A DNA stretch of 58,544 bases, filler included, from Stramenopiles sp. TOSAG23-6 (Eukaryota): the NCBI GenBank assembly GCA_900128565.1. It is 19 parts of 19 records of this genome, joined end to end, with 100 filler letters (N's around TTAATTAATTAA, not from the genome) between each part and the next. Parts side by side here need not be neighbours in the genome. Positions count along the whole stretch, not along the records: positions 6,749 to 7,772 come from LT639927.1; positions 7,873 to 8,894 come from LT639929.1; positions 8,995 to 10,016 come from LT639930.1; positions 10,117 to 11,137 come from LT639931.1; positions 11,238 to 12,258 come from LT639932.1; positions 12,359 to 13,379 come from LT639933.1; positions 13,480 to 14,499 come from LT639934.1; positions 14,600 to 21,850 come from LT636587.1; 11 more parts are not named here. One strand, written 5' to 3'. The position numbers and the translations under genes are program-made. The notes beneath the pieces are model-generated. The model ran no database searches. It was not told the DNA's origin and saw only the letters and a list, made by a program, of their open reading frames with translations. Of the stretch, positions 1 through 58,544 are shown piece after piece. Each line of letters opens with the position of its first letter. The first letter of the stretch is position 1.

Positions 1-491
1 TACAGATCAAAATGGTAAAATTATAGATAAAAGCGAATCTACTGATCGAATTCATCGTTTGAGGGTTGGGGAAAGTGGATTTGCTGAAATTGTTAAGGCT
101 CCATCTCTTTTGGATTTTGTTAAAAAGGTAAAAAGAAAAAAAAAAAAGGTAGACGGGGATATTTCGTGTAGTTAGTGGGTAACAATGCCATGGTTTATTA
201 TTTTAAATATCTACACAATTCTGTGTGTTTTTGAAATTAAATCAATTTTGATAATTTGCATATTTTGGTATTTTATTCAACTGTTCGTTATTAACCAAGA
301 TAGAATTTGTAGTACATGATGTCGTTTCTAGTCCCATAGTGGAAATCGACAATATATAATTAATACTATAACCAGAATCAAAAAAGTTTCAAATTATGAA
401 AAATAATGTAAAAAAAATAAACAAAGTACTTCAATATTCGCAAAATCTATATTAGATTTTACTTTTTGTTAAAAAAAAAAATAAAACATAC

Positions 492-1026
492 ATGTAAAAA
501 AGCCTTTGTACATTTAATATGATAATCGAGATATGACCGTAATCCAATGATTAATTCCATACATTTTGCACGATTTTTTGGTTCCTTGACATGTTTCGCT
601 TGAATAGAAAACGTGAGATAATACGTTGTAACACCGTCTGGTGGCATTTCCAAATTATTTTCTGATGCGATTTTTGCGACTTCAGCTGGTGGAGTCTTGT
701 GAAATTGACACACTGGTGCTGCAGAACGACTTCGTTTTTGAGCATCCGCAAATTCCTGGAGAAAGACATACACAAGTTCATTATCTGTCTCATCAGCGAA
801 ATGGATGGAATGTGATACGACAATACGATCGTCACCGGGAGCTATATAAAGTCGACCGTCAAGCCGATAATCGACGAAAGCACTGGGCGCTTTTTCTCCT
901 TTTATAAGCATATCCAAAGCATATTCAACAGGAGAACAGAATAGGCGATGCCTCAGTAGCGCCATTGTAAGGCATATTTCATCTGCTTCACCAGGAAGTG
1001 AGTTTCCATCGGCGGAGATTGTAACT
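492..1026 (-). CDS. ARPC2: Arp2/3 complex 34 kDa subunit, internal fragment
   Basis: DDRIVV..F.DE.D....VFLQEFADA, AP.C.F...PP.E, YLTF and YLDYHIKCTKAFLH match ARPC2/p34-Arc; the frame is interrupted at 491 by the GTATGTTTT repeat-intron donor. Confidence 0.9.
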
Positions 1027-1126
1027 NNNNNNNNNNNNNNNNNNNNNNNNNNNNNNNNNNNNNNNNNNNNTTAATTAATTAANNNNNNNNNNNNNNNNNN
1101 NNNNNNNNNNNNNNNNNNNNNNNNNN
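1027..1126. other. Artificial contig linker (N-run/TTAATTAATTAA/N-run), first of 18
   Basis: Identical 100-nt spacer with stops in all six frames; others start near 2152, 3277, 4401, 5525, 6649, 7773, 8895, 10017, 11138, 12259, 13380, 14500, 21851, 29198, 36542, 43885, 51219. Confidence 0.98.
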
Positions 1127-2070
1127 TGTAGAAAATGATTACACGTCAAGGCAGGAATAATTGCAACACCTTTATCTGAGCTAGTCACCGCAGCAACAAC
1201 AGTTATTTTACGAAGTTTGTTTTTGTCATCCAATCGTAATTCTAGATTCGAAAGTTGACCAATTTCATTTGGAATTGAACCGGATAGTTGGTTACGATTC
1301 AATCTCAATTCTTCAAGCTTCGTTAGTTGACCAATCTCAGTTGGTATTGAACCAGATAGGTTGTTGTTGTCCAAGTATAATTTTTTGACATGACCATTAT
1401 CATCACACGAGACACCATACCAATTACAAACGTCATCATCCGATAACCAACCAGAATTATTCGTCCAATTTTTTCCATTAGTTGCCTCATACAACTGAAT
1501 TAAAACATCTTTTTCCTTCACTCTCTGACATGTAGGATATATATTTGTAGAATCATGAAGCTCGGCAGCTACATAACAAAAGGTTACATTTCCACAAAGT
1601 TCATCATGAGTAAGTGATGTACAAAGTTTGTTATTGCTCAACCACAATGAATCAAGCTTTGTTAGTTGACCAATTTCTTTTGGAATTAAACCAGATAGAT
1701 CGTTGTTGTACAAGTACAATTGTTTAAGATTTGTTAGTTGACCAATTTCTTTTGGAATTAAACCAGATAGTTCGTTGTTTGACAAGTACAAATTTACGAG
1801 CTTTGTTAGTCGACCAATTACAACAGGTATTTCACCCGATAGATTGTTATCTGGCAATTTTAACTTCATAATTGAGTCTCCATTACAAATTACACCATAC
1901 CATTCGCAGACATCTTTCGTTTTCTTCCAATTTCTTCTTTCTTTCCAATTCTCTCCGCCAGTTGCGTCATAAAACTCTTCTAAAGCTTTTTTCATTTGTT
2001 CGTCAGGTACTGCTCTACCTGTAGTACAATAAGTAGTAAACACCAGCAACAGCACAAGTAATCTTGTCAT
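1127..2070 (-). CDS. Secreted/surface leucine-rich repeat protein (plant-type LRR, two LRRNT-capped blocks), 3' partial
   Basis: Signal peptide MTRLLVLLLVF; two AL..FY.AT.G.NW...W....CxWYGVxC caps; LxLxxNxLSGxIPxEIGxLxxL repeats. Confidence 0.85.
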
Positions 2071-2317
2071 TGTATTGTAAAAATCAAATTTTAACAAATA
2101 ATATATAAACAACACAAGACCTCGGATTAAACCTAATTTGCTACCTCTATTNNNNNNNNNNNNNNNNNNNNNNNNNNNNNNNNNNNNNNNNNNNNTTAAT
2201 TAATTAANNNNNNNNNNNNNNNNNNNNNNNNNNNNNNNNNNNNNNNNNNNNTTAGGTACAAAATTTCGTATGAAAAAAAAAATCGATTTTTTTGTAAAAA
2301 AAAAAAATAAAACATAC

Positions 2318-2880
2318 AGTACATACGTTGCATCAGCATATTGATTTGCCCAAGTCATTAAGTAATAACAAGTGATGGACATGATCATAATCCAATACAG
2401 TAAGGGTAATATGGCAGACTCAGGAACACCCCAAACTGAACACGAACAACGAAAATCTCCACAAACATGTATTGTGAAAAAAAAAAATTAAATTCGAAAT
2501 TAAAAAAAATTCGGACAAACAAAACGAATAGAGCTAGGATTCAAATTCATAACTACACCAACAAGACATACAAATACCGTAGCAAACATATACGACCAAC
2601 CAACAACAGTTGAAGAAGGATATCGTCGAAGTAATATCTTGGAAATAACTACAAAGACTGCTGTTCCAAGGCAATTTACAAAAAAACATAAATTACCAAG
2701 AATTTCGTCCAAAGGATTTTTTGCTATCAGACTTTGTCGAAATGTAACCATAAAAATACCACCCAATAGTGCTAGAGAAACTCCAAATGCCTTTAGTAGC
2801 GTCCCTTTCTCCCAGCCTAGTATAATTGTTATCACCATGACCAATATTGGCTGACTCGGTTGCCAGGCTGAACCGTATAC
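2318..2880 (-). CDS. EamA/DMT family drug-metabolite transporter, internal fragment (2 exons)
   Basis: Multiple TM helices; ILGWEK...K..GV.LA..G, GNL...N.L..A...V..K.LL.RYP and YYLMTWAN motifs; intron 2467-2520 restores IRF|VCGD... Confidence 0.75.
2467..2520 (-). mobile_element. Short GT-AT intron (degenerate repeat-intron copy)
   Basis: GTTTGT...TTTTCACAATACAT; contains an in-frame TAA; removal joins the transporter exons; lacks the branch motif. Confidence 0.55.
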
Positions 2881-2885
2881 TCTAT

Positions 2886-3276
2886 ACAATATGTCAATCG
2901 TATTTGAAATAAATAAATATTGTTATCATCTAAAAGCAAACATCATTCATCTTTTGAATAAAAACAAAAATACTGACAATAATGTGTACAATATGTCAAT
3001 AGTATTTGAAATAAATAAATATTGTTATCATCTAAAAGCAAACATCATTCATTGTTTGAATAAAAGCAAAAATACAAGCAATAATCTGTACAATATGTCA
3101 ATAGTATTTGAAATTAATAACAATTGCTATCCTTTAAAGCTAAAATCATTCATTGTTTGAATAAAAACAAAAATACAAACAATAATATGTACAATATGTC
3201 AATAGTATTTGAAATAAATAAACATTTTTATCATTCTAAAGCAAACATCATTCATTGTTTGAATAAAAACAAAAAT
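2886..3276. repeat. Tandem satellite, ~102-bp unit, ~4 copies
   Basis: ACAATATGTCAAT recurs at 2886, 2988, 3090, 3191. Confidence 0.9.
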
Positions 3277-3493
3277 NNNNNNNNNNNNNNNNNNNNNNNN
3301 NNNNNNNNNNNNNNNNNNNNTTAATTAATTAANNNNNNNNNNNNNNNNNNNNNNNNNNNNNNNNNNNNNNNNNNNNAAAAAAAAAAAAAAAATGTAAAAT
3401 TTTTAAGGTAAAAAATTCCGTACAAAAACAAAAAAAAAAAAAATAAATTTTAAAATTTGAAATTCGAAATTTAAAAAAATAAAAAAAACATAC

Positions 3494-4400
3494 ATGCTTC
3501 GAGAGAAGGATCTGTGAGAAATTCATTTCTATTATTATGCGTGATATATGATTTCGATGACTTGAATCGTAATTTTGAATGATCATCTATATTGTTATCT
3601 GTATTGTTATCTGTATTGTTATCTGTATTTTTATCTGTATTGTTATCTGTATTTTTATCTGTATTGTTATCTGTATTGTTATCGATTGGATCGTTTTGAG
3701 TAAATGGAATAGAACCAAAAGATAGAATTGAATTGGCGTCAAAAACAGTCAGATCTTTAGGCAAAATATATTTTGTTTTTTTTCCATATTCAATTGATTC
3801 TTTTTCAGTATTTAATATCCCATTATGAGTATATTTTTTAGATTCAATTGATTCTTGTTTAGTCTTTAATATCCCATTATGAGTATCTTTTTTAGATTGT
3901 TCTTGTTTAGTCTTTAATATCTCATTATGAGTAATACTATCTTTTTTAGATTGTTCTTTTTCAGTGTTTAATATCTCATTATGAGTATCTTTTTTAGATT
4001 GTTCTTTTTCAGTGTTTAATATCTCATTATGAGTAATACTATCTTTTTCGTGTGATTGAATGATATGTTTGTCTGTACTCGTTCCAGGACTCACTAAATC
4101 ATCATTCACATTATCATCTATCTGCGTAGTATCATCCATTTTCAATATATCATCATCATCATTATCTATTTGCGTAGTATCATCCATTTTCAATATATTA
4201 TCATCATCATTATCTATTTGCGTAGTATCATCCATTTTCAGCATATTATCATCATCATCTATTTGCGTAGTATCATCCATTTTCAATATATCATCATCAT
4301 CTATTTGCGTAGTAGCATCCATTTTCAGCATATCATCATCATCTATCTGCGTAGTAGCATCTATTTTCTGCATATCATCATCATCATCATCATCACTACT
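3494..4400 (-). CDS. Low-complexity repeat protein, fragment
   Basis: Open frame with KMDDTTQIDDDD, THNEILNTEKEQSKKD and TDNN repeats; ends at repeat-intron donor 3493. Confidence 0.55.
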
Positions 4401-4500
4401 NNNNNNNNNNNNNNNNNNNNNNNNNNNNNNNNNNNNNNNNNNNNTTAATTAATTAANNNNNNNNNNNNNNNNNNNNNNNNNNNNNNNNNNNNNNNNNNNN

Positions 4501-5524
4501 ACAATATCACAATTATAAAACAAATGAATAAACAACAAAGATATCAAATATATTTTTCTTGATTAGTACAATCTATAAAATACTTAAAACAACATCAAAA
4601 ACATCACAATTATAAAACAAATGAATAAACAATAATCATATCAATTATATTTGTCTTGATTAGTACAATCTATAAAATACTACAAACAACATCAACGATA
4701 CCACAATTATAAAACAAATAAATAAACAACAATGATATCAAATATATTGGTCTTGATTTGTACAATCTATAAAATACACCAAACAAAATCAACAATATCA
4801 CAATTATAAAACAAATGAATACACGACAATGATATCAAATATATTTGTCTTGATTAGTACAATGTATGAAATACGGAAAAAAACATCAACATTATCACAA
4901 TTTTAAACAAATGAATAAACAACAATGATATCAAATATATTTGTCTTGACTAGTACAATGTATTAGATACTGAAAACAGCATCAACAATATCACACGTAT
5001 CAAACAAATGAATAAACAACAAAGATATCAAATATATTTTTCTTGATTTGTACAATCTATAAAATACAGAAAATAAAATGAACAATATCACAGTAATCAA
5101 AATGTAAAAACAACAATGATATCAAATATATTTGTCTTGATTTGTACCATCTATGATATACTTCAAACAACATCAACAATATCCGAATTATAAAACAAAT
5201 GAATAAACAACAATGATATCAAATATATTTGTCTTGATAAAGACAATCTATAAAATACGTAAAACAACATCAACGATATCACAATTATAAAACAAATGAC
5301 TATTCAAAAATGATATCAAATATTTTTGTATTAATTTGTACAATATATATAAAATACCCTAAACAACATCAACAATATCACAATTATATAACAAATAAAT
5401 AAACAAGAATGATACCAAATATTGTTGTATTGATTTGTACAATATATAAAATACTCGAAACAACATCAACAATATCACAAATATAAAACAAATGAATACA
5501 CAACAATGATATCAAATATTGTTG
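4501..5524. repeat. Tandem satellite, ~97-bp unit, ~10.5 diverged copies (whole contig)
   Basis: ATCACAATTATAAAACAAATGAATAAAC recurs at 4506, 4603, 4700 and onward; no ORF. Confidence 0.92.
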
Positions 5525-5624
5525 NNNNNNNNNNNNNNNNNNNNNNNNNNNNNNNNNNNNNNNNNNNNTTAATTAATTAANNNNNNNNNNNNNNNNNNNN
5601 NNNNNNNNNNNNNNNNNNNNNNNN

Positions 5625-6648
5625 CCAACAGCAGCTCCGACAGCAGCTCCGACTGCAGCTCCAACAGCATCACCAACTGCATCGCCAACACCGGACTGAT
5701 ACAAAGATATCTCCGAAAAAAATTGTAAGGGTAATGGCATCACATGTAATGATAATAATCAAATCATTAAGGTGTAAGTAAACCATAATAATTCACATTA
5801 TCAATAACTCTCTCTAACTCATTTATAATATTAATATATATATATATATATATATAACTGACAAATACACTATGTACTCAATTATCATACAATACAGAAA
5901 GTTGCATTCCAATGTATCTGGTACAATACCAACGGAAATTGGTCAACTATCAAATCTTGAATTATTGTGGTTGAAGAAAAACGATCAACTATCTGGTTCA
6001 ATTCCAAATGAAATTGGTCAACTAACAAACCTTACAGCTTTGTACTTGAAAAGCAACAAACTAACTGGTCCAATTCCAACGCAAATTGGTGAACTAACAA
6101 ATCTCACAAAGTTGTTCTTGTACGAAAATCATCTATCTAGTCCAATTCCAACGGAATTGGTCTACTAACAAATCTCATAAACTTGTACTTGTATGACAAC
6201 CAACTATCTGGTCCAATTCCAAATGAAATTGGTCAACTAACAAATCTCACATATTTGGAATTGAACGACAATCAACTAACTGATTCAATTCCAACGCAAA
6301 TTGGTCAACTAACAAATCTCCAATATTTGGATTTGAACAACAATCAACTAACTGATTCAATTCCAACGCAAATTGGTCAACTAAAAAGTCTTGAATCTTT
6401 GAATTTGAATGTCAACAAACTAACTGGTTCAATTCCAAATGAAATTGGTGACCTAACAAATCTCGGAGAATTGTTCTTGCAAAACAACAACAAACTATCT
6501 GGTCCAATACCACAGGAAATTTGTGACAAAAAAACACAAGGGCAGCTTACTTTGTAAGTAATCTTTCATATTATCCAGTACTATATTTTATGTATATATA
6601 TTTATAACTAACAAATACATTATGTACTCAATTATCATACAATACAGG
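5625..6648 (+). CDS. LRR protein fragment with PTAA repeats; canonical introns 5774-5897 and 6554-6647; 1-bp frameshift near 6156
   Basis: PTAAPTAAP stalk, then SGxIPxEIGQLTNL repeats across ORFs 5872 and 6183; GTAAGT...AATACAG introns; the frameshift may be an error or pseudogenisation. Confidence 0.75.
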
Positions 6649-6848
6649 NNNNNNNNNNNNNNNNNNNNNNNNNNNNNNNNNNNNNNNNNNNNTTAATTAA
6701 TTAANNNNNNNNNNNNNNNNNNNNNNNNNNNNNNNNNNNNNNNNNNNNTATTTTGGAAAAATATTTCAAAAAAAAAACTTAAATTTGTTAGGTACAAAAT
6801 TTTCAAAAAAAAATAAATTTGAAATTGAAAAAAAAAAAAAAAAAATAC

Positions 6849-7413
6849 ATGTCGCACTGCTGGACCAACAAGAAAAAGTCCTGGAGTTATACTACTTTCA
6901 TCAGAGTTTGTTAGGAATGGGGAGCGTTTTGCGCAATTATCGTTTTTGTTGTCTTCTTTTTCATCAACAAAATTGTCTTCTTTTTCATCCACAAAATTGT
7001 CTTCTTTTTCATCAACAAAATTGTCTTCTTTTTCATCAACAAAATCATCATCTAGAATTTCTATATCAATAATCTCTTTACTCACAATGTCATTGTCACT
7101 ATCTTCATCTTCTTTAGGTTGACCCCATTCAAACAAATCTTTGACAACACCTAAGCGAACACTTCCTTCGAAACCGGCACATAGAATGTATTTTGGAAAA
7201 ATATTTCAAAAAAAATCTAAAAAAAACTTGTTAGGTACAAAATTTCGTACGAAAAAAAAATTCGATTTTTTTTTTACCGGAAAAAATAATAAAACATACA
7301 TGGGTTGTTGTTGTGTATATAAAGTGATCTCTTCATCAACTTTTGATGTATTGTCACTCATAATTACATCTGGCACTTGTTCTCTGTATTTACCATTAGA
7401 AATCTTCTTCTTT

Positions 7414-7468
<55 letters not shown>

Positions 7469-7706
7469 CCATCATTTCATTATCATCATTATCATCATTA
7501 TCATCATTATCATATTCATCATCGGAATACTCTTCTTCATCTTCTCTTGGCAATCGCCGAGCTTTAACAATAAAACCTTTAGTATCAGAATTTTTACACA
7601 CTGAAAATACTCGAAGAGGTGAAAGGAGCGTAGGTGGTGAAGTAGAGGTACTACAAGCTACACGAATTCTTTCTGCTGTAAATGGAGATAACTCAGTAGA
7701 TGGTTC
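6849..7706 (-). CDS. FAD/NAD(P)-dependent pyridine nucleotide-disulfide oxidoreductase (flavin monooxygenase-like), internal fragment
   Basis: After removing intron 7186-7299: ..TQQQPI|LCAGFEGS.. and P.LT..DESSITPGLFLVGPAVRH, typical of bacterial Pyr_redox_3-type proteins. Confidence 0.7.
7186..7299 (-). mobile_element. GT-AT repeat intron (114 nt)
   Basis: AT|GTATGTTTT...TTTCGTACGAAATTTTGTACCTAAC...CCAAAATACAT|; restores the PILCAGF motif. Confidence 0.85.
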
Positions 7707-7925
7707 ATTTATTGTGAAAAAATATTTCAAAAAAAAAAATCTAAAAAAAATTGTTAGGTACAAAATTTCGTANNNNNNNNNNNNNNNNNNNNNNNNNNNN
7801 NNNNNNNNNNNNNNNNTTAATTAATTAANNNNNNNNNNNNNNNNNNNNNNNNNNNNNNNNNNNNNNNNNNNNTACAAAATTTCGTACGAAAAAAAAATTG
7901 GAATTTGAAAAAAAATAAAACATAC

Positions 7926-8390
7926 ATGTAAAAACGTTTTGATCTTTCGAGAACTAGCAAGGGACTGAAGTAACGCATTTAGAAAACAAGTATTACCTAA
8001 ATTTTTAATACCAGGGACTTTCACATGAAATTGTTGATCTATTTGAATTTTATTTTCATCCTTTTCTCTTGCGTTTCTAAGAAAAGAAGTACTTTGAGGA
8101 TTTTGGTTTTCCAATCTAAAACGACTGGAAACTATACCTACAGTGTTTACTCTATCAACAAATATATTTGAATCCTGGGCATCATTTTTCTTTTGAAGTC
8201 GCCGTTGACGACGTTGTTTCCGTATTTTACTATCATTTGATTTCACATCCAAAAATAGGTACGAAGATATTAGAACTACGACACCTACAGCCAATCCGTG
8301 AAAAAAACTTAGTGAAAATTCACTTTCTTTCAATGTAGTTGACGAAGAAGTTCCACTTGAAACCGGAACAGTTTCAACTGGATTAATCAT
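7926..8390 (-). CDS. Ubiquitin-specific protease (USP30-like, N-terminal TM), first exon
   Basis: Cys box PGIKNLGNTCFLNALLQSLAS; N-terminal hydrophobic anchor; donor GTATGT at 7925. Confidence 0.85.
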
Positions 8391-9047
8391 TGTAAAATAA
8401 TCAACTCCAAACTAATAAATATACATTGCGCTTGACAAAGTATGCTACCTTGTCGGCTAAATGCGTTTCTGCTTCTACCAGCTAGCTACGGCCGTATCTA
8501 CTACCGACAATATTTGTGTGTAGGCACCAAATTTTCGGCAAACGCACGAAGATTCGGACAAGAAACAAAATCGGTATGTTTTGCTTGAATTTGGAATTTA
8601 CGATAGAATTAGCAGAGAATTATAAAATAAGGATTGAATTTTATTTAAAAAAAAATTAATGAATGAATTCATCTAGCTTGATACTACTCATTGCAAAGAG
8701 TCTATAATATCATCTAGAAAGGATCACTATCGTATCTGAATAATCCAGTCCATTGTGCCATCTGCCCCAAATGTCGATAAGTATTATTGAAATATTTTAC
8801 AGCCCGTATGTATTTTGGAAAAATATTTCACAAAAAAAATTGTTAGGTACAAAATTTCGTACGAAAAATAAATTCGAAATTGAAAAAAAAATAANNNNNN
8901 NNNNNNNNNNNNNNNNNNNNNNNNNNNNNNNNNNNNNNTTAATTAATTAANNNNNNNNNNNNNNNNNNNNNNNNNNNNNNNNNNNNNNNNNNNNTACAAA
9001 ATTTCGTACGAAAAAAAAATTGGAATTTGAAAAAAAATAAAACATAC

Positions 9048-9512
9048 ATGTAAAAACGTTTTGATCTTTCGAGAACTAGCAAGGGACTGAAGTAACGCAT
9101 TTAGAAAACAAGTATTACCTAAATTTTTAATACCAGGGACTTTCACATGAAATTGTTGATCTATTTGAATTTTATTTTCATCCTTTTCTCTTGCGTTTCT
9201 AAGAAAAGAAGTACTTTGAGGATTTTGGTTTTCCAATCTAAAACGACTGGAAACTATACCTACAGTGTTTACTCTATCAACAAATATATTTGAATCCTGG
9301 GCATCATTTTTCTTTTGAAGTCGCCGTTGACGACGTTGTTTCCGTATTTTACTATCATTTGATTTCACATCCAAAAATAGGTACGAAGATATTAGAACTA
9401 CGACACCTACAGCCAATCCGTGAAAAAAACTTAGTGAAAATTCACTTTCTTTCAATGTAGTTGACGAAGAAGTTCCACTTGAAACCGGAACAGTTTCAAC
9501 TGGATTAATCAT
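9048..9512 (-). CDS. Exact duplicate of the USP exon (duplicated contig)
   Basis: Contig 8995-10016 appears identical to 7873-8894. Confidence 0.8.
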
Positions 9513-10363
9513 TGTAAAATAATCAACTCCAAACTAATAAATATACATTGCGCTTGACAAAGTATGCTACCTTGTCGGCTAAATGCGTTTCTGCTTCTAC
9601 CAGCTAGCTACGGCCGTATCTACTACCGACAATATTTGTGTGTAGGCACCAAATTTTCGGCAAACGCACGAAGATTCGGACAAGAAACAAAATCGGTATG
9701 TTTTGCTTGAATTTGGAATTTACGATAGAATTAGCAGAGAATTATAAAATAAGGATTGAATTTTATTTAAAAAAAAATTAATGAATGAATTCATCTAGCT
9801 TGATACTACTCATTGCAAAGAGTCTATAATATCATCTAGAAAGGATCACTATCGTATCTGAATAATCCAGTCCATTGTGCCATCTGCCCCAAATGTCGAT
9901 AAGTATTATTGAAATATTTTACAGCCCGTATGTATTTTGGAAAAATATTTCACAAAAAAAATTGTTAGGTACAAAATTTCGTACGAAAAATAAATTCGAA
10001 ATTGAAAAAAAAATAANNNNNNNNNNNNNNNNNNNNNNNNNNNNNNNNNNNNNNNNNNNNTTAATTAATTAANNNNNNNNNNNNNNNNNNNNNNNNNNNN
10101 NNNNNNNNNNNNNNNNTTCCAAAAACCCCCCCCCCCCCCTTTAGTTTTACCTGTCTTTTAGGCTTATGGGTTTTCATTTCTTTCTATATTTCAATTTTAT
10201 TATTACTTATTCTATTCTTCTTCTTCTTCTAAGTGATTTTTGGAGCAGGTTTGTTCTCATGAATATACGTTACACATTGGAAATCTTTAATCTTTCATTT
10301 TTTTTTGAAGCACTGGCACACCGTCACGAAACTTAATTTCAATTTAGTTCAAGGTTTATTACA

Positions 10364-11052
10364 ATGTTTCCTTGCTTTGCCACTGATAGACCAGCACAAG
10401 TAGAAACTAAAGGAGGCCATGGATTGTTACAAAATAAATTGCTAGGATACGCAGACAACCAGAACACGTTCAAGGTCGATTTGAAGGATGCACCTTGTTC
10501 CGAGCCTCTTAATTGTTGTGCAGGTTCGTTGTGTTTTTTATGTTTTGGCGCTTCTGCATGTTGGGCCCGTAAAGCCGCACTCGAGACTCTTGGAAATGGA
10601 GTGGATGATTATCGATGTTGTCAAGGATACTTTGGAGAAAGTTGTGGCTGCTGCCCAATTCCAAGATGTGAGGGACAAATGCTGGGGTTGTTACTCGAGG
10701 GTTGTTGTTGTGCAAGTATTTCACTTAGTGTGTCACGACTGTATGTGATGGATCAGAAGGTACTTCGACCTGATCCAACCGATTATCAAATAATTCAATG
10801 CAATAATTGCTTGCAAATGGCTGCATGTTTTTGTGAGGTTTTGGCAATTATTCAACCAGCTTTTCGAGACGCCGCCAATTGTATCAGCTGCATAGCAGAC
10901 GTATTTCTGATTTCTATGGCTGGTTGCATGATCGCTCAGATCAAAGCAGAACTTGACGATGGTCCTCGTATGGCAGCTATTCAACAACAACCCGGAATAC
11001 AAATGCAACAGCAATACCCTCAACCTGGAGTTGTTATGGCACAACCTGTTAT
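10364..11052 (+). CDS. PLAC8-family cysteine-rich protein, 3' partial
   Basis: CC-rich; Y.CCQGY, LE..CC...S.S.SR..VMD...L.PDP.D..II.CNNCLQ..AC.C; repeat-intron donor at 11053. Confidence 0.75.
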
Positions 11053-11237
11053 GTATGTTTTAATTTTTTTTCAAATTCGAAGTTTTTTTCGTACGAAATT
11101 TTGTACCTAACGATTTTTTTTTGAAATATTTTTCCAANNNNNNNNNNNNNNNNNNNNNNNNNNNNNNNNNNNNNNNNNNNNTTAATTAATTAANNNNNNN
11201 NNNNNNNNNNNNNNNNNNNNNNNNNNNNNNNNNNNNN

Positions 11238-12258
11238 CAAAAGCATTTATTAAATATGGACGGAAACGTAATTGCCAAGTACGCCTAGCTCTTTTACCTC
11301 GCCATTTTCCAACTGATTTTTTGTCTAACCAATACTCACAGTCAGCTATCAAATGATCTACACCGTACGTATCATCTTCTCCTGGAATTGCGGAATTTCC
11401 GTCGGAATTTCTGTCGGAATTACCATCAGAATTACCATCAGAATTTCCATCGGAATTTCCATCAGAATTTCCATCGGAAGTATTAAATTGACGTTCGAAA
11501 CGATCCGGAGTCAGTCCTGTGAATGGTAATTTATAATTTCCATTTCCTTTGGAGAGTAAAACAAAAGTATTTGTCAAATCTTCTATAAAATCACTTAGTG
11601 TCTTTCAATTCATTATAAGAAAAAAAAGGATCTACTTTTTCATGTGCAGCAGCTTTTAAAATACTTATTGTAGCATGTACAATGCTTACTGTTGATACAT
11701 CAGTTTCACCCATATCATCTTTTATATTGCTATTTGAACTATTCGAAGAAAGAGAATTTTGCGAACTATTTGATGAATTATGATCTTTGTGATCTTCATC
11801 TGATATAATTGCATTGTTACTATGTAAAGCTCGGTTAGGTTTATGATTAGGGTTTGGCTTCCTATTGTTTGAATCACTTTCTTCTGAATCTTCTCCACTA
11901 GATTTACTTTTCCCTCTTTTAATTTCTCCTATACTAGACAAAGTATCATCATCAAAGAATACATTAGTAATATTATTCTGATTATTTTGATTTGAAATTG
12001 GATATCTTCGTAAACACTTCCAGTATGGCAGTACAATAGACTCAACTAAGGCTATATCACGAAGAGCATCATCTCTAATTTGACCATGTTCTATATCCAA
12101 TGGAGGAATAGGCTCTCCTAACATTGTCCTCACACATGTATCGTAAAAAAATATTTTTTTTTATTGTTTTTTGTTAGGTACAAAATTTCGTACGAAAACG
12201 TTTTTTTGGAAATTAATGATAAAAACATACACGCCTCAGCCCCTCTAGCAATGGATCT
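11238..12258 (-). CDS. Class II histone deacetylase (HDA1/HDAC6-like), C-terminal part of the catalytic domain plus extension
   Basis: Spliced RSIARGAEAC|VRTMLGEPIPPL...ALRDI..V.....PYWKCL matches the region after LEGGY in class II HDACs; exon structure near 11580-11640 uncertain. Confidence 0.65.
12136..12230 (-). mobile_element. GT-AT repeat intron (95 nt)
   Basis: GTATGTTTTT...TTCGTACGAAATTTTGTACCTAAC...TACGATACAT; restores EACVRTMLG. Confidence 0.85.
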
Positions 12259-12358
12259 NNNNNNNNNNNNNNNNNNNNNNNNNNNNNNNNNNNNNNNNNN
12301 NNTTAATTAATTAANNNNNNNNNNNNNNNNNNNNNNNNNNNNNNNNNNNNNNNNNNNN

Positions 12359-13351
12359 GGAAGCTAGAGAAAAGAGAAGATTGGAAAGAGAAAAAAAAAC
12401 AAAAGAGCGAAGAGAAAAACAAAGACAGAATATTCAAAAGGATATCGGCGACATCCAGAAATTTCTTAATCCCGATAGTACACCAAAACTAAAATTTAGT
12501 CATGATAATACACTTGATAAACATGGTAGAGATAAGCAAGGACATACCCCTTGGTATATACTAAAGAATCGTGTTAAAAAATCAGCCCAAAAAGCTGCCC
12601 TTGTAGCACTTCTTGGTAGAGAGCTGCATCAATGGTACAACGGATATATCGAGGACGTTTGGCGCGGAATCTAATGAAGAAAAAACAAAGATCTTCTGTT
12701 GTCCTTCAATCCAACTTTCGTAGGTACAACCAGCATCTGAAATATTGTATTGCAAAATTAGGGACAGTTCAATTACAAGCGTTAAGCCGTTGTAATTATA
12801 TGAATTCTAAATGGAAAAAAAAATGTGTCGCTGCTGGAAAGTTTCAAAATGTTGGGCGAGGATATCTGGAAAGAAAAAAAATGATTTTACATCGCGAACA
12901 AACAAAAAGACTTGTAGTACATATGGTACAACAATTCAAAAAAGAACATGGTTATGACATTACGGGTGACTATGAAGCTCTAACAAAACTGTCACGTGCT
13001 GCTTATCGAATCGTGCTAAAGATGGACGCGGGTAATGAAATAAGTTCAGCAGCGGCTGATACTAACAAAGTCTCTTTCAAAGTAATGAAATTTCGAGTAA
13101 AACGTGTTTATAAAAATTTAGATTTAGGCACTCGACTCACACCAAAATTATGGAGAAATTTATGTGGAGATTTGATTGTTCCACCAAAAGTTGAAAGGCC
13201 ATGGGAGTATAGCTATACCTGGAAAAAAGAAGAAGAAGATAATAGAGATTATAGTGGCGGTGAAAAGGTTGAACGTAAAAATAAAGAAAGAACAAGAAGG
13301 GTAGCATGGACCCCTGGAAAATTTGATGCTTCAAAATTTGAAAAACGCAAT
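12359..13351 (+). CDS. IQ-motif protein with an Hsp70 subdomain IIB-like segment, fragment (frameshift near 12600-12630)
   Basis: IQ motifs VQRIYRGRLAR, LQSNFRRY, LQALSR, FQNVGRGYLER; LVVHMVQQFKKEHGYDITGD..AL.KL..AA resembles Hsp70 IIB. Confidence 0.55.
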
Positions 13352-13479
13352 GTACATTTTCATCATGAATTTTAAATCTNNNNNNNNNNNNNNNNNNNNN
13401 NNNNNNNNNNNNNNNNNNNNNNNTTAATTAATTAANNNNNNNNNNNNNNNNNNNNNNNNNNNNNNNNNNNNNNNNNNNN

Positions 13480-14499
13480 CAAAAAGTTGAGATATCTAGT
13501 GATGATATGATAATAGAATCGGATACCGCAAATGTATGTGACTCTCTGATGAATTTCATTTTTTTATACAAAGTTTTGTACCTAACGTTTTTTTTTTAAC
13601 TTTTCACAACGCATGATTCTGGAAATAATCCAACCTGTGCTGAGATACTCCAGTCAGCCGTCCCCGAAATTATTAAAGCTGCGACACAGCACATATGTTT
13701 TCATTATGAATTTGAAATTTATTTTTTATTTTTTTTACTTGAAAATATTGTATCTAACGATTTTTTTTTCTGGCATAGTTTTTCATAATATATCTTAAAG
13801 GTGACACTGGAAAATATTTTAAAACAAAAGCTGCGATATATACTCTTTTGAGACAATTACTGCGAGCATCATCTGGGAAATCGCAATTGGGTTCAAAAAA
13901 CATTAATTTCTCTAAATCTGGTCTGAAACGAAGACCATCTTTGGAGAGACTGACATCTTCATCATCCATGTCTGATCTTCTCAATGTAGAAAGTCTAAAT
14001 GACCGAGGAGGACTTCATATCATTCGCGACCATGCTTCCGCAATTATCCCTGTTTTATTGAAAAGTTTGGATGCAAAGGCTCAAGGTCCAACTTCCGGAC
14101 CAATGCGTTTAGTAGCATTAGAATTTATGCGTGAGTTGCTATCAACGAATGATTCTAAATTTATATTTCCTTTCATTTCAAAAATTGTAGAAGTTGTTGC
14201 TTTATGTATCAAAGATGAATGGTATAGAATAGTTGCCGAGTCTCTTCGCGTAATTTCACGAATTGTTCAACTTATTCGACCCATTGATGCAGACACTGGC
14301 AAATTTCTAGAAATATCTTCTACATTTTCTCCGGATAAGTTCGCGATGCCACTTTTTATGGCTGTTAGGCCATGTTTGCGAAAGAGAGATCTGGATCAAG
14401 AAGTTAAGGAATGTGCTATCACTGCTTCTGCGTTAATTTTATCACGATTTGGAAATAATTTGGATGACCTTTTTGAAAAAACAGGGATAATTGCGGAAG
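13480..14499 (+). CDS. CAND1: Cullin-associated NEDD8-dissociated protein 1 (HEAT repeats), internal fragment
   Basis: VP.IIKA...LK....KTK...LL.QL, L.AL.F, D.WYRIVAESL.V, D.DQEVKECAI; requires introns 13534-13614 and 13693-13793. Confidence 0.85.
13534..13614 (+). mobile_element. GT-AT repeat intron (81 nt)
   Basis: AT|GTATGT...TTTTGTACCTAAC...TTTTCACAACGCAT|. Confidence 0.75.
13693..13793 (+). mobile_element. AT-AT variant of the repeat intron (101 nt)
   Basis: CAC|ATATGTTTT...TTGTATCTAAC...TTTCATAATATAT|CTT; restores the CAND1 frame (ATQH|LKGD). Confidence 0.75.
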
Positions 14500-14654
14500 N
14501 NNNNNNNNNNNNNNNNNNNNNNNNNNNNNNNNNNNNNNNNNNNTTAATTAATTAANNNNNNNNNNNNNNNNNNNNNNNNNNNNNNNNNNNNNNNNNNNNC
14601 GTACGTAATTTTGTACCTAACGATTTTTTTTTGAAATATTTTTCCAAAATACAT

Positions 14655-15459
14655 GTGGTTTGATATCAATCGGAGATTATTTAGTATCTGTTAACAAAAT
14701 TTCCGTTGAAAAAATGGAATTTTATAAAGTACTTCAAATGATTCGCAATGCTGAACGACCAATGACACTAAAATTTAGAAGATTTCACACAAATGAAACA
14801 AAAAATATAAATGTAACAAATGTAGAAAATATTCAAAATCATGATAAAATCTCAGCCACTTCAAAAGAAAACCCTAACAACACTAATAATTGTCCACCTG
14901 GAAACTTACAACCGATGTCGGGAAAAACATTGCAAACAAAAAATGGAAATTCCTATTATTCACCTTCTTGGCAATATTTATGGCCTTTTTGGGTTCTAGA
15001 CGTTACAAATGGAATTATATATGACTTACAATGTAGTTTGAAACAAGTTGTCCGTGTTGCTGCCGATCCCATCCAAATAATGTAGATTTTCAAAATTGAA
15101 TGTTTTACAACCATGTTTTTAATACGAAATTTTGTACCTAATGATTTTTTTTACCAAAATATATACATATTTTTTCACAATACATTCCTTTTTTACAACG
15201 ACGTAAAATACATCCGATGCATTCAATTACTGAAAATCCAGTTCAACTTATTTGCGAGTATTTAAAAACTCTAATTCGCGAAAAAACATCGATAAAGACA
15301 TTAAATTATATTTTTTCAAGCATGTACGCTTTCATCATTTCAATTTCATTTTTTTTTATTATGAAAATTCTGTACCTAACAAATTTCAAAACATTTCATA
15401 ACAAAATATTTTTCACATCTCATAAATATTGCTTTCAAGTCATGGCTTTCAGATTATAT
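14655..15459 (+). CDS. RMC1/C18orf8 (Mic1)-like protein fragment with a PDZ-like segment
   Basis: GLISIGD.L..VN...RPMTLKF (PDZ); YSPSW...P..VLD...G..Y.L...L...D...I.FLQRR resembles the RMC1 N-region; introns 15082-15185 and 15324-15423. Confidence 0.55.
15082..15185 (+). mobile_element. GT-AT repeat intron (104 nt)
   Basis: AT|GTAGATTTT...ACGAAATTTTGTACCTAAT...CACAATACAT|; restores QIIPFLQRR. Confidence 0.8.
15324..15423 (+). mobile_element. GT-AT repeat intron (100 nt)
   Basis: AT|GTACGC...TGTACCTAAC...TTTCACATCTCAT|; restores FSSINIAFK. Confidence 0.7.
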
Positions 15460-15555
15460 GTATGTTTTATTTTTTTTTAACAAAAAAATCGATTTTTTTT
15501 CGTACGAAATTTTGTACCTAACGAATTTTTTTTGAAATATTTTTCCAAAAAACAT
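15460..15555 (+). mobile_element. GT-AT repeat intron joining two different genes (probable chimeric junction)
   Basis: Near-consensus copy; upstream exon is RMC1-like in phase 2, downstream exon is RRP5 in phase 0. Confidence 0.75.
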
Positions 15556-18500
15556 GCAATACGTATGAGCACACTTTTTTCTTCAGGAACAGAAGTTAAT
15601 AATGCTTTGGTGCTTCATAATATTAGTGCTAAAAAGAATCACGGTGCATCTGTATTAATTACTTTAAAACCTTTATTTTTACAAAGTAGTGTACTGCCTA
15701 GTTCAATAGAAGATCTTTCGGTTGGTTCTATTGTACCTGCTTTTGTTTCTGGTGTGAAAACGTTTGGCGTTTTTATTCGATGTTTTGGTAACTTGACGGC
15801 TCTTGCTCCTAGATCCGAAGTTTCTGATTCGTTTGTGTCGGATCCAAATGAATTCTTTTCTGTTGGACAATCTGTCCGTGCAATTGTTACGGATATAACT
15901 GATGGAAGAGTTGTCGTGTCTTTGAAACCTTCCTTATGTTCCAGTGCTGAAGGTGATCACGATGCATTATTTTTATCGAGTATGTTGAAAGAAGAATCTC
16001 TGATGGGTCCTACTGTAGATGTAGATGATGATTCTATGAATATTGACAAACCAAATGCACAGGGGAAAACTCTGGAAATCGGTTCATGTGTTGAAGGTAA
16101 GATTATATTTGTGAAAGAGTATGGACTCATCATGGAATTAGAAGGAGGTCACATGGGATTAGTAATGAATCATCACGCAGCAGGAAAAGGTGTAGATGAC
16201 ATGAATATGAAACATAAATGTCGTGTCTTGCATGTATGTTTTATTTTTTTTTTTTTACAAAAAAATCGAATTTTTTTTCGTACGAAAGTTTGTACCTAAC
16301 GATTTTTTTTTGAAATATTTTTCCAAAATACATGTAAACTCTGAAAACGGCGTTGTTGATATTTCATTGAAGCCGGATCTTGTAAAGGCAGGTAAGAAGT
16401 CCAAGCGCAAATTACAAGCAACATCTGTAAAAAATATGACTATTGGTAGTATAATATCTGTCAAAATTGAACTGGTCAAAGAGGGTCGATATTTTATTAC
16501 TTCTATCCCTTCATGCAAAGGTGTCGTTGCTCTTGCGTCTATTGCCGGGTACAATGGACCTTCAAGCAAAATTTCTGCTTTAGTGGCTGGTGATGAATGT
16601 CAAATGCGCGTGGTTAAGCTACCAGATGCTAATTCCTCTCAGTTACTTTTGGCATCGGTGTCAGGCCGATCTCGCAAGACGTCTTCAAAAGAGTCCAACG
16701 TATTAACCGAAAAAAAATCCAATTCAATACTTCTTGAAGATGTGACAATTGGAATGACATTAAAAGGTAAAATTGTTTCTATCTTAGACTCTCAGATGAA
16801 TGTATCATTATTTGGCATTCAAGGCTATGCATGTGGTCGCGTTCACATCACTGAGGTAAGCGACGTGTCTGATAAAAATCGTGTGGTAGAAGCAATATCA
16901 TTGAAAGAAGGTGAAATGGAAGAACAAGAAATCGATCACCCTTTTGAAACTCATTGCAATGGTGAGATTATCAATGTCAAAGTCATTGGTATTCGCCATT
17001 CCCAGGAGAAAGGTAAACGAACATTTGAATTGTCTTTACGACCCTCTGTGATGAAACTTGAAGAAGGTAAAATTGGGACTCCGCGTTTTTCATGGGGTGA
17101 AAAGTCATTGCCGAAAAATTTACCATCAAAGAGCCAAGAAGTACAAGCTATTGTTACGAGTGTTGGCAGTGAACATATTAGTGTTGCTCTTTCTACAAGT
17201 GTTCATGGTGAAATTTCTATGATTGATGTCTCTCAGAATCAAAAGGTTGTTGAAGAACTCCGTCAACGGTTTACTCCAGGACAAATGCTTTCTTGTTTTG
17301 TTTTATCTGTTGATTCTAAAAAGCATCGCGTGGCTTTATCACTGCAAAAACATGATATAACTGCTGGTATTTCTGTCATGGGTCGTATCACCACCATTAA
17401 CCGCGGTGAAGGTGCTGCTCGTGGACAGTTAACTTCACTTTGTGTTCAATTACCAGGTAGACGTTATGGTCGTGTGTGTATCACTGAACTTACAGATGAG
17501 GATAAATGGGTGTCGATGCCATTGAAACAAAAAAAGTTTTCTGCTGGAGAGTTAGTGCGTTGTCGTGTTCTGAGTATATCCAAAAAACATGGTGGTTATC
17601 ATATTGATTTATCTTTACGCCCATCTATTTTTTCACTCTCTGTCAGCGATGTGACAAATCTTACACCAAATACTGCTAATATTGTTGTTGGACAACTTGT
17701 AAAAGGATATGTTCTTAATACAACTGTTAAAGGATGTTTTGTCAAAATGGCAGGTGGTGCAATTGGCCGCGTATTTGTCAGGAATCTTTCGGATTCATTC
17801 ATCAAGAATGTTAGTTCAGCTTTTCCTCCAGGAATGCTTGTAACTTGTCGTGTGATTTCTGCATCTATGGTTGCCGGAAAACGTCGTATTGAACTTTCAT
17901 TAAAAGAGTCTGTTGTGAATGGAAGTGGGGAAGAAGGTAAAATGTCAAAAAGTTTTACGGATTTCGAAAAAGGTGCAATTGTCACCGGTCGCGTTCGTCG
18001 TGTCACCAAATTTGGTGTTTTTGTTCGTTTGACTAACAGTGAGGTGGATGGTCTTTGTCACATGACTCAAGTTTCAGATGATAAAGTAGAAAATCCTGAA
18101 GCATTAGCTTCAATGTTTGATCAAGGTGATTTGGTTAAAGCAAAAATTTTGCGCATGGATATGGAGAAGAAGAAGTTATCTCTAGGTCTGAAAGCATCTT
18201 ATTTTGATGACGAAGACACTGAACTTATGGATGAAAGTAGTGACGATGAAGAGACCAACGCCATTTCTGAAAATTCTTCCGAAAATGAAGAAGATATGGA
18301 TATTGTTGAAAACGATATCGATGTTGACGACACTATTAAAACTACAACAAATCATACTAACAGTAGTGATGAAGATTCAGAAGATTCAGAAGATTCAGAA
18401 GAAGATAGTACTGATGAAGACAGCGAGGAAGAAGAAGGCACCAAAGAAAAAAATGCCCCTGTTGTCTCATTCGACACAGGGCTTGATTGGGGTGGTGATT

Positions 18501-19525
18501 TCGCCCTTTCTATGAGAGAGGATGAGTTTGGAAATAATTCTGACTCAGAATCCGAAGTTGATAGTGATGACGAAGACGTTCAAGATTCAAGTAAAAAAAC
18601 ATCTTCTTCTCGTCGCAAAAAAGCCGCGAAGAAGGCTCGCGAGTTAGAAGCTGTCGAAGCACGTGAAGAAGAATTGCTCAGAGGTGATACAATTCCTCAA
18701 CAATCTGAAGATTTTGAGCGACTGATTATTTCAACACCACATAGTTCATATGTATGGTTACAATATATGGCTTTCGAATTGGCTCGTAGTGAGATTGAAA
18801 AGGCACGTAACATTGCGGAGAGAGCATTGAAAACGATTTCTTTCAGAGAAGAACAGGAAAAAATGAATGTGTGGACTGCTTATATAAACCTTGAACACAA
18901 ATTCGGAACACCAGAATCTTTAGCTGTTATCTTTAAACGTGCCTCCGAACACTGTGATAGTTACGTGATACATGAGAAAATGTGTGATATGTACAGGAAA
19001 GCAGGTCAAGATAGCGAATTGGAGACTCTTTTGAAAATTGGCGTAAAAAAGTTCAAACAACGTGTATCAGTTTGGATTTCGTATGCCGCTTTTCTTCTGA
19101 AACAGGAGAAAGGAAAGCAAGCAAAAGGTTTGCTTCAACGTTCATTAAGAACACTCCCAAAACGATTACACATTACCACTATATCCAAATATGGCGCCAT
19201 AGAATTTAAATACGGAAGTGCAGAACGTGGAAGAACTGTGTTTGAAGGCCTAGTATCTCACTACCCAAAGAGAACGGATTTATGGAATGTTTACATTGAC
19301 AGAGAAATTAATTTCCTAAGCACAGTTATTACTGAGAGTAATAGAAATGGTCAATTGCCAAATGTAAGGAGACTGTTCGAGCGCGCTGCTCAACTAAAAA
19401 TTTCATCAAAAAAAATGAAATCACTATTTAAAAAGTGGTTTAATTTTGAAAACAAATCAGGTGACGAATTCGGATTGGAACGTGTGAAAGACTTAGCACG
19501 TGCTTATGTTGAGTCTCAACAATAA
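15556..19525 (+). CDS. RRP5: rRNA biogenesis protein RRP5 (S1 repeats + HAT/TPR C-terminus), 5' partial; intron 16234-16333
   Basis: Many S1 domains (FGVF..., LSLK/LSLRPS); DFERLI...P.SS..W..YMAF...EIEKAR..AERAL..I.FREE.EK.NVW.A..NLE. Confidence 0.95.
16234..16333 (+). mobile_element. GT-AT repeat intron (100 nt) in RRP5
   Basis: CAT|GTATGTTTT...TTTCGTACGAAAGTTTGTACCTAAC...CCAAAATACAT|GTA; removal fuses ORFs 15532 and 16223 into an intact S1 domain KCRVLH|VNSENGVVDISLK. Confidence 0.9.
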
Positions 19526-19634
19526 TCCAATGATATTGAATGAGTTTAAATTAAAAGTATGATTATACCATGAATAAAAAATAAAAAAGGGAGTTTAAAA
19601 AATATTGGAATGCACATTTATTAATTTTTAAATT

Positions 19635-20240
19635 CTATCTGTGGAAAGAAACATGAATTCCTGCAAAATACATATATACGACTACACCCAACACAACAAA
19701 TAGCCTAATAGCCATAGAAGCACATACACCACGAAGTACATCCGAAATTTCTGTGATCTCATACTCCTCATTCCTCAATGGTCTATATTGTTCACTCAAT
19801 TTTGCTGTTGATTCATCACGAGCTAGAGTAGCACCACCACTTACACCTTCTCTTATTAATCGAGTATTCCCACTTTGTACGCTTAATAATGCAGTAGATT
19901 CATCACCAGCCTCTGTGTTCCTTAACAATGCGGCACCCCCAATTACATCATCTACATCTCTTACAGATGATTTATCACGAGCCTCTGCAGCATCACCAAA
20001 TCCAGTCTCCATATCATCTTGTACATTCAATAATGTTGTTGATTTACCATGAGCCTCTGTTGATTCACCATGAGTCTCTGTGTTCCATAACAATGCATCA
20101 CCAACAGTTTCACCTATATTTCCAACAGATGGTTCAGGTTCATTAATATTATGCTCTGCAGTCCTTAAAGATGTACTTGCATTTACGATGTTTGCACCAT
20201 AGGAAACCAATATTATGATTGCGAGAAGAGTATTTCTCAT
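19635..20240 (-). CDS. Hypothetical type I membrane protein
   Basis: N-terminal signal peptide, internal GxALL.NTE..GESTALL repeats, C-terminal TM helix. Confidence 0.6.
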   Translation of the reverse strand: MRNTLLAIIILVSYGANIVNASTSLRTAEHNINEPEPSVGNIGETVGDALLWNTETHGESTEAHGKSTTLLNVQDDMETGFGDAAEARDKSSVRDVDDVIGGAALLRNTEAGDESTALLSVQSGNTRLIREGVSGGATLARDESTAKLSEQYRPLRNEEYEITEISDVLRGVCASMAIRLFVVLGVVVYMYFAGIHVSFHR

Positions 20241-20587
20241 TCTTTGAGTATATGCGTGGCAGTTACTCAGTTATTTTGACGATTCCGATCTAGAATGTAG
20301 TTTCCAGTAGTCTGAACCAAAGGTAATACTACTAGTAGAAGTACAGCAGAATCTATTACAATTCGCCTACGCAGAGCCTACGTAGAAGGGTACCTGTAGT
20401 ATACGTTTCCTCTTCGTTTTGTCAACTTCGAACTGAACTGACTTCATTTTCGTTTTTTGAAATGAAATTTCAATAGCTAATTAATTTGACTAAGTGTTTC
20501 TTTTCAATAAACTATATTTTTCAGTAGGTACGTTGTCATTAACAGAATTGTATTAAAGATAACCAATAATACACAAACAAGTTGCCA

Positions 20588-21797
20588 ATGCTGAAACAAC
20601 TTTCTCAACGAGCGGGATCTCTGCCATCCTCTGGAATTAGAAAGGTAATGGCGTTATCAGCAGAACTTGCAAGGCAAGGAAATGCTGTAATCCACCTTGA
20701 GGTTGGCCAACCTGGTATAGAAACGGCACAGCATATACAAGAAATAGTCAAGTCTGCTCTCCAAGACCCCAAAAATCTGGGTTACTGCTCAAATTTCGGT
20801 CTTGATTCTACTCGCAAGGCTGTGGCTGACCACTACAATCATAGATTTCTTTCCGAGAATATAGTTGTTCAACCTGAAAATGTTCTTATTACACCTGGAG
20901 CTGTTTTTGCAATAGCCAGTGGGTTTATGGCAACACTAGATGTAGGAGACGAAGTTTTAATTCCAGATCCTGGATGGGTAAACTATAGCATGACAGCAAA
21001 AATGTTGTCAGCCATTCCTGTCGCGTATAATTTGAAAAGTGAAGACTCTTGGCAAGTTCAGTTGTCAGAAATACAATCAAAAATCACGGATAAAACCAAA
21101 ATGATTGTGTTATGTTCTCCTGGTAATCCCACAGGTGTACGTGTTCACCATTCAATTCAAATTTCTACCTAATCAAAATATTTTGCATATAACAAAAAAA
21201 CAATAGAATTTGGTATTTTTCTCAAAAAACAGGCCGTCTTTTCTCAAGAAATTCTTGACGAAGTTCTTGGATTAGCACACAATCATGGTTTATATGTCAT
21301 TGGTGATGAAATATATAGTGCAATTAACTACATCAATACTGAAATGTCTGAAATTACATCAGACAATTATCATTCGCCAAGCCTCATGCAGTGTTCTAAT
21401 TACAACCCCAAAGCTCATTTCGTTGTTAGTGGTGTTTCCAAAGCCTGGGCTATGACAGGTTTTAGAGTGGGTACGCTTGTCGCGGATAGTGAAATAATAT
21501 CAAATATGGATAAATTAGTCGAATCTTTTGTTTCTTGCGGAGTTCCATTTAGCCAACACGCTGCGAGTGTTGCATTTGATCCATTGAATGTCTCTTCCAT
21601 AGAATTTGTGAATAGAGCTGTATGTTTCAATTTCGAAATTTTAATTTTTTTTATAGTCAATTTTGTACCTAACGAATTTTGTTTTTACTAAAAAAAAATA
21701 TTTTTTTACAATATATGTTCAAGAGTATTTGAGTAATCGAGATATTGTAGTTTCAATTTTAAATTCATACAATATTCAAACGATTATTCCAGAGGGT
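20588..21797 (+). CDS. PLP-dependent class I/II (aspartate-type) aminotransferase, 3' partial
   Basis: IHLEVGQP, GDEVLIPDPGW.NY, SPGNPTG|AVF, DEIY, SKAWAMTGFRVG (PLP lysine), IPEG; introns 21137-21232, 21620-21716 and 21798 to contig end. Confidence 0.92.
21137..21232 (+). other. GT-AG intron resembling the repeat family (96 nt)
   Basis: GTACGT...TTTCTACCTAAT...TATTTTTCTCAAAAAACAG; restores NPTG|AVFS. Confidence 0.85.
21620..21716 (+). mobile_element. GT-AT repeat intron (97 nt)
   Basis: GCT|GTATGTTT...TTTTGTACCTAAC...TACAATATAT|GTT; restores RA|VQEYLSNRDIV. Confidence 0.85.
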
Positions 21798-21950
21798 GTA
21801 TGTTTTATATGAATTTCTAATTTAATTTTTTTTTTCATACGAAATTTCGTNNNNNNNNNNNNNNNNNNNNNNNNNNNNNNNNNNNNNNNNNNNNTTAATT
21901 AATTAANNNNNNNNNNNNNNNNNNNNNNNNNNNNNNNNNNNNNNNNNNNN

Positions 21951-23281
21951 TTACTATTAAAATTATCATTGGATTTATCAACAGATTGATTTAAATGCGT
22001 TTCTGATAAAAGAGCAAGCTCTATCACATAACAAAGATATAGTGGAAATAAAAAAACAACTGCTGGTTGATGTCACGAAAACTCATCAAAAGGAATTGGA
22101 AGAAGTAAAAAAACAACTGCTGGTTGTCACGAAAACTCATCAAAAGGAATTGGAAGAAGTAAAAGTGAATCTAGAAAATGAATTGAATATAGTGAGTGAG
22201 GATAATATTTCTAGAATGAAGGCAAGACATAATGCTGAATTAGAAGAACTTGCAATTACTATTGTTTCTGAAAAAGAAAAGTATGTTGAATTGCAATCTA
22301 AGCATAAGCAACATGTTCGTATTCATTATTAATTTCAAATTTATCTTTTGTTTTGTACTACATTTTGAACCTAACGATTTCTTTTGGGGGCATATTTTTC
22401 ACTATACATTTAGAAACTCTCACCAATACACATAAGAGTATTATTGAAGCAGAGCAAAAGGAAACAAAGGTAAGTGTCAATGTTGATTTACNTGCAAAGA
22501 TAGCTGAACTTGAAGCGTCACTCCGTATTGTGAAGGAAACGTCTGATCAAAATGAAAGTAACATGAAGGAACAACTTGAGTTGTGTAAAGAAAGGCATGA
22601 AGAAGAAATACGTGCTTTGACTGACGAATTACAAAATGTTACTACGTTTAAAGATGAGCAACTTCAAAAACAAAAAGATGAATTTGAAAAACAACGTACT
22701 AGGAGTAGCAGTGCTTCTGATTATGGCTTTGATTTACGTGCAAAGATAGCTGAACTTGAAGCGTCACTCCGTATTGTGAAGGAAAGATAGCTGAACTTGA
22801 AGCGTCACTCCGTATTGTGAAGGAAACGTCTGATCAAAATGAAAGTAACATGAAGGAACAACTTGAGTTGTGTAAAGAAAGGCATGAAGAAGAAATACGT
22901 GCTTTGACTGNCGAATTACAAAATGTGGATAATTCTTCCAATAATACGGATGATTGTGTTGCTTTACATGCGACGATAGCTAAGCTTGAAGAAACAATAC
23001 GATTTTTGAAAGAAGAACATACGATAATATTGCAAGAGAGAGAGAAAACAGCTAATGAAGAGAAGATTTTGATAAAAATAGCAAATGAAGAGAATGAATT
23101 GATGAAGAATGAACTTGAAGAAATGCATCAAAAAGAAAAAACAGACAATCGGCAATCGTCGATCAACAATAATCGAATAGTACAAGACTTAAAAAATGAG
23201 CTAGAAGGTGCCAAAGAAACCATTGCAAATACAATGATTTACTTTAGAAAGACTTTTGATGAAAATTCACCAGACGAATAA
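21951..23281 (+). CDS. Coiled-coil protein, 3' fragment with internal repeats; intron 22315-22409
   Basis: Heptad-rich E/K/L sequence; repeated AKIAELEASLRIVKE blocks; frameshift near 22785. Confidence 0.55.
22315..22409 (+). mobile_element. GT-AT repeat intron (95 nt)
   Basis: CAT|GTTCGT...TTTTGAACCTAAC...TTCACTATACAT|TTA; joins ORFs 22042 and 22353 in frame. Confidence 0.75.
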
Positions 23282-23347
23282 TAAAAGAAATTCAATATTT
23301 TATTTTCAATATTTCTCCAACATACCAAAGGAACTAAGCAATAACTT

Positions 23348-26300
23348 TCACAATTTACGTCGAAGTCTTGTGGATCGTACATGAATTATGAAAAAATATT
23401 TCAAAAAAAAAACTAAAATTTGTTAGGTACAACATTTCGTACGAAAAAATAAATTAGATAAAAAATTGAAATGAAAACGTACACTTATTGCGTGTGCCAA
23501 TTCAAGTTCCGACTCCATAGACCAACGTTCTGAACGTCTTGCCAATTCTATTTTTGCTTCTCTAATACGTTTCAGTTTGATCATAAATATATCTTCTAAA
23601 ATTTCCAATTGTGACTACAGTGTGAAAAAAATATTATTTTTGAGGAAAAAAATCGTTAGGTACAAAATTTCGTACGAAAAAAAAATAATTTGAAATTCAT
23701 AATGAAAACGTGCCTGACTAAGATGTGAAAAATTAGCCGAATTTATGTCAATTATATCCTCTAACTGTAATGCTGTAGCAACTGCTTTTGGATGTGATTC
23801 TTCTAATTTATTTTGCAATGACAAAAGTCTCTCACTTGTTGTCGTTCTGGAGTCGTTACACTGAGGATGAACTTTTCCAAACTTTGGTCGAATTCGATAT
23901 CCCAAATGATTCTGGAATATATTGGACTTGATTCCCCCAAACCTAAGCTTTTCACTAAATGTACTCGTTATAGATCTTGGATTATTTCCATGCCATTTAG
24001 AGCTAGAATTACTCACATGCATTAAATTACTTGAACTTGTGGTAATGAGGGTATCTACTGATGGATTCTCCTTCCTTGATTTGTTATTTATTGATGTCGA
24101 AAGATATTGATTAAATAGCCTAGGTGTTGATGTATAAGACCCAGAACTACTATAGAGTTTACTATTGTTACCTTTTACATTATTAAATGTGGACTTCGCG
24201 CTCATTACNCGAAATTCATTTGGTAATGTNGAAGGTCGCAACTTGCCATTATTCGAAACTAAATCTCTTTGAGATGAAATTCCTAAATTGCGAATAAAAC
24301 GAAATCCTTTAGAATTGTCTGGCCCTTTTGAGTATCGAAGCTCACTTGAATATTTGTTTTTGTTGTTTCTGCTACGTAAATCTTGTTCAGTTTGGTTATN
24401 ATTCCAAAGTGACTTTGAACTTTGTTTCCTATTTGTCATTGAATGTTCAAATTGATGAGACTGTTGTGCTATAGATGACATACTTAAAGTAGAATTATCA
24501 AAAATATTTGATTTTTCAAATGCTGTAGACTCCAATTCATCATTATGNACTAAGTCAATATCTTGTACGTCATTTTGTTTATGGACTAAGTCAATATCTT
24601 GTACGTCATTTTGTTTACTATGATTCGGTTTACTATGAATGAGTTTACTATGATTTGGTTTACTATGATTGAGTTTACAATGATTCAGGTTACTATCATT
24701 TAGTTTACAATGATTCAGGTTACCATCATTTAGTTTACTATCATTTAGTTTACAATGATTCAGGTTACTATCATTTAGTTTACTATGATTCGGTTTACGT
24801 AGTGACACCAAATTAGGCTTTTGTTGCTGATTTGGANCTGCCTTGCATTCACGTNTCTGCTCTATTCGAAAGTTTTCCTGATTAAACTCTTCATTTTGTA
24901 CTACTTCAGAAAACTTCGTGACAGACCTGCGACGTTTTTCAATATTAGTCCGTTCGTCCATATTATCAATATTACCAAAATCTTTTTGCTTTTTCAATCC
25001 TCGTTTTACAACTTGCATCCAGCCAGTCATTTCATCTTTCCTATTACCTAATGTAACTGCATGCAAATTTTTCTTTGGTGTTGGTTTTGGCACAGGAACC
25101 GGATGACTTGCTGAAGAGAGATGCAATCTACCAAGAAAGGACATTGCATATAAATTACTGCTATCTATGTCCGCATCAGCACAATGCTCCATTTCACTAT
25201 CTTCATCTGAAATTATATCTGATTCTTGATCATTTTCACCCCTCTCATCAATAATGTTGTCTTTGATACCTTTTTGTTTTGTTTCTTCTTTATTTGCTAT
25301 GTTTTCTCCCGTATTTTTCTGTATTCCTTCTTTATTTTCTAGCTTTACACATTGATTGATATCCATCTGTTTATTTGCATTCTTACAAATATTTAAACTA
25401 TCTTTCTTACAAACATTTAAACTATCTTTAGTTTCATTCCGTACTCTTTCACTGTTCTCCTCTTTTGTACCATGAATTTCTTTAAAAACACTACTATTTA
25501 CGATGGGATTTCCATTGACATCTACATGAGTAAATGTGTGTTCGATATTATGAATAGCATTGGATATTGTATTGCTTGTTTTTTTTTCATTTTCAGATTT
25601 TTGCTGCTCTCCAAATTTGTGATAACATGTATTTTGGAAAAATATTTCAAAAAAAATCGTTAGGTACAAAATTTCGTACACTACACAAATCAAAATCAGA
25701 ACACACATCACATTTAAATCTAGATCCGCAAAGATCTGGTACAGCAGCTGTTACATCCATACTATAACAACCATCACATGTTACTCCAATATGAATATCA
25801 CTTCCAGAACTACTTTTACGATAGCAACTATTTGAAGTATTTGATACTTTTTTCTTAATTTTTTTCTTGCTACCTTTTTTATTTCCTTTTTTTCCATTTT
25901 TCTTTTTACTTTTTTTCTTTTTTTTATTGCCAGTAGAACTTTTATTTTCATCGCTTATACCAAAAATAGCCAACATTTTGCTCGCAGATTCCTTCTCCAG
26001 TTTTTGCCACTCTTTTTTAAGTAGATAAAAACATTTTTCACCAGGTACAAGATTTGTTTTATCATCGATTTCCATAATAGATCTGCCAAGTATATTGTTT
26101 TGTCTAGAATGTCTATTACTATGATTGAAATTCTTTTTTTTCGTTTTGTTTCCACAATCAAGATTTTGAAGCTGTAACTGATTTTGAATGTCTTCAAGAG
26201 CAGTTTGGCCAAAATTATTTCGAATTGTTATATCACAACCAAACGAAAGCAAGACTTTCAANCAAGCTGGCAATTGAAAAGATGCTGCTAAATGTGCAGC

Positions 26301-26999
26301 TGTAGCACCATCACGATCTTGCATATTACACAGCATTTCGGTTCTACTTTGACTTTGTTTTGTTTTGTTTTTTTCAGACCAANTTAGAAGAATTTCAACA
26401 ACTTTCGCTTTTTTTTTATCCTCTTCAGATGAAACGATAGAAATTTCATCAAATGTGTCATTTTCTTCATTCATTCCTAAATCACTCATCATTATAACAC
26501 ACATTACAGTTGTTACTCCATCGTGATTAGACATCATTGGGTCAGCTCCATGCTGTAAAAGACAATCTACAAAGTTCGCATCACCTTCAATGCAAGCCCA
26601 AGAGAGAGCAGTATCTCCATTTAAATTTCTAATACCAACAAGTTCCGGTGCTGATTTGCATAAGAGTTTTAATGTTTCAACATTACCACTTCGACAGACC
26701 ATATGAAGCGCAGTGCATTTTTCACCAGTCGTTTTCAAAAACAAATCAGCATCATGTTTGAGTAACAGTGATAAGCACTCAGTAAAGCCTTTTGCAGACG
26801 CTACCATTGCAGCAGTAAATCCATCATCATCTGCAGCATTTACATTTACTGGAACACGACCACAGTAAGTTGGCAATCCGTTCTCCAACATATCTCTTAA
26901 AGCTTCTACATTATTGTCTTCACAGAACTGAAATAGCTCTGGTTCCTCACACAAAATTTCACGGACGGTCTCTTGGCCCAGATTGTGAGGACTTCCCAT
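23348..26999 (-). CDS. Ankyrin-repeat + ZZ zinc-finger protein with a long disordered C-terminus (multi-exon)
   Basis: Ankyrin repeats (G.TA....A...G), ZZ finger H.GVTCDGC...RFKCDVCSDFDLC..CY; introns near 25631-25679, 23615-23713 and 23381-23482. Confidence 0.75.
23381..23482 (-). mobile_element. GT-AT repeat intron (102 nt)
   Basis: GTACGTTTT...TTTCGTACGAAATGTTGTACCTAAC...TTTCATAATTCAT. Confidence 0.7.
23615..23713 (-). mobile_element. GC-AG variant of the repeat intron (99 nt)
   Basis: CAG|GCACGTTTT...TTTCGTACGAAATTTTGTACCTAAC...TTTCACACTGTAG|TCA; in-frame join HLSQ|SQLEILE. Confidence 0.7.
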
Positions 27000-27338
27000 A
27001 ATAAAACTTTGATAGATGCACTTCTTATACTTTACTTCCTCTGTGTGAAGCCTTTCAACACTTTTGATGAAATGTAGACAATGACAAGTATAATGGCACA
27101 GCTATTTCAATGTTGAATATTTGATGAACACTAGTAGGGTTGTTTTCTAAAATGAAGACTCTTATCACTGACTACATTTACATTACCCGGTAACGTATTT
27201 TGAAATTCATTTTCGAAAACAACATCATTATTATCATTTCAAATGATTTTCAATCCATGAATTCTTTCGTTCATTTTCAAAAAACAACAAATGAATAACA
27301 CACACACACACAACAATGATCACACTATTCATAAATAA

Positions 27339-28382
27339 ATGATTGCTTTATCAAAGAAAAGCTTAAGCGAAGCATTGCTCGCTTTCCCCTCATGCTGCAG
27401 TGATACTAAACTAAAAGTTGTGAACAAAAATATCCAGATCATTGACTGCTTACCTCGTGGTTTTGATTTCCTTACGAGCGTATCTCATATTTATCTCAGT
27501 TGTAATAATATTCAGTCCTTAGTTGGTATTGAGCAGTTTCCTTCAATAGAAACTTTATCAATTGCGGATAATTTTATAGAAGATTTTCGGGAGCTACGTG
27601 TTCTACAACGTGCTCCGTTGCTTCGTTCACTAAACCTTGAAGGTAATCCTATAACTAGATTCGTAAACTATCGACCTCGAGTATTGCAGTTATTACCAGG
27701 ATTGAAAAGTCTCGATAAAGTTATTGTAGACGAAAGAGAAATAACGCGATCACTTAAAATTATGCAATCGGAAGCTATTCATATGAGAATACTATTTGAA
27801 AACGAGTGTACAATATATGTTCTGAAACGCCAACTCATTATGAAGTCTTTACACCTAAACTTGAAGAAACGTGTAAGAATGAATAGAAGAAGGAATACTG
27901 CCTTGGATAATAACTGTACTATCATGGACATCACACTATTCTTGAGATTGTGTGAATATTCGGAATTTGCACGTTCCATCCCTTTTTTATATGATACTAT
28001 TTGTTCGCAAATATTTAGGTGTGTTACACAACTTTGGTCTTCAATGAAGAAAAGTAAAGTAAAAAAAAATAGAAAAAATAATCCACTTTGGTCTAGCGCG
28101 TTTCATGAATTGAGGGAAATTCAAGAAAGTGCAATTTGTGATATGAAAAGATCCATTGAGAAAGAACTATTAAAATATTCAAATGAAAGCGAAAATTGTA
28201 CTGAGAAACAGATGCAAAAAAAGGATTTCTCTGTTAAAACGAAACCAATGAATTTACATGATGGTATTAATAATAAGCGTAGGGTATCTACATTCAAAAA
28301 AATAAATACGTATGATACAAAAATGATTTATACTAACAATAAAACAAATATATACTGCAAATTTTCTGACGGGAAAAGGTGA
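27339..28382 (+). CDS. SDS22/U2A'-type leucine-rich repeat protein
   Basis: LxLSCNNIQSL, LSIADNFI, LNLEGNPI....YR..V...LP.L..LD LRR cap. Confidence 0.8.
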   Translation: MIALSKKSLSEALLAFPSCCSDTKLKVVNKNIQIIDCLPRGFDFLTSVSHIYLSCNNIQSLVGIEQFPSIETLSIADNFIEDFRELRVLQRAPLLRSLNLEGNPITRFVNYRPRVLQLLPGLKSLDKVIVDEREITRSLKIMQSEAIHMRILFENECTIYVLKRQLIMKSLHLNLKKRVRMNRRRNTALDNNCTIMDITLFLRLCEYSEFARSIPFLYDTICSQIFRCVTQLWSSMKKSKVKKNRKNNPLWSSAFHELREIQESAICDMKRSIEKELLKYSNESENCTEKQMQKKDFSVKTKPMNLHDGINNKRRVSTFKKINTYDTKMIYTNNKTNIYCKFSDGKR

Positions 28383-28636
28383 ACACCAACAACATAGCTC
28401 TATATGCTTGGAAACGCAAGCATTTCCAAATGCACCAAACCAACATGAATTTCCAAATTGTATCCTTCAACCTGGTGATACCTATGACCACCACACGTTG
28501 TATAGATTTAGTTATGCAACATAATTTAATTGGGGTTAGGGTTGTAAGCACTACATAATAAATAGATGTAGTTATCTAGCAACTTGATCTAATTTTATTG
28601 ATATCGAATTTTTAACATGAAATATCGCAAAATATG

Positions 28637-29143
28637 TTACATATTTAATCGTCTCAATATTCGTGCATGAACTTGCTCAATTTCGAAAGCAACGTCATTT
28701 GAATGTTTGGGAGATTTTATAATAAATCCATTATTTTCTTTTGTATACTTTGGAGATTGTTTTACTTTCTTCAAATACTTCCAAATGAGCCACGCATTTT
28801 GCACTTTTGTTAAATTTAGATTCCGGAATTTTGTTTTGAGGATACAATTCAAATTTTTGAAACATTTCAAAGTTTTTTGTCTTTCAACAAATAATTTCCA
28901 CAAAATCAATGCTGATCGTATTTTACACTTTCTGAAGATATTAAATATTTTACATTTTTCTGAAAAAACAAACAATTTCCAGTGAGTCATCGCTATTCGT
29001 ACACTACGGACATTGAACCAATTAATCAGATACTTCCGCTGTAAGTTTTCAGTTTCTTGATTTTCTTCAGCTATGTTTTTAAGTTTTTCCTTCCAAAATA
29101 TTTCATTTGACTTTATATTGTGTTGAACTATTCTACCAGTCCT
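28637..29143 (-). CDS. Hypothetical protein, last exon (Sfi1-like W-repeats)
   Basis: Open frame after repeat-intron acceptor 29144; repeated A...WK motifs. Confidence 0.45.
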   Translation of the reverse strand, partial: RTGRIVQHNIKSNEIFWKEKLKNIAEENQETENLQRKYLINWFNVRSVRIAMTHWKLFVFSEKCKIFNIFRKCKIRSALILWKLFVERQKTLKCFKNLNCILKTKFRNLNLTKVQNAWLIWKYLKKVKQSPKYTKENNGFIIKSPKHSNDVAFEIEQVHARILRRLNM

Positions 29144-29297
29144 ATGTATTTTGGAAAAATATTTCAAAAAAAAAAAACTTAAATTTGTTAGGTACAANNN
29201 NNNNNNNNNNNNNNNNNNNNNNNNNNNNNNNNNNNNNNNNNTTAATTAATTAANNNNNNNNNNNNNNNNNNNNNNNNNNNNNNNNNNNNNNNNNNNN

Positions 29298-30866
29298 ATC
29301 AACATTATCAACATTATCAACATTATCAACATTATCAACATTTTTATCATCATCAACATTATCAACATTATCAACATTATCAACATTATCAACATAATTG
29401 TCGTTTCTATTATTTCTATTGAGACTATTAGGGTTAGGGATACTATTTAGTGACGTCATTTCTTCATAATTTAATGGTCCAACTTTATCAAATAATTTGA
29501 CAAACGATTGATGGCATAATTTCTGTTGCTTTTTTACTGTCTTTATATCTTCTTTTTCTTGTATAATTTGTCTAGGGTTAGGGTTTTCTGTAGGATTTAT
29601 TGATTTTTTTTGAATATTTTTTGAATATTTTTCTTCCAAATGTTTCAACTTTGTAGTAGAAGGATTCAAGTTTGTTTCATCTATTTCTTCAAAATCATTT
29701 GCTGTATTTGTATATGAAGATGACTGGGTATCATCCGACACCAAAATTTTACTAAAAAAATTGGATATTAATTTATGAAATGTAAAAAATATATTTTTTT
29801 TTGAAATAATTTTTTTTGTTAGGTACAAAATTTCGTACGAAACCAAAAAAAAATTAGGGTTAGGGTTTAAAAAAAAAACGTACATGCTTCATTGTCTTTC
29901 TTCTCCATCGAGTTGTGGCCCATAAAACTGATAATTCTTTAAGATCATCCTCAGTAGATAAATCTATTTGTTCCACTACTGCACTTTGTACTAAAAATTT
30001 ATCTGGTTTTCGGTGAAAAAATGTCGAATCTTCAGAAAGTTGTGTAATCAATTTTCGTACTTGACTTTTTCGTATTATTAACTTTTTCGTGAAGAAATAT
30101 TTATATATATATTTTGTATACAGTTAGATATAATATTTTGTTTTTTAGTCGAAAGTGTAAAAAACAAATCTTTTTTGTTTAGGTACAAGATTTTTCTAGA
30201 AGAAAATAACAACAAAAAATAGTACATTTGAATTTTTGTACTAAAAAAAAAAATCTTTTTTGTTTTTTTGTTTTTTTGTTTAGGTACAAAATTCACTACG
30301 AAAAAAAATTAGAAAAAAATTAGAAAAAAAAAAAAAAAACGTACTTGAATTTCAATCCATTTTTTTGGACCTACAATTCCCATCGTTGGATGAACTTGGT
30401 ATCTCTTTGGCATTGTTGTTTTAATTTTGAATGCTAATGATTTACTGGGTAGTTTATTTTCGAGTAAAAGTCTACCGATGGCCATTTGATCTTTTTCTAA
30501 AGCAAAATCAATTTCAAAATTTGGAGATATTCGGAGTGAATTAGGGTTAGGGTTATTTGGCTTTCTAATTGATTCAAACGTTTTTGTTCTTTGTCTAAGT
30601 CTTTTTTTAGTTAGAGGGTTATTATATTTTGTTTCTTTATCACTTTGTATTTCAATGTCTTTAATATTGTTGGTTGTTTTGTTTGTGTAATCTTGTTTAG
30701 TTTCGTTTGCAGTTACATTTGTTCTTATATCTTTTACTACTTGAGGGTTAATCGTATTATTTCGTTCATTTTGAGTGCTAATTGTATTATATGGTTCATT
30801 ACACTCTGACTCGTCAGGGACAGCACTTTTTGAAGTGCTTACAGTAGACTGTATGCTTTGAGACAT
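29298..30866 (-). CDS. MSP (VAP-like) domain protein, 3' partial
   Basis: L.N.....LAFKIKTT.PKRY.V.P..G.V and DKFLVQS; introns 30082-30344 (GT-AG) and 29775-29883 (GT-AT). Confidence 0.8.
29775..29883 (-). mobile_element. GT-AT repeat intron (109 nt) containing a CCCTAACCCTAA insertion
   Basis: CAT|GTACGTTTT...TTTCGTACGAAATTTTGTACCTAAC...TTTACATTTCAT|AAA; in-frame join. Confidence 0.75.
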
Positions 30867-31900
30867 GATGTACAGTATTATATTTATGTATATAACAAGG
30901 TATAGACAATATTCAAAAGAATAAATAACTTAAATTCAAAGATTTAACGATAACAAGACAACACCAACCGTTAAAACAATAAATTCACTTTCATTGTTGT
31001 TGTTTTGTGTATTGCTTTATGGTTACCGTACCATTGAATTACCCGTCCATGTATATTTGTAGATATATACAATATCTAGTATATGAACTATAGTGTTACC
31101 TCTATAGTAATCAAGGAGAAGTGAGTTGTTAGTTTCTTTTGCTACCTAGTAGTAGTTCGTACACAAAGGACCTAAAAAGCAATGTTAACATTTTTTTTCA
31201 AAACGGTTTCAAAAAAAAAAATTTTAACGGCCATCCAAAAATTCTCAAAAAAAAATCCTATTTTCAGATTTCGTCGCTCAAACTTAAGTACAAATTTCCG
31301 TACTAAAATTTATTCTTCAAATAGAAAATTGTACTCTACTTCCGTGTCCTCAAAGTACAGTATAAAAGTTTGAATTTGTCGTGTGAGATTCCATACCATT
31401 TTTTCGTACTTGGAAAAAAAATTGTTGTATATATTGTGGAATTCCGTATTTCGTATGAAAAAAACATAAATTCGAAATTGAAAAAAAATAACCCTAACCC
31501 TAATACTAAATTTAAATTGAAAAAAATAGTACTAATAAAAAGATACAAAAAAAATGCGAAATTTGTTTTATTTTTTATTTATATAAAACACCATAAAAAT
31601 GGTCTAAAATAAAAGCAGACATGCCTACTAAGATAAGATAGAAAAAAAATGCAAAATTATTTTTTACAATTTTTGGGAGTTTTTGGTATATTCGATTAAG
31701 CATTTTATGTATGCAGGGTATTTTTGAGCATATATTGTGAAAAAATATTTTTTGTTTTTTTTTTTTTTCTTAAGTACAAAATTGTATACAAAAAAAAAAT
31801 ATTTGATAAAAAAAAAAAAAAANATTTTTTTTTTNTNANGTACAAAATTGTATACGAAAAAAAAATATTTGATAAAAAAAATGAACTTTCAAAAACGTAC

Positions 31901-32858
31901 AGGAAGCACAAACTTTTTCAGAATCTTCTAAAGTTCTCATAACATCTATTAACTATGATATTGAAAATATTTCAAAATATCAATTTTGTTGTTAGGTATA
32001 TAAATTTCATAGTTAAAAAAAAAAAAAAAAAAAAAAATCTGTTTTCGTTTTCTATGAAAATTTCGTATGAAAAAAAAACAAATTCATGATGAAAACAAAC
32101 ACCTTCAACACTATTATTTTCCTTAAATGCAATTGTAGTTTCAATGCCATCAACCAAGAGATCTGTCACTTCAGTAGCCACTTCTTGCAAGACTTCATTC
32201 ACTGTGAAAAATATTTTTTTTTTTTAGTAAAAAAAAATCGTTAGGTACAAAATTTCGTACGAAAAAAAAATCGAATTTCAAAAAATTAAAACATACGTCT
32301 TCCTCCAGCTCTTCTTTTGTTTTATCTTTATTTTCTTTTAAATGTGTTTTTTGAACAATTGTAGTTGTACCAAATATAAAATCTTTTACGCCAATAGAGT
32401 ATACATGATATTTCAAAGAATTATTTTTTTTTTGTTAGAATTTTAAAATTTAATTTTTTTTTTTTTTTACTATGAAAATTTCGTACCAAACCAAAAAACC
32501 AAAAAACCAAAAAACCAAAAAAAAAAAAAATTGTAAAACAAACATACACATATCCAACATCAAATAAATCTTTCACTGCTCTAAATGCTTTAATTAGATC
32601 TAATATACCATGCTTATTATCTTTTTCTTTAAATGCTGTAAACGCAGCTAAACTGTCTCTTGCAGCATCAGCAGCATCAATACTCATATCTCTTAAAACA
32701 CTTTCCGAAAGCTCCGATGCTGTGTTGTATGAAAATATTTAAAAAAAAAAATTTGTTAGGTACAACATTTCATAGTAAAAAAAAATCATAGTAAAAAAAA
32801 AAAAAAAAAAAAAAAAAATTTTTTTTGTTTTTTTTTTGGGAAAAAATTTTTTTAATGT

Positions 32859-32890
<32 letters not shown>

Positions 32891-33339
32891 TTTTTTTTTT
32901 GAAAATTTGTTAGGTATGAAATTTCGTATGAAAAAAAAAATTTAATTTTTTTTTGGATATTCAATGATACAATCTAACATACATTATGTAAATCTTCACC
33001 TAATTCATTTAATTCCCCTTGTTGATGCGGAATAGTAGGAAAAGGAGTTACATTTTTTGTGTCATCATTTGTTTCAATTTTATTAGGGTTAGGGTTTTGA
33101 ATATTTTTTGTTTCTTTTGTTTCTTTTGTTTCTTTTATTTCTCTGACTTCATTAGGGTTAGGGTTTCTTATATTTTTTTCATTGAACATTTCACGTTTTT
33201 GTTTTTCGTTATATTTTGTTTCATCTTTGTTTTGAAAATTGTTTCTTGTATCATATAATCTACATGATTTCGTGTGGAGCACACTAGGGTTAGGGTTAAA
33301 GTTCGAAATTGTTGACATTTTTTTATTCATTCGATTCAT
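31901..33339 (-). CDS. Hypothetical multi-exon protein interrupted by at least 5 repeat introns
   Basis: Short exons between donors at 32982, 32549, 32296, 32100 and 31900; no family recognised; 3' end unresolved. Confidence 0.45.
32197..32296 (-). mobile_element. GT-AT repeat intron (100 nt)
   Basis: GAC|GTATGTTTT...TTTCGTACGAAATTTTGTACCTAAC...TTTCACAGTGAAT|GAA; in-frame EED|EVLQ. Confidence 0.65.
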
Positions 33340-33364
33340 ATTTCTGTTGTGACACTTTAATATT

Positions 33365-34871
33365 CTATTGTTTAGAAAAAAAATATCAAAAAGAACAAAT
33401 AACAGAATGCATAATAATATACATGCTTCCCAACGTAAATCGGTTACTAATAGTATACTAGCACCAAGTATATATATTGTGAAAAATATTTTTTTTTTTT
33501 TTTTTTTTTAATATTGTTTTGTTAGGTATGAAATTTCGTATGAAAACNAAAAAAAAAAAAAAAAAACATTGTATTTTAAATTCGAAATTCGAAATGACAT
33601 ACGTGCGGTGGCCATAAAAAACTGAAACGTGTTGTTTGTAATATATTTGGTGTTGATGACGTCATTTTTTTACTCATCAAAATGAAATATTTCGTGTATT
33701 TTTCTTGTTCATCATTTTTTTTTCGATTAGGGTTAGGGGTAACATAAAATTTCTTTGAGATATTTTGAATTTCGAATTTACTTTTCTGAAATATTTTCAC
33801 AACATTTTCAAATGGATGAGAGATAATATTAATGTACTGAATGTTATAGACAAGATTCAAATTATAAGCAAAAAAAGATATAATATTACCTCTATATGCA
33901 TTATAAAACTGTGTCGAATGTTCAGGAAAAAAAAATGAATTGTTCTTGATTTCGTGATTAGTGTTCTCTTCATCAAAAAAAACAGTTTTTTCTAATTTTT
34001 CATCATTATTATCATTATTATCATTATTGTACAGTAATAGATGACTAATAACCATTATGACAAGAGTAAGTTGTGTACAGAAAAATAATCGACGATAACT
34101 TTTGCTTTTTTTTATGCCCTTAACCCTAGCATGACTTGTACCAATATTTTTTTTAACGTTAGTGCGGATTTGTGAATCATCTTTTACCGTTGCTGTTGTA
34201 GAGGTAGGATTACTCATTCCATTATTTTTCCCTTTTTGAATAGTATTTATTGTAGACGTGAAATATCGACCATTGTTTATACTTGGCCGTTGTTTTGATT
34301 TTGTATTGTATTTTTGAGTGTTACGTTGACGGAGGGTACTCACTTGATTTTTTGAAGAATTTGAAATATTTGATTGACCCGACGAAATAAAAGAGTTATA
34401 ACTAGCGTGAATATTAGATGCACTTGATGAAGTCTCTGAGAATTTACTCTTCTTGAACCTGTCGGATGGATCACGTAAAGTAGATGCAGATGTTGCACGT
34501 TTTGTTTCAGATTTTTGTAGGTGTAGTTTTGGCTGTTTTTGAATGGGACGGAAAGACTTATTCTCCTGTTGCTGTTGAGTATTTCTCCAATTTAAAAGAT
34601 TTTCATCGCTATCGAAGAATGCTTCATCATTACTACTTACAGAGTCTTCTTCACCTTTGTGTTGTTTTTTTATTTGAAAGCCGAAGTTTTCTTTCGTTTG
34701 TTTTTTTTCGTCAGAGTCTGAACGCGGTGAATTCTCATTGAAAAAATTTGGTTTCAGCTGTTTTGAAGAACTTAGCAGATCCTTTGCTACTCCAATAATA
34801 AAAAAGAATAACGGAATACACATCAAGTATAGTACGGTTTTCCATAGTATTTGCAATACATAGGATAACAT
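33365..34871 (-). CDS. Hypothetical membrane protein; GT-AT intron 33472-33602
   Basis: 431-aa ORF with TM segments; splicing adds a hydrophobic tail ILGASILL...FFSKQ*. Confidence 0.55.
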
Positions 34872-35264
34872 TGTTTACATGTAGAGAGAGGACTAAAAGT
34901 TTAAAACAAAAGATCAGTATTGTATTCTCTCTCTCCAAGAAAAGATTTTCTTCTCTTCCTCCCGAGTCAAACAAACTGTCGTGTGTCGCTTTAAGTATAA
35001 AATTTTCGTACAAAATGAAAAAACAAAATGAAAAACGTCAAAACAAAAATTTTACAATCGAATCTCTGACCAATTTCACCCCTTGATGAGATTTTGCGAC
35101 CAATTTTTAAATTGTAAATTGGAATATTTTTTTAGCTTTTTTGATCTCTTTTTTTTTGACTAGTACGCCTTAACCACCTTTAATAATAAAGTCCAGCATC
35201 TAAAAGTGCATACACAAGGTTGGATATTTGACGGTTTTGTGTAGATTATATATGGAAGTAAGAC

Positions 35265-36541
35265 ATGCCATCTATATTGGACAGTTCGTTCAGTTTTTCA
35301 CTTCCTCACGTAAAGTCACGCCAGTATTTTTCCATAGTCTGTGACACGAATCAGGATATAAACGACGGTGTTTTTTTAATTGGGTCTCTGGATAATGGAA
35401 TTCATGTATTTTCTGCTACAACTGGGATGAAGATACATGACATAAAGACTCAGTTTAGATATTTATATTGTGTCGAATATGCAAAAGTATATGATTGCAT
35501 TATTACTGTAGAAAGTTGTACTCAATTCCAGATGGACCGTCCAATGCCTCTAGAAAGCAGAAACAATGAGTTCTATATTTGTGTCTATTCAAATTGGCGT
35601 GGTCCTCTAGATAACATACCATACGATAGCATATCTATATATGCATATCCCTTGTCTTATCCATTATACAAAGATAAAATTCATGATGAAACATGGATGC
35701 ATAAATGTAGTAACAAACCAGTTTTTGGGGACAACAACAACAACAACAAGCAAACTTGGATGAATCCTAACCCTAATTTGTTTACAAAAAAGACGAATTT
35801 GAAGAATTATGTACCCAATTTCATTCTTTCCCTTCATGAAAATGATACAACAATGTGTTATATAAGCATAGGCTATCACCATAGGATATATTTACTTGAA
35901 TTACTTTGTACAAATCAAAATCAGATGTCTCAAAATTCTGAAAAACACAAAAATCATAAAAAATATGAAAAAGACAAAACTTGTAAAACATTAGCTATTT
36001 TGAATATACCGAATACATATGATGACTATATTTGTCATGTTACNTATTNTACTTTTTNGTAATACTATTTTGTATTCATTAGGTACAAAAATAGGTAGAA
36101 ATATTTTTTCAGGTAGTCGTATTTTTATGCTTCAGCTTCCAAAGAAATCTTTAGGTATCAATATTCGTACGAATATTAAAAAAAATAAAAAAAATAAAAC
36201 GTTTCAATGGAATGATCATAAGGAAAATTGTATTAATGACGAAACAGAAATGAATATTTTTTTTTATGAAGATGGAAATCAACAAAAAACACAAAAAACA
36301 CGAAATGTAAAAAATAATCCTAGCACATCACTCAATGTAAAACATCAAAATTCTTTTGACGATCTAACAGGTTGGTATGAAGATATTCACATAAACAATA
36401 ATAATAATAATAATAATAGTAATAATAATAGTAATAATAATACATCTAATACATCTGATAATTTGTCATTCAATTCTAGCCCTAATCCTAGAAAAATTGA
36501 AATTCAACTATTTAGTGATCATCAACAGAATACACATAAAA
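35265..36541 (+). CDS. Possible HPS3 (BLOC-2) N-terminal-like protein, partial
   Basis: DCIITVE...VYSNWR resembles HPS3 DYLV.IEE...AYVNWR; frameshift in the N-rich region near 36050. Confidence 0.4.
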
Positions 36542-36707
36542 NNNNNNNNNNNNNNNNNNNNNNNNNNNNNNNNNNNNNNNNNNNNTTAATTAATTAANNN
36601 NNNNNNNNNNNNNNNNNNNNNNNNNNNNNNNNNNNNNNNNNAATTTATTTTTCGTACGAAATTTTGTACCTAACGATTTTTTTTTTAAATATTTTTCCAA
36701 ACAATAT

Positions 36708-37201
36708 GATCCGAAAGGTTTGTACATACGCAGATGGTGTCCTGAGCTTCGTGACAAATCTGACTCTCAAATACATGAACGATACACAACAATTACTACA
36801 GTTGGACTTCCAGGTATTTTAAATTTATATTTTTTCAATTTCAAATTTATTTTTATAGTTGGACTTCCAGATATTTTAAATTTATATTTTTTCAATTTCA
36901 AATTTATTTTTATTTGTACATCATCATCCAAATGTAGTAAATATTTTGACTAATATACCTAACAAAAAAATTTAAATGTGACATATTTATCAAAAATATA
37001 TGAATACCACCTTTGGAATCAAAATGGAATCCTCAAAGTTCAAAACGTTCTAAAAGTTCGAAACGTTCAAAGAAGGGTAAAAACACGTGGATCCAGAGGC
37101 GNGATGCTGTAAATGTCGGTACTTCAATGAAAAGCGAAGTGACTCAGCAGAGGAATAACCGCGGCAAACCAAGGCGTAGAAAAGTTCAAGGTGCTTGGTG
37201 A
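36708..37201 (+). CDS. DNA photolyase/cryptochrome family, C-terminal exons; GT-AT intron 36814-37001
   Basis: DPKGLYIRRWCPELR......IHE FAD-binding domain motif. Confidence 0.8.
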
Positions 37202-37378
37202 GTCATTGTTTTTGAATAAATAAAGAAATAAATTGTTAATGATTAAAAATGAAATTTCCAACGGTGGCAGTTATAAAATGTCATTTTTCCAAAAATTCGA
37301 ATTGCTTCGAATTGTATTGTTTTTTCATATGTAGATTGGTAGTNCTTATGCCAGTACCATTTCCTCCACAGCCTGTCG

Positions 37379-38029
37379 ATGGCCGACGGGGAACGCCAGC
37401 TTGATGAATCAAATGCTGAGGTTAAATACGACCGTTCGGTCTTTGACAGACATGACTACTGGTCCGGAGCTGGTTACGATCCTCCTGGCGAGACGAGATT
37501 GAGCGATGGTACTAGGCACCCCTTGATTCAAGCACTACGNAATGCCTTGATCCCGCACCTTGATGAGGACGACTTTAGAGGGCCATACGGTGATAACGGG
37601 CCCGTGACTCCAGAATTCTTCAACATTTTTGCANCAAAAGAGCTTTCAAGTCTGATTATGGGTGATGATTGGCTCCAAGATTCTCAAAGACGGNGCCTCG
37701 TCAGTAGTGGTGGCAGAGGCGGCGACATCGGCATTGGTGGCGGAGATGGCGATGGAATTGATACCTCGATGTTTCCCAGNGGCAACAGTGAAGAGTTATT
37801 CGAGATCTTCGATCAGCTCAAGCCGGAGCACATGAGCGATTGGTTTGAAGACATCGAAAGTGCCGCTGCCATCCAAGCGCTCACACTGCTCAATGGTGCC
37901 AAGTCNGGCGNGGCATTCACTTACGTTCGTTACATCAAAAATACTGGCAACCACTACAGCATTGGGGTCGGTGTAGTTGACAGCGGTGGTTGGGTGGTGG
38001 GTTTTAGAGCTTGTCCCGTGATGTTTTGA
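37379..38029 (+). CDS. Hypothetical intronless protein, visibly more GC-rich than its neighbours
   Basis: 216-aa ORF ATG..TGA; no family recognised. Confidence 0.6.
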   Translation: MADGERQLDESNAEVKYDRSVFDRHDYWSGAGYDPPGETRLSDGTRHPLIQALXNALIPHLDEDDFRGPYGDNGPVTPEFFNIFAXKELSSLIMGDDWLQDSQRRXLVSSGGRGGDIGIGGGDGDGIDTSMFPXGNSEELFEIFDQLKPEHMSDWFEDIESAAAIQALTLLNGAKXGXAFTYVRYIKNTGNHYSIGVGVVDSGGWVVGFRACPVMF

Positions 38030-38480
38030 TAATAGTACTGTGTCCTGCTGTATTACATATCGTTGCCTGTGCGATTTCTGATATGTAAAGTATCCAATTC
38101 ATCTCTTTACAATCTNTACAATCTGTACTGAAGATCCAATTCATCTCTTTTCTCTTTACAATTTTTCAAAGCAACCTTAGCTCTAATAGATGCGGTATTG
38201 ATTATAGTGAATATTGGGGAAACGGATGAATGAAATATAAAAAAATGATTCAATAGTTCAAAATAAATAAGAAATGATTCAATGTGTAGTTCAATATCAA
38301 TAGTTATTATTCTACAAATACGTAGTCAAGTAATTTCACAATATATGTTGTGCATTTTCCCACAGAGATCTGTAATGATAAAAACTGAAAGAGATAATTT
38401 GTATCAATAAATAATGCGATATTTTTATTAATGCATTCATTATACAATTTTTTACATAAATTATTCTTCANAATTTATGA

Positions 38481-38987
38481 TCAATAAGAGTCCGAAGANT
38501 CACCCGAAAAGATCGCCGCGTCATCTGTCCACCATTCACCGTTTATATGTTTCTCGATAGCATCGTTTGCGAGCTGATCGGCCTTCCAATTCTGGTTTCG
38601 TCCAATATGCTTATATGACACATCATCTATCTGTAACCTTTGAATTAAGTCAATTGCGTTTTCATACAAGTNTCTGATATTTTCACTTCTAACTTGGTAG
38701 ACCCCGTCCAATTGNTTGATAGCAATCTCAGAGTCACCTCTAATATAAAGTNTATCCGCATATAANGAATTTTCATCAAAGTATTCTAAACCAGATATCA
38801 ATCCTTGGTACTCTGCTTGATTATTTGAAACATCATAACCTAGATACTTTTGACCACTTGCAATTTTATCCGAAACACTGCCGTTAACGTCCATTTCATA
38901 GAGAGTCCAACCACAGCCAGCAGGCCCACGAGGGTTATTCCTTGAAGCACCGTCAAAAGAAAGAATAACTCGGGAGTAGTATGGCAT
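38481..38987 (-). CDS. Ribonuclease HI (archaeal/retroelement-like RNase H subtype)
   Basis: FDGASRNNP.GPAGCG, NNQAEYQGLI.GL, I.GDS, HI.R..N..ADQLAN.A; the acidic catalytic residues are present. Confidence 0.9.
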   Translation of the reverse strand: MPYYSRVILSFDGASRNNPRGPAGCGWTLYEMDVNGSVSDKIASGQKYLGYDVSNNQAEYQGLISGLEYFDENXLYADXLYIRGDSEIAIXQLDGVYQVRSENIRXLYENAIDLIQRLQIDDVSYKHIGRNQNWKADQLANDAIEKHINGEWWTDDAAIFSGXSSDSY

Positions 38988-39214
38988 GATAATAGTTTTA
39001 TAAGGTTGTTATAGTGTGTTTGTAGTCATTCAACAGTCCGAATGACCGACTTCGAATTCATTTTTTTTTTCATTCATCGGCGTTTTTACGTTTTTTTCAT
39101 CATGATCCGTTACTTTCTCAATTATTAAAAATTCGCACATGCCATGAAGGCAGCGGAAATTGTATCAAGATTTCGAGATTGTGAAGGAAAAGTTTCAACA
39201 AACAATCTACAGTG

Positions 39215-40503
39215 ATGAGACATTTCATTCTTATATGTTTTATTCTGGCGATTTCATGCAATGCTGCACATGCTTCAGCAGCTATGGACGTTGATGGCGC
39301 TACTGACGGCAGAGATAAAAAGAGAAAAAGACGACGCACTCACGACTCCACACAAGAAGAAAGTGTACCAAGTCCCTCAAAAAGACACCGTGGCACCTGG
39401 AACCTTGGCGAACTTTATCTCCCTGAAGCAGATTTTCCAGATTTTCTTCCATTTATACCATCTCCGCACAATCACTGCTCCAACTGTCCCTTTTATGTGC
39501 TTAACATACACACAGGCTGGTACGTACACCATTTTTGCACCTTTTGACTTTAAATTCATCATCATATATTTTAGCCTTTGTAACTAAACTTGTATTTCTT
39601 GATGACACATGACTCTTTTTAAACAGGCGAAGCGATGGCGGCTATGCTAACCCAGATATTGGTCAACGCAAAGCAGAATTCGTCAGACTACTTGGGAAGT
39701 GGCAGGCAGATGCAACCAGACGTCTGGGCATATTGCAACAGAGTCCGGTATACCGAATGTATCATAACAGCGGTAGTGGCGGTAGTGGTTTCAGAGGACT
39801 TGATGCACGTGTCATGGCTGATTTTGATTTTGTCTACACATCACTCCAACAAATAGACAATTTCGTTGGTGATGTGTCTGTACAGCATATAGACACGCTG
39901 AACAGGCATGGATATGTATTGTATCAAACAAAGGATAATGCACCTCTAGCAATGAGCTGGGTTTGTCCTCCTTCACCAGGTGATGAGGATGGTGTTATGT
40001 ATGTCTCATTTCTCGCAACCAAACCGGAAAATATTCAGCCACGGGAGTTTCATTTTGTGGATGGTGTGTTCAAAATACTAACAACACAAGAAAGATATGG
40101 TCAAACTATTCGAACTGATCGTTTTGGCATTGGAGGAAAACCACAAAAAGGTGGTGGTTCCACTTTACTAACTTTTCTACTTGGTGCAGCACTTGGTTAT
40201 ACATCCCCAGATCTAGAAACTTCAACGAGTCTTCGCCTTCAGTCAGCGACGATTTGGTCAAGTAAATTTTACTTCAGATTTGGTTTGCAAGGATCATATG
40301 AAGATTTCGATGAGAATGCATTTCTTATCACCGGAATAGATCAGCTTACAAATGCACATGATGAAGGAACTGTCTATTTTGAATGTGATGGGCATGACAG
40401 CATGAAACGATTGATTGAAGGGCATCATGAAGAAGCAGTTCAAATATTTGGAAAGGACTTCTATTTACATTATATTGAGCCTATACCACTACTCTCTATA
40501 TAG
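39215..40503 (+). CDS. GNAT-fold protein with a signal peptide and basic NLS-like motif; canonical intron 39520-39626
   Basis: GTACGT...AAACAG joins ORFs 39212 and 39733; YVSFLATKP, QKGGGSTLL and FYFRFG resemble GNAT motifs A/B. Confidence 0.55.
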
Positions 40504-40613
40504 AAAGAAGGAGACNANAAAAATATAAAAGAAATATCATTCGTATCATTTTTATCATAATATTAAGAAATAAGTGAAGATGGTAGTACTATNGTATGCC
40601 AATAAAACATGTT

Positions 40614-41600
40614 TTAGAAAGCCATTTTATGGTCAGCATCAACTTGTTTCAGATTATCTTTGATACCTAGCTTTTTTCTTGCCTCATCGACAGTGCAAGC
40701 CCGACCACCGAGCTCTTCAATGATCCTGATAGCCTTCTTAACTAAGCCACCATTTGTTGCAAATACACCTTTTGATTCATATAAATTATCTTCNAGTCCG
40801 ACACGTACATGACCCCCAAGTAACATTGTCTGTGCAACCATTGGCATTTGCCACCGAGAAATTCCAAATGCTGCCCAGTTTGCACCTTCTGGTAAGTTAT
40901 CTTTCATGGCAGTGATAGCAGAGGCAGTAGCGGGAGCACCCCAAGGAATACCTAATGCAAATTGATAGAAAGGTGGACTCGACAAAAGTCCCTCTTTATA
41001 AAGTTGTGTTGCCATACCAACATGACCCATTTCGTAGCACTCTAACTCAGGTTTCACACCAATTTCAGTCATTCTTTTTGCCATTTTGCGTAAAGTATCT
41101 GCAGTTGAAATGTATACTCCAGAACCAAAATTTAAGGAACCACAATCTAAAGAACAAATATCAGGCTTCAAAACTTCAATATGTTCCATACGAGCTTCCC
41201 ATCCAGCCAAATCACTACCTGGGCCTGCTTGTGATGGGTTTGATTCATCAAAGTAAAAATCACCCCCCATTCCACAAGTAATATTAATGAGTACATCTGT
41301 TGGATGCTCGCGGATTCGTTCTACTACTTCCGTATATAATGCAAGATCTCGGGAAGGTTTCCCGGTTTTTGGATCGCGCACGTGAAAATGTGCAACAGCA
41401 GCTCCAGCCTCTGCAGCTTCAATGCAAGCGTCAGCTATTTCTTTTGGGGTCACTGGAATCGCGGGATGTATTCCTACTGTGTCACCACTTCCAGTCACTG
41501 CACAGCAAATCATGACTTCTTGATTTATCGCCATACCAGTATATGATCGCACGTTGGAACGTACACATCTCCGAACACTTCTGGCAATAGAAGGTAACAT
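40614..41600 (-). CDS. BKACE/DUF849 beta-keto acid cleavage enzyme, CdhC-like (3-dehydrocarnitine cleavage), with a mitochondrial-type presequence
   Basis: I.CAVTG.GDT....PVTP..IA....EAA.AGA...[57 protein letters not shown]. Confidence 0.9.
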
Positions 41601-41962
41601 ATTGAGAAAATTACTAAATCGCAATTTCAAATTGTATAATAGCAACTTTGATGATCACCTAGCCTACTGGAGAGAAGAAGACTCTTTCTTTATGGGTCAA
41701 AACGGGTTTGTTGTTGTTGAATACGTTGAATATGTTGATGCTATGTTGATTGTGAATTTGTGACCAGTGGATTCAAAGGGATTCAAATTTCTTTTTCGCT
41801 TTTATGGTACCGGGAATCATTTTTTTTTTTNGAGANTTTCGNAAATTAAAAATTGTTTTGAATTTGAAATCGAATCCTAGCTATACGTACTAGATCGAAT
41901 ATCAGATCTACATCTACAATTAAAAGTTAGAGAGAAATATAANTTGAATTTCGTCAAGCAAA

Positions 41963-42648
41963 ATGCATCGTCCTGTGCTGTATACAACGATTCTAATTGT
42001 ACATCACTTAATAGGCTTAATAGTAGACTCTACAGCATTGTCNGTTNTGTCGTCGCCCAAGCGGTTTCACATAAATGAAATATTTGGTGTACATATTGAC
42101 GAAAGTTGCATGGTNGAGCAGCTATCAGCAGCAAAAGCTTGCGCTCCCGGGAAAGATGGTTCTGATTGCAACAAATGTGTACAATTTCTTGGTTTTTGTA
42201 AAAGTGGCTCTCCAAAATTTCATGTTAAACCAGATTGTATGTACGTTTCCATGATACATTTCAAATAGTTTTTTATCGTACGAAATTCCGTANCTAACAT
42301 TTTTTTCTAAAATACTTTTTCAAAATACATGAGGGACTGTTTAGTATCCCACACTAGTTGCAGTGCATGTGTGAAAGTCTACTCCAAGTGTAGTTTCGGT
42401 ATGGGCTTACATGGAGATAAAGTCAAAGAGATAAATAATGAAACCAAAATGGATCAATATATGTCTGTTTTATTTTTTTTTTTAACAAAAAAATCGATTT
42501 TTTTTCATACGAAATTTTGTACCTAACAAATTTAATTTTTTTTTTTAAATATTTTTCCAAATATATGATGTCTAAAGTCGTTAATCAAATGAATTCAAGT
42601 ATTCCTTCAACTTGGCCATTAAGTATGGATGATTTTGACCAACTTTAG
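41963..42648 (+). CDS. Small secreted cysteine-rich protein (3 exons; GT-AT introns 42241-42330 and 42463-42566)
   Basis: Hydrophobic N-terminus, many Cys; removing both introns gives one frame (DCM|RDC, QYM|MSK) to TAG at 42648. Confidence 0.6.
42241..42330 (+). mobile_element. GT-AT repeat intron (90 nt)
   Basis: AT|GTACGTTT...TCGTACGAAATTCCGTANCTAAC...CAAAATACAT|G. Confidence 0.75.
42463..42566 (+). mobile_element. GT-AT repeat intron (104 nt)
   Basis: AT|GTCTGTTTT...TACGAAATTTTGTACCTAAC...TTCCAAATATAT|G. Confidence 0.75.
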
Positions 42649-42916
42649 CATTTCAACTACTTGGTCTTTAACTTCAACACATTAAAANTTTAATGTAACA
42701 NAAGTATGATATTTTTTTTCTNATAAAATCTCAAATTAATTAGGAAAAAAATATAGTTCATTGAAATTGTACAAAAAAAACGCAAAAAAGTATTTTTTTT
42801 TTCAAATCAGTCAAAAATGACCAATCAAGCGCGCAATATACTTGACATATCAATATCAATACCTACTCGAATACCTATAGCTATACCTTTTTTCTTTTGA
42901 CCACAAGAGAGTATTA

Positions 42917-43831
42917 ATGTTTGTTAGAGCAACCAATGTGGGGAGAAGAAATCGATTCTTTGATCGTATAAAAACATGTCGTGCATCTTCTAACACCACA
43001 AATAGTAAAAAAGGTGTAGATCTCTCCTTTGCCAAGACTGCTCCAACTAATGTTCGAAAAGTAGCATGTCTTGGTACAGGTGTAATTGGGGGTGGTTGGG
43101 TTTGTGACTTTCTTCGAAATGGCCTCGAAGTAACGGCGTATGATCCATCACCAGGCGCAGAGGAAAATATGTTGCGTATGGTAGATAAAACATGGCCTAT
43201 TTTAGAAAAACTTGGGTTGAAAGATGGGGCATCACCAAATAACCTCAAAATCTTTACAGATCCACCTGGATGGACCGGAAAAAGTAATGCACTCGCGGAA
43301 GCGCTTGATGGTGTTGACTGTGTACAAGAGAGTGTACCGGAAAATTTGGAGGTGAAACGAAAGTGTTTTAAAATCGTTGATGAATTGTTGCCATCGAACG
43401 TTCCTGTTTTATCAAGTATTTCAGGGTCTTACTTTTTAGCCGATCTCCAGTCCGCATGTGAGAGTAACCCCGAGCGCTTCACTGTAGCTCATCCGTTTAA
43501 TCCTCCATATTTGATTCCACTTGTTGAGATTGTTGGATCTGAAATTACGAATCCATCAGTCATTGAGTGGGCATTTCAGTTTTATAGTTCGATTGGCAAA
43601 TTTCCGTTAGCTTGCTCTCAAGAAAATCCCGGATATGTCGGTAATCGACTGCAAGATGTACTTACAGGTAACTCTTTCATGAATTTGAATTTTTTTTTCA
43701 CTATGAAATTTTGTACCTAACATTTTTTTTTCTTTTGAAATTTTACAATACATGCGCTGTGGCGTGAAGCCTTGCACATGCTTGTCTCTGGTGAAGCTAC
43801 ATTTGAAGAAATTGATGCAGCCATTGTATAT
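42917..43831 (+). CDS. L-carnitine 3-dehydrogenase-like (CdhA/LcdH; 3-hydroxyacyl-CoA dehydrogenase family) with presequence, 3' partial
   Basis: LGTGVIGGGW, YDPSPGAE, WP.LEK.GL..GAS, QESVPE...K, HPFNP.YL.PLVE.VG, PGYVGNRLQD|ALWREALHM. Confidence 0.85.
43658..43753 (+). mobile_element. GT-AT repeat intron (96 nt, in-frame stop inside)
   Basis: GAT|GTACTT...AAATTTTGTACCTAAC...TACAATACAT|GCG; restores NRLQDALWREALH exactly. Confidence 0.9.
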
Positions 43832-43984
43832 GTATGTTTTATTTTTTTTTTAAACAAAAAAATCGAATTTATTTTTCGTACGAANNNNNNNNNNNNNNNN
43901 NNNNNNNNNNNNNNNNNNNNNNNNNNNNTTAATTAATTAANNNNNNNNNNNNNNNNNNNNNNNNNNNNNNNNNNNNNNNNNNNN

Positions 43985-44631
43985 ATAATAATACTACAAA
44001 TAATAAAAATAAAACAAATACCTACACAAATACAAAAACTACAAATGTACAAGGAACATATCACGATATTTCTCATCGTTTCATTATTTATTCTCTTGAC
44101 ATTAATAATGATACAGAAAATAATAGAAATAATGATGATTCATTAGTGTATAGATATGATCCAATTGATAATAAAGCATATACAAAAGATGAGTTTATAG
44201 AATATTATGGTGGAGTGCAAGAATGGAATGTAGCAGATGAGGCAGAGTATATACCAGAAAATGATATCCTTTATATATATGCAGGTGATGAACCAGCCGA
44301 TGTTGTACATACATTTGTATCTGAGCGTTGGTTGCCAGACGAACAAGTTCGTGTATCAAATGCATTATTAGTTCATTTATGCTCGGAAATTGTATGTACT
44401 CGAACACTCCCTAAAAGTGCTCTATTTGTGTTTAATGTTGAGTGGAAAGGGAAAAAGCACGAAATGCATATTTCTGAAGATGATGATATACACGCGAGAG
44501 CTCGGGCATTTTGTAATCCATTGAATGGAATTAATTGCGATGATGAATTTATTCAGAAAACTACACAAGCGATAGAAGCTGAATTGATAAAGAGAGAAGT
44601 TATCGTAAGAAAACAAGCACCAAAACCATAA
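43985..44631 (+). CDS. Hypothetical protein, 3' fragment
   Basis: Open frame containing an RYDP.D..AYT..EF..YYGG..EW..A motif. Confidence 0.5.
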
Positions 44632-44756
44632 ATAAATGAAAATCTTTTCAGTAATATTGTTGAAAGATTATCATAAGTCTCAAATTTGAATATACATATA
44701 TTATATACTTCGGGCAATAAATTGTGCTATCGATATTTTAAATATACAAAGAACTT

Positions 44757-45539
44757 TTATTTTTCTTGCTTTTCATCNTTTTCTTCTTCACTNTCCTTAC
44801 TTTGTTTATCTCTCTCTTCGTTTTCTTCTTCATCATNGCTTTCTTTATCACTCTCTTCAGTTTCTTCTTCNTCATCGCTTTCTTCAGAACTCTCTTCTTT
44901 TTCTTCTTCGTCACCGCCATCACTGCATTCCTCCTCCCATCGATACTTTAAGTTCAAATTTCCTTCTCCTACACATTTAAAACATACTCCAAGACCTTCA
45001 ATTAACCAACCATCAGCGCCGCCAAATGGACGTTTATCAAAAGGTATCCAAGTGAATCCAGAACCATCCTCAGGTTTATCACTTCGTTTTTCACCTTTTT
45101 TATAAGCCCATTGGAGTGCACTACCAGCATCAAGAGCTTCTATTATATCAAAATCTATTCCANAATCAAAATCAATTGCAATTGAGCGATAAGAATCATA
45201 TGATGCTATAAACAAGACATCCCCAAGTTTCATTTTAATCTCTTTTGGGAAATCCAAATCCTCCTTTTCCCCACCGTGATCCCATAAAACATATGTAGTA
45301 TTAGTGAAACGTTCAGCATCAACAGGATCATTAGCAATTGTGCGCAAAGAACATCTTTTTTCTAAAGTACAGTACCGAGATATTGCTTCATTATTAGGTT
45401 NGTCTAATGATACCCAATTCCCCGAACGTGTTATTGAAGAATCTTTCTTCCAGGCACACCATACTGGTTTTACTATTTCATGCTCTCCAGCTACACTTAT
45501 TTTTATCTTGCGCCTGTCAGTAAGTCGTTTCCAAACCAT
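44757..45539 (-). CDS. Hypothetical protein with an acidic C-terminal tail
   Basis: 260-aa intronless ORF. Confidence 0.6.
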   Translation of the reverse strand: MVWKRLTDRRKIKISVAGEHEIVKPVWCAWKKDSSITRSGNWVSLDXPNNEAISRYCTLEKRCSLRTIANDPVDAERFTNTTYVLWDHGGEKEDLDFPKEIKMKLGDVLFIASYDSYRSIAIDFDXGIDFDIIEALDAGSALQWAYKKGEKRSDKPEDGSGFTWIPFDKRPFGGADGWLIEGLGVCFKCVGEGNLNLKYRWEEECSDGGDEEEKEESSEESDXEEETEESDKESXDEEENEERDKQSKXSEEEXDEKQEK

Positions 45540-45962
45540 TTTTTACTTCTTTAATTTTTAATGAGGCATAGTCAAAGTTGGAGGCTAAAATAGCTGACAT
45601 GAGAAATAACCAGATGCAAACATCACGCGGCAATAAAATTTTAATTGTTTCCTTTTCTAAAAGTTATTTTTTTTGTTCGTTATTTCTTTCGGTATACGGT
45701 AGGAGTATGACGATTTTAAACCGTCGTTGTCAAATCTACTACTTATTATTCTGTCATGTCAAACCCTAACCCTAGTATAAGCGTACTACTAGTGTCTTTT
45801 TTTCGCACCACACGAGTCTTTTTCATGAGTCATAACAGACTTCAGCTAGTTGTTAGCTGCAAAGACATTACTGAGTGGTACATCTANAGGCTATATTGTA
45901 GCTAGACAACGGAGTAGTATTGATTGAAATACAANAGATTGATCCATACAGGTATTGCATAT

Positions 45963-46703
45963 ATGTTATCCTTTGTAGCCCGTAGTATTAGGTCACGCAT
46001 TTCACGGCAAATGACNACCGTGACNAGCTGCTCTCTTCAAAAACCTGTGGAAACTTTTGACGTCTCTATTTTTGCAAATATTGATGTCCGAATTGGTTTG
46101 ATAACAAACGTATGGCCTCACCCTAANTCTGATAAATTATGGTGTGAAGAAATTGATCTTGGGGAAGAGGAAGGACCACGTCAAATACTTTCAGGTCTAC
46201 GTCAACATTATCCAAAAGCAAGTGACGTACAAGGCAGAAAAGTATTAGTTGTATGTAATTTAAAACCTGCCAAATTAGGGGGTATGTTATCCAATGGTAT
46301 GGTACTCTGTGCATCGAAGGNTTCATCTTCTAACGAAGTAAATGAAACAGAAACTGTTGAATCGATTGATGTTGAATTTATTGATGTACCTGATGATTCA
46401 GTTATAGGTGAACGTGTTGTTGTTCATGGTGNAAAAATTCCCAAAAAATCTATTTATCCCTTTACTAGTGTTTCCAATTCATTAGACATTNAAAATCAAT
46501 ATAAAAAAGTGTCTCTTGAAATGTTGGAAAAGTATGGTCCTCCAGCAACTGCAAATCGAGTGAAACGAAAAAAATTATGGTTTCAATTAGTTAGTGATTT
46601 AGAGAGTGATAGTGATGGAGTTGCTACTTGGAAAGGTTTACCTCTTTTGACATCTGCGGGGTATTGTAAAGCTAAAAGTCTACGAAACGCAAAAATTGTT
46701 TAA
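45963..46703 (+). CDS. tRNA-binding OB-fold protein (EMAP II/Arc1p/MetRS-C type) with presequence
   Basis: DVRIG.I..VW.HP.SDKLWCEEIDLGE...RQI.SGL, VCNLKPAKL.G..SNGMVLCAS, P..S..GERV. Confidence 0.88.
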   Translation: MLSFVARSIRSRISRQMXTVXSCSLQKPVETFDVSIFANIDVRIGLITNVWPHPXSDKLWCEEIDLGEEEGPRQILSGLRQHYPKASDVQGRKVLVVCNLKPAKLGGMLSNGMVLCASKXSSSNEVNETETVESIDVEFIDVPDDSVIGERVVVHGXKIPKKSIYPFTSVSNSLDIXNQYKKVSLEMLEKYGPPATANRVKRKKLWFQLVSDLESDSDGVATWKGLPLLTSAGYCKAKSLRNAKIV

Positions 46704-46727
46704 GTGGTGGAAATAGTGTAAGGAAAC

Positions 46728-46843
46728 AAACATAAATTTTAGTGTAAGTAGAAAAACATAAATTTTANTGTAAGNANANAAACATAAATTTTAATGTAAG
46801 TAGAAAAACATAAATTTTAGTGTAAGTAGAAAAACATAAATTT
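46728..46843. repeat. Short tandem repeat, ~28-bp unit x4, between convergent genes
   Basis: AAACATAAATTTTAGTGTAAGTAGAA repeated. Confidence 0.8.
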
Positions 46844-46856
46844 ATTTGATTCAAAG

Positions 46857-47270
46857 TTACTCTTCTAAGGGCTGAAGGATAATTTCTTTCAATTTATCTC
46901 GTAAGATTTCGCCAGGAATAGAAATGTCTCTCGTCAATTGACGAATTTTATCTACTGATGTCAGTCGTTCGAAATTTTTTGCATCCATTCTCTGGTTTGT
47001 AAATAAAAATAAGTTCTTCAATAATTTGTCTTTATCAGAGCCTAAAATAGCAAATTGATTTGGTTCTGTATCAAAATGATGTATTTCACTACCTGATTTT
47101 TGGAATTCTTGTCGTTTACCTTTGACAATGTCAAGAAATACATCACCTAAGAGGACATTATTTTGTGAATTCTGTTCCCAAAGGGATTCGACTTCTGTAA
47201 TGGTTGGGATACCAAATTCTGAGCTTAACGCAAACAGTGATTGTTGAAAACGTGTTTTAGTAAAAGTCAT
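46857..47270 (-). CDS. Hypothetical protein
   Basis: 137-aa ORF, no family recognised. Confidence 0.45.
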   Translation of the reverse strand: MTFTKTRFQQSLFALSSEFGIPTITEVESLWEQNSQNNVLLGDVFLDIVKGKRQEFQKSGSEIHHFDTEPNQFAILGSDKDKLLKNLFLFTNQRMDAKNFERLTSVDKIRQLTRDISIPGEILRDKLKEIILQPLEE

Positions 47271-47660
47271 TGAACCTGTTTGCTTATTTTTTACACCAAA
47301 GCATGTAATTGCCCATTGCTCTGGAGATTTTTTACTTCATTGGTCGTCATGATATCAAACGAGATGTTGTTTTTTTATATATCGATGGGAGAGGTATCTC
47401 TGAGAAAAAAAAAAAAAAATGAAACTGTGTAAATTTTGACACGAAATCCTGCTATTATTTTTCAAGTTCAGTTTATTTNTTTTGAGAATTTTTTTTTTCT
47501 TCTTTTCTTTCGCACGCAAATAAAAATACGTATTATTATTATTATTACGTAATATTATAGTCCCCATTGGAACAGAAATTGAGTACTATGAATACATCGA
47601 ATAATTGACATATATTCTATTTATTCACTGGGTAGTGTGCACGAGCCACGTTGAAAGAGA

Positions 47661-50600
47661 ATGTTCTCAAAGAGTACTGCAAACGACGTCACGAAAACTT
47701 CTAGATTAATAACAATAGAAGAAGATTTTAGAAGTCACGAGGAAGACGTCAGCAGTGTACTGGCAAGTATCACTGATCCAAATATACTTCGCAGTGTGTG
47801 TGTATCTTTATNTACCCAATATCAAGTCCCTATTTGTGTCCTTCGAAGTTTGATTAAACGGGGTATATCTTCCACAAGTTCTACTTTTCCTAGTTTTGTT
47901 GAGAAAGTTCTTCCAACAGAAGATAATGATAATAATAATGATAATAATAATGATAATAATAGGAGTGACCAATCAAAGAGCCTTTTACAAAACATTTCAT
48001 GTAAANCTCNTGAAGGTTCTCCTTTTTGCAACGACAGAAATGAAAATTCTGTTTTGTCTGTTTCCTTAGTAGAAAAAAAAATAGAAAAAAAAAACGAAAG
48101 AAATGTCGTTTACTCCGACTTCACTAAAAAAAAAACAATCAATTGACTTTCTCGACTGTCTGAAAGAAACTCCTGAAATCATTCGTTTATTTCATGTATG
48201 GAGTATGGGTGAACCTAGAATGACGATGAATCGACTNAGAGAATTTTATCATACCATACAAATGGAAACAATTGACATTTCAACGCTTTCACTCTCAACA
48301 AAAGAACGGAAACAAGGTATAAAAATTATGCGTTTCATCTTGCTACTTATCAATAGTACTATCAATTGTGCATTTGAGCCGTCTCATAGACACGTGTATC
48401 AGGATATGAATCAACCTTTAGCTCATTATTTTATATCTACAACTCATAACACATATTTAGAAGGAAATCAGTTGATTTCAAGATCATCTACTGATGCAAT
48501 ACGTAATGCTTTACTTGCAGGATATCGTGTCATTGAATTAGATTGTTGGGATGGAAATGCTAAACATTTTAAAAACAGCTCAAAATATTCAGGCTATTCA
48601 GGACCCGTCGTCCGTCATGGTATTTCATTAAATAATTCAATTCCGTTTGAAATAGCTGTTGATGCAGTGTATGCTAATGCTTTTCTGACGTCGAAATATC
48701 CTCTTATTCTTACTTTAGAAAATCATTGTACAATAGAAAATAGAATTATAATGGCAAAAATATTACGGTCTGTATTGGGATCTTTATTATTTATTCCAAC
48801 AAAAAACTGGATAAATAATCGAAAATTTTCCTCACCATTTTCCTTGAAACATAAAATAATACTACGAATGAAAGTTAATCGGACAATGCATTTTGAAAAA
48901 TATGAAAAAAAAAATGTTGGAGGGTTAGGGTTAGGAGGTGTTATAACAGAGTATGGAAATGACACAATGGATAAAAATATTGAAACAATTGAACATCTTA
49001 CATCAGACAAAACATCTAAAAAAGTCGGACAACAAACAACAGAAATTNCTACAGATTCATTTTCAAATATACCAAGTAGCTCTATTCAGACAAATCATGG
49101 GGATAGTTGTACAACGACAACACTACCACCATCAAAATCATTACCAATAACAACAAATAATTCAAATCATGATACAATAGATAGTAGACAAATGAATAAG
49201 CGATATAAAAATATTGAAGGTTGGTTATATAAAGGTACAGGTGTCAAAAAGAAATTTCGATATTTTGTATTGGATGGTACGACTTTGTTGTATTATAAAA
49301 CAGAAATGTGTAAAATTATGAGTGGATATATTTGTCTAGGAAACGCTTCAATAGGAATTATTGATCATAATAATGTACTTAATAGGACAAAGATAAATTC
49401 TGATATTGCTGTCAAATATTCTTCAAGTACACGAAATAATATAATTTCATCTAGGGTTAGGGGAATGACGACTAAACATTTGACCACTGAAAAATCTCTT
49501 ACTTTCACGATAGATTCAATTCGACCTAAACGAAAGACTTATGTACGTTTTCAACATTGATTTTTTTTGATAGATTTTTTTTTTACTAAGAAACTAAAAA
49601 ACTAAAAAAACTAAAAAACTAAAAAAAATATATATATATATTTTCACTATACATACTTTAAGTGCACAAAATGAGAAAATATTTTGGGAATGGATTGATC
49701 ATATTGCATATACAATAGAGAATTCAATGAATTCCAATAACAAGTTCCTCAAAAATCAAAATTATAAGAAGCAACAAAAACAGGAAATATATAAACAAAA
49801 ACAACAAAATCATCAACATTTTGATACATTGGAAGAAATACCAATTGTTCCTGAATTAGATGAACTTGCTGCTATTTGGAATGAACCTTTAAAAAAAGGT
49901 CAATTGAATGCAGCAGCAGGTTTGTCACATGCATCATCGTGTTCGTGGGATGAACTAAAATTAGGTAAAATGCGAAGAGCCAATAAAAAAGGTGTTTTAC
50001 AATATGCAGAGCGACATTTATTGCGAGTATATCCTGCATTTTTTCGTGTCAATTCGTCTAATTTTAATCCCCAACGTACATTTTTATTATTCATTTTAAT
50101 TTTGCATTTTTTTTTTCATAGAAAATTCTTTATCTAACATTTGTTTTAACTATATAAACATATAATTTCAAAATACATGAATGTGGACTTCTGGTGCTCA
50201 ACTAGTTGCATTAAATCATCAAACAGCAGGGCCAATGACGTCATTAAATCGTGCGAAATTTGCTGATAATGGTGGTTGTGGATTTGTTTTAAAACCAGAA
50301 TGGATGAGGAAATCTCCGATTGAATTACCTAAAAAAGGAAAACGAGGTCGTGAAGCATTGCCATGTTCTATTTATCAACGTACTTTACGTCTACAGGTTT
50401 TAGGTGTTCAGTTGTTTCTTCCTGGATTTTTCAATGGTACAATTAAAACACAAAAAACACAAAATATGTCAAGTGTAGAGGACAATAAAAACAGAAACAT
50501 ATTGGCAACAACTTCAAAAGTATTTACTATTCAGGTTGAAGTTGTCAGTAAAAAACATGGAAGTTTTAAACAAAGTATTCGATGGGACCGTAGAAAAAAT

Positions 50601-51002
50601 CTAAAATTACCAATTTTAGAATTTCCATTAGCACAACAAGGGGATGGTATAGAAATTATACATATACGAATTTATGATGCGATGATAAGAGTGTTGACAT
50701 CACCAAAGGTCATAGCTGATACGGCCATTACAATCGCTAATTTAAGACAAGGAATTCGTGTTCATAAGTTGTATGACATTCCCAATACAAATAATAATTA
50801 TAATAGTGAGTCATCAGAACAACAAACAGAAAAAATATGTGGTTCTATTTTATGTGCTTGTAATATTATTGATGAACAATGGAATGAAAAAGGAACAAAA
50901 AAAGATCCGAAAATTGAATTTCGTGTGTTATCAAATTGGGTTGCAGGAATGAGCACAGATACTGATGCTGATCGAGGATTTACTGAAACTGATGATAAAT
51001 AA
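47661..51002 (+). CDS. Phosphoinositide-specific phospholipase C (X domain, PH in the X-Y linker, Y domain, C2-like)
   Basis: QDMNQPLAHYFIST.HNTYL.GNQL, GYR.IELDCWDG, YPLILTLENHC, RVYP...R.NSSNFNPQ|RMW..G.QLVALN.QT, F.DNGGCG.VLKP; introns 49543-49654 and 50076-50178; homopolymer frameshift near 48130. Confidence 0.92.
49543..49654 (+). mobile_element. GT-AT intron (112 nt, degenerate)
   Basis: TAT|GTACGTTTT...TTTTCACTATACAT|ACT; restores the PH end RKTY|TLSAQNE....WIDHI. Confidence 0.8.
50076..50178 (+). mobile_element. GT-AT intron (103 nt) whose boundary cannot shift left
   Basis: CAAC|GTACAT...TATCTAAC...CAAAATACAT|GAATGTGG gives PQRMW; shifting 1 or 2 nt left creates TGA. Confidence 0.88.
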
Positions 51003-51318
51003 ATATTTTGTTTTCCTTTATGCAGTTTTTATTTTTTAACTTACTCCTTTTGAATCTACAAAAATGAAGTTGCGTTTTTTTTTTNCTTNATTNATTTTNT
51101 CCNGGAGTAATGTTTCTTTCATTTTCATTGACTATTGTAACAGTTATCATTATAGGCTTATACGCACTGTGGGCTATAAAAACCTTAACTCTAATCTATG
51201 CTACTAGAACTTTCATCANNNNNNNNNNNNNNNNNNNNNNNNNNNNNNNNNNNNNNNNNNNNTTAATTAATTAANNNNNNNNNNNNNNNNNNNNNNNNNN
51301 NNNNNNNNNNNNNNNNNN

Positions 51319-54300
51319 TGACTACTATGACTACTATGACTACTACTTCTTCTAGTAGTGTTGCTGCTGCTTCTAGTAGTAGAAGTTCTTCAACTGCCTC
51401 TCATGATATTGCTGCTTCTAGTAGTAGTAGTTCTTCAACTGCCTCTCATGATATTGCTGCTTCTAGTAGTAGTAGTTCTTCAGCTTCTAGTAGTAGTAGT
51501 TCTAGTATTGCTAATGCTAGTGTTGCTAATGCTAGTGGTGGTGGTGGTGGTGCAAGTGTGTCTACTACGACTAAAAAAAAGACTGAATCAAGTGAAGAGG
51601 AAGAAGAAGATCTTTGGCAAGGAATATATATCTGTAATGGAAGAAAAAAGCTTTATCAAATCGCGAGAGAAGTAGGAGTCTCATATAAAGATTTAATTAA
51701 ACACAATCAAGGTTTGAATTTACAAAGAAGTTCAGGAATGAAGCTGAGAACTCGTCTTTGGATTCCTAAAGACAAAGAAAAGAGTAAGAAAAAGTCAATC
51801 GGAATGAGTCAAGCGCAAGAAGACGAAATCAAAANACAAATTTCGGAAATTGAAGNGAATAAAAAATTACAAATTCAACGTGAAGAGGAACAGACAAATN
51901 CAATGAAGGCAGATTTTTCTCGACAACGTTCANTGATNTACCAAAAGCATNCAGAAAAAATTAAAAAACATGAAACGGGTGCAACAAATTATTTTTCAAG
52001 TCAATTCACAAATGAAAAACAAAAACTTTCATNGGNTCACAGACGCGAGGTTGAACAATTTGAAAAAACAAAGAAAGAATTACTACAAAACATACGATCT
52101 TCTTTGGATGCGGCATATAAAAAATGTTTGAGTGAAAAAANAACATTACAATCACAATTTGAGAAANAAAAGAAGACATTGGNAGAGAGTCATCAAAAAG
52201 ACGTACTGAAAAAGAAGGAACATCATTCTGCTATTGTTATGGAACTAGTACAAAAAANGCATGATCTTGAAACACAAATTATTAACGCCAAGTCCAAAGT
52301 GGTAGAAGATACAGAAAAGATTCAAAAACTTATGGCAGCAAAGAAAGNTCTCGATGAGAAATATGAAGTTGATAAGAATGCAATNGTACAATCAATCAAA
52401 GACAGTGAAGGTAAATATATCGCTGATGTAAAAGCATTGGAAGGANAACTTTCTAAAGTCAAGGNAGAGATTCAAGAATGTTTGAACAAAAAACAAATCA
52501 GTGAAGAACAATTAAAAAGTGAANAGCAAAGTATCGATCAACAACGTTCTGAATTAACTTCTAAACATNAAAANGAAATGGNTCAACAGTCTGAGGAACA
52601 TCAGAGNATAATATCAAAAGGAGTTNAAAAATCTAAAGATGNGTTGCTTAANGATCATAAGCTTGAACTGAAAAAATTTNATGAAAACGTANAAAGAGAA
52701 ATTTCTAAATTACAAAACTCATTTCAACAATTTGATGAATCAAAATTAAACAGACTGAAACAACAATTACAACAACAATTAAAAAAAAAACTAGAAAAAG
52801 AAAAACGTAAAAGTCGTAAAAGAAGAAAAGATACTAGTAAACCAACTAGTACTGATTTGCGTCGGAATGTCCGTAGAGCAGTTCGTGGTTCTAATAAACA
52901 ACAAAACCCCCCTTCCAAAGAAACCCGAATTGGTACAGAATACCAAGCCCGAATTGGTACAGAATACCAAGCGCAAGTTCCTCCTCTAGGTCATCCAACC
53001 CCAATGGAAGAGTCTGAAACTTCCGTTGAATTCAGGCAAAACATTTCAAAAAGGATTCAAGATATTGAAATCCGTGCAAAACAAATGAAAGATCAATGGT
53101 TACCTTTGAGTGCAACTGAAAAAAAAGCAAAACAAAGGCGAGACCGAAGGCGACATGCNGCACATTTAAAAAAAGAATACGGAAGAAAGCAAATAAGCCA
53201 AATTGAAATGATTAAAAATCAACATAAAAGAAAACGAGAACTAAGTACATCAAAAAAGAGAGCAAACGGTAAAAGATCAAAAAAACAAAAAAAGAAAAAA
53301 GGACAAAACAATACGCCGTCTTCTGTACCATCTGTGACACCTCGTAGAACTGCTCAATCTGTACCACCTGTGGCACCTCGTAGAACTGCTCAATCTAGTA
53401 CACAGTATGTACACAATACTTCTGGATCATTTCATTTAAATGCAAAAGTATTTGCAAATTTTAAAGGTCAAGGAATATTTTTTCCTGGAAAAATTGTTAA
53501 AATTCATTCTGATGGAACATTTGATATTCTATATGATGATGATGATTTTGAATCTGATGTAGATGAAAGAAACATACAGTACCAGCTTCAAGAAGGTTCA
53601 AAAGTATTTGCATATTATAATGACGTAAAAGAAGTTGCACAAGGATTTTATCCTGCGCAAATTAAGAAAGTACTTCCTAATAATTCATATACTATTATTT
53701 ATGACGATGATGGAATAGAAGAATCTTTACCTGCACACTTGATGTATGTTTTATTTTTTTTCAATTTTTTGTCTATATTGTTTTTTCATACGAAATTTTG
53801 TTTCTAACGATTGTTTTTTGAAATATTTTTCATAATACATACGCATTGGTAAATGCATTAAAGATATTGACGAAGAATCATTTGATTTTGTATTTGCTGA
53901 AACGCAAGGTAAATTTTCTATTGGTTCAATATCAAAGGCTCAGAAGACTGGCAGAGATTTTTTATATGATATTAAATATGATAAAGATGAAATTGAAGAC
54001 GAACAAAACGTTCTGTCAAATAAGATACGTATTCCTGTACCTATATCATCACTTCGATATCAAGATATTCATCTATATCCTGATATAAAAGTAATGACAG
54101 CAACATCTACTACATTGAGTGAAGAGGGAAGATCTGCAAGCCATCATTCTCCAAATGGAGGTGGAAAAGGTGGAGGTAGAGGTGGAAAAGGTGGAGGTAG
54201 AGGTGGAAAAGGTAAAGGAAGAAGTAGAGGTAGAGGTAGAGGCATCCAAGGTAGTGTATACCATGGGTATCCTCAACAATCAGCATCATCAACAACACAA

Positions 54301-55134
54301 TTACATCCATTACCAACCTTGGAAGAGTTTCACAGTGCAAGAGCAGAACTGCTTCGTCTTCAAGAAACACCNCNATTTAAAACGAAAGTCAAAGTTGTGA
54401 AAATACACAACAAACGAAATTCTTTNGGTCTTCGTGCAACTAAACAAATTANGAAAGGTGAAACAATTGCTTTTTATAATGTGAAATTATTTGATACTAA
54501 AGATTCTAAAGATTTACATCCTGAATTGAAGAGTTTTAATGTTGACCCTCATGATGATGTGTTGGATCCATCGATGTCTTCCATTGATTTAGAAGGANTA
54601 ATGTATGTCCAAGATATCACAAAATCGGGAAATGCATGGAACAAAAACATTTCGTATTCTGGAGCTTTNGCCAATGAACCCAATCCTCACGAGGTACCAA
54701 ATGCTGAATTGTTTTATGGCCATCATCAACGAAAGAAAAAACGATTGAGAAAACATGGTATTTTACGATATGAACTTCATGCATCACGAGATATTAAAAT
54801 TGGTGAAGAAGTGTTGTGGTGTTATAAAGGTAATTATCAGAGAGATTACGAGACTCCATGCAGTGGATTTATTTCACCAGCAGCCCGAGATATTGATGAA
54901 ACAATGTATACATTGGAAGACAGAAAAGCACTCGTTGGTTATCAAGTCACATCTCCCGCAGGTGCTTTAGTTCATCAATATAATCNTGGTAAAGAAGGAT
55001 TGGGTTTAGACACTTGGATCATTCGAAATCCAGTGGATAAAAGAGAAAATGTTCTTCAGTTGAAGCAATTACTTTCTGTATTAAAACATGATGAAAANAG
55101 CCAAGCAAAGTTTGAATCTGCAAAAATACATTAA
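51319..55134 (+). CDS. Multidomain protein: LysM-like, coiled coil, ELM2-like, tandem Tudor-like, RGG and SET domain; intron 53744-53840
   Basis: LYQIAREVGVSYKDLIKHN..L.....RLWIP; RIGTEYQAQVP; FFPGKI......FDILYDD.D.E; GLRATK.I.KGE, ANEP...PNA, ASRDIK.GEEVLWCY; the intron joins ORF 51327 to 54094 in frame. Confidence 0.75.
53744..53840 (+). mobile_element. GT-AT repeat intron (97 nt)
   Basis: AT|GTATGTTTT...TACGAAATTTTGTTTCTAAC...TTTCATAATACAT|A; opens a continuous frame to 55134. Confidence 0.85.
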
Positions 55135-55770
55135 AATTGTGTTTGAATAATGATTAGAACACATCTGACAAAACAAATTGAGTAATGAAAAACATGGATG
55201 AACAAATGAACAAATGAACAAATGAACAAAATAATATGAGCATTCATGAATCATTATTACATGAACTTTTTTAAATTAAAGAACATTTTAATTACTGTTA
55301 TTTTATACAACGTAAAAAACAATAATAAATTTATTACTGATTTTGATCATTTGCACTATTACAATATTTCAAATACAATCGACAGAAAATAGACAAACCA
55401 TAGCTTAATTTATTCTGAAAATGTAGAATGTCANTTAGCTCTTGATTAATTTGCACGCGTTTCGAGATAACTACAACTATTGATGAGGTAGAGAGTAAAA
55501 TATATGAAAATTTGTATTAAAGTCTGCAGGTTTGTGCCGTTTATTATTTTTTTNGANGNAANGAATCGAGAANGACANCATGNANCTGTTAAAAAAAAAT
55601 ACAGCCTACTACTACAGGTACCATACGTACAAAGTAGGTATATATAGGGTATTACCACACGACACAAACCTTTTAATTTCTTGGATTNAAGGATATATTG
55701 GAAAGAAAGCACACAGTTGTATATTGTAATGTAATAGCAGATACATAGTATTTATAAAAGTAAAGTAGAA

Positions 55771-56535
55771 ATGTCTCGAAAACATCGTTCTTTGCATCAA
55801 AATTCTAGAAAAAAAATACCAATTGCAGTTGAGTATGAAACTTCAACAACTGTTCGACAAAAAAAGACGGACACTATTTTACATTCAGTAGATAGCGTAA
55901 GCCAACGTGAAGAATTTAGTCCTTNTGATTATCATTACGGTTGGAAAGTTGCAATCGTTGGGTCATCTGGTGTAGGGAAGAATACANTATTATCTTCAAA
56001 AGTATCAACACGTGAAGAGAAGCATTCAGGATCACCGTATATAAAGCAGCAGATATACAAAGTGCTAAATATATCATATCAAGTACAATACTGGTGTTGT
56101 CCTGGTTCTCGTCATAGTTTATCGATTCTTCCNGCTAACTTAGTCGGAGCTGCAGCTTATATCATTGTCTTTGATGTGACACGTCGTAGTACGTTTTTAG
56201 ATGTCGNAAAATGGTTAGAGTACATATCAAACATAAACTCTACTTTGACTACGCAAGTTATTCTTGTTGGGAATAAGATCGATTTGTATACATCACGTAT
56301 TGTAACAACAAAAGAGGCGAAAACATTTGCTGATTCAAAAGGTATTTCTTATATTGAAACGTACACCTTGGAATCCGACGATACTACAAATACTGCAGAG
56401 GTTTTCAGAATGTTATTGTATAAAGTTGTTGCCCAATTTCCATCACACCCTAGACCAGAAAATTTACTTGGTTTGAATATTCGTATGGGTTCATTAGCNC
56501 TTTTAGATATCGAAGCAAAAGAACGTACTACATAA
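55771..56535 (+). CDS. Divergent Rab-like small GTPase
   Basis: KVAIVGSSGVGK, IIVFDVT.R.TF..V.KW, ILVGNKIDL; the G3 (WCCPG) and G5 motifs are degenerate. Confidence 0.8.
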   Translation: MSRKHRSLHQNSRKKIPIAVEYETSTTVRQKKTDTILHSVDSVSQREEFSPXDYHYGWKVAIVGSSGVGKNTXLSSKVSTREEKHSGSPYIKQQIYKVLNISYQVQYWCCPGSRHSLSILXANLVGAAAYIIVFDVTRRSTFLDVXKWLEYISNINSTLTTQVILVGNKIDLYTSRIVTTKEAKTFADSKGISYIETYTLESDDTTNTAEVFRMLLYKVVAQFPSHPRPENLLGLNIRMGSLXLLDIEAKERTT

Positions 56536-56625
56536 ATTATAGAGTATTTTTAGCATACAATTATTTTTTGAATCATAATAAATTGTTACAGTCCNTTTAT
56601 TATTATANACTTTATACAAATACCA

Positions 56626-58341
56626 TTATACTCTTACTTTCCATACTTTACCTTGAGTCAAACCATAGTTAGAGTCACCTACAGATTTTGGTAGATCANA
56701 TGAATCCAATTCTTCGAGCCAATCATGAGGATTAAGAAATTGTCTTTGTGGGTCTCCGACTATAACNAGTGGCTTACCAGGTAACTGTGCTATTTTNGTC
56801 AGGAANGATCTCACTAAGAAGGAAAGATTTTCTTCATATGCAACATCACCTGCAAGAACGACACCGCCTGTAGTCATCTTTTGTTCAGTCATTGTGTTTA
56901 TTATACCTAAAGCAGAGAATAAATTATCATTTTTGTTGTCTTTTTTTACATTTTGTTTTTGTAAAAAATTATACTTTGTTAATGAGAATGATGGACTTAA
57001 TACCTTAATTTTTGATGTATCATTTTTGTCTGCATTACATTGTACATTATCAGATTCATAATTTGTACTATTCATAAATATGTTACAATTTGAATCAACA
57101 TCAAAATTTGAATCAAAATTCAATTTGTAATTTGATTCTATAGCAAGTATACTATANGGATCTATATCATTACATAATACATGTCGCGCACCACATTGAT
57201 GAGCACATAAACCTGCTATTCCACAACCAGCNGCAAAATCTAAAACNAANTGATTTTTGAACATTTGTGGATTTTTTTTTATATATTGAGCAATAGCAAA
57301 TGAACCTGGCCAAACAAAGCCCCAATATGGATCAGAAAAAGGTAAATGATCAATATTTGTTGCAGTATATAAAGGAGTATTTGGTGTAATAAGATGAAGT
57401 TTCAGATTACAAATAGAAGTGACTTCAGTATTTTCAGTGATTATTTCATATCTTTTGTTGAATGCTTTGATAGTTTCAATATTTGTTTGTTTTTTTATAG
57501 TTGGATTTTGTTTTNCTTGCTTATTATCAGAATAGACACTACTCAAAGAGCTCAATGAACGATGATGATCCAGATGATATTTTGATGTTTTACAACTGAT
57601 ATTTGTTGTACTTGACTGTAGTGTTGGTTTCAATACTGAAGATATTTGTACATGTAAAACTGTACCAGAAATAGAAATTTTAGATTGTATACATTTTTTC
57701 TCACTTAATTGTGTAGTGATGTGTCCCGCTTGAGTATCATCACAACAAAGCATCAAACAATCACCTCTCTCAAGATCAGTAGTCTGCCCTTTATAGTTAT
57801 TTTTAATTTGCACTTGTNCGGCAAGAGCGAAAAGAATATTTATTTTAGATTTATTTGGTTCAACTGTAAAGACACAACTTTCAAGTTTTTGCACAGTGGC
57901 AGAGCCATATTCTNGATGAACCATACAATTCAAAACACGACTTGATTGACCTATTGTACTCGTTGTGTTGTCGTCACCAGAAAAGTAAAAAGGTNGACCC
58001 AATTTCAACTNAGTATATGTTTCTGATTCACCGATAGCAGANAGTGACACTTCACCACCAGTAAGAAGAGTAATTATACGCTCATAACCTGGAAGACTAC
58101 TAAATGGAACCCCTGGAGGTTCTAATGACGCAATCGATATTCGCCAATCAAAATTATTATGAGCTTCTGTAGAAAGACTATTTCTATACACAGCAACTTC
58201 ATGAGTTGTTCCGAGACCATTCTTCCAAGGTTTTTTAATAAAGTCTTTCTGCCTCAAAATATATCCTTTGTGAAAACGTGATGAAAAATAACGTGAGCGC
58301 ATATAAATAGAATTTATGATATTTACATTATAATGTTGCAT
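56626..58341 (-). CDS. HutD/Ves cupin domain fused to an ETFBKMT/METTL20-like lysine methyltransferase
   Basis: PWKNG.G.T.EVA...FDWRISIA....PFS.LPG.ER.ITLL.G (HutD); PYW.F.WPG..AIA.YI, VLDF.AGCGIAG, NDID, LAGDV.Y, GDP.R (methyltransferase). Confidence 0.8.
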   Translation of the reverse strand: MQHYNVNIINSIYMRSRYFSSRFHKGYILRQKDFIKKPWKNGLGTTHEVAVYRNSLSTEAHNNFDWRISIASLEPPGVPFSSLPGYERIITLLTGGEVSXSAIGESETYTXLKLGXPFYFSGDDNTTSTIGQSSRVLNCMVHXEYGSATVQKLESCVFTVEPNKSKINILFALAXQVQIKNNYKGQTTDLERGDCLMLCCDDTQAGHITTQLSEKKCIQSKISISGTVLHVQISSVLKPTLQSSTTNISCKTSKYHLDHHRSLSSLSSVYSDNKQXKQNPTIKKQTNIETIKAFNKRYEIITENTEVTSICNLKLHLITPNTPLYTATNIDHLPFSDPYWGFVWPGSFAIAQYIKKNPQMFKNXXVLDFXAGCGIAGLCAHQCGARHVLCNDIDXYSILAIESNYKLNFDSNFDVDSNCNIFMNSTNYESDNVQCNADKNDTSKIKVLSPSFSLTKYNFLQKQNVKKDNKNDNLFSALGIINTMTEQKMTTGGVVLAGDVAYEENLSFLVRXFLXKIAQLPGKPXVIVGDPQRQFLNPHDWLEELDSXDLPKSVGDSNYGLTQGKVWKVRV

Positions 58342-58490
58342 GTCTAAAAAGACACTAAAGTTTCTTCTTTTTTCTAAAATTATACTCTTTGTAAAAGTTG
58401 AAGTCGACTGTCAAAAAGAAATATATATTAAATTGCTACCATGATACCCGGTACACAATAAAGGTTCCGAAAAAAATAATTATTTGGTAA

Positions 58491-58544
58491 CGCCCACCGT
58501 GGGACTCGAACCCACGACCACCAGATTAAAAGTCTGGCGCTCTG
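58491..58544 (-). tRNA. tRNA-Lys(UUU), 5' end outside the window
   Basis: Reverse complement CAGAGCG CCAGA CT TTT AA TCTGG TGGTC GTGGG TTCGAGT CCCAC GGTGGGCG: anticodon stem-loop and T-loop are intact. Confidence 0.92.

What the first reader, a model, noticed from the sequence alone, without database searches (positions are those of the whole stretch)
491..53840. Genome-wide family of introns ending in AT instead of AG (GT-AT introns)
Seen: a ~95-110 nt repeat (GTAYGTTTT - T-rich - TTTCGTACGAAATTTTGTACCTAAC - T-rich - TTTTCC/CACAATACAT) sits inside coding regions, in sense orientation wherever the host gene is identifiable, on both strands and in many unrelated contigs. About 22 complete copies restore the frame when cut GT...AT. 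Examples: RRP5 S1 domain (16234-16333), carnitine dehydrogenase NRLQD|ALWREALH (43658-43753), PLC SSNFNPQ|RMW (50076-50178), aminotransferase (21620-21716), HDAC (12136-12230). In RRP5, CdhA and PLC the first downstream AG would delete conserved residues or shift the frame. AT-ending introns outnumber the ~7 AG-ending ones in this window. Established: the major spliceosome almost always needs a 3' AG, and GTATGT plus CTAAC are U2-type donor and branch motifs. Inference: this organism routinely splices at a YAU/AAU acceptor, implying altered 3' splice-site recognition.
Basis: partly seen in the sequence, partly recalled or inferred. Interest (0 to 1): 0.95.

Follow-up and report, generated by a model that had tools for sequence, protein, structure and literature searches.

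The report
Repeated introns that end in AT
A roughly 100-base mobile repeat sits inside many genes of a marine protist, and the genes only make sense if it is cut out as an intron that starts with GT and ends with AT instead of the near-universal AG.

Summary
The window is 19 short contigs of an AT-rich eukaryote draft, joined by spacers. nhmmer finds 41 copies of one ~100-nt element (39 distinct), and 34 of 41 lie in sense to the flanking ORF. Of 26 readable 3' ends, 24 are AT and 2 are AG.

Exact GT..AT removal is backed by homology in four genes:
- Carnitine dehydrogenase: 5 of 5 homologues align with one 32-codon gap over the element.
- PLC: the Pfam Y-domain profile runs 72 | 73 | 74 across the junction.
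- RRP5 and an aminotransferase: AT is the best of 44 in-frame acceptors in each, though only narrowly over an AG in the aminotransferase.

In the ORF frame test, 10 of 15 copies pass clearly, 4 are compatible and 1 fails. Three public gene models force GT-AG here, and two of them give aberrant proteins.

My best reading is an introner: a transposon-like intron family carrying GTATGT and CCTAAC signals and spliced at a 3' AU.

No spliced RNA junction was seen. No RNA contig bridged an element, and one ran unspliced into it. The HDAC example was not supported. Searches found no description of a GT-AT introner family. This is a new variant of a known kind, and RNA proof is still needed.

The parts
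43658..43753 (+). Family copy (96 nt, GTACTT..ATACAT) in a carnitine 3-dehydrogenase-like gene. It is in frame and carries two stop codons.
   Evidence: tblastn of 5 of 5 homologues gives one 32-codon gap exactly over it, leaving NRLQD|ALWREALHM. AT is rank 1 of 29 in-frame acceptors. The public model P0001 forces GT-AG and loses ALWRE.
50076..50178 (+). Diverged family copy (103 nt, GTACAT..ATACAT) in the PLC Y domain, phase 1.
   Evidence: Pfam PI-PLC-Y: the upstream exon ends at profile position 72 and the downstream exon starts at 74. The split codon (R) fills position 73. Only the GT..AT or TA..TG registers are possible.
16234..16333 (+). Best-scoring family copy (100 nt) in an S1 domain of RRP5.
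   Evidence: nhmmer 93 bits. AT is rank 1 of 44 in-frame acceptors against 5 RRP5 homologues. The product VLH|VNSENGVVDISLK aligns without gaps to ILDVNPEKKIYDLTLK. The public model P0272 translates part of the element instead.
21620..21716 (+). Family copy (97 nt, GTATGT..ATATAT) in a class I/II aminotransferase gene.
   Evidence: AT is rank 1 of 44 acceptors, but only 1030 against 1021 for the in-frame AG at 21725, which the public model P0121 uses. Homologue loop lengths fit both.
21137..21232 (+). Non-family canonical intron (GTACGT..CTACCTAAT..ACAG) in the same aminotransferase gene.
   Evidence: The Pfam profile runs 161/162 across it. Sequence; P0121 reads NPTG|AVFSQ. This shows that GT-AG introns coexist with the family.
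7186..7299 (-). Family copy (114 nt), followed by T rather than G. It has an internal TTTTAG 14 nt after the branch A.
   Evidence: Frame test: 80/81 open codons with GT..AT, against at most 19 on one side for the other two frame classes. Use of the internal AG at 7217 stops after 29 codons.
15460..15555 (+). Family copy (96 nt) upstream of the RRP5 S1 exon.
   Evidence: nhmmer 85 bits. The frame test passes, but the coding status of the upstream exon is uncertain.
22315..22409 (+). Diverged copy (95 nt, GTTCGT..ATACAT, followed by T) in a coiled-coil gene.
   Evidence: Frame test 81/81 against 23/8 and 23/81.
32197..32296 (-). Family copy (100 nt) ending CACAGTGAAT, with an AG 5 nt before the AT end.
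   Evidence: Frame test 46/74 with the AT end. The AG at 32202 gives 8/76. This rests on ORFs only; no homologue was available.
33472..33602 (-). Family copy (131 nt, GTATGT..ATATAT, followed by A).
   Evidence: Frame test 81/81 against 22/81 and 19/81.
42241..42330 (+). Family copy (90 nt, GTACGT..ATACAT). The donor is 4 nt downstream of a second GTATGT.
   Evidence: Frame test 80/65 with this donor, though another frame class also stays open at 55/64. It fails with the donor at 42237.
42463..42566 (+). Family copy (104 nt, GTCTGT..ATATAT).
   Evidence: Frame test 50/27 against 50/8 and 9/26.
53744..53840 (+). Family copy (97 nt, followed by A) between a Tudor-domain ORF and a SET-domain ORF.
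   Evidence: GT..AT joins the 846-aa and 432-aa ORFs in frame. A second frame is also open for 81 codons.
2467..2520 (-). Short variant (54 nt, GTTTGT..CACAATACAT) in an EamA-type transporter gene.
   Evidence: Found by pattern. Frame test 81/71 against 81/26 and 81/14.
23381..23482 (-). Family copy (102 nt, GTACGT..ATTCAT) that fails the frame test.
   Evidence: GT..AT leaves only 10 open codons downstream, while a +1 shift leaves 46. It may be a last exon or an assembly error; unresolved.
23615..23713 (-). Family copy with GC..AG ends (GCACGT..CTGTAG), preceded by exonic AG.
   Evidence: It is the only AG-ending copy with both ends visible, and its upstream flank is also AG.
12136..12230 (-).
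   Evidence: nhmmer 68 bits. The upstream exon has only 9 codons before the contig end, and the downstream ORF has no Pfam family. The junction is not testable.
13534..13614 (+). Diverged copy (81 nt, GTATGT..ACGCAT) in a CAND1-like gene.
   Evidence: The frame test is not decisive, at 18/57 against 18/60.
14600..14654 (+). 3' half of a copy at a contig start. It is one of about 12 copies cut by contig ends (for example 2252-2317, 6749-6848, 7706-7772, 8808-8881, 11053-11137, 21798-21850, 29144-29197, 36642-36707, 43832-43884).
   Evidence: DNA contigs of an independent metagenome also break at the element (table 8).

Best explanation
This is an introner: a short (~95-115 nt), non-coding, transposon-like element that has spread into many genes of a marine AT-rich eukaryote. 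A tool label on the identical annotated protein, GSMAST32, suggests a MAST-3-type stramenopile; that reading of the label is my own.

Each copy carries its own strong U2-type signals: a 5' GUAUGU (or GUACGU), a yeast-like branch site UACCUAAC, and U-rich tracts.

I infer that the major spliceosome removes it from the pre-mRNA exactly from the G of GU to the U of a terminal (C/U)AU, 29-50 nt after the branch A. If so, the 3' splice site dinucleotide is AU, not AG. The same genes also contain ordinary GT-AG introns, so the machinery would accept both.

What is shown:
- the family, its sense orientation, and its conserved signals;
- that exact GT..AT excision, and no AG-ending alternative, restores conserved protein sequence.

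What is inferred:
- that the removal is spliceosomal and happens at the RNA level;
- that the first step is AG-independent because of the strong 5' site and branch site;
- that the second step tolerates U at the last position;
- that the terminal AT may be the second copy of a 2-bp AT target-site duplication, so that removing the element plus one duplicate restores the gene.
For: 1. Family. 41 nhmmer hits in 56.8 kb, the best at E 3e-28.
2. Orientation. 34 of 41 are in sense to the flanking ORF, 5 are ambiguous and 2 are 'antisense'. This is expected if only one strand is spliced.
3. Conserved signals. GT, CTAAC and (C/T)AT survive in diverged copies such as those in PLC, 3HCDH and at 22315. 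The donor hexamer is GTATGT in 12 and GTACGT in 5 of 25 donors.
4. 3' ends. 24 AT and 2 AG among 26.
5. Carnitine dehydrogenase. 5 of 5 homologues give a single 32-codon gap over the element, leaving NRLQD|ALWREALHM.
6. PLC. Pfam profile positions 72 | 73 | 74 run across the junction.
7. Acceptor scan with the donor fixed at GT. AT is rank 1 of 29 (3HCDH), 1 of 44 (RRP5) and 1 of 44 (aminotransferase).
8. Frame test. 10 of 15 pass clearly and 4 are compatible.
9. Public GT-AG gene models. P0001 loses the conserved ALWRE, and P0272 translates element sequence.
10. High copy number in an independent DNA metagenome. Summed depth is about 35,000 over the element against about 8 over flanking exons. 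The tool warns that this is no copy number.
11. Flanking dinucleotide. AT precedes the donor in 13 of 25 copies against a background of 0.105, p = 3e-7. The one AG-ending copy with both ends visible is preceded by AG.
Against: - No spliced RNA junction was seen. In the one read-laying run, no RNA contig bridged 16234-16333 or 21620-21716.
- One 277-nt contig of an RNA library (X8 record 24, depth 5) runs from the exon 54 nt into the 21620 intron without splicing. Element sequence is abundant in all three RNA libraries. DNA carry-over or pre-mRNA could explain both, but neither was shown.
- One copy (23482-23381) fails the frame test.
- In the aminotransferase, an in-frame AG 9 nt downstream scores almost as well (1021 against 1030).
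- AT before the donor is absent in about 10 of 25 copies, so the target-duplication idea is not proven.
- Spliceosome components could not be examined, because no genome is held.
Confidence: 0.75

Rival explanations
1. The elements are ordinary GT-AG introns. Splicing would use a nearby AG, either inside the element or in what I call exon, as the public gene models assume. The proteins would tolerate the resulting small insertions and deletions.
For: - Public models P0001, P0121 and P0272 are built this way.
- In the aminotransferase, the AG at 21725 is in frame and scores 1021 against 1030. Homologue loop lengths of 34-38 fit both models.
- 12 of 15 copies have no AG between the branch site and the AT end. 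Such an AG-free zone is typical where AG is still read.
Against: - 3HCDH: the GT-AG model deletes ALWRE, which 5 of 5 homologues keep, and inserts VLT.
- RRP5: the first in-frame AG after the element (16372) scores 322 against 444. The public model replaces the S1 strand KCRVLH with element-encoded FVPNDFFLKYFSKIH.
- PLC: the profile is continuous only with the 103-nt excision.
- Copies 7299 and 32296: internal AGs lead to early stops.
Confidence: 0.07
2. The true register is shifted, giving AT..AC or TA..TG introns. Some or all would be handled by a minor (U12-type) spliceosome or as U2-type AT-AC introns.
For: - In copies preceded by AT (13-15 of 25), the AT..AC register gives the same mRNA.
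- U12-type introns are known to tolerate varied 3' ends, including rare GT-AT. I saw only search listings for this.
Against: - AT..AC is impossible where the exon does not end in AT: PLC (AAC), 21620 (CT), 32296 (AC), 12230 and 23482 (GT).
- TA..TG is impossible in the 8 of 24 AT-ending copies followed by A or T.
- The donor is GTATGT, not the U12 motif RTATCCTT. The branch A lies 29-50 nt from the end rather than about 10-20 nt. The U12 motif and distance are recalled, not taken from a call.
Confidence: 0.05
3. The element is removed by something other than the spliceosome. Candidates are structure-guided excision, as in euglenid nonconventional introns or Amoebophrya introners, or DNA elimination, as with ciliate internal eliminated sequences.
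For: - The ends form a short inverted repeat (ATGTAT / ATACAT, counting two exon bases).
- Transposon-derived non-canonical introns with paired ends are described in euglenids, hemistasiid diplonemids and Amoebophrya (PMC12621601 sections 3 and 5; PMC7789003 and PMC11282704 passages).
Against: - No copy folds better than shuffled sequence: z from -1.38 to +1.88 in 13 copies.
- A conserved U1/U6-type donor and a U2-type branch motif are retained in diverged copies.
- The strong sense-strand bias argues against DNA-level excision, which should not depend on orientation.
- The element is present at high depth in DNA of an independent metagenome.
Confidence: 0.05
4. The elements are not removed at all. 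They would be recent selfish insertions, or assembly or amplification artefacts, that have broken these gene copies.
For: - The assembly is very fragmented, with many single Ns and one contig present twice.
- Unspliced element-containing contigs occur in RNA libraries.
Against: - Sense orientation in 34 of 41 copies.
- Frame preservation.
- Intact conserved exons on both sides in unrelated genes.
- The same gene-element junction regions are covered in an independent metagenome (table 8).
- Diverged old copies still keep GT, CTAAC and AT.
Confidence: 0.04

Closest known systems
Introner elements (Micromonas, Aureococcus and many other, mostly aquatic, eukaryotes). Sources: Gozashti et al. 2022, search listing and abstract only; PMC12130899, passages; review PMC11282704, passages.
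   Same: Many near-identical short introns lie in unrelated genes, in sense orientation, carrying their own splice signals. They show transposon-like features: short terminal inverted repeats and a possible target-site duplication that supplies a splice site.
   Different: Described introners are GT-AG, or other already accepted pairs. PMC12130899 states that families with unfamiliar splice sites were re-inspected and dropped unless transcripts supported them. This family ends in AT and would be missed by annotation-based surveys, because the public gene models force AG.
Non-canonical introns of the tunicate Fritillaria borealis. Sources: Henriet et al. 2019, as cited in PMC11282704 passages; PMC13326754, abstract and introduction.
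   Same: They are transposon (MITE)-derived introns present in large numbers, removed by a U2-type spliceosome, with 3' ends that include AT.
   Different: [quoted passage not shown] Here the 5' GT, GTATGT and the branch site are strongly canonical, and only the last base deviates. Fritillaria has duplicated U2AF subunits; that could not be tested here.
Introner elements and non-canonical introns of Amoebophrya (PMC7789003, passages).
   Same: It is a marine protist with repeated introns that spread like transposons, carry direct and inverted repeats at their borders, and are non-canonical.
   Different: Amoebophrya introns have 8-20 nt inverted repeats that form hairpins and no dominant terminal dinucleotides. 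U1 snRNA was not found in either strain, and U5 was missing in one (A25). Here there is no significant fold, and a single dominant GT..AT pair with a U1-type donor.
U12-type (minor) introns with rare GT-AT ends.
   Same: GT-AT termini occur there as a rare class (search listings).
   Different: The donor and branch motifs, and the branch-to-3' distance, do not fit U12-type introns. The U12 criteria are recalled; the measurements are.
Nonconventional introns of euglenids and hemistasiid diplonemids (PMC6221363 passages; PMC12621601 abstract and sections 3 and 5).
   Same: They have non-GT-AG borders, a possible transposon origin, and short repeats at the borders.
   Different: Those introns lack conserved borders and U1 complementarity and depend on pairing of the intron ends. 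Here the borders are uniform and no stable pairing is predicted.

Membership tests
Introner elements | Many copies of one intron-sized sequence in unrelated genes | tested here: met
   41 nhmmer hits (39 distinct) in 19 contigs, in genes for RRP5, PLC, carnitine dehydrogenase, an aminotransferase, CAND1 and others.
Introner elements | Copies lie in sense orientation and coincide with intron boundaries | tested here: met
   34 of 41 are in sense. Homology among copies ends at the GT and at the AT (loose ends at 16333/16334). Excision of exactly the element restores protein alignment.
Introner elements | Copies are spliced out of the mRNA | tested here: inconclusive
   No RNA contig bridged a junction, and one unspliced contig was seen. 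Only one read-laying run was allowed.
Introner elements | Transposon hallmarks: terminal inverted repeats and a target-site duplication | tested here: inconclusive
   There is a 6-bp ATGTAT/ATACAT repeat, or an imperfect GTAT(G)TTTT/AAAATAC one. AT precedes the donor in 13 of 25 copies, p = 3e-7, but not in all. No empty site was available for comparison.
Canonical U2-type GT-AG introns | 3' terminal AG | tested here: not met
   24 of 26 ends are AT. No register shift gives AG in the 3HCDH, PLC or RRP5 copies.
Canonical U2-type GT-AG introns | U1/U6-type donor and U2-type branch motif | tested here: met
   GTATGT or GTACGT in 17 of 25 donors. CTAAC or CTAAT is present in nearly all copies.
U12-type introns | Donor RTATCCTT and branch TCCTTAAC within about 10-20 nt of the 3' end (criteria recalled) | tested here: not met
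   The donor is GTATGT and the branch A lies 29-50 nt from the end.
Euglenid-type nonconventional introns | Stable pairing that brings the intron ends together, with no conserved borders | tested here: not met
   Fold z-scores range from -1.38 to +1.88 in 13 copies, and the borders are uniform.
Ciliate-type internal eliminated sequences | Removal from somatic DNA, independent of orientation | tested here: not met
   There is a strong sense bias. The standard genetic code is used, for example in a 1104-aa ORF. The element is abundant in metagenome DNA. An excised DNA form was not specifically excluded, because 285 joints were not shown.
Fritillaria-type non-canonical introns | Divergent U2AF paralogues that recognise non-AG 3' ends | not testable with these tools

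The most novel reading that the evidence does not exclude
In this stramenopile lineage the major spliceosome routinely uses AU as the 3' splice-site dinucleotide for thousands of introns. All would derive from one transposon family whose 2-bp AT target-site duplication supplies the acceptor. It does so even when an AG lies nearby, for example 5 nt upstream in the copy at 32197-32296 and 14 nt after the branch in 7186-7299. The 3' site would therefore be chosen by something other than AG: distance from a strong branch site, the CAAUACAU context, or a G(+1)-U(-1) contact in the second step. GT-AT introns may be the majority class in the genome.
Probability: 0.45. Interest if true: 0.9.

Novelty: new variant of a known kind. 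Interest (0 to 1): 0.8.

Why it matters
The 3' AG is among the most conserved signals in eukaryotic gene expression. Known large-scale exceptions, such as Fritillaria, Amoebophrya, euglenids and hemistasiids, change both intron ends or lose the conserved signals altogether.

Here only the last base differs, within an otherwise textbook yeast-like intron. That makes it a clean natural experiment on how the second catalytic step selects the 3' site.

It would also show how a transposon can create introns whose acceptor is dictated by its target duplication, forcing or exploiting a relaxed spliceosome.

There is a practical consequence. Gene models for this organism that assume GT-AG are wrong at these sites: two of the three I checked give aberrant proteins. 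Annotation-based introner surveys would also miss the family.

Tried and rejected
- **RNA evidence.** It showed no bridging RNA contig, and 285 joints were not shown. Parts without RNA cover are no finding.
- **Transcript-derived proteins.** Searches with single exons found only the public gene models at high identity (89-100%), and no independent fragments: 3HCDH, aminotransferase, 1 hit at 52%, RRP5.
- **More copies elsewhere.**
  - The 25-mer core found nothing in JGI metagenome contigs, GTDB genome contigs or IMG/VR.
  - A 19-mer found 3 loci that are chance matches: GC 38-44% and only the core aligns.
- **RNA structure bringing the ends together.** Not supported.
- **Rfam scan of the window for snRNAs.** Only a cut tRNA was found.
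- **PDB search with the PLC upstream exon.** No hit. Pfam was used instead.
- **HDAC example.** No Pfam family.
- **ARPC2 intron at 491 (minus strand).** It has a family-like 5' end, but I could not find the downstream exon in the contig, so it was not used.
- **MSP-domain gene intron at 30344.** It is long, made of tandem degenerate copies, and probably ends in AG. Its end could not be fixed.
- **First ORF scan.** Too permissive in T-rich sequence to be useful.
- **Donor at 42237.** Rejected in favour of 42241.
- **A TA target duplication with CATG flanks.** Rejected, because it would imply a 6-nt loss from the exons that the gapless 3HCDH alignment does not show.

Full report
**What the window is**

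The window is not one locus. It is 19 contigs (13 of about 1 kb and 6 of about 7.2 kb) joined by N44-TTAATTAATTAA-N44 spacers. GC content is 21-39%, and the later contigs carry many single Ns. One contig is present twice: 7873-8894 and 8995-10016 are identical.

Long ORFs read well in the standard code, for example a 1104-aa RRP5 ORF. Pfam names:
- ARPC2, LRR proteins, CAND1, a class I/II aminotransferase and ankyrin repeats;
- BKACE next to a 3-hydroxyacyl-CoA/carnitine dehydrogenase;
- PLC X and Y domains, and a Tudor + SET protein.

No whole genome is held for the window. A protein 100% identical to one exon carries the EukProt label 'GSMAST32.ASY1.ANO1.758.1 assembled CDS'. I read that label as pointing to a MAST-3-type marine stramenopile assembly; that reading is my own.

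The run search found the stretch in small DNA runs of one coded organism, in seawater metagenomes, and in small shares of three seawater metatranscriptomes.

**The observation**

The repeat is real. An HMM built from 8 copies finds 41 hits at E <= 0.01 (39 distinct), with the best at 3e-28.

The consensus, in order, is:
- GTATGTTTT, then a T-rich stretch with a variable A-run;
- TTTCGTACGAAATTTTGTACCTAAC, then a T-rich stretch;
- GAAATATTTTTCCAAAATACAT.

Many contigs begin or end inside a copy. Contigs of an independent DNA metagenome break at the same places (table 8), as expected for a high-copy repeat. Summed depth over the element in that metagenome is about 35,000, against about 8 on the flanking exons (table 2). 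The tool warns that this is no copy number, but it does indicate very many copies.

Measured features:
- By a crude flanking-ORF measure, 34 of 41 copies are in sense, 5 are ambiguous and 2 are 'antisense'. One of the two lies in the 3HCDH gene and is in fact sense.
- Of 26 curated 3' ends, 24 are AT and 2 are AG.
- Donor hexamers are GTATGT in 12 and GTACGT in 5 of 25 donors.
- The branch-like motif (CTAAC, or CTAAT in a few copies) is kept even in copies that have otherwise diverged, such as those in PLC, 3HCDH and at 22315.
- The branch A lies 29-50 nt from the end.

**Where the ends of the removed segment lie**

*Carnitine dehydrogenase (43658-43753).* tblastn of 5 of 5 homologues gives one continuous alignment with a single 32-codon gap that covers exactly the element. 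The element is in frame and holds two stops. The window then reads NRLQD|ALWREALHM, against NRLQE-ALWREALHM in the homologues. With the donor fixed, the AT end is the best of 29 in-frame, stop-free acceptors (1656 against 1601).

*PLC (50076-50178).* The upstream exon ends at position 72 of the Pfam PI-PLC-Y profile. The downstream exon begins at position 74. The split codon supplies position 73.

*RRP5 (16234-16333).* AT is the best of 44 acceptors (444 against 422). The first in-frame AG after the element scores 322. The product CRVLH|VNSENGVVDISLKPD aligns without gaps to GKILDVNPEKKIYDLTLKSE of a homologue.

*Aminotransferase (21620-21716).* AT is again rank 1 of 44, but only 1030 against 1021 for an in-frame AG 9 nt downstream. 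Loop lengths in homologues fit both models. This case is not decisive.

*ORF frame test on 15 copies*:
- 10 pass clearly.
- 4 are compatible but not decisive: 13534, 42241, 43658 and 53744. Homology settles 43658. For 53744 the frame is that of the 432-aa SET-domain ORF.
- 1 fails (23482-23381).
- Ten of eleven decisive cases passing against a chance of one third gives p = 1.3e-4.

*The HDAC example* could not be tested. Only 9 codons of upstream exon lie in the contig, and the downstream ORF has no Pfam family.

**Register**

Because the flanks partly repeat, several cut registers give the same mRNA in some copies:
- 3HCDH allows AT..AC, TG..CA, GT..AT and TA..TG.
- AT..AC needs AT before the donor. 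PLC, 21620, 32296, 12230 and 23482 lack it.
- TA..TG needs G after the intron. 8 of 24 AT-ending copies lack it.

GT..AT is the only register common to all copies, and none of the registers ends in AG.

**Public gene models**

Three annotated proteins from the same labelled assembly were recovered, and all force GT-AG at family introns.
- P0001 reads GNRLQDVLT|ALHM and loses ALWRE.
- P0272 reads AAGKG|FVPNDFFLKYFSKIHVNSENG. It therefore translates part of the element and drops the S1 strand.
- P0121 uses the AG at 21725.

Two of the three are clearly aberrant. Ordinary GT-AG introns do exist in the same genes. One example is 21137-21232 (GTACGT..CTACCTAAT..ACAG), across which the Pfam profile is continuous at 161/162.

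**What it is and how it probably works**

The family fits an introner: a transposon-like element that creates an intron where it lands and carries its own 5' site, branch site and U-tracts.

Strand-specific removal is supported by the sense bias, which a DNA-level excision would not produce. No stable RNA fold is predicted (z from -1.38 to +1.88 in 13 copies). A euglenid-like structure-guided mechanism is therefore unlikely.

The donor and branch motifs are U2-type, and the branch-to-end distance is too long for U12-type introns (the U12 criteria are recalled).

I therefore infer splicing by the major spliceosome with AU at the 3' end. The strong GUAUGU and UACCUAAC would allow AG-independent assembly, and the second step would accept U at the last position. 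From general knowledge of spliceosome structure, which I recall rather than take from a call, the last intron base contacts G+1 of the 5' site.

Two copies carry an AG that the frame says is not used:
- 14 nt after the branch in 7186-7299;
- 5 nt before the end in 32197-32296.
Both rest on ORF evidence only.

**Origin**

AT precedes the donor in 13 of 25 non-redundant copies by script, against a background of 0.105 (p = 3e-7). My regular expression mis-picked two donors (53744 and about 3495). Both are preceded by AT in the sequences printed, which would make 15 of 25.

The one AG-ending copy with both ends visible (23713-23615) is preceded by AG.

This suggests a 2-bp target duplication whose second copy serves as the acceptor. 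It is not proven, because about 10 copies lack the upstream AT and no empty site was available.

The carnitine dehydrogenase gene has only bacterial-type close homologues (at most 51% identity) and sits next to a BKACE gene. Its introns were therefore probably gained after a gene transfer. This is inference.

**What speaks against it**

No spliced RNA junction was seen.
- One RNA-library contig ran unspliced from the exon into the 21620 intron (X8 record 24, 21397-21673, depth 5).
- Element sequence is abundant in all three RNA libraries.

The tool notes that DNA can be present in such libraries.

Exon-only protein searches found no transcript-derived fragments. The element was not found in JGI metagenome contigs, GTDB genome contigs or IMG/VR. 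All counts therefore come from this window.

**Literature**

Searches covered:
- introner + non-canonical + splice site + marine;
- MAST-3 + introns;
- MAST-3F / MAST-4A;
- GT-AT + introns + non-canonical;
- introners + stramenopile + heterotrophic;
- GU-AU + intron.

None returned a description of a GT-AT intron family.

Two papers on MAST single-cell genomes were checked by term search:
- PMC5778133 contains 'intron' twice, both in methods, and neither 'splice' nor 'non-canonical' at all.
- PMC8163842 contains 'intron' 0 times.

Supplements were not seen and could bear on this.

Comparators I read:
- PMC12621601, abstract and sections 3 and 5;
- PMC13326754, abstract and introduction;
- PMC7789003, PMC11282704, PMC12130899 and PMC6221363, passages.

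**Verdict**

The GT..AT reading is well supported in silico, and RNA proof is missing. This is a new variant of a known kind: an introner with a non-AG acceptor.

Noticed in passing
window 7873-8894 and 8995-10016: Two contigs of the window are identical over all 1022 bases, so the assembly holds a duplicate record.
   Followed up: yes
window 40617-41654 (-) and 42881-43884 (+): A BKACE gene lies next to a carnitine 3-dehydrogenase-like gene. The latter's closest homologues are bacterial or bacterial-type (at most 51% identity). This looks like a transferred carnitine-catabolism pair in a eukaryote, and the dehydrogenase now carries two family introns.
   Followed up: partly
table 5: joints 14654->15458 and 16333->21797: Contigs exist in which the 3' end of one element copy (..ACAT) is followed within 0-2 bases by the 5' start of another. 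They occur in the DNA metagenome (up to 9 contigs) and, as single contigs, in two of the RNA libraries. These are tandem copies or very short exons. Tandem degenerate copies also occur in the window at 30100-30344, 31724-31903 and 32711-32982.
   Followed up: no
window 13689-13798 (+): A diverged copy in the CAND1-like gene has ATATGT where the family has GTATGT (..cagcacATATGTTTTC..). Its 3' region reads ..ATAATATATCTTAAAG. Its true borders are unclear.
   Followed up: no
window 29428-33738 (seven sites) and others: Short telomere-like (TTAGGG)2 / (CCCTAA)2 blocks are scattered in contig 29298-36541. Some lie inside introns, for example within the family copy at 29787-29890.
   Followed up: no
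window 38484-39008 (-): An ORF with RNase H / RVT_3 (reverse-transcriptase-like) domains, possibly part of a retroelement.
   Followed up: no
window 58491-58544 (-): A tRNA gene is cut by the window end (Rfam RF00005, 40 bits).
   Followed up: no
window 1-491 (-): The ARPC2 exon ends KAFLH|GTATGTTTTATTTTT.., a family-like 5' end. Neither the element core nor the next ARPC2 exon follows in the contig. This could be a long intron or a chimeric contig.
   Followed up: partly
window 5774-5900 and 6554-6648 (+): LRR genes carry a second, unrelated repeated intron type (GTAAGTAA..CTAAC..TCAATTATCATACAATACAG) with canonical AG ends.
   Followed up: no

What the first reader, a model, noticed from the sequence alone, without database searches (positions are those of the whole stretch)
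7186..16333. The introns look like a MITE-type introner: AT[GTAT...ATAC]AT
Seen: the best-conserved copies read AT|GTATGTTTT...AAAATAC AT|, i.e. an imperfect terminal inverted repeat (GTATGTTTT versus the reverse complement of AAAATAC) flanked by AT on both sides, with an internal palindrome TTTCGTACGAAA just before the branch motif. By my count the exon dinucleotide before the donor is AT in 22 of 33 scored donors; three exceptions are synonymous CAC/GAC codons (13693, 32296, 33602). Copies range from near-identical (7186, 11053, 15460, 16234) to degenerate (49543). Established: introner elements in Micromonas and Aureococcus are non-autonomous DNA transposons that use their ends and target-site duplication to create splice sites. 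Inference: the element inserts at AT, duplicates it, and the duplicated AT becomes the acceptor, so splicing restores the pre-insertion mRNA exactly. This would be an ongoing intron-gain burst that explains the AT acceptor.
Basis: partly seen in the sequence, partly recalled or inferred. Interest (0 to 1): 0.85.

Follow-up and report, generated by a model that had tools for sequence, protein, structure and literature searches.

The report
Repeated introns ending in AT
Nearly every intron in this marine protist's DNA is a copy of one roughly 100-base repeated element that starts with GT but ends with AT instead of the near-universal AG, so it looks like a self-spreading intron family that existing gene models have missed.

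Summary
The window is 19 short contigs of an AT-rich marine eukaryote. A public CDS label points to a MAST-3-like stramenopile. A family profile finds 35 distinct loci in 58 kb. All lie in genes, and none is clearly antisense. Copies range from 91% identical to barely recognisable.

They behave as introns cut GT...AT. All 23 curated introns have a phase that joins open reading frames. Three conserved-domain junctions fit only this cut: PLC-Y, a carnitine-dehydrogenase-like enzyme and RRP5. Of 30 acceptors, 28 are AT and 2 are AG. AT precedes 19 of 34 donors, against 12% background.

A seawater metagenome holds thousands of contigs carrying the element. Two copies sit in a bacterial-type gene, so they were gained.

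The MITE reading with a 2-bp AT duplication is plausible but unproven. The inverted repeat is short (ATGTAT/ATACAT). AT matches across loci, not within them. Two exon ends can never have been AT. No empty site, antisense copy or transposase was found. RNA data gave no spliced read.

Public gene models force GT-AG here and mis-splice. My searches found no report of a genome dominated by GT-AT introns.

The parts
7186..7299 (-). Complete family intron, cat|GTATGTTTT...AAATACAT|tct, 114 nt, phase 2.
   Evidence: E 6.8e-15.
7707..7772 (-). 3' part of a copy, cut by a contig end. Ends ...CACAATAAAT|gaa.
7873..7925 (-). 5' part of a copy at a contig start, acat|GTATGTTTT. The identical duplicate contig has it at 8995-9047.
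8808..8894 (-). 3' part of a copy, ...CCAAAATACAT|acg. The duplicate contig has it at 9930-10016.
11053..11137 (+). 5' part of a copy, ttat|GTATGTTTT, cut by a contig end.
   Evidence: E 1.6e-14.
12136..12230 (-). Complete intron, cgt|GTATGTTT...CGATACAT|gtg, 95 nt.
13534..13614 (+). Complete intron, aat|GTATGTGA...CAACGCAT|gat, 81 nt.
13693..13793 (+). Family intron with A at +1 (AT...AT), cac|ATATGTTT...TAATATAT|ctt. An internal AG is skipped.
14600..14654 (+). 3' part of a copy at a contig start, ...CCAAAATACAT|gtg.
15082..15185 (+). Intron, aat|GTAGATTT...CAATACAT|tcc, 104 nt, in the gene upstream of or continuous with RRP5.
15324..15423 (+). Intron, cat|GTACGCTT...CATCTCAT|aaa, 100 nt.
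15460..15555 (+). Near-consensus intron, tat|GTATGTTT...AAAAACAT|gca, 96 nt.
   Evidence: E 7.5e-16.
16234..16333 (+). Near-consensus intron in RRP5, cat|GTATGTTT...AAATACAT|gta, 100 nt. The homologue HMM favours exactly this net length.
21137..21232 (+). Degenerate family-like intron with GT...CAG. It splits NPTG|AVFSQ of an aminotransferase.
21620..21716 (+). Intron, gct|GTATGTTT...CAATATAT|gtt, 97 nt. A further 5' part lies at 21798-21850.
23615..23713 (-). Family member with GC...TAG, the only case with AG before the donor. Its neighbour 23381-23482(-) is GT...AT.
25631..25679 (-). 49-nt intron made of the element's 3' half only. The donor is the internal GTACGA and the acceptor is AAAAT|. 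It restores the ZZ-finger motif DLCS|TC.
29775..29883 (-). Intron, cat|GTACGTTT...CATTTCAT|aaa, 109 nt. It contains CCCTAA repeats.
32197..32296 (-). Intron, gac|GTATGTTT...CAGTGAAT|gaa. A CAG 5 nt upstream would give an in-frame TGA.
33472..33602 (-). Intron, cac|GTATGTCA...CAATATAT|ata, 131 nt.
39520..39610 (+). Very degenerate intron, ctg|GTACGTAC...GACACAT|ga. The downstream CAG would be out of frame.
42241..42566 (+). Two introns, 42241-42330 and 42463-42566. Both are tat|GT...AT|g.
43658..43753 (+). Intron in a bacterial-type carnitine-dehydrogenase-like gene, gat|GTACTT...ATACAT|gcg. It is the best of 644 candidate cuts. A further donor lies at 43832.
49543..49654 (+). Degenerate copy in the PLC gene, tat|GTACGTTT...CTATACAT|act, 112 nt.
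50076..50178 (+). Intron in the PLC Y domain, aac|GTACAT...ATACAT|ga. The Pfam profile runs 72 | split codon | 74 across it.
53744..53840 (+). Intron, gat|GTATGTTT...TAATACAT|acg, joining ORFs of 808 and 430 codons.

Best explanation
This is a high-copy, introner-type family of roughly 100-nt spliceosomal introns in an AT-rich marine protist, labelled MAST-3-like.

Each copy carries four parts:
- a yeast-like donor, GTATGTTTT;
- an internal CGTACG palindrome;
- an extended branch site, TTTTGTACCTAAC, a median of 40 nt from the 3' end;
- a T-run followed by the tail ...TTTTTC(A/C)CAATACAT.

The copies are removed as GT...AT introns. Removal restores the coding sequence without adding or losing codons.

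The family spread by insertion into genes. The most likely route is a small non-autonomous DNA element that prefers (C)AT(G) sites and duplicates AT, so that one AT copy serves as the acceptor. The host spliceosome accepts YAT as well as YAG.

Shown here: the family, its abundance, its sense orientation, the GT...AT boundaries by frame and by homology, the AT enrichment, and gain inside a bacterial-type gene.

Inferred: actual splicing (no RNA junction was seen), DNA-level transposition, and AT as a duplication.

My confidence by sub-claim: GT-AT intron family about 0.9; gained by insertion about 0.75; DNA element with AT duplication about 0.4.
For: Family and copy number:
- Of 80 nhmmer hits with E up to 10, 37 have E<0.01, which is 35 loci once the duplicate contig is counted once.
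- The exact 12- and 13-mers occur 14 and 18 times against about 0 expected.
- The best pair of copies is 91% identical.
- Six of the 13 short contigs and several long ones end inside the element.
- In an independent seawater DNA run, 6318 contigs laid on the 7.2-kb stretch. Summed depth was 35,327 over the element against about 8 over unique sequence. The tool warns that this is not a copy number.

Boundaries:
- All 23 curated introns have a phase in which the cut joins open frames. The strict automatic test passes 17 of 23.
- The Pfam PI-PLC-Y profile runs 72 | split codon | 74 across 50076-50178.
- Among 644 in-frame candidate cuts in the carnitine-dehydrogenase-like gene, 43658-43753 scores best at 297.5 bits. 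The public GT-AG model scores 275.2 bits and ranks 445th.
- All top RRP5 variants keep the 100-nt net length.
- Internal AGs at 13693 and 32296 would break the frame.

Ends:
- 28 of 30 acceptors are AT and 32 of 34 donors are GT.

Flanks:
- AT precedes 19 of 34 donors, p 1e-9.
- C is at -3 in 14 of 32 donors and G at exon +1 in 17 of 30 acceptors, which gives a palindromic CATG-like site.
- The only exon end reading AG belongs to one of the two AG-ending introns. Exon end equals intron end in 14 of 25 against 12.0 by permutation, p 0.037.

Gain:
- Introns 43658 and 43832 lie in a gene whose organism-named relatives, among the 120 listed, are all bacterial.
- That gene lies next to a BKACE gene.

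Orientation:
- 31 of 37 hits are clearly sense and none is clearly antisense.
Against: - No spliced RNA read was seen. The RNA runs cover the exons only about 2-7 fold. One RNA-library contig (21397-21673) runs unspliced into intron 21620. The ratio of element depth to exon depth in RNA libraries resembles that in DNA. These libraries therefore show neither splicing nor its absence.
- The AT match is across loci only, and the -3 position shows no within-locus match.
- The permutation p of 0.037 rests on a single AG/AG case.
- Exon ends at 21137 and 50076 cannot have been AT.
- Near-consensus copies with non-AT exon ends exist: 2317 CT, 12230 GT, 32296 AC and 21798 GT.
- The inverted repeat is 6 nt exact. 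It overlaps sequence that splicing itself constrains, and folding does not beat shuffles.
- No antisense or intergenic copy, no empty site and no transposase turned up in 58 kb.
- The 22-mer core is absent from JGI metagenome contigs, GTDB genomes and IMG/VR, so no outside copies could be studied.
Confidence: 0.5

Rival explanations
1. The same mobile intron family spreads through RNA. The excised intron reverse-splices into other transcripts at CAT|G-like junctions, followed by reverse transcription and recombination. On this reading AT before the donor is the spliceosome's exon preference, the analogue of canonical CAG|G, and not a duplication.
For: - All clear copies are in genes and in sense orientation (31 of 37 clearly sense, 0 clearly antisense).
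- There is no within-locus duplication signal beyond AT.
- The flank pattern C-A-T|...|G mirrors the canonical protosplice site with one base changed.
- Exon ends that can never have been AT (21137, 50076) are no problem for this model.
- Fungal introners are interpreted this way (passage read).
Against: - In the survey read, most non-fungal introner families show DNA-transposon signs.
- A 49-nt intron made of the 3' half only (25631-25679), and introns with internally duplicated cores (31730-31900, 32722-32982), show DNA-level rearrangement. This does not exclude an RNA origin.
- The window is so gene-dense that missing antisense copies say little.
Confidence: 0.25
2. There has been no recent mobility. 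The likeness among introns reflects strong lineage-specific constraint on extended splicing signals, or homogenisation, as in organisms with reduced spliceosomes.
For: - The best-kept blocks are the functional ones: the donor, TTTTGTACCTAAC and the 3' tail.
- Even very degenerate introns keep these blocks.
Against: - Spacers are also shared, for example ATTTTTTTTTTTTACAAAAAAATCGA in 16234, 15460, 2317, 42463 and 43832.
- Assemblies break inside the element.
- Thousands of metagenome contigs match the element at 90% or better.
- Introns sit in a bacterial-type gene.
Confidence: 0.1
3. These are minor-spliceosome (U12-like) introns, which are known to tolerate odd 3' ends. The family would have expanded as U12-type introns did in Physarum.
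For: - GT-AT made up 17% of the 1,014 non-canonical U12-type introns (out of 1,425 non-canonical introns) in Physarum, and a transposon origin with a TA repeat was proposed there (passages read).
- GTATGTTT matches 6 of 8 positions of GTATCCTT, and TACCTAAC loosely resembles TTCCTTAAC (my comparison).
Against: - The donor is an exact GTATGT (U2, yeast type), and the branch is TAC(C)TAAC.
- The U12 consensus [G/A]TATCCTT is not met at +5 and +6 in any of 34 donors.
- The branch A lies a median of 40 nt from the 3' end.
- No snRNA could be examined, because no genome is held.
Confidence: 0.07
4. The true boundaries are AT...AC, that is |ATGTATG...ATAC|AT. This gives the same mRNA wherever AT precedes the donor.
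For: For the 19 of 34 donors preceded by AT the two readings cannot be told apart. In one search the cuts 43656-43659 all give the same product.
Against: The 15 of 34 donors not preceded by AT still start with GT (or AT or GC) and still end in AT. Only GT...AT fits all of them.
Confidence: 0.05
5. The elements are removed from DNA rather than RNA, like the TA-bounded eliminated sequences of ciliates. Alternatively, they are artefacts of single-cell amplification or assembly.
For: The elements are short and AT-rich, they are bounded by a direct dinucleotide repeat, and one copy of that repeat is retained.
Against: - Full spliceosomal signals are present: donor, branch and T-run.
- The element sits in place in independent metagenome DNA contigs, for example pieces 15529-16226 and 16308-18202 ending in it.
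- No DNA joint skipping an intron appears among the 15 listed joints. A further 285 were not shown.
Confidence: 0.03

Closest known systems
Introners of marine algae and other protists (Micromonas, Aureococcus, Symbiodinium, Chrysochromulina and others). I read passages of PMC9860276 and recall Huff et al. 2016.
   Same: Many near-identical short introns in one genome. They lie in genes, their removal restores the frame, and one splice site may be supplied by the duplicated target. Short inverted ends are present.
   Different: Known families use GY...AG, whereas this one ends in AT in 28 of 30 acceptors. The duplication is not shown, because only an across-locus AT match exists. Essentially every intron found in the window resembles the family.
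Non-canonical introns of the tunicate Fritillaria borealis (PMC13326754; abstract and passages read).
   Same: A genome-wide departure from GT/AG that includes some 3' AU ends. The authors link it to introner transposons with weak splice sites, and the splicing machinery has adapted.
   Different: In Fritillaria 95% of introns have diverse ends, and both 5' and 3' ends vary. Here the donor stays a strong GTATGT and a single alternative 3' dinucleotide dominates. Whether U2AF is changed could not be tested.
Expanded U12-type introns of Physarum polycephalum (10.1101/2020.10.12.336362; passages read).
   Same: Mass intron gain. A transposon origin is proposed, with inverted ends and a 2-bp direct repeat (TA). 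GT-AT occurs among the boundaries.
   Different: The motifs differ: GTATCTTT and a TTTGA branch 9-12 nt from the 3' end there, against GTATGT and TACCTAAC about 40 nt from the end here. In Physarum GT-AT is a small minority.
Invasive intronic elements of Amoebophrya, and nonconventional introns of hemistasiid diplonemids and euglenids (PMC7789003 seen only in search listings; PMC12621601 abstract).
   Same: Marine protists with many non-canonical introns. The intron ends can pair.
   Different: Those introns lack conserved terminal dinucleotides and rely on extensive end pairing. Here the ends are conserved and pairing is only 6 nt, no better than shuffles.

Membership tests
Introner (intron-generating repeat family) | Many introns of one genome share sequence along their whole length. 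| tested here: met
   35 loci have nhmmer E<0.01 in 58 kb. The alignment shows shared spacers. Thousands of matching contigs occur in a metagenome.
Introner (intron-generating repeat family) | The copies are spliced introns, shown by transcript evidence. | tested here: inconclusive
   Frames and homology fit. No RNA junction was seen.
Introner (intron-generating repeat family) | Recent gain: the intron is absent at the same site in relatives or alleles. | tested here: inconclusive
   Two copies lie in a bacterial-type gene. No close relative or empty allele could be obtained.
MITE-type DNA transposon | A target-site duplication with within-locus matches. | tested here: inconclusive
   AT flanks 19 of 34 donors, but the match is across loci only. 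The -3 position matches in 9 of 25 against 8.8 expected. One AG/AG case exists.
MITE-type DNA transposon | Terminal inverted repeats. | tested here: inconclusive
   ATGTAT/ATACAT is a 6-nt exact match, followed by TTTT/AAAA across a bulge. Folding z-scores run from -1.39 to +1.35. The ends coincide with the splice signals.
MITE-type DNA transposon | Copies occur in both orientations and outside genes, and an autonomous partner with the same ends exists. | tested here: not met
   In this window, 0 of 37 hits are clearly antisense. No transposase domain appeared in the ORFs scanned. The window is small and gene-dense, so this is weak evidence.
U12-type (minor) intron | A 5' motif [G/A]TATCCTT and a branch TTCCTT[G/A]AC (as stated). 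| tested here: not met
   At donor position +5, G occurs in 28 of 32; at +6, T occurs in 30 of 32. The branch is TACCTAAC.
Canonical U2-type GT-AG intron | A terminal AG. | tested here: not met
   2 of 30 acceptors are AG and 28 are AT. The donor and branch are U2 and yeast-like.
Euglenozoan nonconventional intron | Variable borders, with extensive pairing that brings the ends together (abstract). | tested here: not met
   The borders are conserved. End pairing is 6 bp and folding is not beyond shuffles.

The most novel reading that the evidence does not exclude
In this stramenopile lineage a single transposon-like element has supplied essentially the whole intron complement. Its 2-bp AT target duplication has become the standard 3' splice site. 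The major spliceosome now routinely performs GT-AT splicing, and the terminal G and U may pair in a geometry like the A-C of AT-AC introns (that last point is recalled knowledge and inference). This would be the first genome where a transposon's insertion chemistry has rewritten one of the two most conserved dinucleotides in eukaryotic gene structure.
Probability: 0.35. Interest if true: 0.92.

Novelty: new variant of a known kind. Interest (0 to 1): 0.8.

Why it matters
- **Splice-site recognition.** The AG at intron 3' ends is close to universal. A free-living lineage in which over 90% of the introns seen end in AT, while keeping a textbook GTATGT donor and a TACTAAC-like branch, would be a natural experiment on how the 3' splice site is recognised.
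- **How introns are gained.** It would be a clear case for asking whether transposons create introns by lending their duplicated target as a splice site.
- **Existing gene models are wrong.** Public CDS models of this organism force GT-AG. They read through intron sequence or delete conserved residues (P0001; P0121). Protein sets and functional inferences for this abundant uncultured group are therefore likely to be systematically damaged.

Tried and rejected
- **Whole genome.** None is held for this window.
- **RNA evidence.** Three metatranscriptome runs and one DNA run were laid on 14600-21850. RNA cover of the exons is thin. No contig crosses an intron in spliced form among the rows shown (15 of 300 joints were listed). 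One RNA-library contig enters intron 21620 unspliced. This shows neither splicing nor its absence.
- **Outside copies.** The 22-nt core was not found in JGI metagenome contigs, GTDB genome contigs or IMG/VR.
- **Orthologues.** An RRP5 search in metagenome contigs gave 5 loci at only 33-45% identity, covering the C-terminal part. They were useless for intron positions.
- **Aminotransferase junction.** Testing 21619|21717 against solved structures failed, because the alignment stops before the junction. PDB searches with short exons found nothing usable.
- **Longer duplications.** A 3-bp (NAT) or 4-bp (ATGT) duplication is rejected. The -3 match is at chance, and exon 2 starts with GT in only 4 of 25.
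- **Whole-element hairpin.** Not supported.
- **Possible antisense copy.** The match at 36074-36173(-) is not significant (E 0.18 and 0.46; sequence read).
- **Left unresolved and not counted.** The 3' end of intron 30344; the long introns at 32722-32982 and about 31960-32101; a donor near 36932; and a possible GTAAGT...ACAG intron at 6556-6647 that abuts a contig end.
- **Supplements.** They might list this lineage.

Full report
**What the window is.** The 58,544 bases are 19 contigs joined by N44-TTAATTAATTAA-N44 linkers. Thirteen contigs of about 1.02 kb occupy 1-14499, and six of about 7.2 kb follow from 14600. One 1,022-nt contig is present twice, at 7873-8894 and 8995-10016. GC content is about 0.24-0.38. 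The DNA is eukaryotic and gene-dense. Genes identified include RRP5, a class I aminotransferase, a PLC, an Arp2/3 p34 subunit, CAND1-like and LRR proteins, and a SET/Tudor protein. Independent seawater metagenomes and metatranscriptomes hold the 14600-21850 contig. A public CDS with an EukProt label containing 'MAST32' is the gene model of this very RRP5 locus. I use that label only as a hint that the lineage is a MAST-3-like stramenopile.

**The observation.** It holds. The best copies read AT|GTATGTTTT(A/T-rich spacer)AAATCGA(T)nCGTACGAAATTTTGTACCTAACGA(T)nGAAATATTTTTCCAAAATACAT|. The palindrome TTTCGTACGAAA occurs 14 times against 0.01 expected. TTTTGTACCTAAC occurs 18 times against 0 expected.

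I built a profile from 18 of my 23 aligned introns. I left out i39520, i21137, i33602, i43658 and i49543 as too divergent or too gapped. The profile gives 80 hits with E up to 10, and 37 of those have E<0.01. That is 35 loci once the duplicated contig is counted once, or about one per 1.6 kb. The best pair of copies (16234 and 15460) is 91% identical. Most others are 50-84% identical to their nearest copy, and i39520 reaches only 36%. Blocks outside the splice signals are shared even by degenerate members, including the GT...AG intron at 21137. One example is CATTATGAATTTCAAATT after the donor.

**They are introns cut GT...AT.** I curated 23 complete introns by coordinates. All 23 have a phase in which removing GT...AT (or AG in two cases) joins open frames.

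The strict automatic test asks whether the longest upstream and downstream frames agree. It passes 17 of 23. The six failures are explained as follows:
- Three have flanks shortened by a contig end or a 26-codon exon (13534, 13693, 12230).
- One donor was first placed wrongly. The correct donor is gat|GTACTT at 43658, not cag|GTAACT at 43668.
- One acceptor was first placed wrongly. The intron is 25679-25631, which yields the ZZ-finger motif DLCS|TC.
- One precedes a 10-codon last exon that I cannot verify (23482).

Homology then fixes the junctions to the codon:
- The Pfam PI-PLC-Y profile ends at position 72 on the last residue before 50076 and resumes at position 74 on the first full codon after 50178. 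The split codon takes position 73.
- In the carnitine-dehydrogenase-like gene I scored all 644 in-frame, stop-free donor/acceptor pairs in a 50 x 60 nt grid. The scoring HMM was built from the listed homologues of 290-360 aa. The best product, at 297.5 bits, comes from 43658-43753. The slides 43656-43659 give the same mRNA. The GT...AG cut used by the public model scores 275.2 bits and ranks 445th of 644.
- For RRP5 I used an HMM of 45 full-length homologues chosen from the 120 listed. Every top variant keeps the 100-nt net length of 16234-16333. Variants differing by one codon lose 4-5 bits.

Where an AG lies between the branch and the end, using it would shift the frame (13693) or create an in-frame TGA (32296). 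Median intron length is 100 nt, and the branch A lies a median of 40 nt from the 3' end.

**End statistics.** Of 34 donors, 32 start with GT, one with AT (13693) and one with GC (23713). Of 30 acceptors, 28 end in AT and 2 in AG. The last three bases are CAT in 19, TAT in 6 and AAT in 3.

I found these introns by starting from the branch-core motif, so introns outside the family could be under-counted. One possible GTAAGT...ACAG intron at a contig end (6556-6647) and four unresolved introns were left out.

**Abundance.** Contigs repeatedly break inside the element. In a seawater DNA run from a different study, 6,318 contigs laid on the 7.2-kb stretch, whereas eight long pieces suffice for the unique sequence. 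Summed depth over the element reaches 35,327 against about 8 elsewhere. The tool warns that this sum may include other organisms and is not a copy number. I take it as 'thousands of element-bearing contigs'.

**RNA.** The three RNA runs cover the exons only 2-7 fold. No listed contig crosses an intron in spliced form. One RNA-library contig enters intron 21620 unspliced. The element-to-exon depth ratio in RNA libraries is similar to that in DNA. This cannot tell pre-mRNA from DNA carry-over. Splicing is therefore inferred and not observed.

**Is AT a target-site duplication?** AT precedes 19 of 34 donors. The background is 0.121, giving p of 1e-9. A is at -2 in 23 of 32 donors and T at -1 in 25 of 32. 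Position -3 is C in 14 of 32, and the first downstream exon base is G in 17 of 30, so the restored site looks like the palindrome CATG. The composition at -4 mirrors the complement of +2. This fits a symmetric DNA integration site. It equally mirrors the canonical CAG|G protosplice pattern with G changed to T.

The test that would show a duplication is a within-locus match at a variable position. It is negative at -3 (9 of 25 against 8.8 expected). At the dinucleotide level it is 14 of 25 against 12.0 (p 0.037). That rests on the single intron whose exon end and intron end are both AG (23713). The introner survey states that across-intron matches alone cannot separate a duplication from an insertion preference (passage read).

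Of the 15 non-AT exon ends, five are explainable by synonymous change. These are 13693, 32296 and 33602 at -1, and 12230 and 31900 at -2. Two can never have been AT. At 21137 the end is the Gly of NPTG. At 50076 a T would make TGA.

The inverted repeat is ATGTAT/ATACAT plus TTTT/AAAA across a bulge. It coincides with the splice signals. Folding energies of six copies are within -1.39 to +1.35 sd of shuffles.

**Orientation.** An automatic flank-ORF rule of 37 hits sense, 3 'anti' and 3 ambiguous. All six of the latter lie where both strands are open (the low-complexity contig 6749-7772) or where flanks are short. None has long ORFs on the opposite strand only. By my rough estimate from the ORF list, only about 4 kb of the window lies between long ORFs. 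The absence of intergenic copies is therefore uninformative.

**Evidence for gain.** The gene at 42881-43884 is closest to bacterial carnitine and 3-hydroxyacyl-CoA dehydrogenases, at 44-56% identity. Every hit that carries an organism name among the 120 listed is bacterial. NCBIfam's best models are L-carnitine dehydrogenase equivalogs, below cut-off because only one exon was scanned. The gene sits head-to-head with a BKACE gene. From recalled knowledge, that pairing is known from bacterial carnitine catabolism. If the pair came from bacteria, the family introns at 43658 and 43832, both preceded by AT, were gained afterwards. The homologue HMM shows the insertion added and removed no codon.

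**Existing annotation.** Public model P0001 drops 14 residues of an S1 domain and translates 15 residues of intron 16234-16333 (...AAGKGFVPNDFFLKYFSKIHVNSENG...). P0121 replaces ALWRE with VLT. Both follow from forcing GT-AG.

**What is known.**
- Searches for GT-AT introns as a genome-wide class returned only incidental mentions.
- Two papers on MAST genomes contain no statement on non-canonical introns in their main text (term searches).
- The two introner surveys do not mention MAST or stramenopiles in their main text. One says that families with unfamiliar splice sites were discarded unless transcripts confirmed them.
- The closest cases are algal introners, Fritillaria borealis (95% non-GT/AG introns, some 3' AU, duplicated U2AF), Physarum U12-type introns, and hemistasiid diplonemids (abstract).

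**Mechanism.** I commit to the following. This is a mobile, non-autonomous element that carries the donor, the branch site and the T-run. It inserts at (C)AT(G) sites. It is removed as a GT...AT intron by a major-type spliceosome that accepts YAT. DNA transposition with an AT duplication is the most likely route at about 0.4. An RNA route stands at about 0.25. AT use extends to old, degenerate members and coexists with AG. It is therefore a property of the lineage's spliceosome, not merely a by-product of the youngest insertions.

Noticed in passing
window 16234-16333 and 43658-43769; proteins P0001 and P0121: Public CDS models of these loci force GT-AG introns. They translate intron sequence or delete conserved residues, so the organism's published protein set is probably systematically mis-spliced.
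   Followed up: partly
window 40617-41654(-) and 42881-43884(+): A BKACE gene and a carnitine-dehydrogenase-like gene lie head-to-head. The nearest named relatives of the dehydrogenase are all bacterial. This is a candidate horizontally acquired catabolic pair. The dehydrogenase now carries host-type introns, while BKACE is a single 346-codon ORF.
   Followed up: partly
window 7873-8894 and 8995-10016: Two contigs in the concatenation are identical (1,022 nt). The contigs also fall into two length-sorted series, as if two assemblies or lists had been joined.
   Followed up: no
window 25631-25679(-); 31730-31900(-); 32722-32982(-): There are rearranged family members. One is a 49-nt intron made of the element's 3' half, using the internal GTACGA as donor. 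Others are long introns with a tandemly duplicated branch-core segment (66-nt period at 31755-31900).
   Followed up: partly
window 29775-29883(-), about 33300(-), about 35790(+): Short telomere-like CCCTAA/TTAGGG repeats occur inside an intron and at two other internal places.
   Followed up: no
window 38484-39008(-): This ORF has an RNase H / RVT_3-like domain (Pfam E 2.4e-13). It could be a retroelement remnant or a host RNase H. No link to the intron family was seen.
   Followed up: no
window 58491-58544(-): A tRNA gene is cut by the window end (Rfam 40.3 bits). It was the only Rfam hit in the window, and no snRNA was found.
   Followed up: no
window 4425-5554, 24576-24813, 7410-7470: There are long in-frame tandem repeats in coding sequence: 97-nt units, 15-nt units encoding KLNDS/KPNHS-like repeats, and (GTT)n. 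They make both strands open in places.
   Followed up: no
window 14654>15458 and similar joints in run X4 (table 5): Many metagenome contigs align from an element's 3' end (…ACAT) straight to an element's 5' start (AT GTATG…), with unknown sequence between. These could be very short exons between neighbouring copies, or tail-to-head arrangements.
   Followed up: no

What the first reader, a model, noticed from the sequence alone, without database searches (positions are those of the whole stretch)
13693..23713. One intron family, four terminal dinucleotide pairs: GT-AT, AT-AT, GC-AG, GT-AG
Seen: the same internal motifs occur with ATATGT...TAT in CAND1 (13693-13793), GCACGT...TAG (23615-23713) and GTACGT...CAG (21137-21232), besides the usual GT-AT. 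The extended branch motif TTTTGTACCTAAC and its roughly 30-50 nt distance to the 3' end are better conserved than the terminal bases. Established: relaxed terminal pairs with a strongly conserved branch site are typical of U12-type introns, but the U12 donor RTATCCTT is absent here. Inference: either a relaxed major spliceosome that defines the acceptor by branch-point distance, or a highly diverged minor spliceosome.
Basis: partly seen in the sequence, partly recalled or inferred. Interest (0 to 1): 0.75.

Follow-up and report, generated by a model that had tools for sequence, protein, structure and literature searches.

The report
Mobile intron family ending in AT
An uncultured marine eukaryote carries many copies of a small transposon-like intron that starts with the usual GT but appears to end with AT instead of the near-universal AG, which would mean its splicing machinery reads the intron end differently, although no RNA evidence could be obtained.

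Summary
The window is 19 unlinked contigs joined by linkers. It holds about 45 copies of one roughly 100-nt element that interrupts ORFs in sense orientation.

I curated 26 complete copies: 22 are GT..AT, 2 GT..AG, 1 GC..AG (23713-23615, minus strand) and 1 AT..AT (13693-13793).

- **Frame test:** all 17 testable copies whose ends were fixed by family alignment alone join the longest flanking ORFs in frame.
- **Domain continuity:** Pfam profiles run across the junction in PI-PLC-Y and the 3HCDH C-domain. ZZ is consistent, with only the upstream half matched.
- **Origin:** the element is MITE-like, with CATGTAT terminal inverted repeats and an AT target duplication that supplies the 3' AT. It belongs to the known "introner" kind.
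- **Spliceosome type:** the signals are U2-type: GTAYGT, CTAAC, then a T-tract. U12 motifs occur at chance level and match no curated intron.
- **Terminal bases:** they are more conserved than the extended branch motif, and the branch-to-acceptor distance varies from 29 to 60 nt.
- **Gaps:** no RNA contig spans a junction and no genome is held for snRNA searches.

Verdict: a new variant of a known kind, most likely a major spliceosome that accepts YAT acceptors. This is unproven without cDNA.

The parts
13534..13614 (+). CAND1 intron, GT..AT, 81 nt, branch TACCTAAC
   Evidence: It joins ..SDTAN|DSGNNPT. The CAND1 profile cannot separate it from GT13534..AG13644 (21.5 against 20.5 bits).
13693..13793 (+). 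CAND1 intron, AT..AT, 101 nt, branch TATCTAAC
   Evidence: At the junction a profile of 42 full-length CAND1 homologues gives 21.5 bits for AT..AT, 16.5 for GT13697..AG13800 and 13.0 for AT13693..AG13778.
15082..15185 (+). GT..AT intron (donor GTAGAT), 104 nt
   Evidence: In frame (153/97 codons). The donor was chosen with the help of the reading frame.
15460..15555 (+). GT..AT intron, 96 nt, young copy
   Evidence: In frame (105/247 codons). It may lie in the 5' UTR of the Rrp5 gene.
16234..16333 (+). GT..AT intron in Rrp5 (S1 repeat), 100 nt; used as the reference copy
   Evidence: It joins CRVLH|VNSENGVVDISLKP (251/1063 codons). Seven equivalent cuts are possible because of a CATGTA repeat.
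21137..21232 (+). GT..AG intron in the aminotransferase gene, 96 nt, branch TACCTAAT
   Evidence: Pfam PF00155 profile positions 161|162 are continuous across NPTG|AVFSQE.
21620..21716 (+). GT..AT intron in the aminotransferase gene, 97 nt
   Evidence: In frame (149/31 codons).
22315..22409 (+). GT..AT intron (donor GTTCGT), 95 nt
   Evidence: In frame (118/126 codons). An equal-length GT22319..AG22413 alternative exists.
42241..42330 (+). GT..AT intron, 90 nt
   Evidence: In frame (97/64 codons). An AG 3 nt downstream is also in frame.
42463..42566 (+). GT..AT intron (donor GTCTGT), 104 nt, young copy
43658..43753 (+). GT..AT intron in the 3-hydroxyacyl-CoA dehydrogenase gene, 96 nt
   Evidence: Residue 2 of exon 2 aligns to PF00725 profile position 11. 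Nine exon-1 residues starting at GYVGNR precede it, so no indel is needed.
49543..49654 (+). GT..AT intron in the PI-PLC gene, 112 nt, with repeated ACTAA motifs instead of TACCTAAC
   Evidence: In frame (486/160 codons).
50076..50178 (+). GT..AT intron inside the PI-PLC Y domain, 103 nt, branch TATCTAAC
   Evidence: The spliced product reads NPQ-R-MWTSGAQLVALN, continuous with PF00387 around profile position 74. The only equivalent cut is TA..TG. No AG occurs before the conserved QLVALN.
53744..53840 (+). GT..AT intron, 97 nt
   Evidence: In frame (808/430 codons).
2467..2571 (-). GT..AT intron in the EamA-like gene, 105 nt
   Evidence: The EamA profile match (positions 2-44) ends exactly at the exon end.
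7186..7299 (-). GT..AT intron, 114 nt, young copy
   Evidence: In frame (157/145 codons).
12136..12230 (-). GT..AT intron, 95 nt
   Evidence: The upstream exon is cut by the contig end, so the frame cannot be tested.
23381..23482 (-). GT..AT intron, 102 nt
   Evidence: The downstream ORF has only 10 codons (possibly the last exon), so the frame cannot be tested.
23615..23713 (-). GC..AG intron, 99 nt, branch TACCTAAC
   Evidence: It joins ..SHLSQ|SQLEILED (679/63 codons).
25631..25679 (-). 5'-truncated copy, 49 nt. The internal GTACGA serves as donor, and the acceptor AAT lies 4 nt upstream of the family's usual ACAT.
   Evidence: The ZZ profile (positions 1-32 of 45) ends at the exon-1 end. 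The join gives DLCS|TCYHKFGE (a C-x-x-C spacing). The acceptor was chosen by reading frame.
29775..29883 (-). GT..AT intron, 109 nt, carrying a telomere-like AAACCCTAACCCTAA insert
   Evidence: In frame (80/159 codons).
31730..31900 (-). GT..AT intron, 171 nt, with two branch-like motifs
31955..32102 (-). GT..AT intron (donor GTGTTT), 148 nt
   Evidence: The donor was chosen by reading frame.
32197..32296 (-). GT..AT intron, 100 nt, ending GAAT
   Evidence: The CAG 5 nt upstream is out of frame. A GT32292..AG32193 alternative of equal length exists.
32712..32982 (-). GT..AG intron, 271 nt, made of two tandem element remnants
   Evidence: The acceptor was chosen by reading frame (175/96 codons).
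33472..33602 (-). GT..AT intron, 131 nt. GT..AT is the only cut that gives this mRNA.
   Evidence: In frame (424/165 codons).
14600..14654 (+). 3' part of a copy cut by the contig end, ending ACAT
   Evidence: The following exon starts at PDZ profile position 42.
11053..11137 (+). 5' part of a copy cut by the contig end, starting GTATGT

Best explanation
These are copies of a miniature inverted-repeat transposon that works as an "introner". The element has CATGTAT-type terminal inverted repeats and is flanked by a 2-bp AT duplication, usually in a C-AT-G context. It lands in genes and is removed from the pre-mRNA by the major (U2-type) spliceosome.

The element brings its own strong donor (GTAYGT, from its left inverted repeat), a branch site (CTAAC within TTTTGTACCTAAC) and a T-tract. 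The acceptor is the AT of the downstream target duplication, about 10 nt past the T-tract. Removing the element plus one AT copy restores the original reading frame exactly.

In this organism the second splicing step must therefore accept a YAT acceptor (A at -2 kept, U instead of G at -1). It still uses YAG in the few copies that have it. The rare AT..AT and GC..AG copies are mutated members of the same family.

**Shown:** the family relationship, the termini, the sense orientation, exact in-frame removal, the domain continuity, and the TIR and TSD.

**Inferred:** actual splicing in vivo, the use of the major spliceosome, and the way AT is recognised.
For: 1. **Family.** There are 30 branch-motif hits against 0.86 expected. 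Alignment A1 of 22 copies has similarity that starts 2 nt before GT and stops 1 nt after AT.

2. **Termini.** 22 of 26 curated introns are GT..AT. Five further copies cut at their 5' side also end in AT, and seven cut at their 3' side start with GT.

3. **Frame.** All 17 testable introns whose two ends were set by alignment columns alone join the longest ORF on each side in frame. Chance is 1 in 3 for each.

4. **Pfam continuity at the junction.**
   - PI-PLC-Y around profile position 74, with no AG available.
   - 3HCDH C-domain: exon-2 residue 2 aligns to position 11.
   - ZZ: positions 1-32 end at the exon end.
   - PF00155: positions 161|162 for the AG intron.

5. **GT..AT is the only pair possible in most copies.** Counting all equivalent cuts, GT..AT fits 22 of 26 introns, TG..CA 14, TA..TG 12 and AT..AC 9.

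6. **Transposon marks.**
   - AT precedes the intron in 13 of 26 copies (expected 11%, p = 1.3e-6), and in 4 of the 4 youngest.
   - G follows the intron in 14 of 26 (p = 1.2e-5).
   - The CATGTAT inverted ends are identical in the reference copy.
   - In an independent DNA metagenome, summed depth over the element is about 35,000 against about 8 for unique sequence.

7. **U2-type, not U12-type.** None of the 26 donors printed reads RTATCC. U12 motifs occur at chance level. The branch lies 29-60 nt from the 3' end and is followed by a T-tract.

8. **Precedent for the kind.** Introners that carry the 5' site and co-opt the 3' site from the TSD are described (passages of PMC9860276 read). Transposon-derived introns with non-canonical borders are reviewed in PMC11282704 (passages).
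Against: - **No RNA evidence.** No RNA contig in three metatranscriptome runs spans any intron of 14600-21850. The one RNA contig that reaches a donor (run X8, 21397-21673) reads on into the intron. Element-to-exon depth ratios are of the same order in the RNA and DNA libraries.
- **Canonical alternatives.** In-frame, stop-free GT/GC..AG alternatives exist within about 20-40 nt for 19 of 23 non-AG introns. For 7 of these the protein length changes by at most one residue.
- **Curation bias.** For 6 of the 26 introns, one end was chosen with the help of the reading frame.
- **No selection rule.** 3-7 AT dinucleotides lie between the branch and the chosen AT in 20 of the 21 AT-ending introns (0 in 13534), so AT alone cannot specify the site. 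A "first YAT after the T-tract" rule fails in roughly 8 of 20 copies on my reading.
- **Untestable parts.** The organism's snRNAs and 3' splice-site factors could not be examined. Base 13693 could not be checked in reads.
Confidence: 0.65

Rival explanations
1. The introns are canonical. The real splice sites are nearby GT/GC and AG dinucleotides (for example the second GT of GTATGT plus an AG a few bases into the presumed exon), and the GT..AT ends are an artefact of cutting at the edges of the repeat.
For: In-frame, stop-free GT/GC..AG alternatives exist for 19 of 23 non-AG introns. Seven change the protein length by at most one residue: 13693, 22315, 42241, 2571, 12230, 32102 and 32296. For the first CAND1 intron, GT13534..AG13644 scores within 1 bit of GT..AT.
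Against: - Four of the 23 have no such alternative (15082, 15460, 53744, 31900).
- In PI-PLC-Y the only alternative deletes 8 conserved residues.
- In 3HCDH and S1 the alternatives delete 2-13 residues.
- At CAND1 13693 the GT..AG model loses 5 bits.
- The alternatives use a different, unconserved site in each copy, whereas the AT sits in one alignment column and is in frame in 17 of 17 testable copies.
Confidence: 0.1
2. The cut lies 2 nt to the left. The introns are AT..AC (target-duplication AT plus the element), a terminal pair that both spliceosomes are known to use.
For: With an intact AT duplication the two cuts give the same mRNA. AT..AC is possible in 9 of 26 introns, including the young copies 15460, 16234 and 7299.
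Against: It is impossible in 17 of 26. In PI-PLC-Y the shifted cut creates an in-frame TGA (read from the sequence). Copies whose upstream AT has decayed still keep the downstream AT.
Confidence: 0.05
3. A highly diverged minor (U12-type) spliceosome removes them. GT-AT and AT-AT are known rare U12-type boundary pairs.
For: In Physarum, non-canonical U12-type introns include GT-AT (17%) and AT-AT (8%) (passages of preprint 10.1101/2020.10.12.336362). Positions +1 to +4 (RTAY) and the branch ..CCTAAC loosely resemble the U12 consensus.
Against: - None of the 26 donors printed reads RTATCC.
- U12 donor and branch motifs occur at chance level and match no curated intron.
- The branch lies 29-60 nt from the 3' end and a T-tract is present, both unlike U12-type introns as described.
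- The GTAYGT donor and CTAAC branch are the classic strong U2-type signals (established knowledge).
Confidence: 0.03
4. The elements are not spliced at these ends at all. Either they are MITE insertions that have inactivated genes, or they are removed at the DNA level in an expressed nucleus, like ciliate internal eliminated sequences.
For: No spliced RNA was seen. One RNA contig reads from the exon into the intron. Element depth in RNA libraries is as high relative to exons as in DNA.
Against: - Every copy next to a recognisable ORF is in sense orientation.
- The donor, branch and T-tract are conserved in old, diverged copies.
- Flanking ORFs stay long and open, and exact removal restores the frame in 17 of 17 testable copies.
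- An independent DNA metagenome carries the introns at the same places; X4 contigs run from intron into exon at 16308 and 15529 and span 21137-21232.
- The genes read with the standard genetic code.
Confidence: 0.1

Closest known systems
[quoted passage not shown]
   Same: - Many near-identical short introns sit in unrelated genes of a marine protist.
- They have terminal inverted repeats and a target duplication.
- The element supplies the donor, and the duplicated target supplies the acceptor.
- Removal leaves the mRNA length unchanged.
   Different: The co-opted acceptor is AT, not AG. The passages I read treat AG and AC as the accepted 3' ends; in PMC12130899, families with unfamiliar sites were discarded unless transcripts supported them. 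The duplication here is only 2 bp, and no RNA proof is available.
Non-canonical MITE-derived introns of the larvacean Fritillaria borealis, processed by a modified U2 spliceosome (review PMC11282704, passages read; PMC13326754, abstract read)
   Same: - Transposon origin, with TIR and TSD.
- The 3' end is formed from flanking or duplicated sequence.
- 3' ends in AT or AC are common.
- A major spliceosome with altered 3' recognition (divergent U2AF paralogues) is the proposed solution.
   Different: In Fritillaria the 5' end is also non-canonical (AG-AC and AG-AT). Here the donor is a textbook GTAYGT and the branch is a strong CTAAC. Only the last base departs from the rule. Whether U2AF is altered here is unknown.
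U12-type introns with non-canonical ends (GT-AT, AT-AT, AT-AG, AT-AA), as in Physarum polycephalum (preprint 10.1101/2020.10.12.336362, passages read)
   Same: The same terminal pairs occur (GT-AT and AT-AT). There is massive recent gain of one intron class, and the internal motifs are strongly conserved.
   Different: The defining U12 donor and the branch close to the 3' end are absent here, and a T-tract is present.
Non-conventional introns of euglenids and hemistasiid diplonemids (PMC12621601, abstract and passages read; PMC11282704)
   Same: They have non-GT-AG borders, a likely MITE origin, and inverted repeats at the ends.
   Different: Those introns lack a conserved donor and rely on stable pairing of the two ends. 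Here the donor is conserved. Folding is no better than for shuffled sequences (z from -1.4 to +1.4 in 10 copies). End pairing shows no covariation (76 of 104 pairs against 75.2 in permutations).

Membership tests
U12-type (minor spliceosome) introns | Donor [G/A]TATCCTT | tested here: not met
   None of the 26 curated donors printed reads RTATCC. The window holds 8 matches against 4.1 +/- 2.1 expected, and none is a curated intron 5' end.
U12-type (minor spliceosome) introns | Branch TTCCTTRAY close to the 3' end, with no polypyrimidine tract | tested here: not met
   There are 5 matches against 3.6 expected, none in a curated intron. The branch A lies 29-60 nt from the 3' end and is followed by a T-tract.
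U12-type (minor spliceosome) introns | U11, U12, U4atac and U6atac snRNAs and minor-specific proteins in the genome | not testable with these tools
   No genome is held. The window has no snRNA at the gathering score or at E <= 1.
U2-type (major spliceosome) introns | GT (or GC) donor with a GTRNGT-like extension | tested here: met
   Of the 26, 24 start GT, 1 starts GC and 1 starts AT. Most read GTAYGT.
U2-type (major spliceosome) introns | YTNAY branch followed by a pyrimidine tract | tested here: met
   A CTAAN motif at least 15 nt from the 3' end occurs in 24 of 26. The T-tract is visible in 22 of 22 segments.
U2-type (major spliceosome) introns | YAG acceptor | tested here: not met
   23 of 26 end in AT (21 YAT, 2 AAT). 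Only 3 end in AG.
Introners (transposon-derived spliceosomal introns) | Many near-identical introns in unrelated genes | tested here: met
   Four copies are at least 90% identical to the reference copy, in genes as different as Rrp5, CAND1, PI-PLC and an aminotransferase.
Introners (transposon-derived spliceosomal introns) | Transposon marks (TIR and/or TSD) | tested here: met
   The CATGTAT inverted ends are present. AT lies upstream in 13 of 26 copies (p = 1.3e-6) and in 4 of the 4 youngest. A 2-bp invariant duplication cannot be told from an insertion-site preference, a caveat also made in PMC9860276.
Introners (transposon-derived spliceosomal introns) | Removed from the transcript as introns | tested here: inconclusive
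   Exact in-frame removal is inferred in 17 of 17 testable copies and supported by Pfam continuity. No RNA contig spans a junction.
Euglenid-type non-conventional introns | Stable secondary structure that brings the ends together, with no conserved donor | tested here: not met
   Searches show no excess stability and no covariation. The donor is conserved.

The most novel reading that the evidence does not exclude
An uncultured marine eukaryote has a major spliceosome that routinely completes splicing at a YAU acceptor. GU-AU introns are the dominant class in its genes (about 85-90% of those sampled here, and thousands genome-wide). This state was created, and is maintained, by a MITE whose 2-bp AT target duplication serves as the 3' splice site. 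The last intron base, held to be near-invariant across eukaryotes, would then have been re-specified in a whole lineage while the donor and branch stayed textbook.
Probability: 0.55. Interest if true: 0.85.

Novelty: new variant of a known kind. Interest (0 to 1): 0.7.

Why it matters
The AG at the intron end is one of the most constant signals in eukaryotic gene expression. Known large-scale departures either change both ends (Fritillaria, euglenids, Amoebophrya) or belong to the minor spliceosome.

A lineage that keeps a strong canonical donor and branch but ends most sampled introns in AT would isolate the 3' recognition step. It would make three questions directly testable:
- which factor or RNA contact reads the last base;
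- whether a G(+1)-U(-1) contact can replace G-G;
- whether a transposon's target duplication can push the spliceosome to a new specificity.

There is also a practical point. Standard gene finders, and introner surveys that filter on AG/AC acceptors, would miss or mis-model nearly every gene of such an organism.

Tried and rejected
**RNA evidence.**
- No RNA contig bridges an intron there.
- The joints listed are repeat cross-joins between copies.
- 285 further joints were not shown.
- Neither the CAND1 contig nor position 13693 could be laid.

**Spliced proteins in the protein collection.** A search with aminotransferase exon 2 found only relatives at 51-54% identity and nothing from this organism.

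**Related DNA.** The metagenome scan with Rrp5 gave only relatives at 33-45% identity, so no intron-free alleles. A viral-contig scan with the 22-nt core gave 0 hits.

**Genome and snRNAs.** No genome is held. Rfam found only a tRNA fragment and one chance miRNA-level hit.

**PDB search at the CAND1 junction.** Homology to human CAND1 starts only at residue 77 of exon C, so it was uninformative.

**End pairing and hairpin as a mechanism.** Rejected.

**Branch-distance ruler and a "first YAT after the T-tract" rule.** Neither fits. The 3' end does sit 9-11 nt after the T-tract in most copies on my reading, but common descent explains that equally well.

**Copies left unresolved and not counted among the 26.**
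- Donor 15324: no AT or AG end fits both neighbours.
- Donor 30344, in the MSP gene: AG at 30082 or several ATs are in frame.
- Donors 32547 and 491.
- Copies at 36085, 36157 and 36956, which have no assignable ORF.

**Other.** The Atlas look-up gave no taxonomic hint. The earlier-findings look-ups returned nothing relevant.

**Literature.** A search for GT-AT or GU-AU returned 87 papers, of which I saw 30 as a listing. None describes a lineage with predominant GT-AT introns. Searches found no such report either. Supplements were not opened.

Full report
**What the window is.** The 58,544 bases are not one locus. They are 19 contigs joined by N44-TTAATTAATTAA-N44 linkers: 13 of about 1.02 kb and 6 of about 7.2 kb. 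Two of them are identical (7873-8894 = 8995-10016). The finding's range 13693-23713 therefore spans three unlinked contigs. GC content is about 32%, and long ORFs read with the standard code. Public runs that hold the DNA are marine: seawater metagenomes and metatranscriptomes, plus three small DNA runs of one coded organism. No whole genome is held. I did not determine the lineage.

**The observation.** They belong to a large family.
- TTGTACCTAAC with at most 1 mismatch occurs 30 times against 0.86 expected.
- GTAYGTTT occurs 29 times against 5.83 expected.
- A 22-copy alignment gives the consensus ..AT|GTATGTTTT..TCATTATGAATTT..TTTTTTTTCGTACGAAATTTTGTACCTAACGATTTTTTTTT..AAATATTTTTCACAATACAT|G...

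Counting truncated copies at contig ends and copies found through the donor motif, about 45 copies lie in the window.

I curated 26 complete introns: 22 GT..AT, 2 GT..AG (21137-21232; 32982-32712), 1 GC..AG (23713-23615) and 1 AT..AT (13693-13793). For 6 of the 26, one end was picked with the help of the reading frame (15082, 25631, 31730/31900, 32102, 32712; and the choice between two GTs at 43658 was confirmed only afterwards by the alignment). Seven copies cut at their 3' side start with GT, and five cut at their 5' side end in AT. Several copies could not be resolved and are not counted: donors 15324, 30344, 32547 and 491, and the copies at 36085, 36157 and 36956.

**Are GT..AT the real exon borders?** Four lines of evidence say yes.

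1. *Frame.* In 21 copies both ends are fixed by alignment columns alone. Of these, 17 can be tested, and all 17 join the longest ORF upstream to the longest ORF downstream in frame. Chance is one in three per intron. The other four are 12230 (upstream exon cut by the contig end), 23482 (10-codon last exon) and the two CAND1 introns, which are separated by a 26-codon exon.

2. *Domain continuity.*
   - The PI-PLC Y domain is split at 50076-50178. Exon 1 ends ..SSNFNPQ plus one base. Exon 2 supplies two bases and then MWTSGAQLVALN. Pfam PF00387 aligns exon 1 up to about position 72-74 and exon 2 from position 74, with no residue missing. No AG exists before the conserved QLVALN, and the only equivalent cut is TA..TG.
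   - In the 3-hydroxyacyl-CoA dehydrogenase gene, exon-2 residue 2 aligns to PF00725 position 11, and nine exon-1 residues starting at GYVGNR precede it. That the domain begins at that G is my inference.
   - The ZZ finger profile (positions 1-32 of 45) ends at the end of exon 1, and the join gives a C-x-x-C spacing.
   - The GT..AG intron 21137-21232 is anchored by PF00155 positions 161|162.

3. *Equivalent cuts.* Direct repeats at the borders make the cut ambiguous in young copies. For example, seven cuts give the same mRNA at 16234. I therefore listed every equivalent cut for every intron. GT..AT is possible in 22 of 26, TG..CA in 14, TA..TG in 12 and AT..AC in 9. At 33602 and 32102, GT..AT is the only solution. 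At PI-PLC-Y, the AT..AC-type shift would create a TGA.

4. *Canonical alternatives.* Within roughly 20-40 nt, 19 of 23 non-AG introns have some in-frame, stop-free GT/GC..AG pair, as expected by chance. These alternatives sit at a different place in each copy, and most delete 2-17 residues. Only 7 change the length by at most one residue, and 4 introns have none.

**The CAND1 AT..AT intron.** I built a profile from 42 full-length CAND1 homologues and scored alternative gene models.
- AT13693..AT13793 scores 21.5 bits at the junction segment. The profile's "kqLk" aligns to TQHLK.
- GT13697..AG13800 scores 16.5 bits.
- AT13693..AG13778 scores 13.0 bits.
- Skipping the 26-codon exon scores 3.6 bits.

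So AT..AT is favoured by about 5 bits. That is moderate support, not proof. The upstream CAND1 intron cannot be separated from a GT13534..AG13644 model (21.5 against 20.5 bits). Whether base 13693 is really A could not be checked in reads.

**What the element is.**
- Similarity between copies starts 2 nt before the GT and ends 1 nt after the AT.
- The two bases before the intron are AT in 13 of 26 copies (expected 11%, p = 1.3e-6), and in all 4 copies that are at least 90% identical to the reference.
- The base after the intron is G in 14 of 26 (p = 1.2e-5).
- In the reference copy the left end CATGTATGTTTT and the reverse complement of the right end CATGTATTTTGG share CATGTAT.

This is the signature of a small DNA transposon with terminal inverted repeats GTAT(G)TTTT. 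It has a 2-bp AT duplication (or a strict C-AT-G insertion site; the two cannot be told apart for an invariant dinucleotide). The intron equals the element plus one AT copy, so splicing restores the original mRNA.

In an independent DNA metagenome, the depth summed over the element is about 35,000 against 7.5-8.9 for unique exons. That suggests thousands of copies, with the caveat that depths of all matching contigs are summed. Every copy that lies next to a recognisable ORF is in sense orientation.

A 5'-truncated copy (25679-25631) still works on paper. It would use the internal GTACGA as donor and an AAT 4 nt upstream of the usual acceptor.

**Which machinery.** The donor GTAYGT, a CTAAY branch (a CTAAN motif in 24 of 26), a T-tract and a branch-to-end distance of 29-60 nt are major-spliceosome features.
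- The U12 donor is absent from all 26 donors printed.
- The U12 donor and branch motifs occur at chance level in the window, and none matches a curated intron.
- The window holds no snRNA, so complementarity could not be tested.
- The extended TTTTGTACCTAAC is conserved because the copies are young. Older copies keep only CTAAY (TATCTAAC, TTTCTAAC, TACCTAAT, ACTAAG).
- The terminal dinucleotides are conserved at least as well: GT in 20 and AT in 20 of 22 aligned copies, against an exact ACCTAAC in 15.

**How the AT could be chosen.** This is not settled.
- The distance from the branch is not fixed.
- 3-7 AT dinucleotides are passed over in 20 of the 21 AT-ending introns (0 in 13534).
- The base at -3 is C or T in 21 of the 23 AT ends, which mirrors the YAG rule.
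- The cut lies 9-11 nt after the T-tract in most copies on my reading, but shared descent explains that as well as a ruler would.
- Pairing of the two ends is possible (76 of 104 positions) but no more than after permuting the 3' ends (mean 75.2; 2,057 of 5,000 permutations reach the observed value).
- Ten copies fold no better than shuffled sequences (z from -1.37 to +1.35).

My inference comes from the established picture that the last intron base contacts the first and that the A at -2 contacts the branch A. On that picture, this spliceosome tolerates U at -1 opposite G (or A) at +1, and the early AG reader is altered or missing.

**What is known.**
- Introners of the DNA-transposon type, including ones that carry the donor and co-opt the acceptor from the duplication, are described (PMC9860276, passages).
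- Transposon-derived introns with non-canonical borders are reviewed for Fritillaria, Amoebophrya, Polarella, euglenids and Physarum (PMC11282704, passages).
- Divergent U2AF paralogues read non-canonical 3' ends in Fritillaria (PMC13326754, abstract).
- GT-AT and AT-AT occur as rare U12-type variants in Physarum (preprint, passages).
- My searches found no report of a lineage whose major-type introns end mostly in AT (listings only for most papers, and no supplements opened).
- Surveys that rely on annotated AG/AC acceptors would not see this (PMC12130899, passage).

**Weak points.**
- There is no RNA proof. In the one contig I could lay, no RNA contig bridges an intron. One RNA contig (run X8, 21397-21673) runs from the exon into the intron and stops at the end of the branch motif. 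Element-to-exon depth ratios are similar in the RNA and DNA libraries. Each of these facts fits DNA carry-over or pre-mRNA, and equally fits a lack of splicing.
- The protein collection holds nothing from this organism.
- The sample is 58 kb of short contigs.

**Verdict.**
- The thing itself is a MITE-type introner family whose co-opted acceptor is AT. That makes it a new variant of a known kind, and it is of high interest if cDNA confirms the junctions.

Noticed in passing
whole window; linkers e.g. 1027-1126, 14500-14599: The window is a chain of 19 contigs joined by N44-TTAATTAATTAA-N44 linkers and ordered by falling length (about 1026 to 1020 nt, then 7251 to 7226 nt). Neighbouring genes in different contigs are therefore not linked. 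Contigs 7873-8894 and 8995-10016 are identical (1022 of 1022 bases).
   Followed up: yes
29854-29868 (-), inside intron 29883-29775; also around 29440 (-) and 11841 (-): Telomere-like CCCTAA repeats (AAACCCTAACCCTAA) sit inside one intron copy, and similar short runs occur elsewhere. In other samples an AACCCT insertion polymorphism is seen after 14869.
   Followed up: no
21397-21673 (+): The only RNA-library contig that reaches a donor site (run X8, 277 nt, 1 mismatch) continues into the intron and ends at the last base of the TTGTACCTAAC motif. This could be assembly breakage at the repeat, pre-mRNA, DNA carry-over or a lariat-related stop. One contig, depth 5.
   Followed up: partly
25631-25679 (-): A 5'-truncated element of 49 nt appears to use its internal GTACGA (part of the palindrome TTTCGTACGAAA) as donor, and an AAT 4 nt upstream of the family's usual acceptor. 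This keeps the C-x-x-C of a ZZ zinc finger intact.
   Followed up: partly
49543-49654 (+): This intron copy has lost TACCTAAC and instead carries one TACTAAG followed by four tandem ACTAAAAA(A) units, that is, several branch-like sites in a row.
   Followed up: no
36642-43884: This contig has the highest GC of the long contigs (37.6%). It carries an intron-free beta-keto acid cleavage enzyme gene (40617-41654, minus strand; Pfam E = 2e-93) and an RNase H / RVT_3 ORF (38484-39008, minus strand), next to genes holding four copies of the intron family. It therefore belongs to the same organism.
   Followed up: no
23618-25750 (-): A 711-codon ORF contains a long run of near-repeats of the type KLNDSNLNHC / KPNHSKL, with a weak pentapeptide-repeat match (E = 6e-6, below the Pfam cut-off).
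   Followed up: no
58491-58544 (-): A tRNA gene is cut by the end of the window (Rfam 40.3 bits, model positions 19-71).
   Followed up: no
30082-30344 (-) and 32712-32982 (-): Two long introns (263 and 271 nt on my models) look like two or three element remnants in tandem, with several TACCTAA branch motifs. Both have an in-frame AG acceptor. The end of the first is ambiguous.
   Followed up: partly

Follow-up and report, generated by a model that had tools for sequence, protein, structure and literature searches.

How does a eukaryotic genome come to hold, side by side, two genes of a kind that bacteria use for successive steps of carnitine breakdown? Carnitine and glycine betaine, two nitrogen-rich osmolytes, abound in the sea, and their turnover is credited to bacteria. 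Here, we describe a pair of nuclear genes from a marine, stramenopile-like protist (Stramenopiles sp. TOSAG23-6, GCA_900128565.1, contig LT636590.1) that on balance probably encode bacterial-type enzymes for sequential carnitine steps in the mitochondrion and go back to an old acquisition from bacteria. The pathway runs from carnitine by way of 3-dehydrocarnitine, then betainyl-CoA, to glycine betaine, as set out in excerpts of two papers (PMC5806209, PMC12482172). In the protist, an NAD+-dependent, CdhA-like dehydrogenase would convert L-carnitine to 3-dehydrocarnitine, a zinc-dependent, CdhC-like BKACE would turn 3-dehydrocarnitine and acetyl-CoA into acetoacetate and betainyl-CoA, and a thioesterase encoded elsewhere would free glycine betaine; carnitine as the substrate, the direction of flux, the mitochondrial location and the co-transfer of the genes are what we infer. 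A literature search found no description of a eukaryotic carnitine dehydrogenase/BKACE pair.

The window, i.e. the whole stretch of 58,544 nucleotides that was analysed, is an artificial chain of unrelated contigs in which 18 linkers (N44-TTAATTAATTAA-N44) were counted. Both genes lie on a single real 7.2-kb contig (positions 36642-43884), and the only Ns in the interval from the BKACE gene to the dehydrogenase gene are single ones, without a linker. The start codons, at 41600 (BKACE, minus strand) and 42917 (dehydrogenase, plus strand), are divergent and 1316 bases apart, and the 1316-nt spacer between them (41601..42916, no strand assigned, G+C 0.31) contains a small putative three-exon gene delineated from ORFs and sequence (41963..42648, plus strand; exons 41963-42240, 42331-42462 and 42567-42648), in agreement with the earlier note, which had placed the pair on one contig, divergent, about 1.3 kb apart and with a small gene between. 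The putative product of the small gene is Cys-rich with a hydrophobic N-terminus, both of its introns belong to the repeated GT..AT family described below (motif copies at 42293 and 42519), and its exon 1 has no Pfam match. The physical linkage of the pair rests on this one assembly, and a matching seawater metagenome contig spans only intron 1 of the dehydrogenase gene back to about 42530, short of the BKACE gene. We judge it very unlikely that operon partners came to lie at most 3.3 kb apart in a eukaryotic genome by chance.

The BKACE gene (40614..41600, minus strand; Pfam PF05853, BKACE, formerly DUF849) is intact and without an intron, a single ORF of 328 aa (CDS 40617-41600, stop 40614-40616). 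It scores 313.3 bits against PF05853 (cut-off 24.8), with residues 29-313 covering profile positions 2-274 of 274, and agrees at 84 of the 88 columns with conservation of 95% or more across 180 bacterial-type rows. The agreeing columns include H71, H73, E270 and D271, which we take to correspond to the zinc-binding and catalytic residues in Kce (H-x-H, and E-D of G-L-E-D-N). The protein is 81% identical to P0001 and 59-65% identical to the other matches listed, the named ones being bacterial BKACEs. Its close kinship to BKACEs encoded beside carnitine dehydrogenases is seen in 61% identity to the one in a carnitine operon on a Caballeronia plasmid and 62-64% to L046 and L048, whose neighbours reach 519 and 497 bits on the L-carnitine dehydrogenase family NF005471; two matches (63-64% identical) are named 3-dehydrocarnitine:acetyl-CoA trimethylamine transferase by JGI. 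In Bastard et al. 2014, the dehydrocarnitine-cleaving BKACE (CdhC) is reportedly group G5. Just one eukaryotic genome with a BKACE was in the 2014 data set, according to a portion of the NetSyn preprint (10.1101/2023.02.15.528638).

The dehydrogenase gene (plus strand) opens with an exon of 247 codons (42917..43657; 3HCDH_N, 115.1 bits), followed by a 96-nt GT..AT intron (43658..43753; intron motif at 43713), a second exon of 26 codons placed by alignment to the closest relative, P0122 (43754..43831), and the first 53 nt (GTATGT...) of a second intron (43832..43884), where the contig ends at 43884 and leaves the gene incomplete, with roughly the last 100 residues absent. Of the GT-AT introns previously ascribed to this gene, the first is therefore complete and the second is represented by those 53 nt only. 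With exactly 43658-43753 excised, the protein reads NRLQD-ALWREALHML, identical letter for letter to P0122, and regains the residues of conserved columns A248, W250, R251 and E252; AT precedes GT at this intron, so an AT..AC register yields an identical mRNA. The source's own public model, P0121, to which exon 1 is 100% identical, omits four residues that are at least 95% conserved in relatives, an example of how the GT..AT introns of this genome mislead gene callers.

The best NCBIfam family of exon 1 is NF005471 (144.3 bits), with PRK06129 1.5 bits lower (142.8) for this 247-aa fragment, and the full-length relative P0122 reaches 273.4 bits versus 208, both proteins missing the NF005471 equivalog cut-off of 414 bits. 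That cut-off was reached by nine of the 84 rows scanned, all in the other dehydrogenase clade and none in that of the window dehydrogenase. The sequence agrees at 47 of 49 conserved columns, including G53, G55 and G58, presumably the NAD-binding G-x-G-x-x-G, and H192 and E204, which we assume to be the catalytic His and Glu of the 3-hydroxyacyl-CoA dehydrogenase fold. Exon 1 shares 56% identity with P0122 and 44-51% with proteins called carnitine 3-dehydrogenase by JGI, an automatic name that most dehydrogenase relatives among the matches listed carry.

Lambda-crystallin/CRYL1 (PDB 3ado, 3f3s) belongs to the same 3-hydroxyacyl-CoA-dehydrogenase fold family and ranks with the closest solved structures, but it is far more distant than the carnitine-dehydrogenase-type proteins and not an orthologue. 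Compared by bit scores (the trees hold no CRYL1 sequence), exon 1 gives 90.0 and 87.7 bits to these structures versus 191-229 to the carnitine-dehydrogenase-type proteins listed, and P0122 gives 124 bits to lambda-crystallin versus at least 317 to the carnitine-dehydrogenase-type relatives listed, so that the grouping with lambda-crystallin by which the earlier note was to be refuted did not appear.

N-terminal extensions, reported as Arg/Ser-rich for both proteins from the first reading, were found on both and are Arg-rich. Residues 1-22 of the BKACE (41535..41600, minus strand) form a presequence-like extension that is absent from bacterial homologues, query residue 25 aligning to bacterial subject residue 1, and include 5 Arg and 4 Ser but neither Asp nor Glu. 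The extension ends in R-x-Y-T-G, conserved in four sequences (the window BKACE, P0001, P0002 and the L001 ORF), a motif that we take to resemble an R-3 processing site. The dehydrogenase begins some 44 residues ahead of its bacterial homologues, with an Arg/Lys/Ser/Thr-rich extension (6 Arg, 4 Lys, 4 Ser, 6 Thr) that includes 2 Asp. The extensions of the eukaryotic relatives compared are also Arg-rich, giving the basic, acid-poor and conserved character of a presequence, and judged by composition and the conserved motif both proteins seem to be addressed to the mitochondrion.

That cdhA- and cdhC-type genes are operon partners in bacteria, as the earlier note states for Pseudomonas aeruginosa, is supported by the sampled loci. 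Of the bacterial BKACE loci, 47 are flanked on either side by 1 kb or more, and 28 of these have a dehydrogenase homologue on the same strand within 300 nt (overall, 40 of 67 bacterial BKACE genes have such a same-strand neighbour); the remaining 19 flanked BKACEs are without an adjacent dehydrogenase, in a flank that is often only 1.5 kb, and one relative, L020, adjoins a class-III aminotransferase. On the Caballeronia plasmid (M1242 plasmid unnamed2), a choline-type substrate-binding protein is followed, in annotated order, by BKACE, L-carnitine dehydrogenase and thioesterase, with a GlxA-family regulator beside, an arrangement that caiX-cdhCAB of P. aeruginosa also has, as described in an excerpt of PMC5806209. 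A Citricoccus plasmid has the order BKACE, dehydrogenase, thioesterase, and members of the window dehydrogenase's own clade that stand beside a BKACE are L019, L049, L080, L081 and L087.

The window pair matches cdhCAB-type operons such as that of Caballeronia in its two enzyme families and their presumed reaction order, but its genes are eukaryotic, nuclear and divergent, they are not transcribed together, and the locus includes an intervening gene, introns and N-terminal extensions; it has no thioesterase, binding protein or regulator nearby; the dehydrogenase is just 39% identical to the Caballeronia enzyme and falls in another clade. No thioesterase (CdhB-like or fused 4HBT) was found among the 38 window ORFs scanned, nor a fused thioesterase domain in the dehydrogenase relative P0260. 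Actinobacterial-type modules (Citricoccus sp. SGAir0253, Streptomyces plasmids), ordered BKACE, dehydrogenase, thioesterase, have dehydrogenases in the second major clade, to which the window dehydrogenase belongs and whose named members are mostly Actinomycetota. Identity to the window dehydrogenase reaches 52.9% in the Streptomyces sp. BHT-5-2 homologue (L087), and P0122 shares 50-52% identity with the Streptomyces and Citricoccus genes; the BKACEs of these modules are 51-58% identical to the window BKACE, below the proteobacterial ones.

By sequence and tree position, both proteins are of bacterial type, nesting within bacterial radiations. Seven extension-bearing BKACEs, the window's included, form one clade (support 100/99), with one of the seven representing the Aureococcus anophagefferens 'beta-keto acid cleavage enzyme' (P0113 cluster), which is 59% identical to the window BKACE and whose cluster representative likewise has an Arg-rich N-terminal extension, but which sits in a separate sub-clade with P0040. 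The window dehydrogenase pairs at 100/100 with P0260, a GC-rich sequence with an Arg-rich extension. Because the BKACE clade is common to other extension-bearing proteins, including that of Aureococcus anophagefferens, the acquisition is old, and a transfer into this genome alone is contradicted by the six other members. Both genes would derive from bacterial carnitine-catabolic modules and have been acquired before the split from other eukaryotes with extension-bearing versions; presequences and host-type introns would have been gained and host base composition adopted later, while the pair stayed, or became, divergent neighbours.

Rather than as one operon fragment, the genes may have arrived by two separate bacterial transfers and been joined later in the eukaryote, a serious contender that we nevertheless hold to be less likely than not. 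The nearest sampled bacterial relatives of the BKACE after P0105 are L062, L063, L064 and L068 (support 80/80), and the neighbours of the last three score 448.9, 471.4 and 449.4 bits on NF005471, above 414, whereas the window dehydrogenase lies outside the clade of all eight tree-included rows above that cut-off (careful tree). By identity, too, the BKACE is nearest to proteobacterial pairs (at most 64%) and the dehydrogenase to actinobacterial-type ones (at most 53%), none of the bacterial pairs sampled gives the top match to the two window genes at once, and the divergent arrangement with an intervening gene is unlike any bacterial locus in the sample. Against this stand single operons that combine both types, with a BKACE about 60% identical and a dehydrogenase of the window's clade (L049, 60.6% and 47.8%; L081, 58.5% and 49.1%), the weak support of deep branches in both trees, and the improbability that independent pathway partners would settle within 3.3 kb by chance without selection. 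Since mixed-type operons such as L049 exist, neither one donor nor two is established. The operon-fragment transfer of the earlier note is supported as to bacterial type and operon partnership and stays conjectural as to a single co-transfer, the BKACE's kin having curated-type dehydrogenase partners.

Carnitine is, from sequence comparison, the likely substrate of the dehydrogenase. It is unlikely that the pair applies the same chemistry to another beta-hydroxy acid, e.g. another betaine-type or an amino one, even though the dehydrogenase and its whole clade score below the L-carnitine dehydrogenase cut-off, the dehydrogenase lies outside the clade of the rows above it, NF005471 and PRK06129 are nearly tied on exon 1, L020 has a different neighbour, and the BKACE family is multi-substrate with seven active-site groups, as a portion of the NetSyn preprint states (10.1101/2023.02.15.528638). 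What weighs against another substrate is that the BKACE is 61-64% identical to BKACEs adjoining curated-level carnitine dehydrogenases, that the dehydrogenase's clade has BKACE-dehydrogenase-thioesterase modules ordered as in cdhCAB, and that the automatic JGI names of most listed relatives are those of carnitine 3-dehydrogenases.

Running the steps backwards, from betainyl-CoA and acetoacetate to 3-dehydrocarnitine and on to L-carnitine, would make carnitine from glycine betaine, a direction we regard as distinctly improbable for this pair. Excerpts of one study report that labelled glycine betaine gave fully labelled carnitine in Pacific communities and that carnitine dehydrogenase and BKACE are reversible in principle (PMC9321204), and the thioesterase, whose reaction renders the breakdown irreversible, was not found on the contig or in the window; but its absence from a search covering 58 kb of genome says little, the reverse route requires a betaine-CoA ligase, of which none was seen, and the characterised uses of the pair are all catabolic in the passages cited (PMC5806209, PMC12482172).

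If the pair works as read, some heterotrophic and photosynthetic protists can also carry carnitine in the direction of glycine betaine and acetoacetate, or run the conversion the other way, which would revise which organisms count as sink or source of the two compounds. The forward direction would make these protists eukaryotic consumers of carnitine, a consumption denied for animals in an excerpt of PMC5806209, and the reverse would be an unrecognised eukaryotic route from glycine betaine to carnitine that could explain why labelled carnitine turned up when glycine betaine was added at sea, as far as the excerpted account goes (PMC9321204). The wider proposal that some marine protists, this one and relatives including a pelagophyte, possess a mitochondrial carnitine/glycine-betaine interconversion module of bacterial origin is a long shot. 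For evolution, the locus would be a tidy case of bacterial operon partners persisting as eukaryotic neighbours once presequences and introns had been added.

Bacterial contamination or a chimeric contig in the single-cell assembly is barely credible: although the BKACE gene is intronless and the closest similarity of both proteins is to bacterial sequences, their GC3 (0.28 for BKACE, 0.30 for the dehydrogenase) equals that of a neighbouring ORF (0.29), the host intron family is present in the dehydrogenase gene and in the gene between, the extensions are common to relatives including the NCBI Aureococcus protein cluster, and exon 1 recurs both in a metagenome from another study and in libraries of poly(A) RNA. 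The integration into a eukaryotic genome that the dehydrogenase's introns had suggested is upheld by a host-family intron and, for both genes, by host-like GC3 and conserved presequence-like extensions.

Exon 1 is matched with 0 or 1 differences by poly(A) metatranscriptome contigs of two studies (X7 records 16 and 17; X8 record 24), and a seawater metagenome contig of another study (X2 record 8) spans 42723-43731. No RNA contig joining 43657 to 43754 was among the matches listed; a further poly(A) RNA contig (X7 record 20) follows the reference over 43790-43832 and diverges from it at the end of exon 2. The intron motif occurs in the window in 23 exact core copies on many contigs, with 53 matches versus 16.6 expected by chance. 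Other contigs of the window likewise end within copies of the repeated intron.

The BKACE (CdhC-like) and carnitine-dehydrogenase-like (CdhA-like) genes lie on one contig, as the earlier note had claimed, and this contig (36642-43884; 7243 bases) holds the finding entirely, with isolated Ns only in the interval between the two genes. The 58.5-kb window does not represent a single molecule: its contigs, about 1 kb long up to 14543 and about 7.2 kb thereafter, are unrelated and joined by 18 linkers (N44-TTAATTAATTAA-N44), and adjacency across a linker is meaningless. The BKACE gene comprises one minus-strand ORF of 328 aa (CDS 40617-41600, stop codon 40614-40616), and its product covers the whole Pfam BKACE profile at 313.3 bits (cut-off 24.8). 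The dehydrogenase gene is divergent from it on the plus strand, with the two start codons 1316 bases apart, and consists of exon 1 (42917-43657; 247 codons; 3HCDH_N, 115.1 bits), exon 2 (43754-43831) and the first 53 bases of intron 2, which starts GTATGT and runs from 43832 to the contig end. The gene is incomplete, with about the last 100 residues absent by comparison with a 351-aa relative (P0122). Between the pair, a putative three-exon gene (41963-42648, plus strand), modelled from sequence alone, would encode a Cys-rich product with a hydrophobic N-terminus and matched no Pfam family.

Among the 120 database proteins listed for BKACE, the best matches are P0001 (81%), P0003 (74%) and P0002 (73%), and the other 117 are at 59-65%, save a chimera-like protein (P0007) at 52%. 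Named matches are alphaproteobacterial (Kiloniellales, Methylovirgula, Labrys) or carry the JGI name '3-dehydrocarnitine:acetyl-CoA trimethylamine transferase'. Of 88 alignment columns with 95% or higher conservation across 180 bacterial-type rows, the window BKACE matches 84, including the H-x-H and E-D positions, which we take to be the metal and catalytic residues. The solved structure closest to P0001 is 3c6c (293.7 bits). For the dehydrogenase, the best match besides its own public gene model (P0121) is P0122 (56%), followed by relatives at 44-51%, most of which are JGI-named 'carnitine 3-dehydrogenase' and, where NCBI-named, mostly from Actinomycetota; it agrees at 47 of 49 highly conserved columns. 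Membership of the lambda-crystallin (CRYL1) group, which the earlier note had set against its own reading, was rejected: among solved structures the protein comes closest to a pyridoxine-pathway dehydrogenase (92.9 bits) and to lambda-crystallins (90.0 and 87.7 bits), well short of the 191-229 bits reached against sequence relatives, a judgement made from bit scores against PDB chains and from named plasmid operons, with trees built without CRYL1. Similarly, P0122 scores 124 bits against solved structures and at least 317 against sequence relatives. Exon 1 scores nearly tie between NF005471, the NCBIfam L-carnitine dehydrogenase family (144.3 bits), and the competing model PRK06129 (142.8 bits), and P0122 reaches 273.4 bits on NF005471, whose curated cut-off of 414 is passed by 9 of 84 scanned rows. 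The dehydrogenase is judged, from these profile scores, not to be an 'equivalog' of the curated L-carnitine dehydrogenase family.

Of 67 bacterial BKACE genes, each from a different locus, 40 have a co-directional dehydrogenase homologue no more than 300 nt away; where the flanks reach 1 kb or more on each side (n = 47), 28 genes have such a neighbour and 19 do not, the flank often being only 1.5 kb. A Caballeronia plasmid carries, in a row, genes for a GlxA-family regulator, a choline-type binding protein, a BKACE (61% identity to that of the window), an 'L-carnitine dehydrogenase' and a thioesterase, a layout that matches caiX-cdhCAB of P. aeruginosa (PMC5806209; PMC12482172). Named plasmid records of this kind make the carnitine link explicit. 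On a plasmid of Citricoccus sp. SGAir0253 (L086, 5209-14782), genes for a TetR regulator, BKACE, dehydrogenase, thioesterase, four ABC importer components and a serine hydrolase follow one another, and this dehydrogenase falls in the same clade as that of the window, a type none of whose scanned rows reaches the curated carnitine cut-off. Two further arrangements were seen: in the marine roseobacter plasmid pW43B of Parasedimentitalea marina (L085), a GlxA-family regulator separates BKACE from a window-type dehydrogenase, and the region adjoins carnitinyl-CoA dehydratase and acyl-CoA dehydrogenase, while genome G177 has two tandem BKACE paralogues (L047, 1180-3326).

The pair brings together its enzyme families, intact conserved sites, a bacterial operon partnership, and integration and linkage in a eukaryote, and on balance its products are probably sequential enzymes leading from carnitine through 3-dehydrocarnitine to betainyl-CoA. 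The dehydrogenase would convert L-carnitine to 3-dehydrocarnitine, which BKACE would turn, with acetyl-CoA, into acetoacetate and betainyl-CoA; a thioesterase would act third, and none was found among the 38 window ORFs scanned. We consider it unlikely that the pair acts on a beta-hydroxy acid other than carnitine. That the pair instead works biosynthetically, making carnitine from glycine betaine, as a field observation and a remark on reversibility in PMC9321204 suggested, appears less probable still. The enzymes and pathway of the favored carnitine-to-betainyl-CoA reading are already known from bacteria, and eukaryotic BKACE records are already in databases under automatic names; the NetSyn preprint (10.1101/2023.02.15.528638) counts one eukaryotic genome in the 2014 BKACE family set. 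No description of a eukaryotic carnitine dehydrogenase/BKACE pair, of its clustering or of its targeting was found in the literature searched, which lay mostly outside subscription journals.

Both proteins do carry the N-terminal extensions previously claimed for them, of 22 (BKACE) and about 44 (dehydrogenase) residues beyond bacterial homologues that do not have them. The BKACE extension contains 5 Arg, 4 Ser and zero acidic residues and ends R-S-Y-T-G; R-S-Y-T-G or R-A-Y-T-G is also found in P0001, P0002 and L001, a transcript-like contig, 1055 nt long and from a relative, found in a metagenome scan whose remaining loci are bacterial. This R-x-Y-T-G end resembles an R-3 mitochondrial processing site. 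Two further relatives, P0040 and P0113, have different Arg-rich extensions without the look of a signal peptide. The dehydrogenase extension contains 6 Arg, 4 Lys and 2 Asp, and that of its relative P0260 is Arg/Ser/Ala-rich. Neither of the two BKACE sequences inspected (window and P0001) has a recognisable peroxisomal signal at its C-terminal end, and a putative mitochondrial matrix location is the best reading for both enzymes.

For phylogeny, the 120 listed BKACE matches were reduced to 20 representatives at a 78% identity threshold, supplemented with a few named or related rows, and the careful tree used 56 rows picked from the 94 of a quick tree, with P0007 (410 aa, internal repeat) left out. 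The seven extension-bearing BKACEs (window, P0001, P0002, P0003, P0040, P0113 and P0245) form one clade (support 100/99), and the cluster of P0113 and P0245 contains NCBI Aureococcus anophagefferens records named 'beta-keto acid cleavage enzyme'. Sister to this clade is P0105 (97/90), without an extension, and the next group comprises L062, L063, L064 and L068 (80/80). Two long-branched loci, L005 and L020, stood beside the eukaryotic clade in the quick tree, a placement that was rejected and read as long-branch attraction because the careful tree moved both away. In the careful dehydrogenase tree (60 rows picked out of 99), the window protein pairs with P0260, the full-length member of the P0122 cluster (100/100), and this pair groups with three unnamed proteins (99/81) inside a second major clade, the named members of which are mostly actinobacterial. 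The eight tree rows that pass the curated cut-off for L-carnitine dehydrogenase all fall together in a clade of their own (100/96). One row of these sets (L019, the same as L076; genome G402) is marked as unpublished, and no conclusion depends on it alone.

The earlier note had proposed a horizontally acquired operon fragment. The acquisition part stands, and the trees, with an extension-bearing BKACE clade that includes the Aureococcus cluster, indicate that it predates this lineage, BKACE being, on this phylogeny, common at least to a pelagophyte. A single co-transfer was not demonstrated: the two trees indicate different kinds of bacterial pair, and none among 40 distinct adjacent pairs is best for both genes (BKACE/dehydrogenase identities of 64.4%/45.2% for L048, 60.6%/47.8% for L049, 58.5%/49.1% for L081 and 54.3%/52.9% for L087 from Streptomyces). 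L049 shows that both types can occur in one operon, and joint and separate arrival of the two genes are near evenly balanced.

Excision of exactly 43658-43753 (96 nt, GT..AT) as dehydrogenase intron 1 yields the same string as that of P0122 over the junction (...NRLQDALWREALHML...), and an AT..AC register gives identical mRNA because AT precedes GT. By reading of the sequence, the P0121 model instead uses a GT..AG pair (43668-43769), giving ...NRLQDVLT-ALHML..., in which VLT stands in place of the conserved ALWRE and A248, W250, R251 and E252, each conserved across 95% or more of 160 relatives, are lost. Gene-finding software that presumes AG at intron ends will model genes of this genome wrongly. 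The intron-1 motif recurs over independent contigs, with 53 matches to an 11-mer (up to 2 mismatches) where 16.6 would be expected, a count that none of 100 shuffles attained, and its 9-base core occurs 23 times without mismatch in the window. The aligned copies are closely similar introns, about 100 nt long, that start GTAYGT, mostly end ...ACAT and share an internal core (...CGTACGAAATTTTGTACCTAAC...); examples from the motif search of the window are at 7238, 11103, 15514, 16292, 25667, 42519 and 43713. Several window contigs, including that of the gene pair, end within intron copies, and the repeats therefore break the assembly. Nothing relevant on GT-AT introns in this group was found in the literature searched.

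GC3 is 0.28 for BKACE, 0.30 for dehydrogenase exon 1 and a host-like 0.29 for the neighbouring 296-aa ORF (39613-40503, plus strand), which is convergent with the BKACE gene, has no Pfam family in the profile search and has weak protein-atlas leads only (for 39613-40500: DUF2686, 0.94 with 159 shared features; a viral GNAT cluster, 0.91). Genes with host-family introns flank BKACE on one side, and the contig start also lies inside such an intron copy. The dehydrogenase protein bears the source label 'eukprot: GSMAST32.ASY1.ANO1.758.1', and the window's other contigs encode ordinary eukaryotic genes (RRP5, ankyrin and LRR proteins, PI-PLC, a Ras-type GTPase and an MSP domain). Comparison with RNA and metagenome contigs covered 42723-43884 only, the 1.2-kb part that holds the dehydrogenase. 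Poly(A) metatranscriptome contigs of two studies show at most one difference from exon 1 (X7 records 16 and 17; X8 record 24), and X7 record 20 (241 nt) agrees with 43790-43832 before departing from the reference precisely where exon 2 is predicted to meet intron 2; RNA libraries may contain DNA, and these contigs indicate presence, not level. A 1216-nt contig from the seawater metagenome of a further study covers 42723-43731. None of the contigs listed over 42723-43884 has the 43657-43754 joint, and many joints at 43721-43832 stem from the repeated intron family. Both genes belong to the eukaryote, and bacterial contamination of the assembly as their source is highly improbable beside the host-like GC3, the introns and the extensions.

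The contig of the gene pair also carries an RNase H-like ORF (38484-39008, minus strand; RVT_3, 50.5 bits), beside which lies an ORF (37343-38029, plus strand) that has no Pfam family and a GC3 of 0.54, unusually high for this genome. Elsewhere in the window, the regions at 8850 and 9972 (minus strand) of two contigs of about 1 kb are identical over the 170 bases displayed around an intron copy, and these contigs may be an assembly duplicate.
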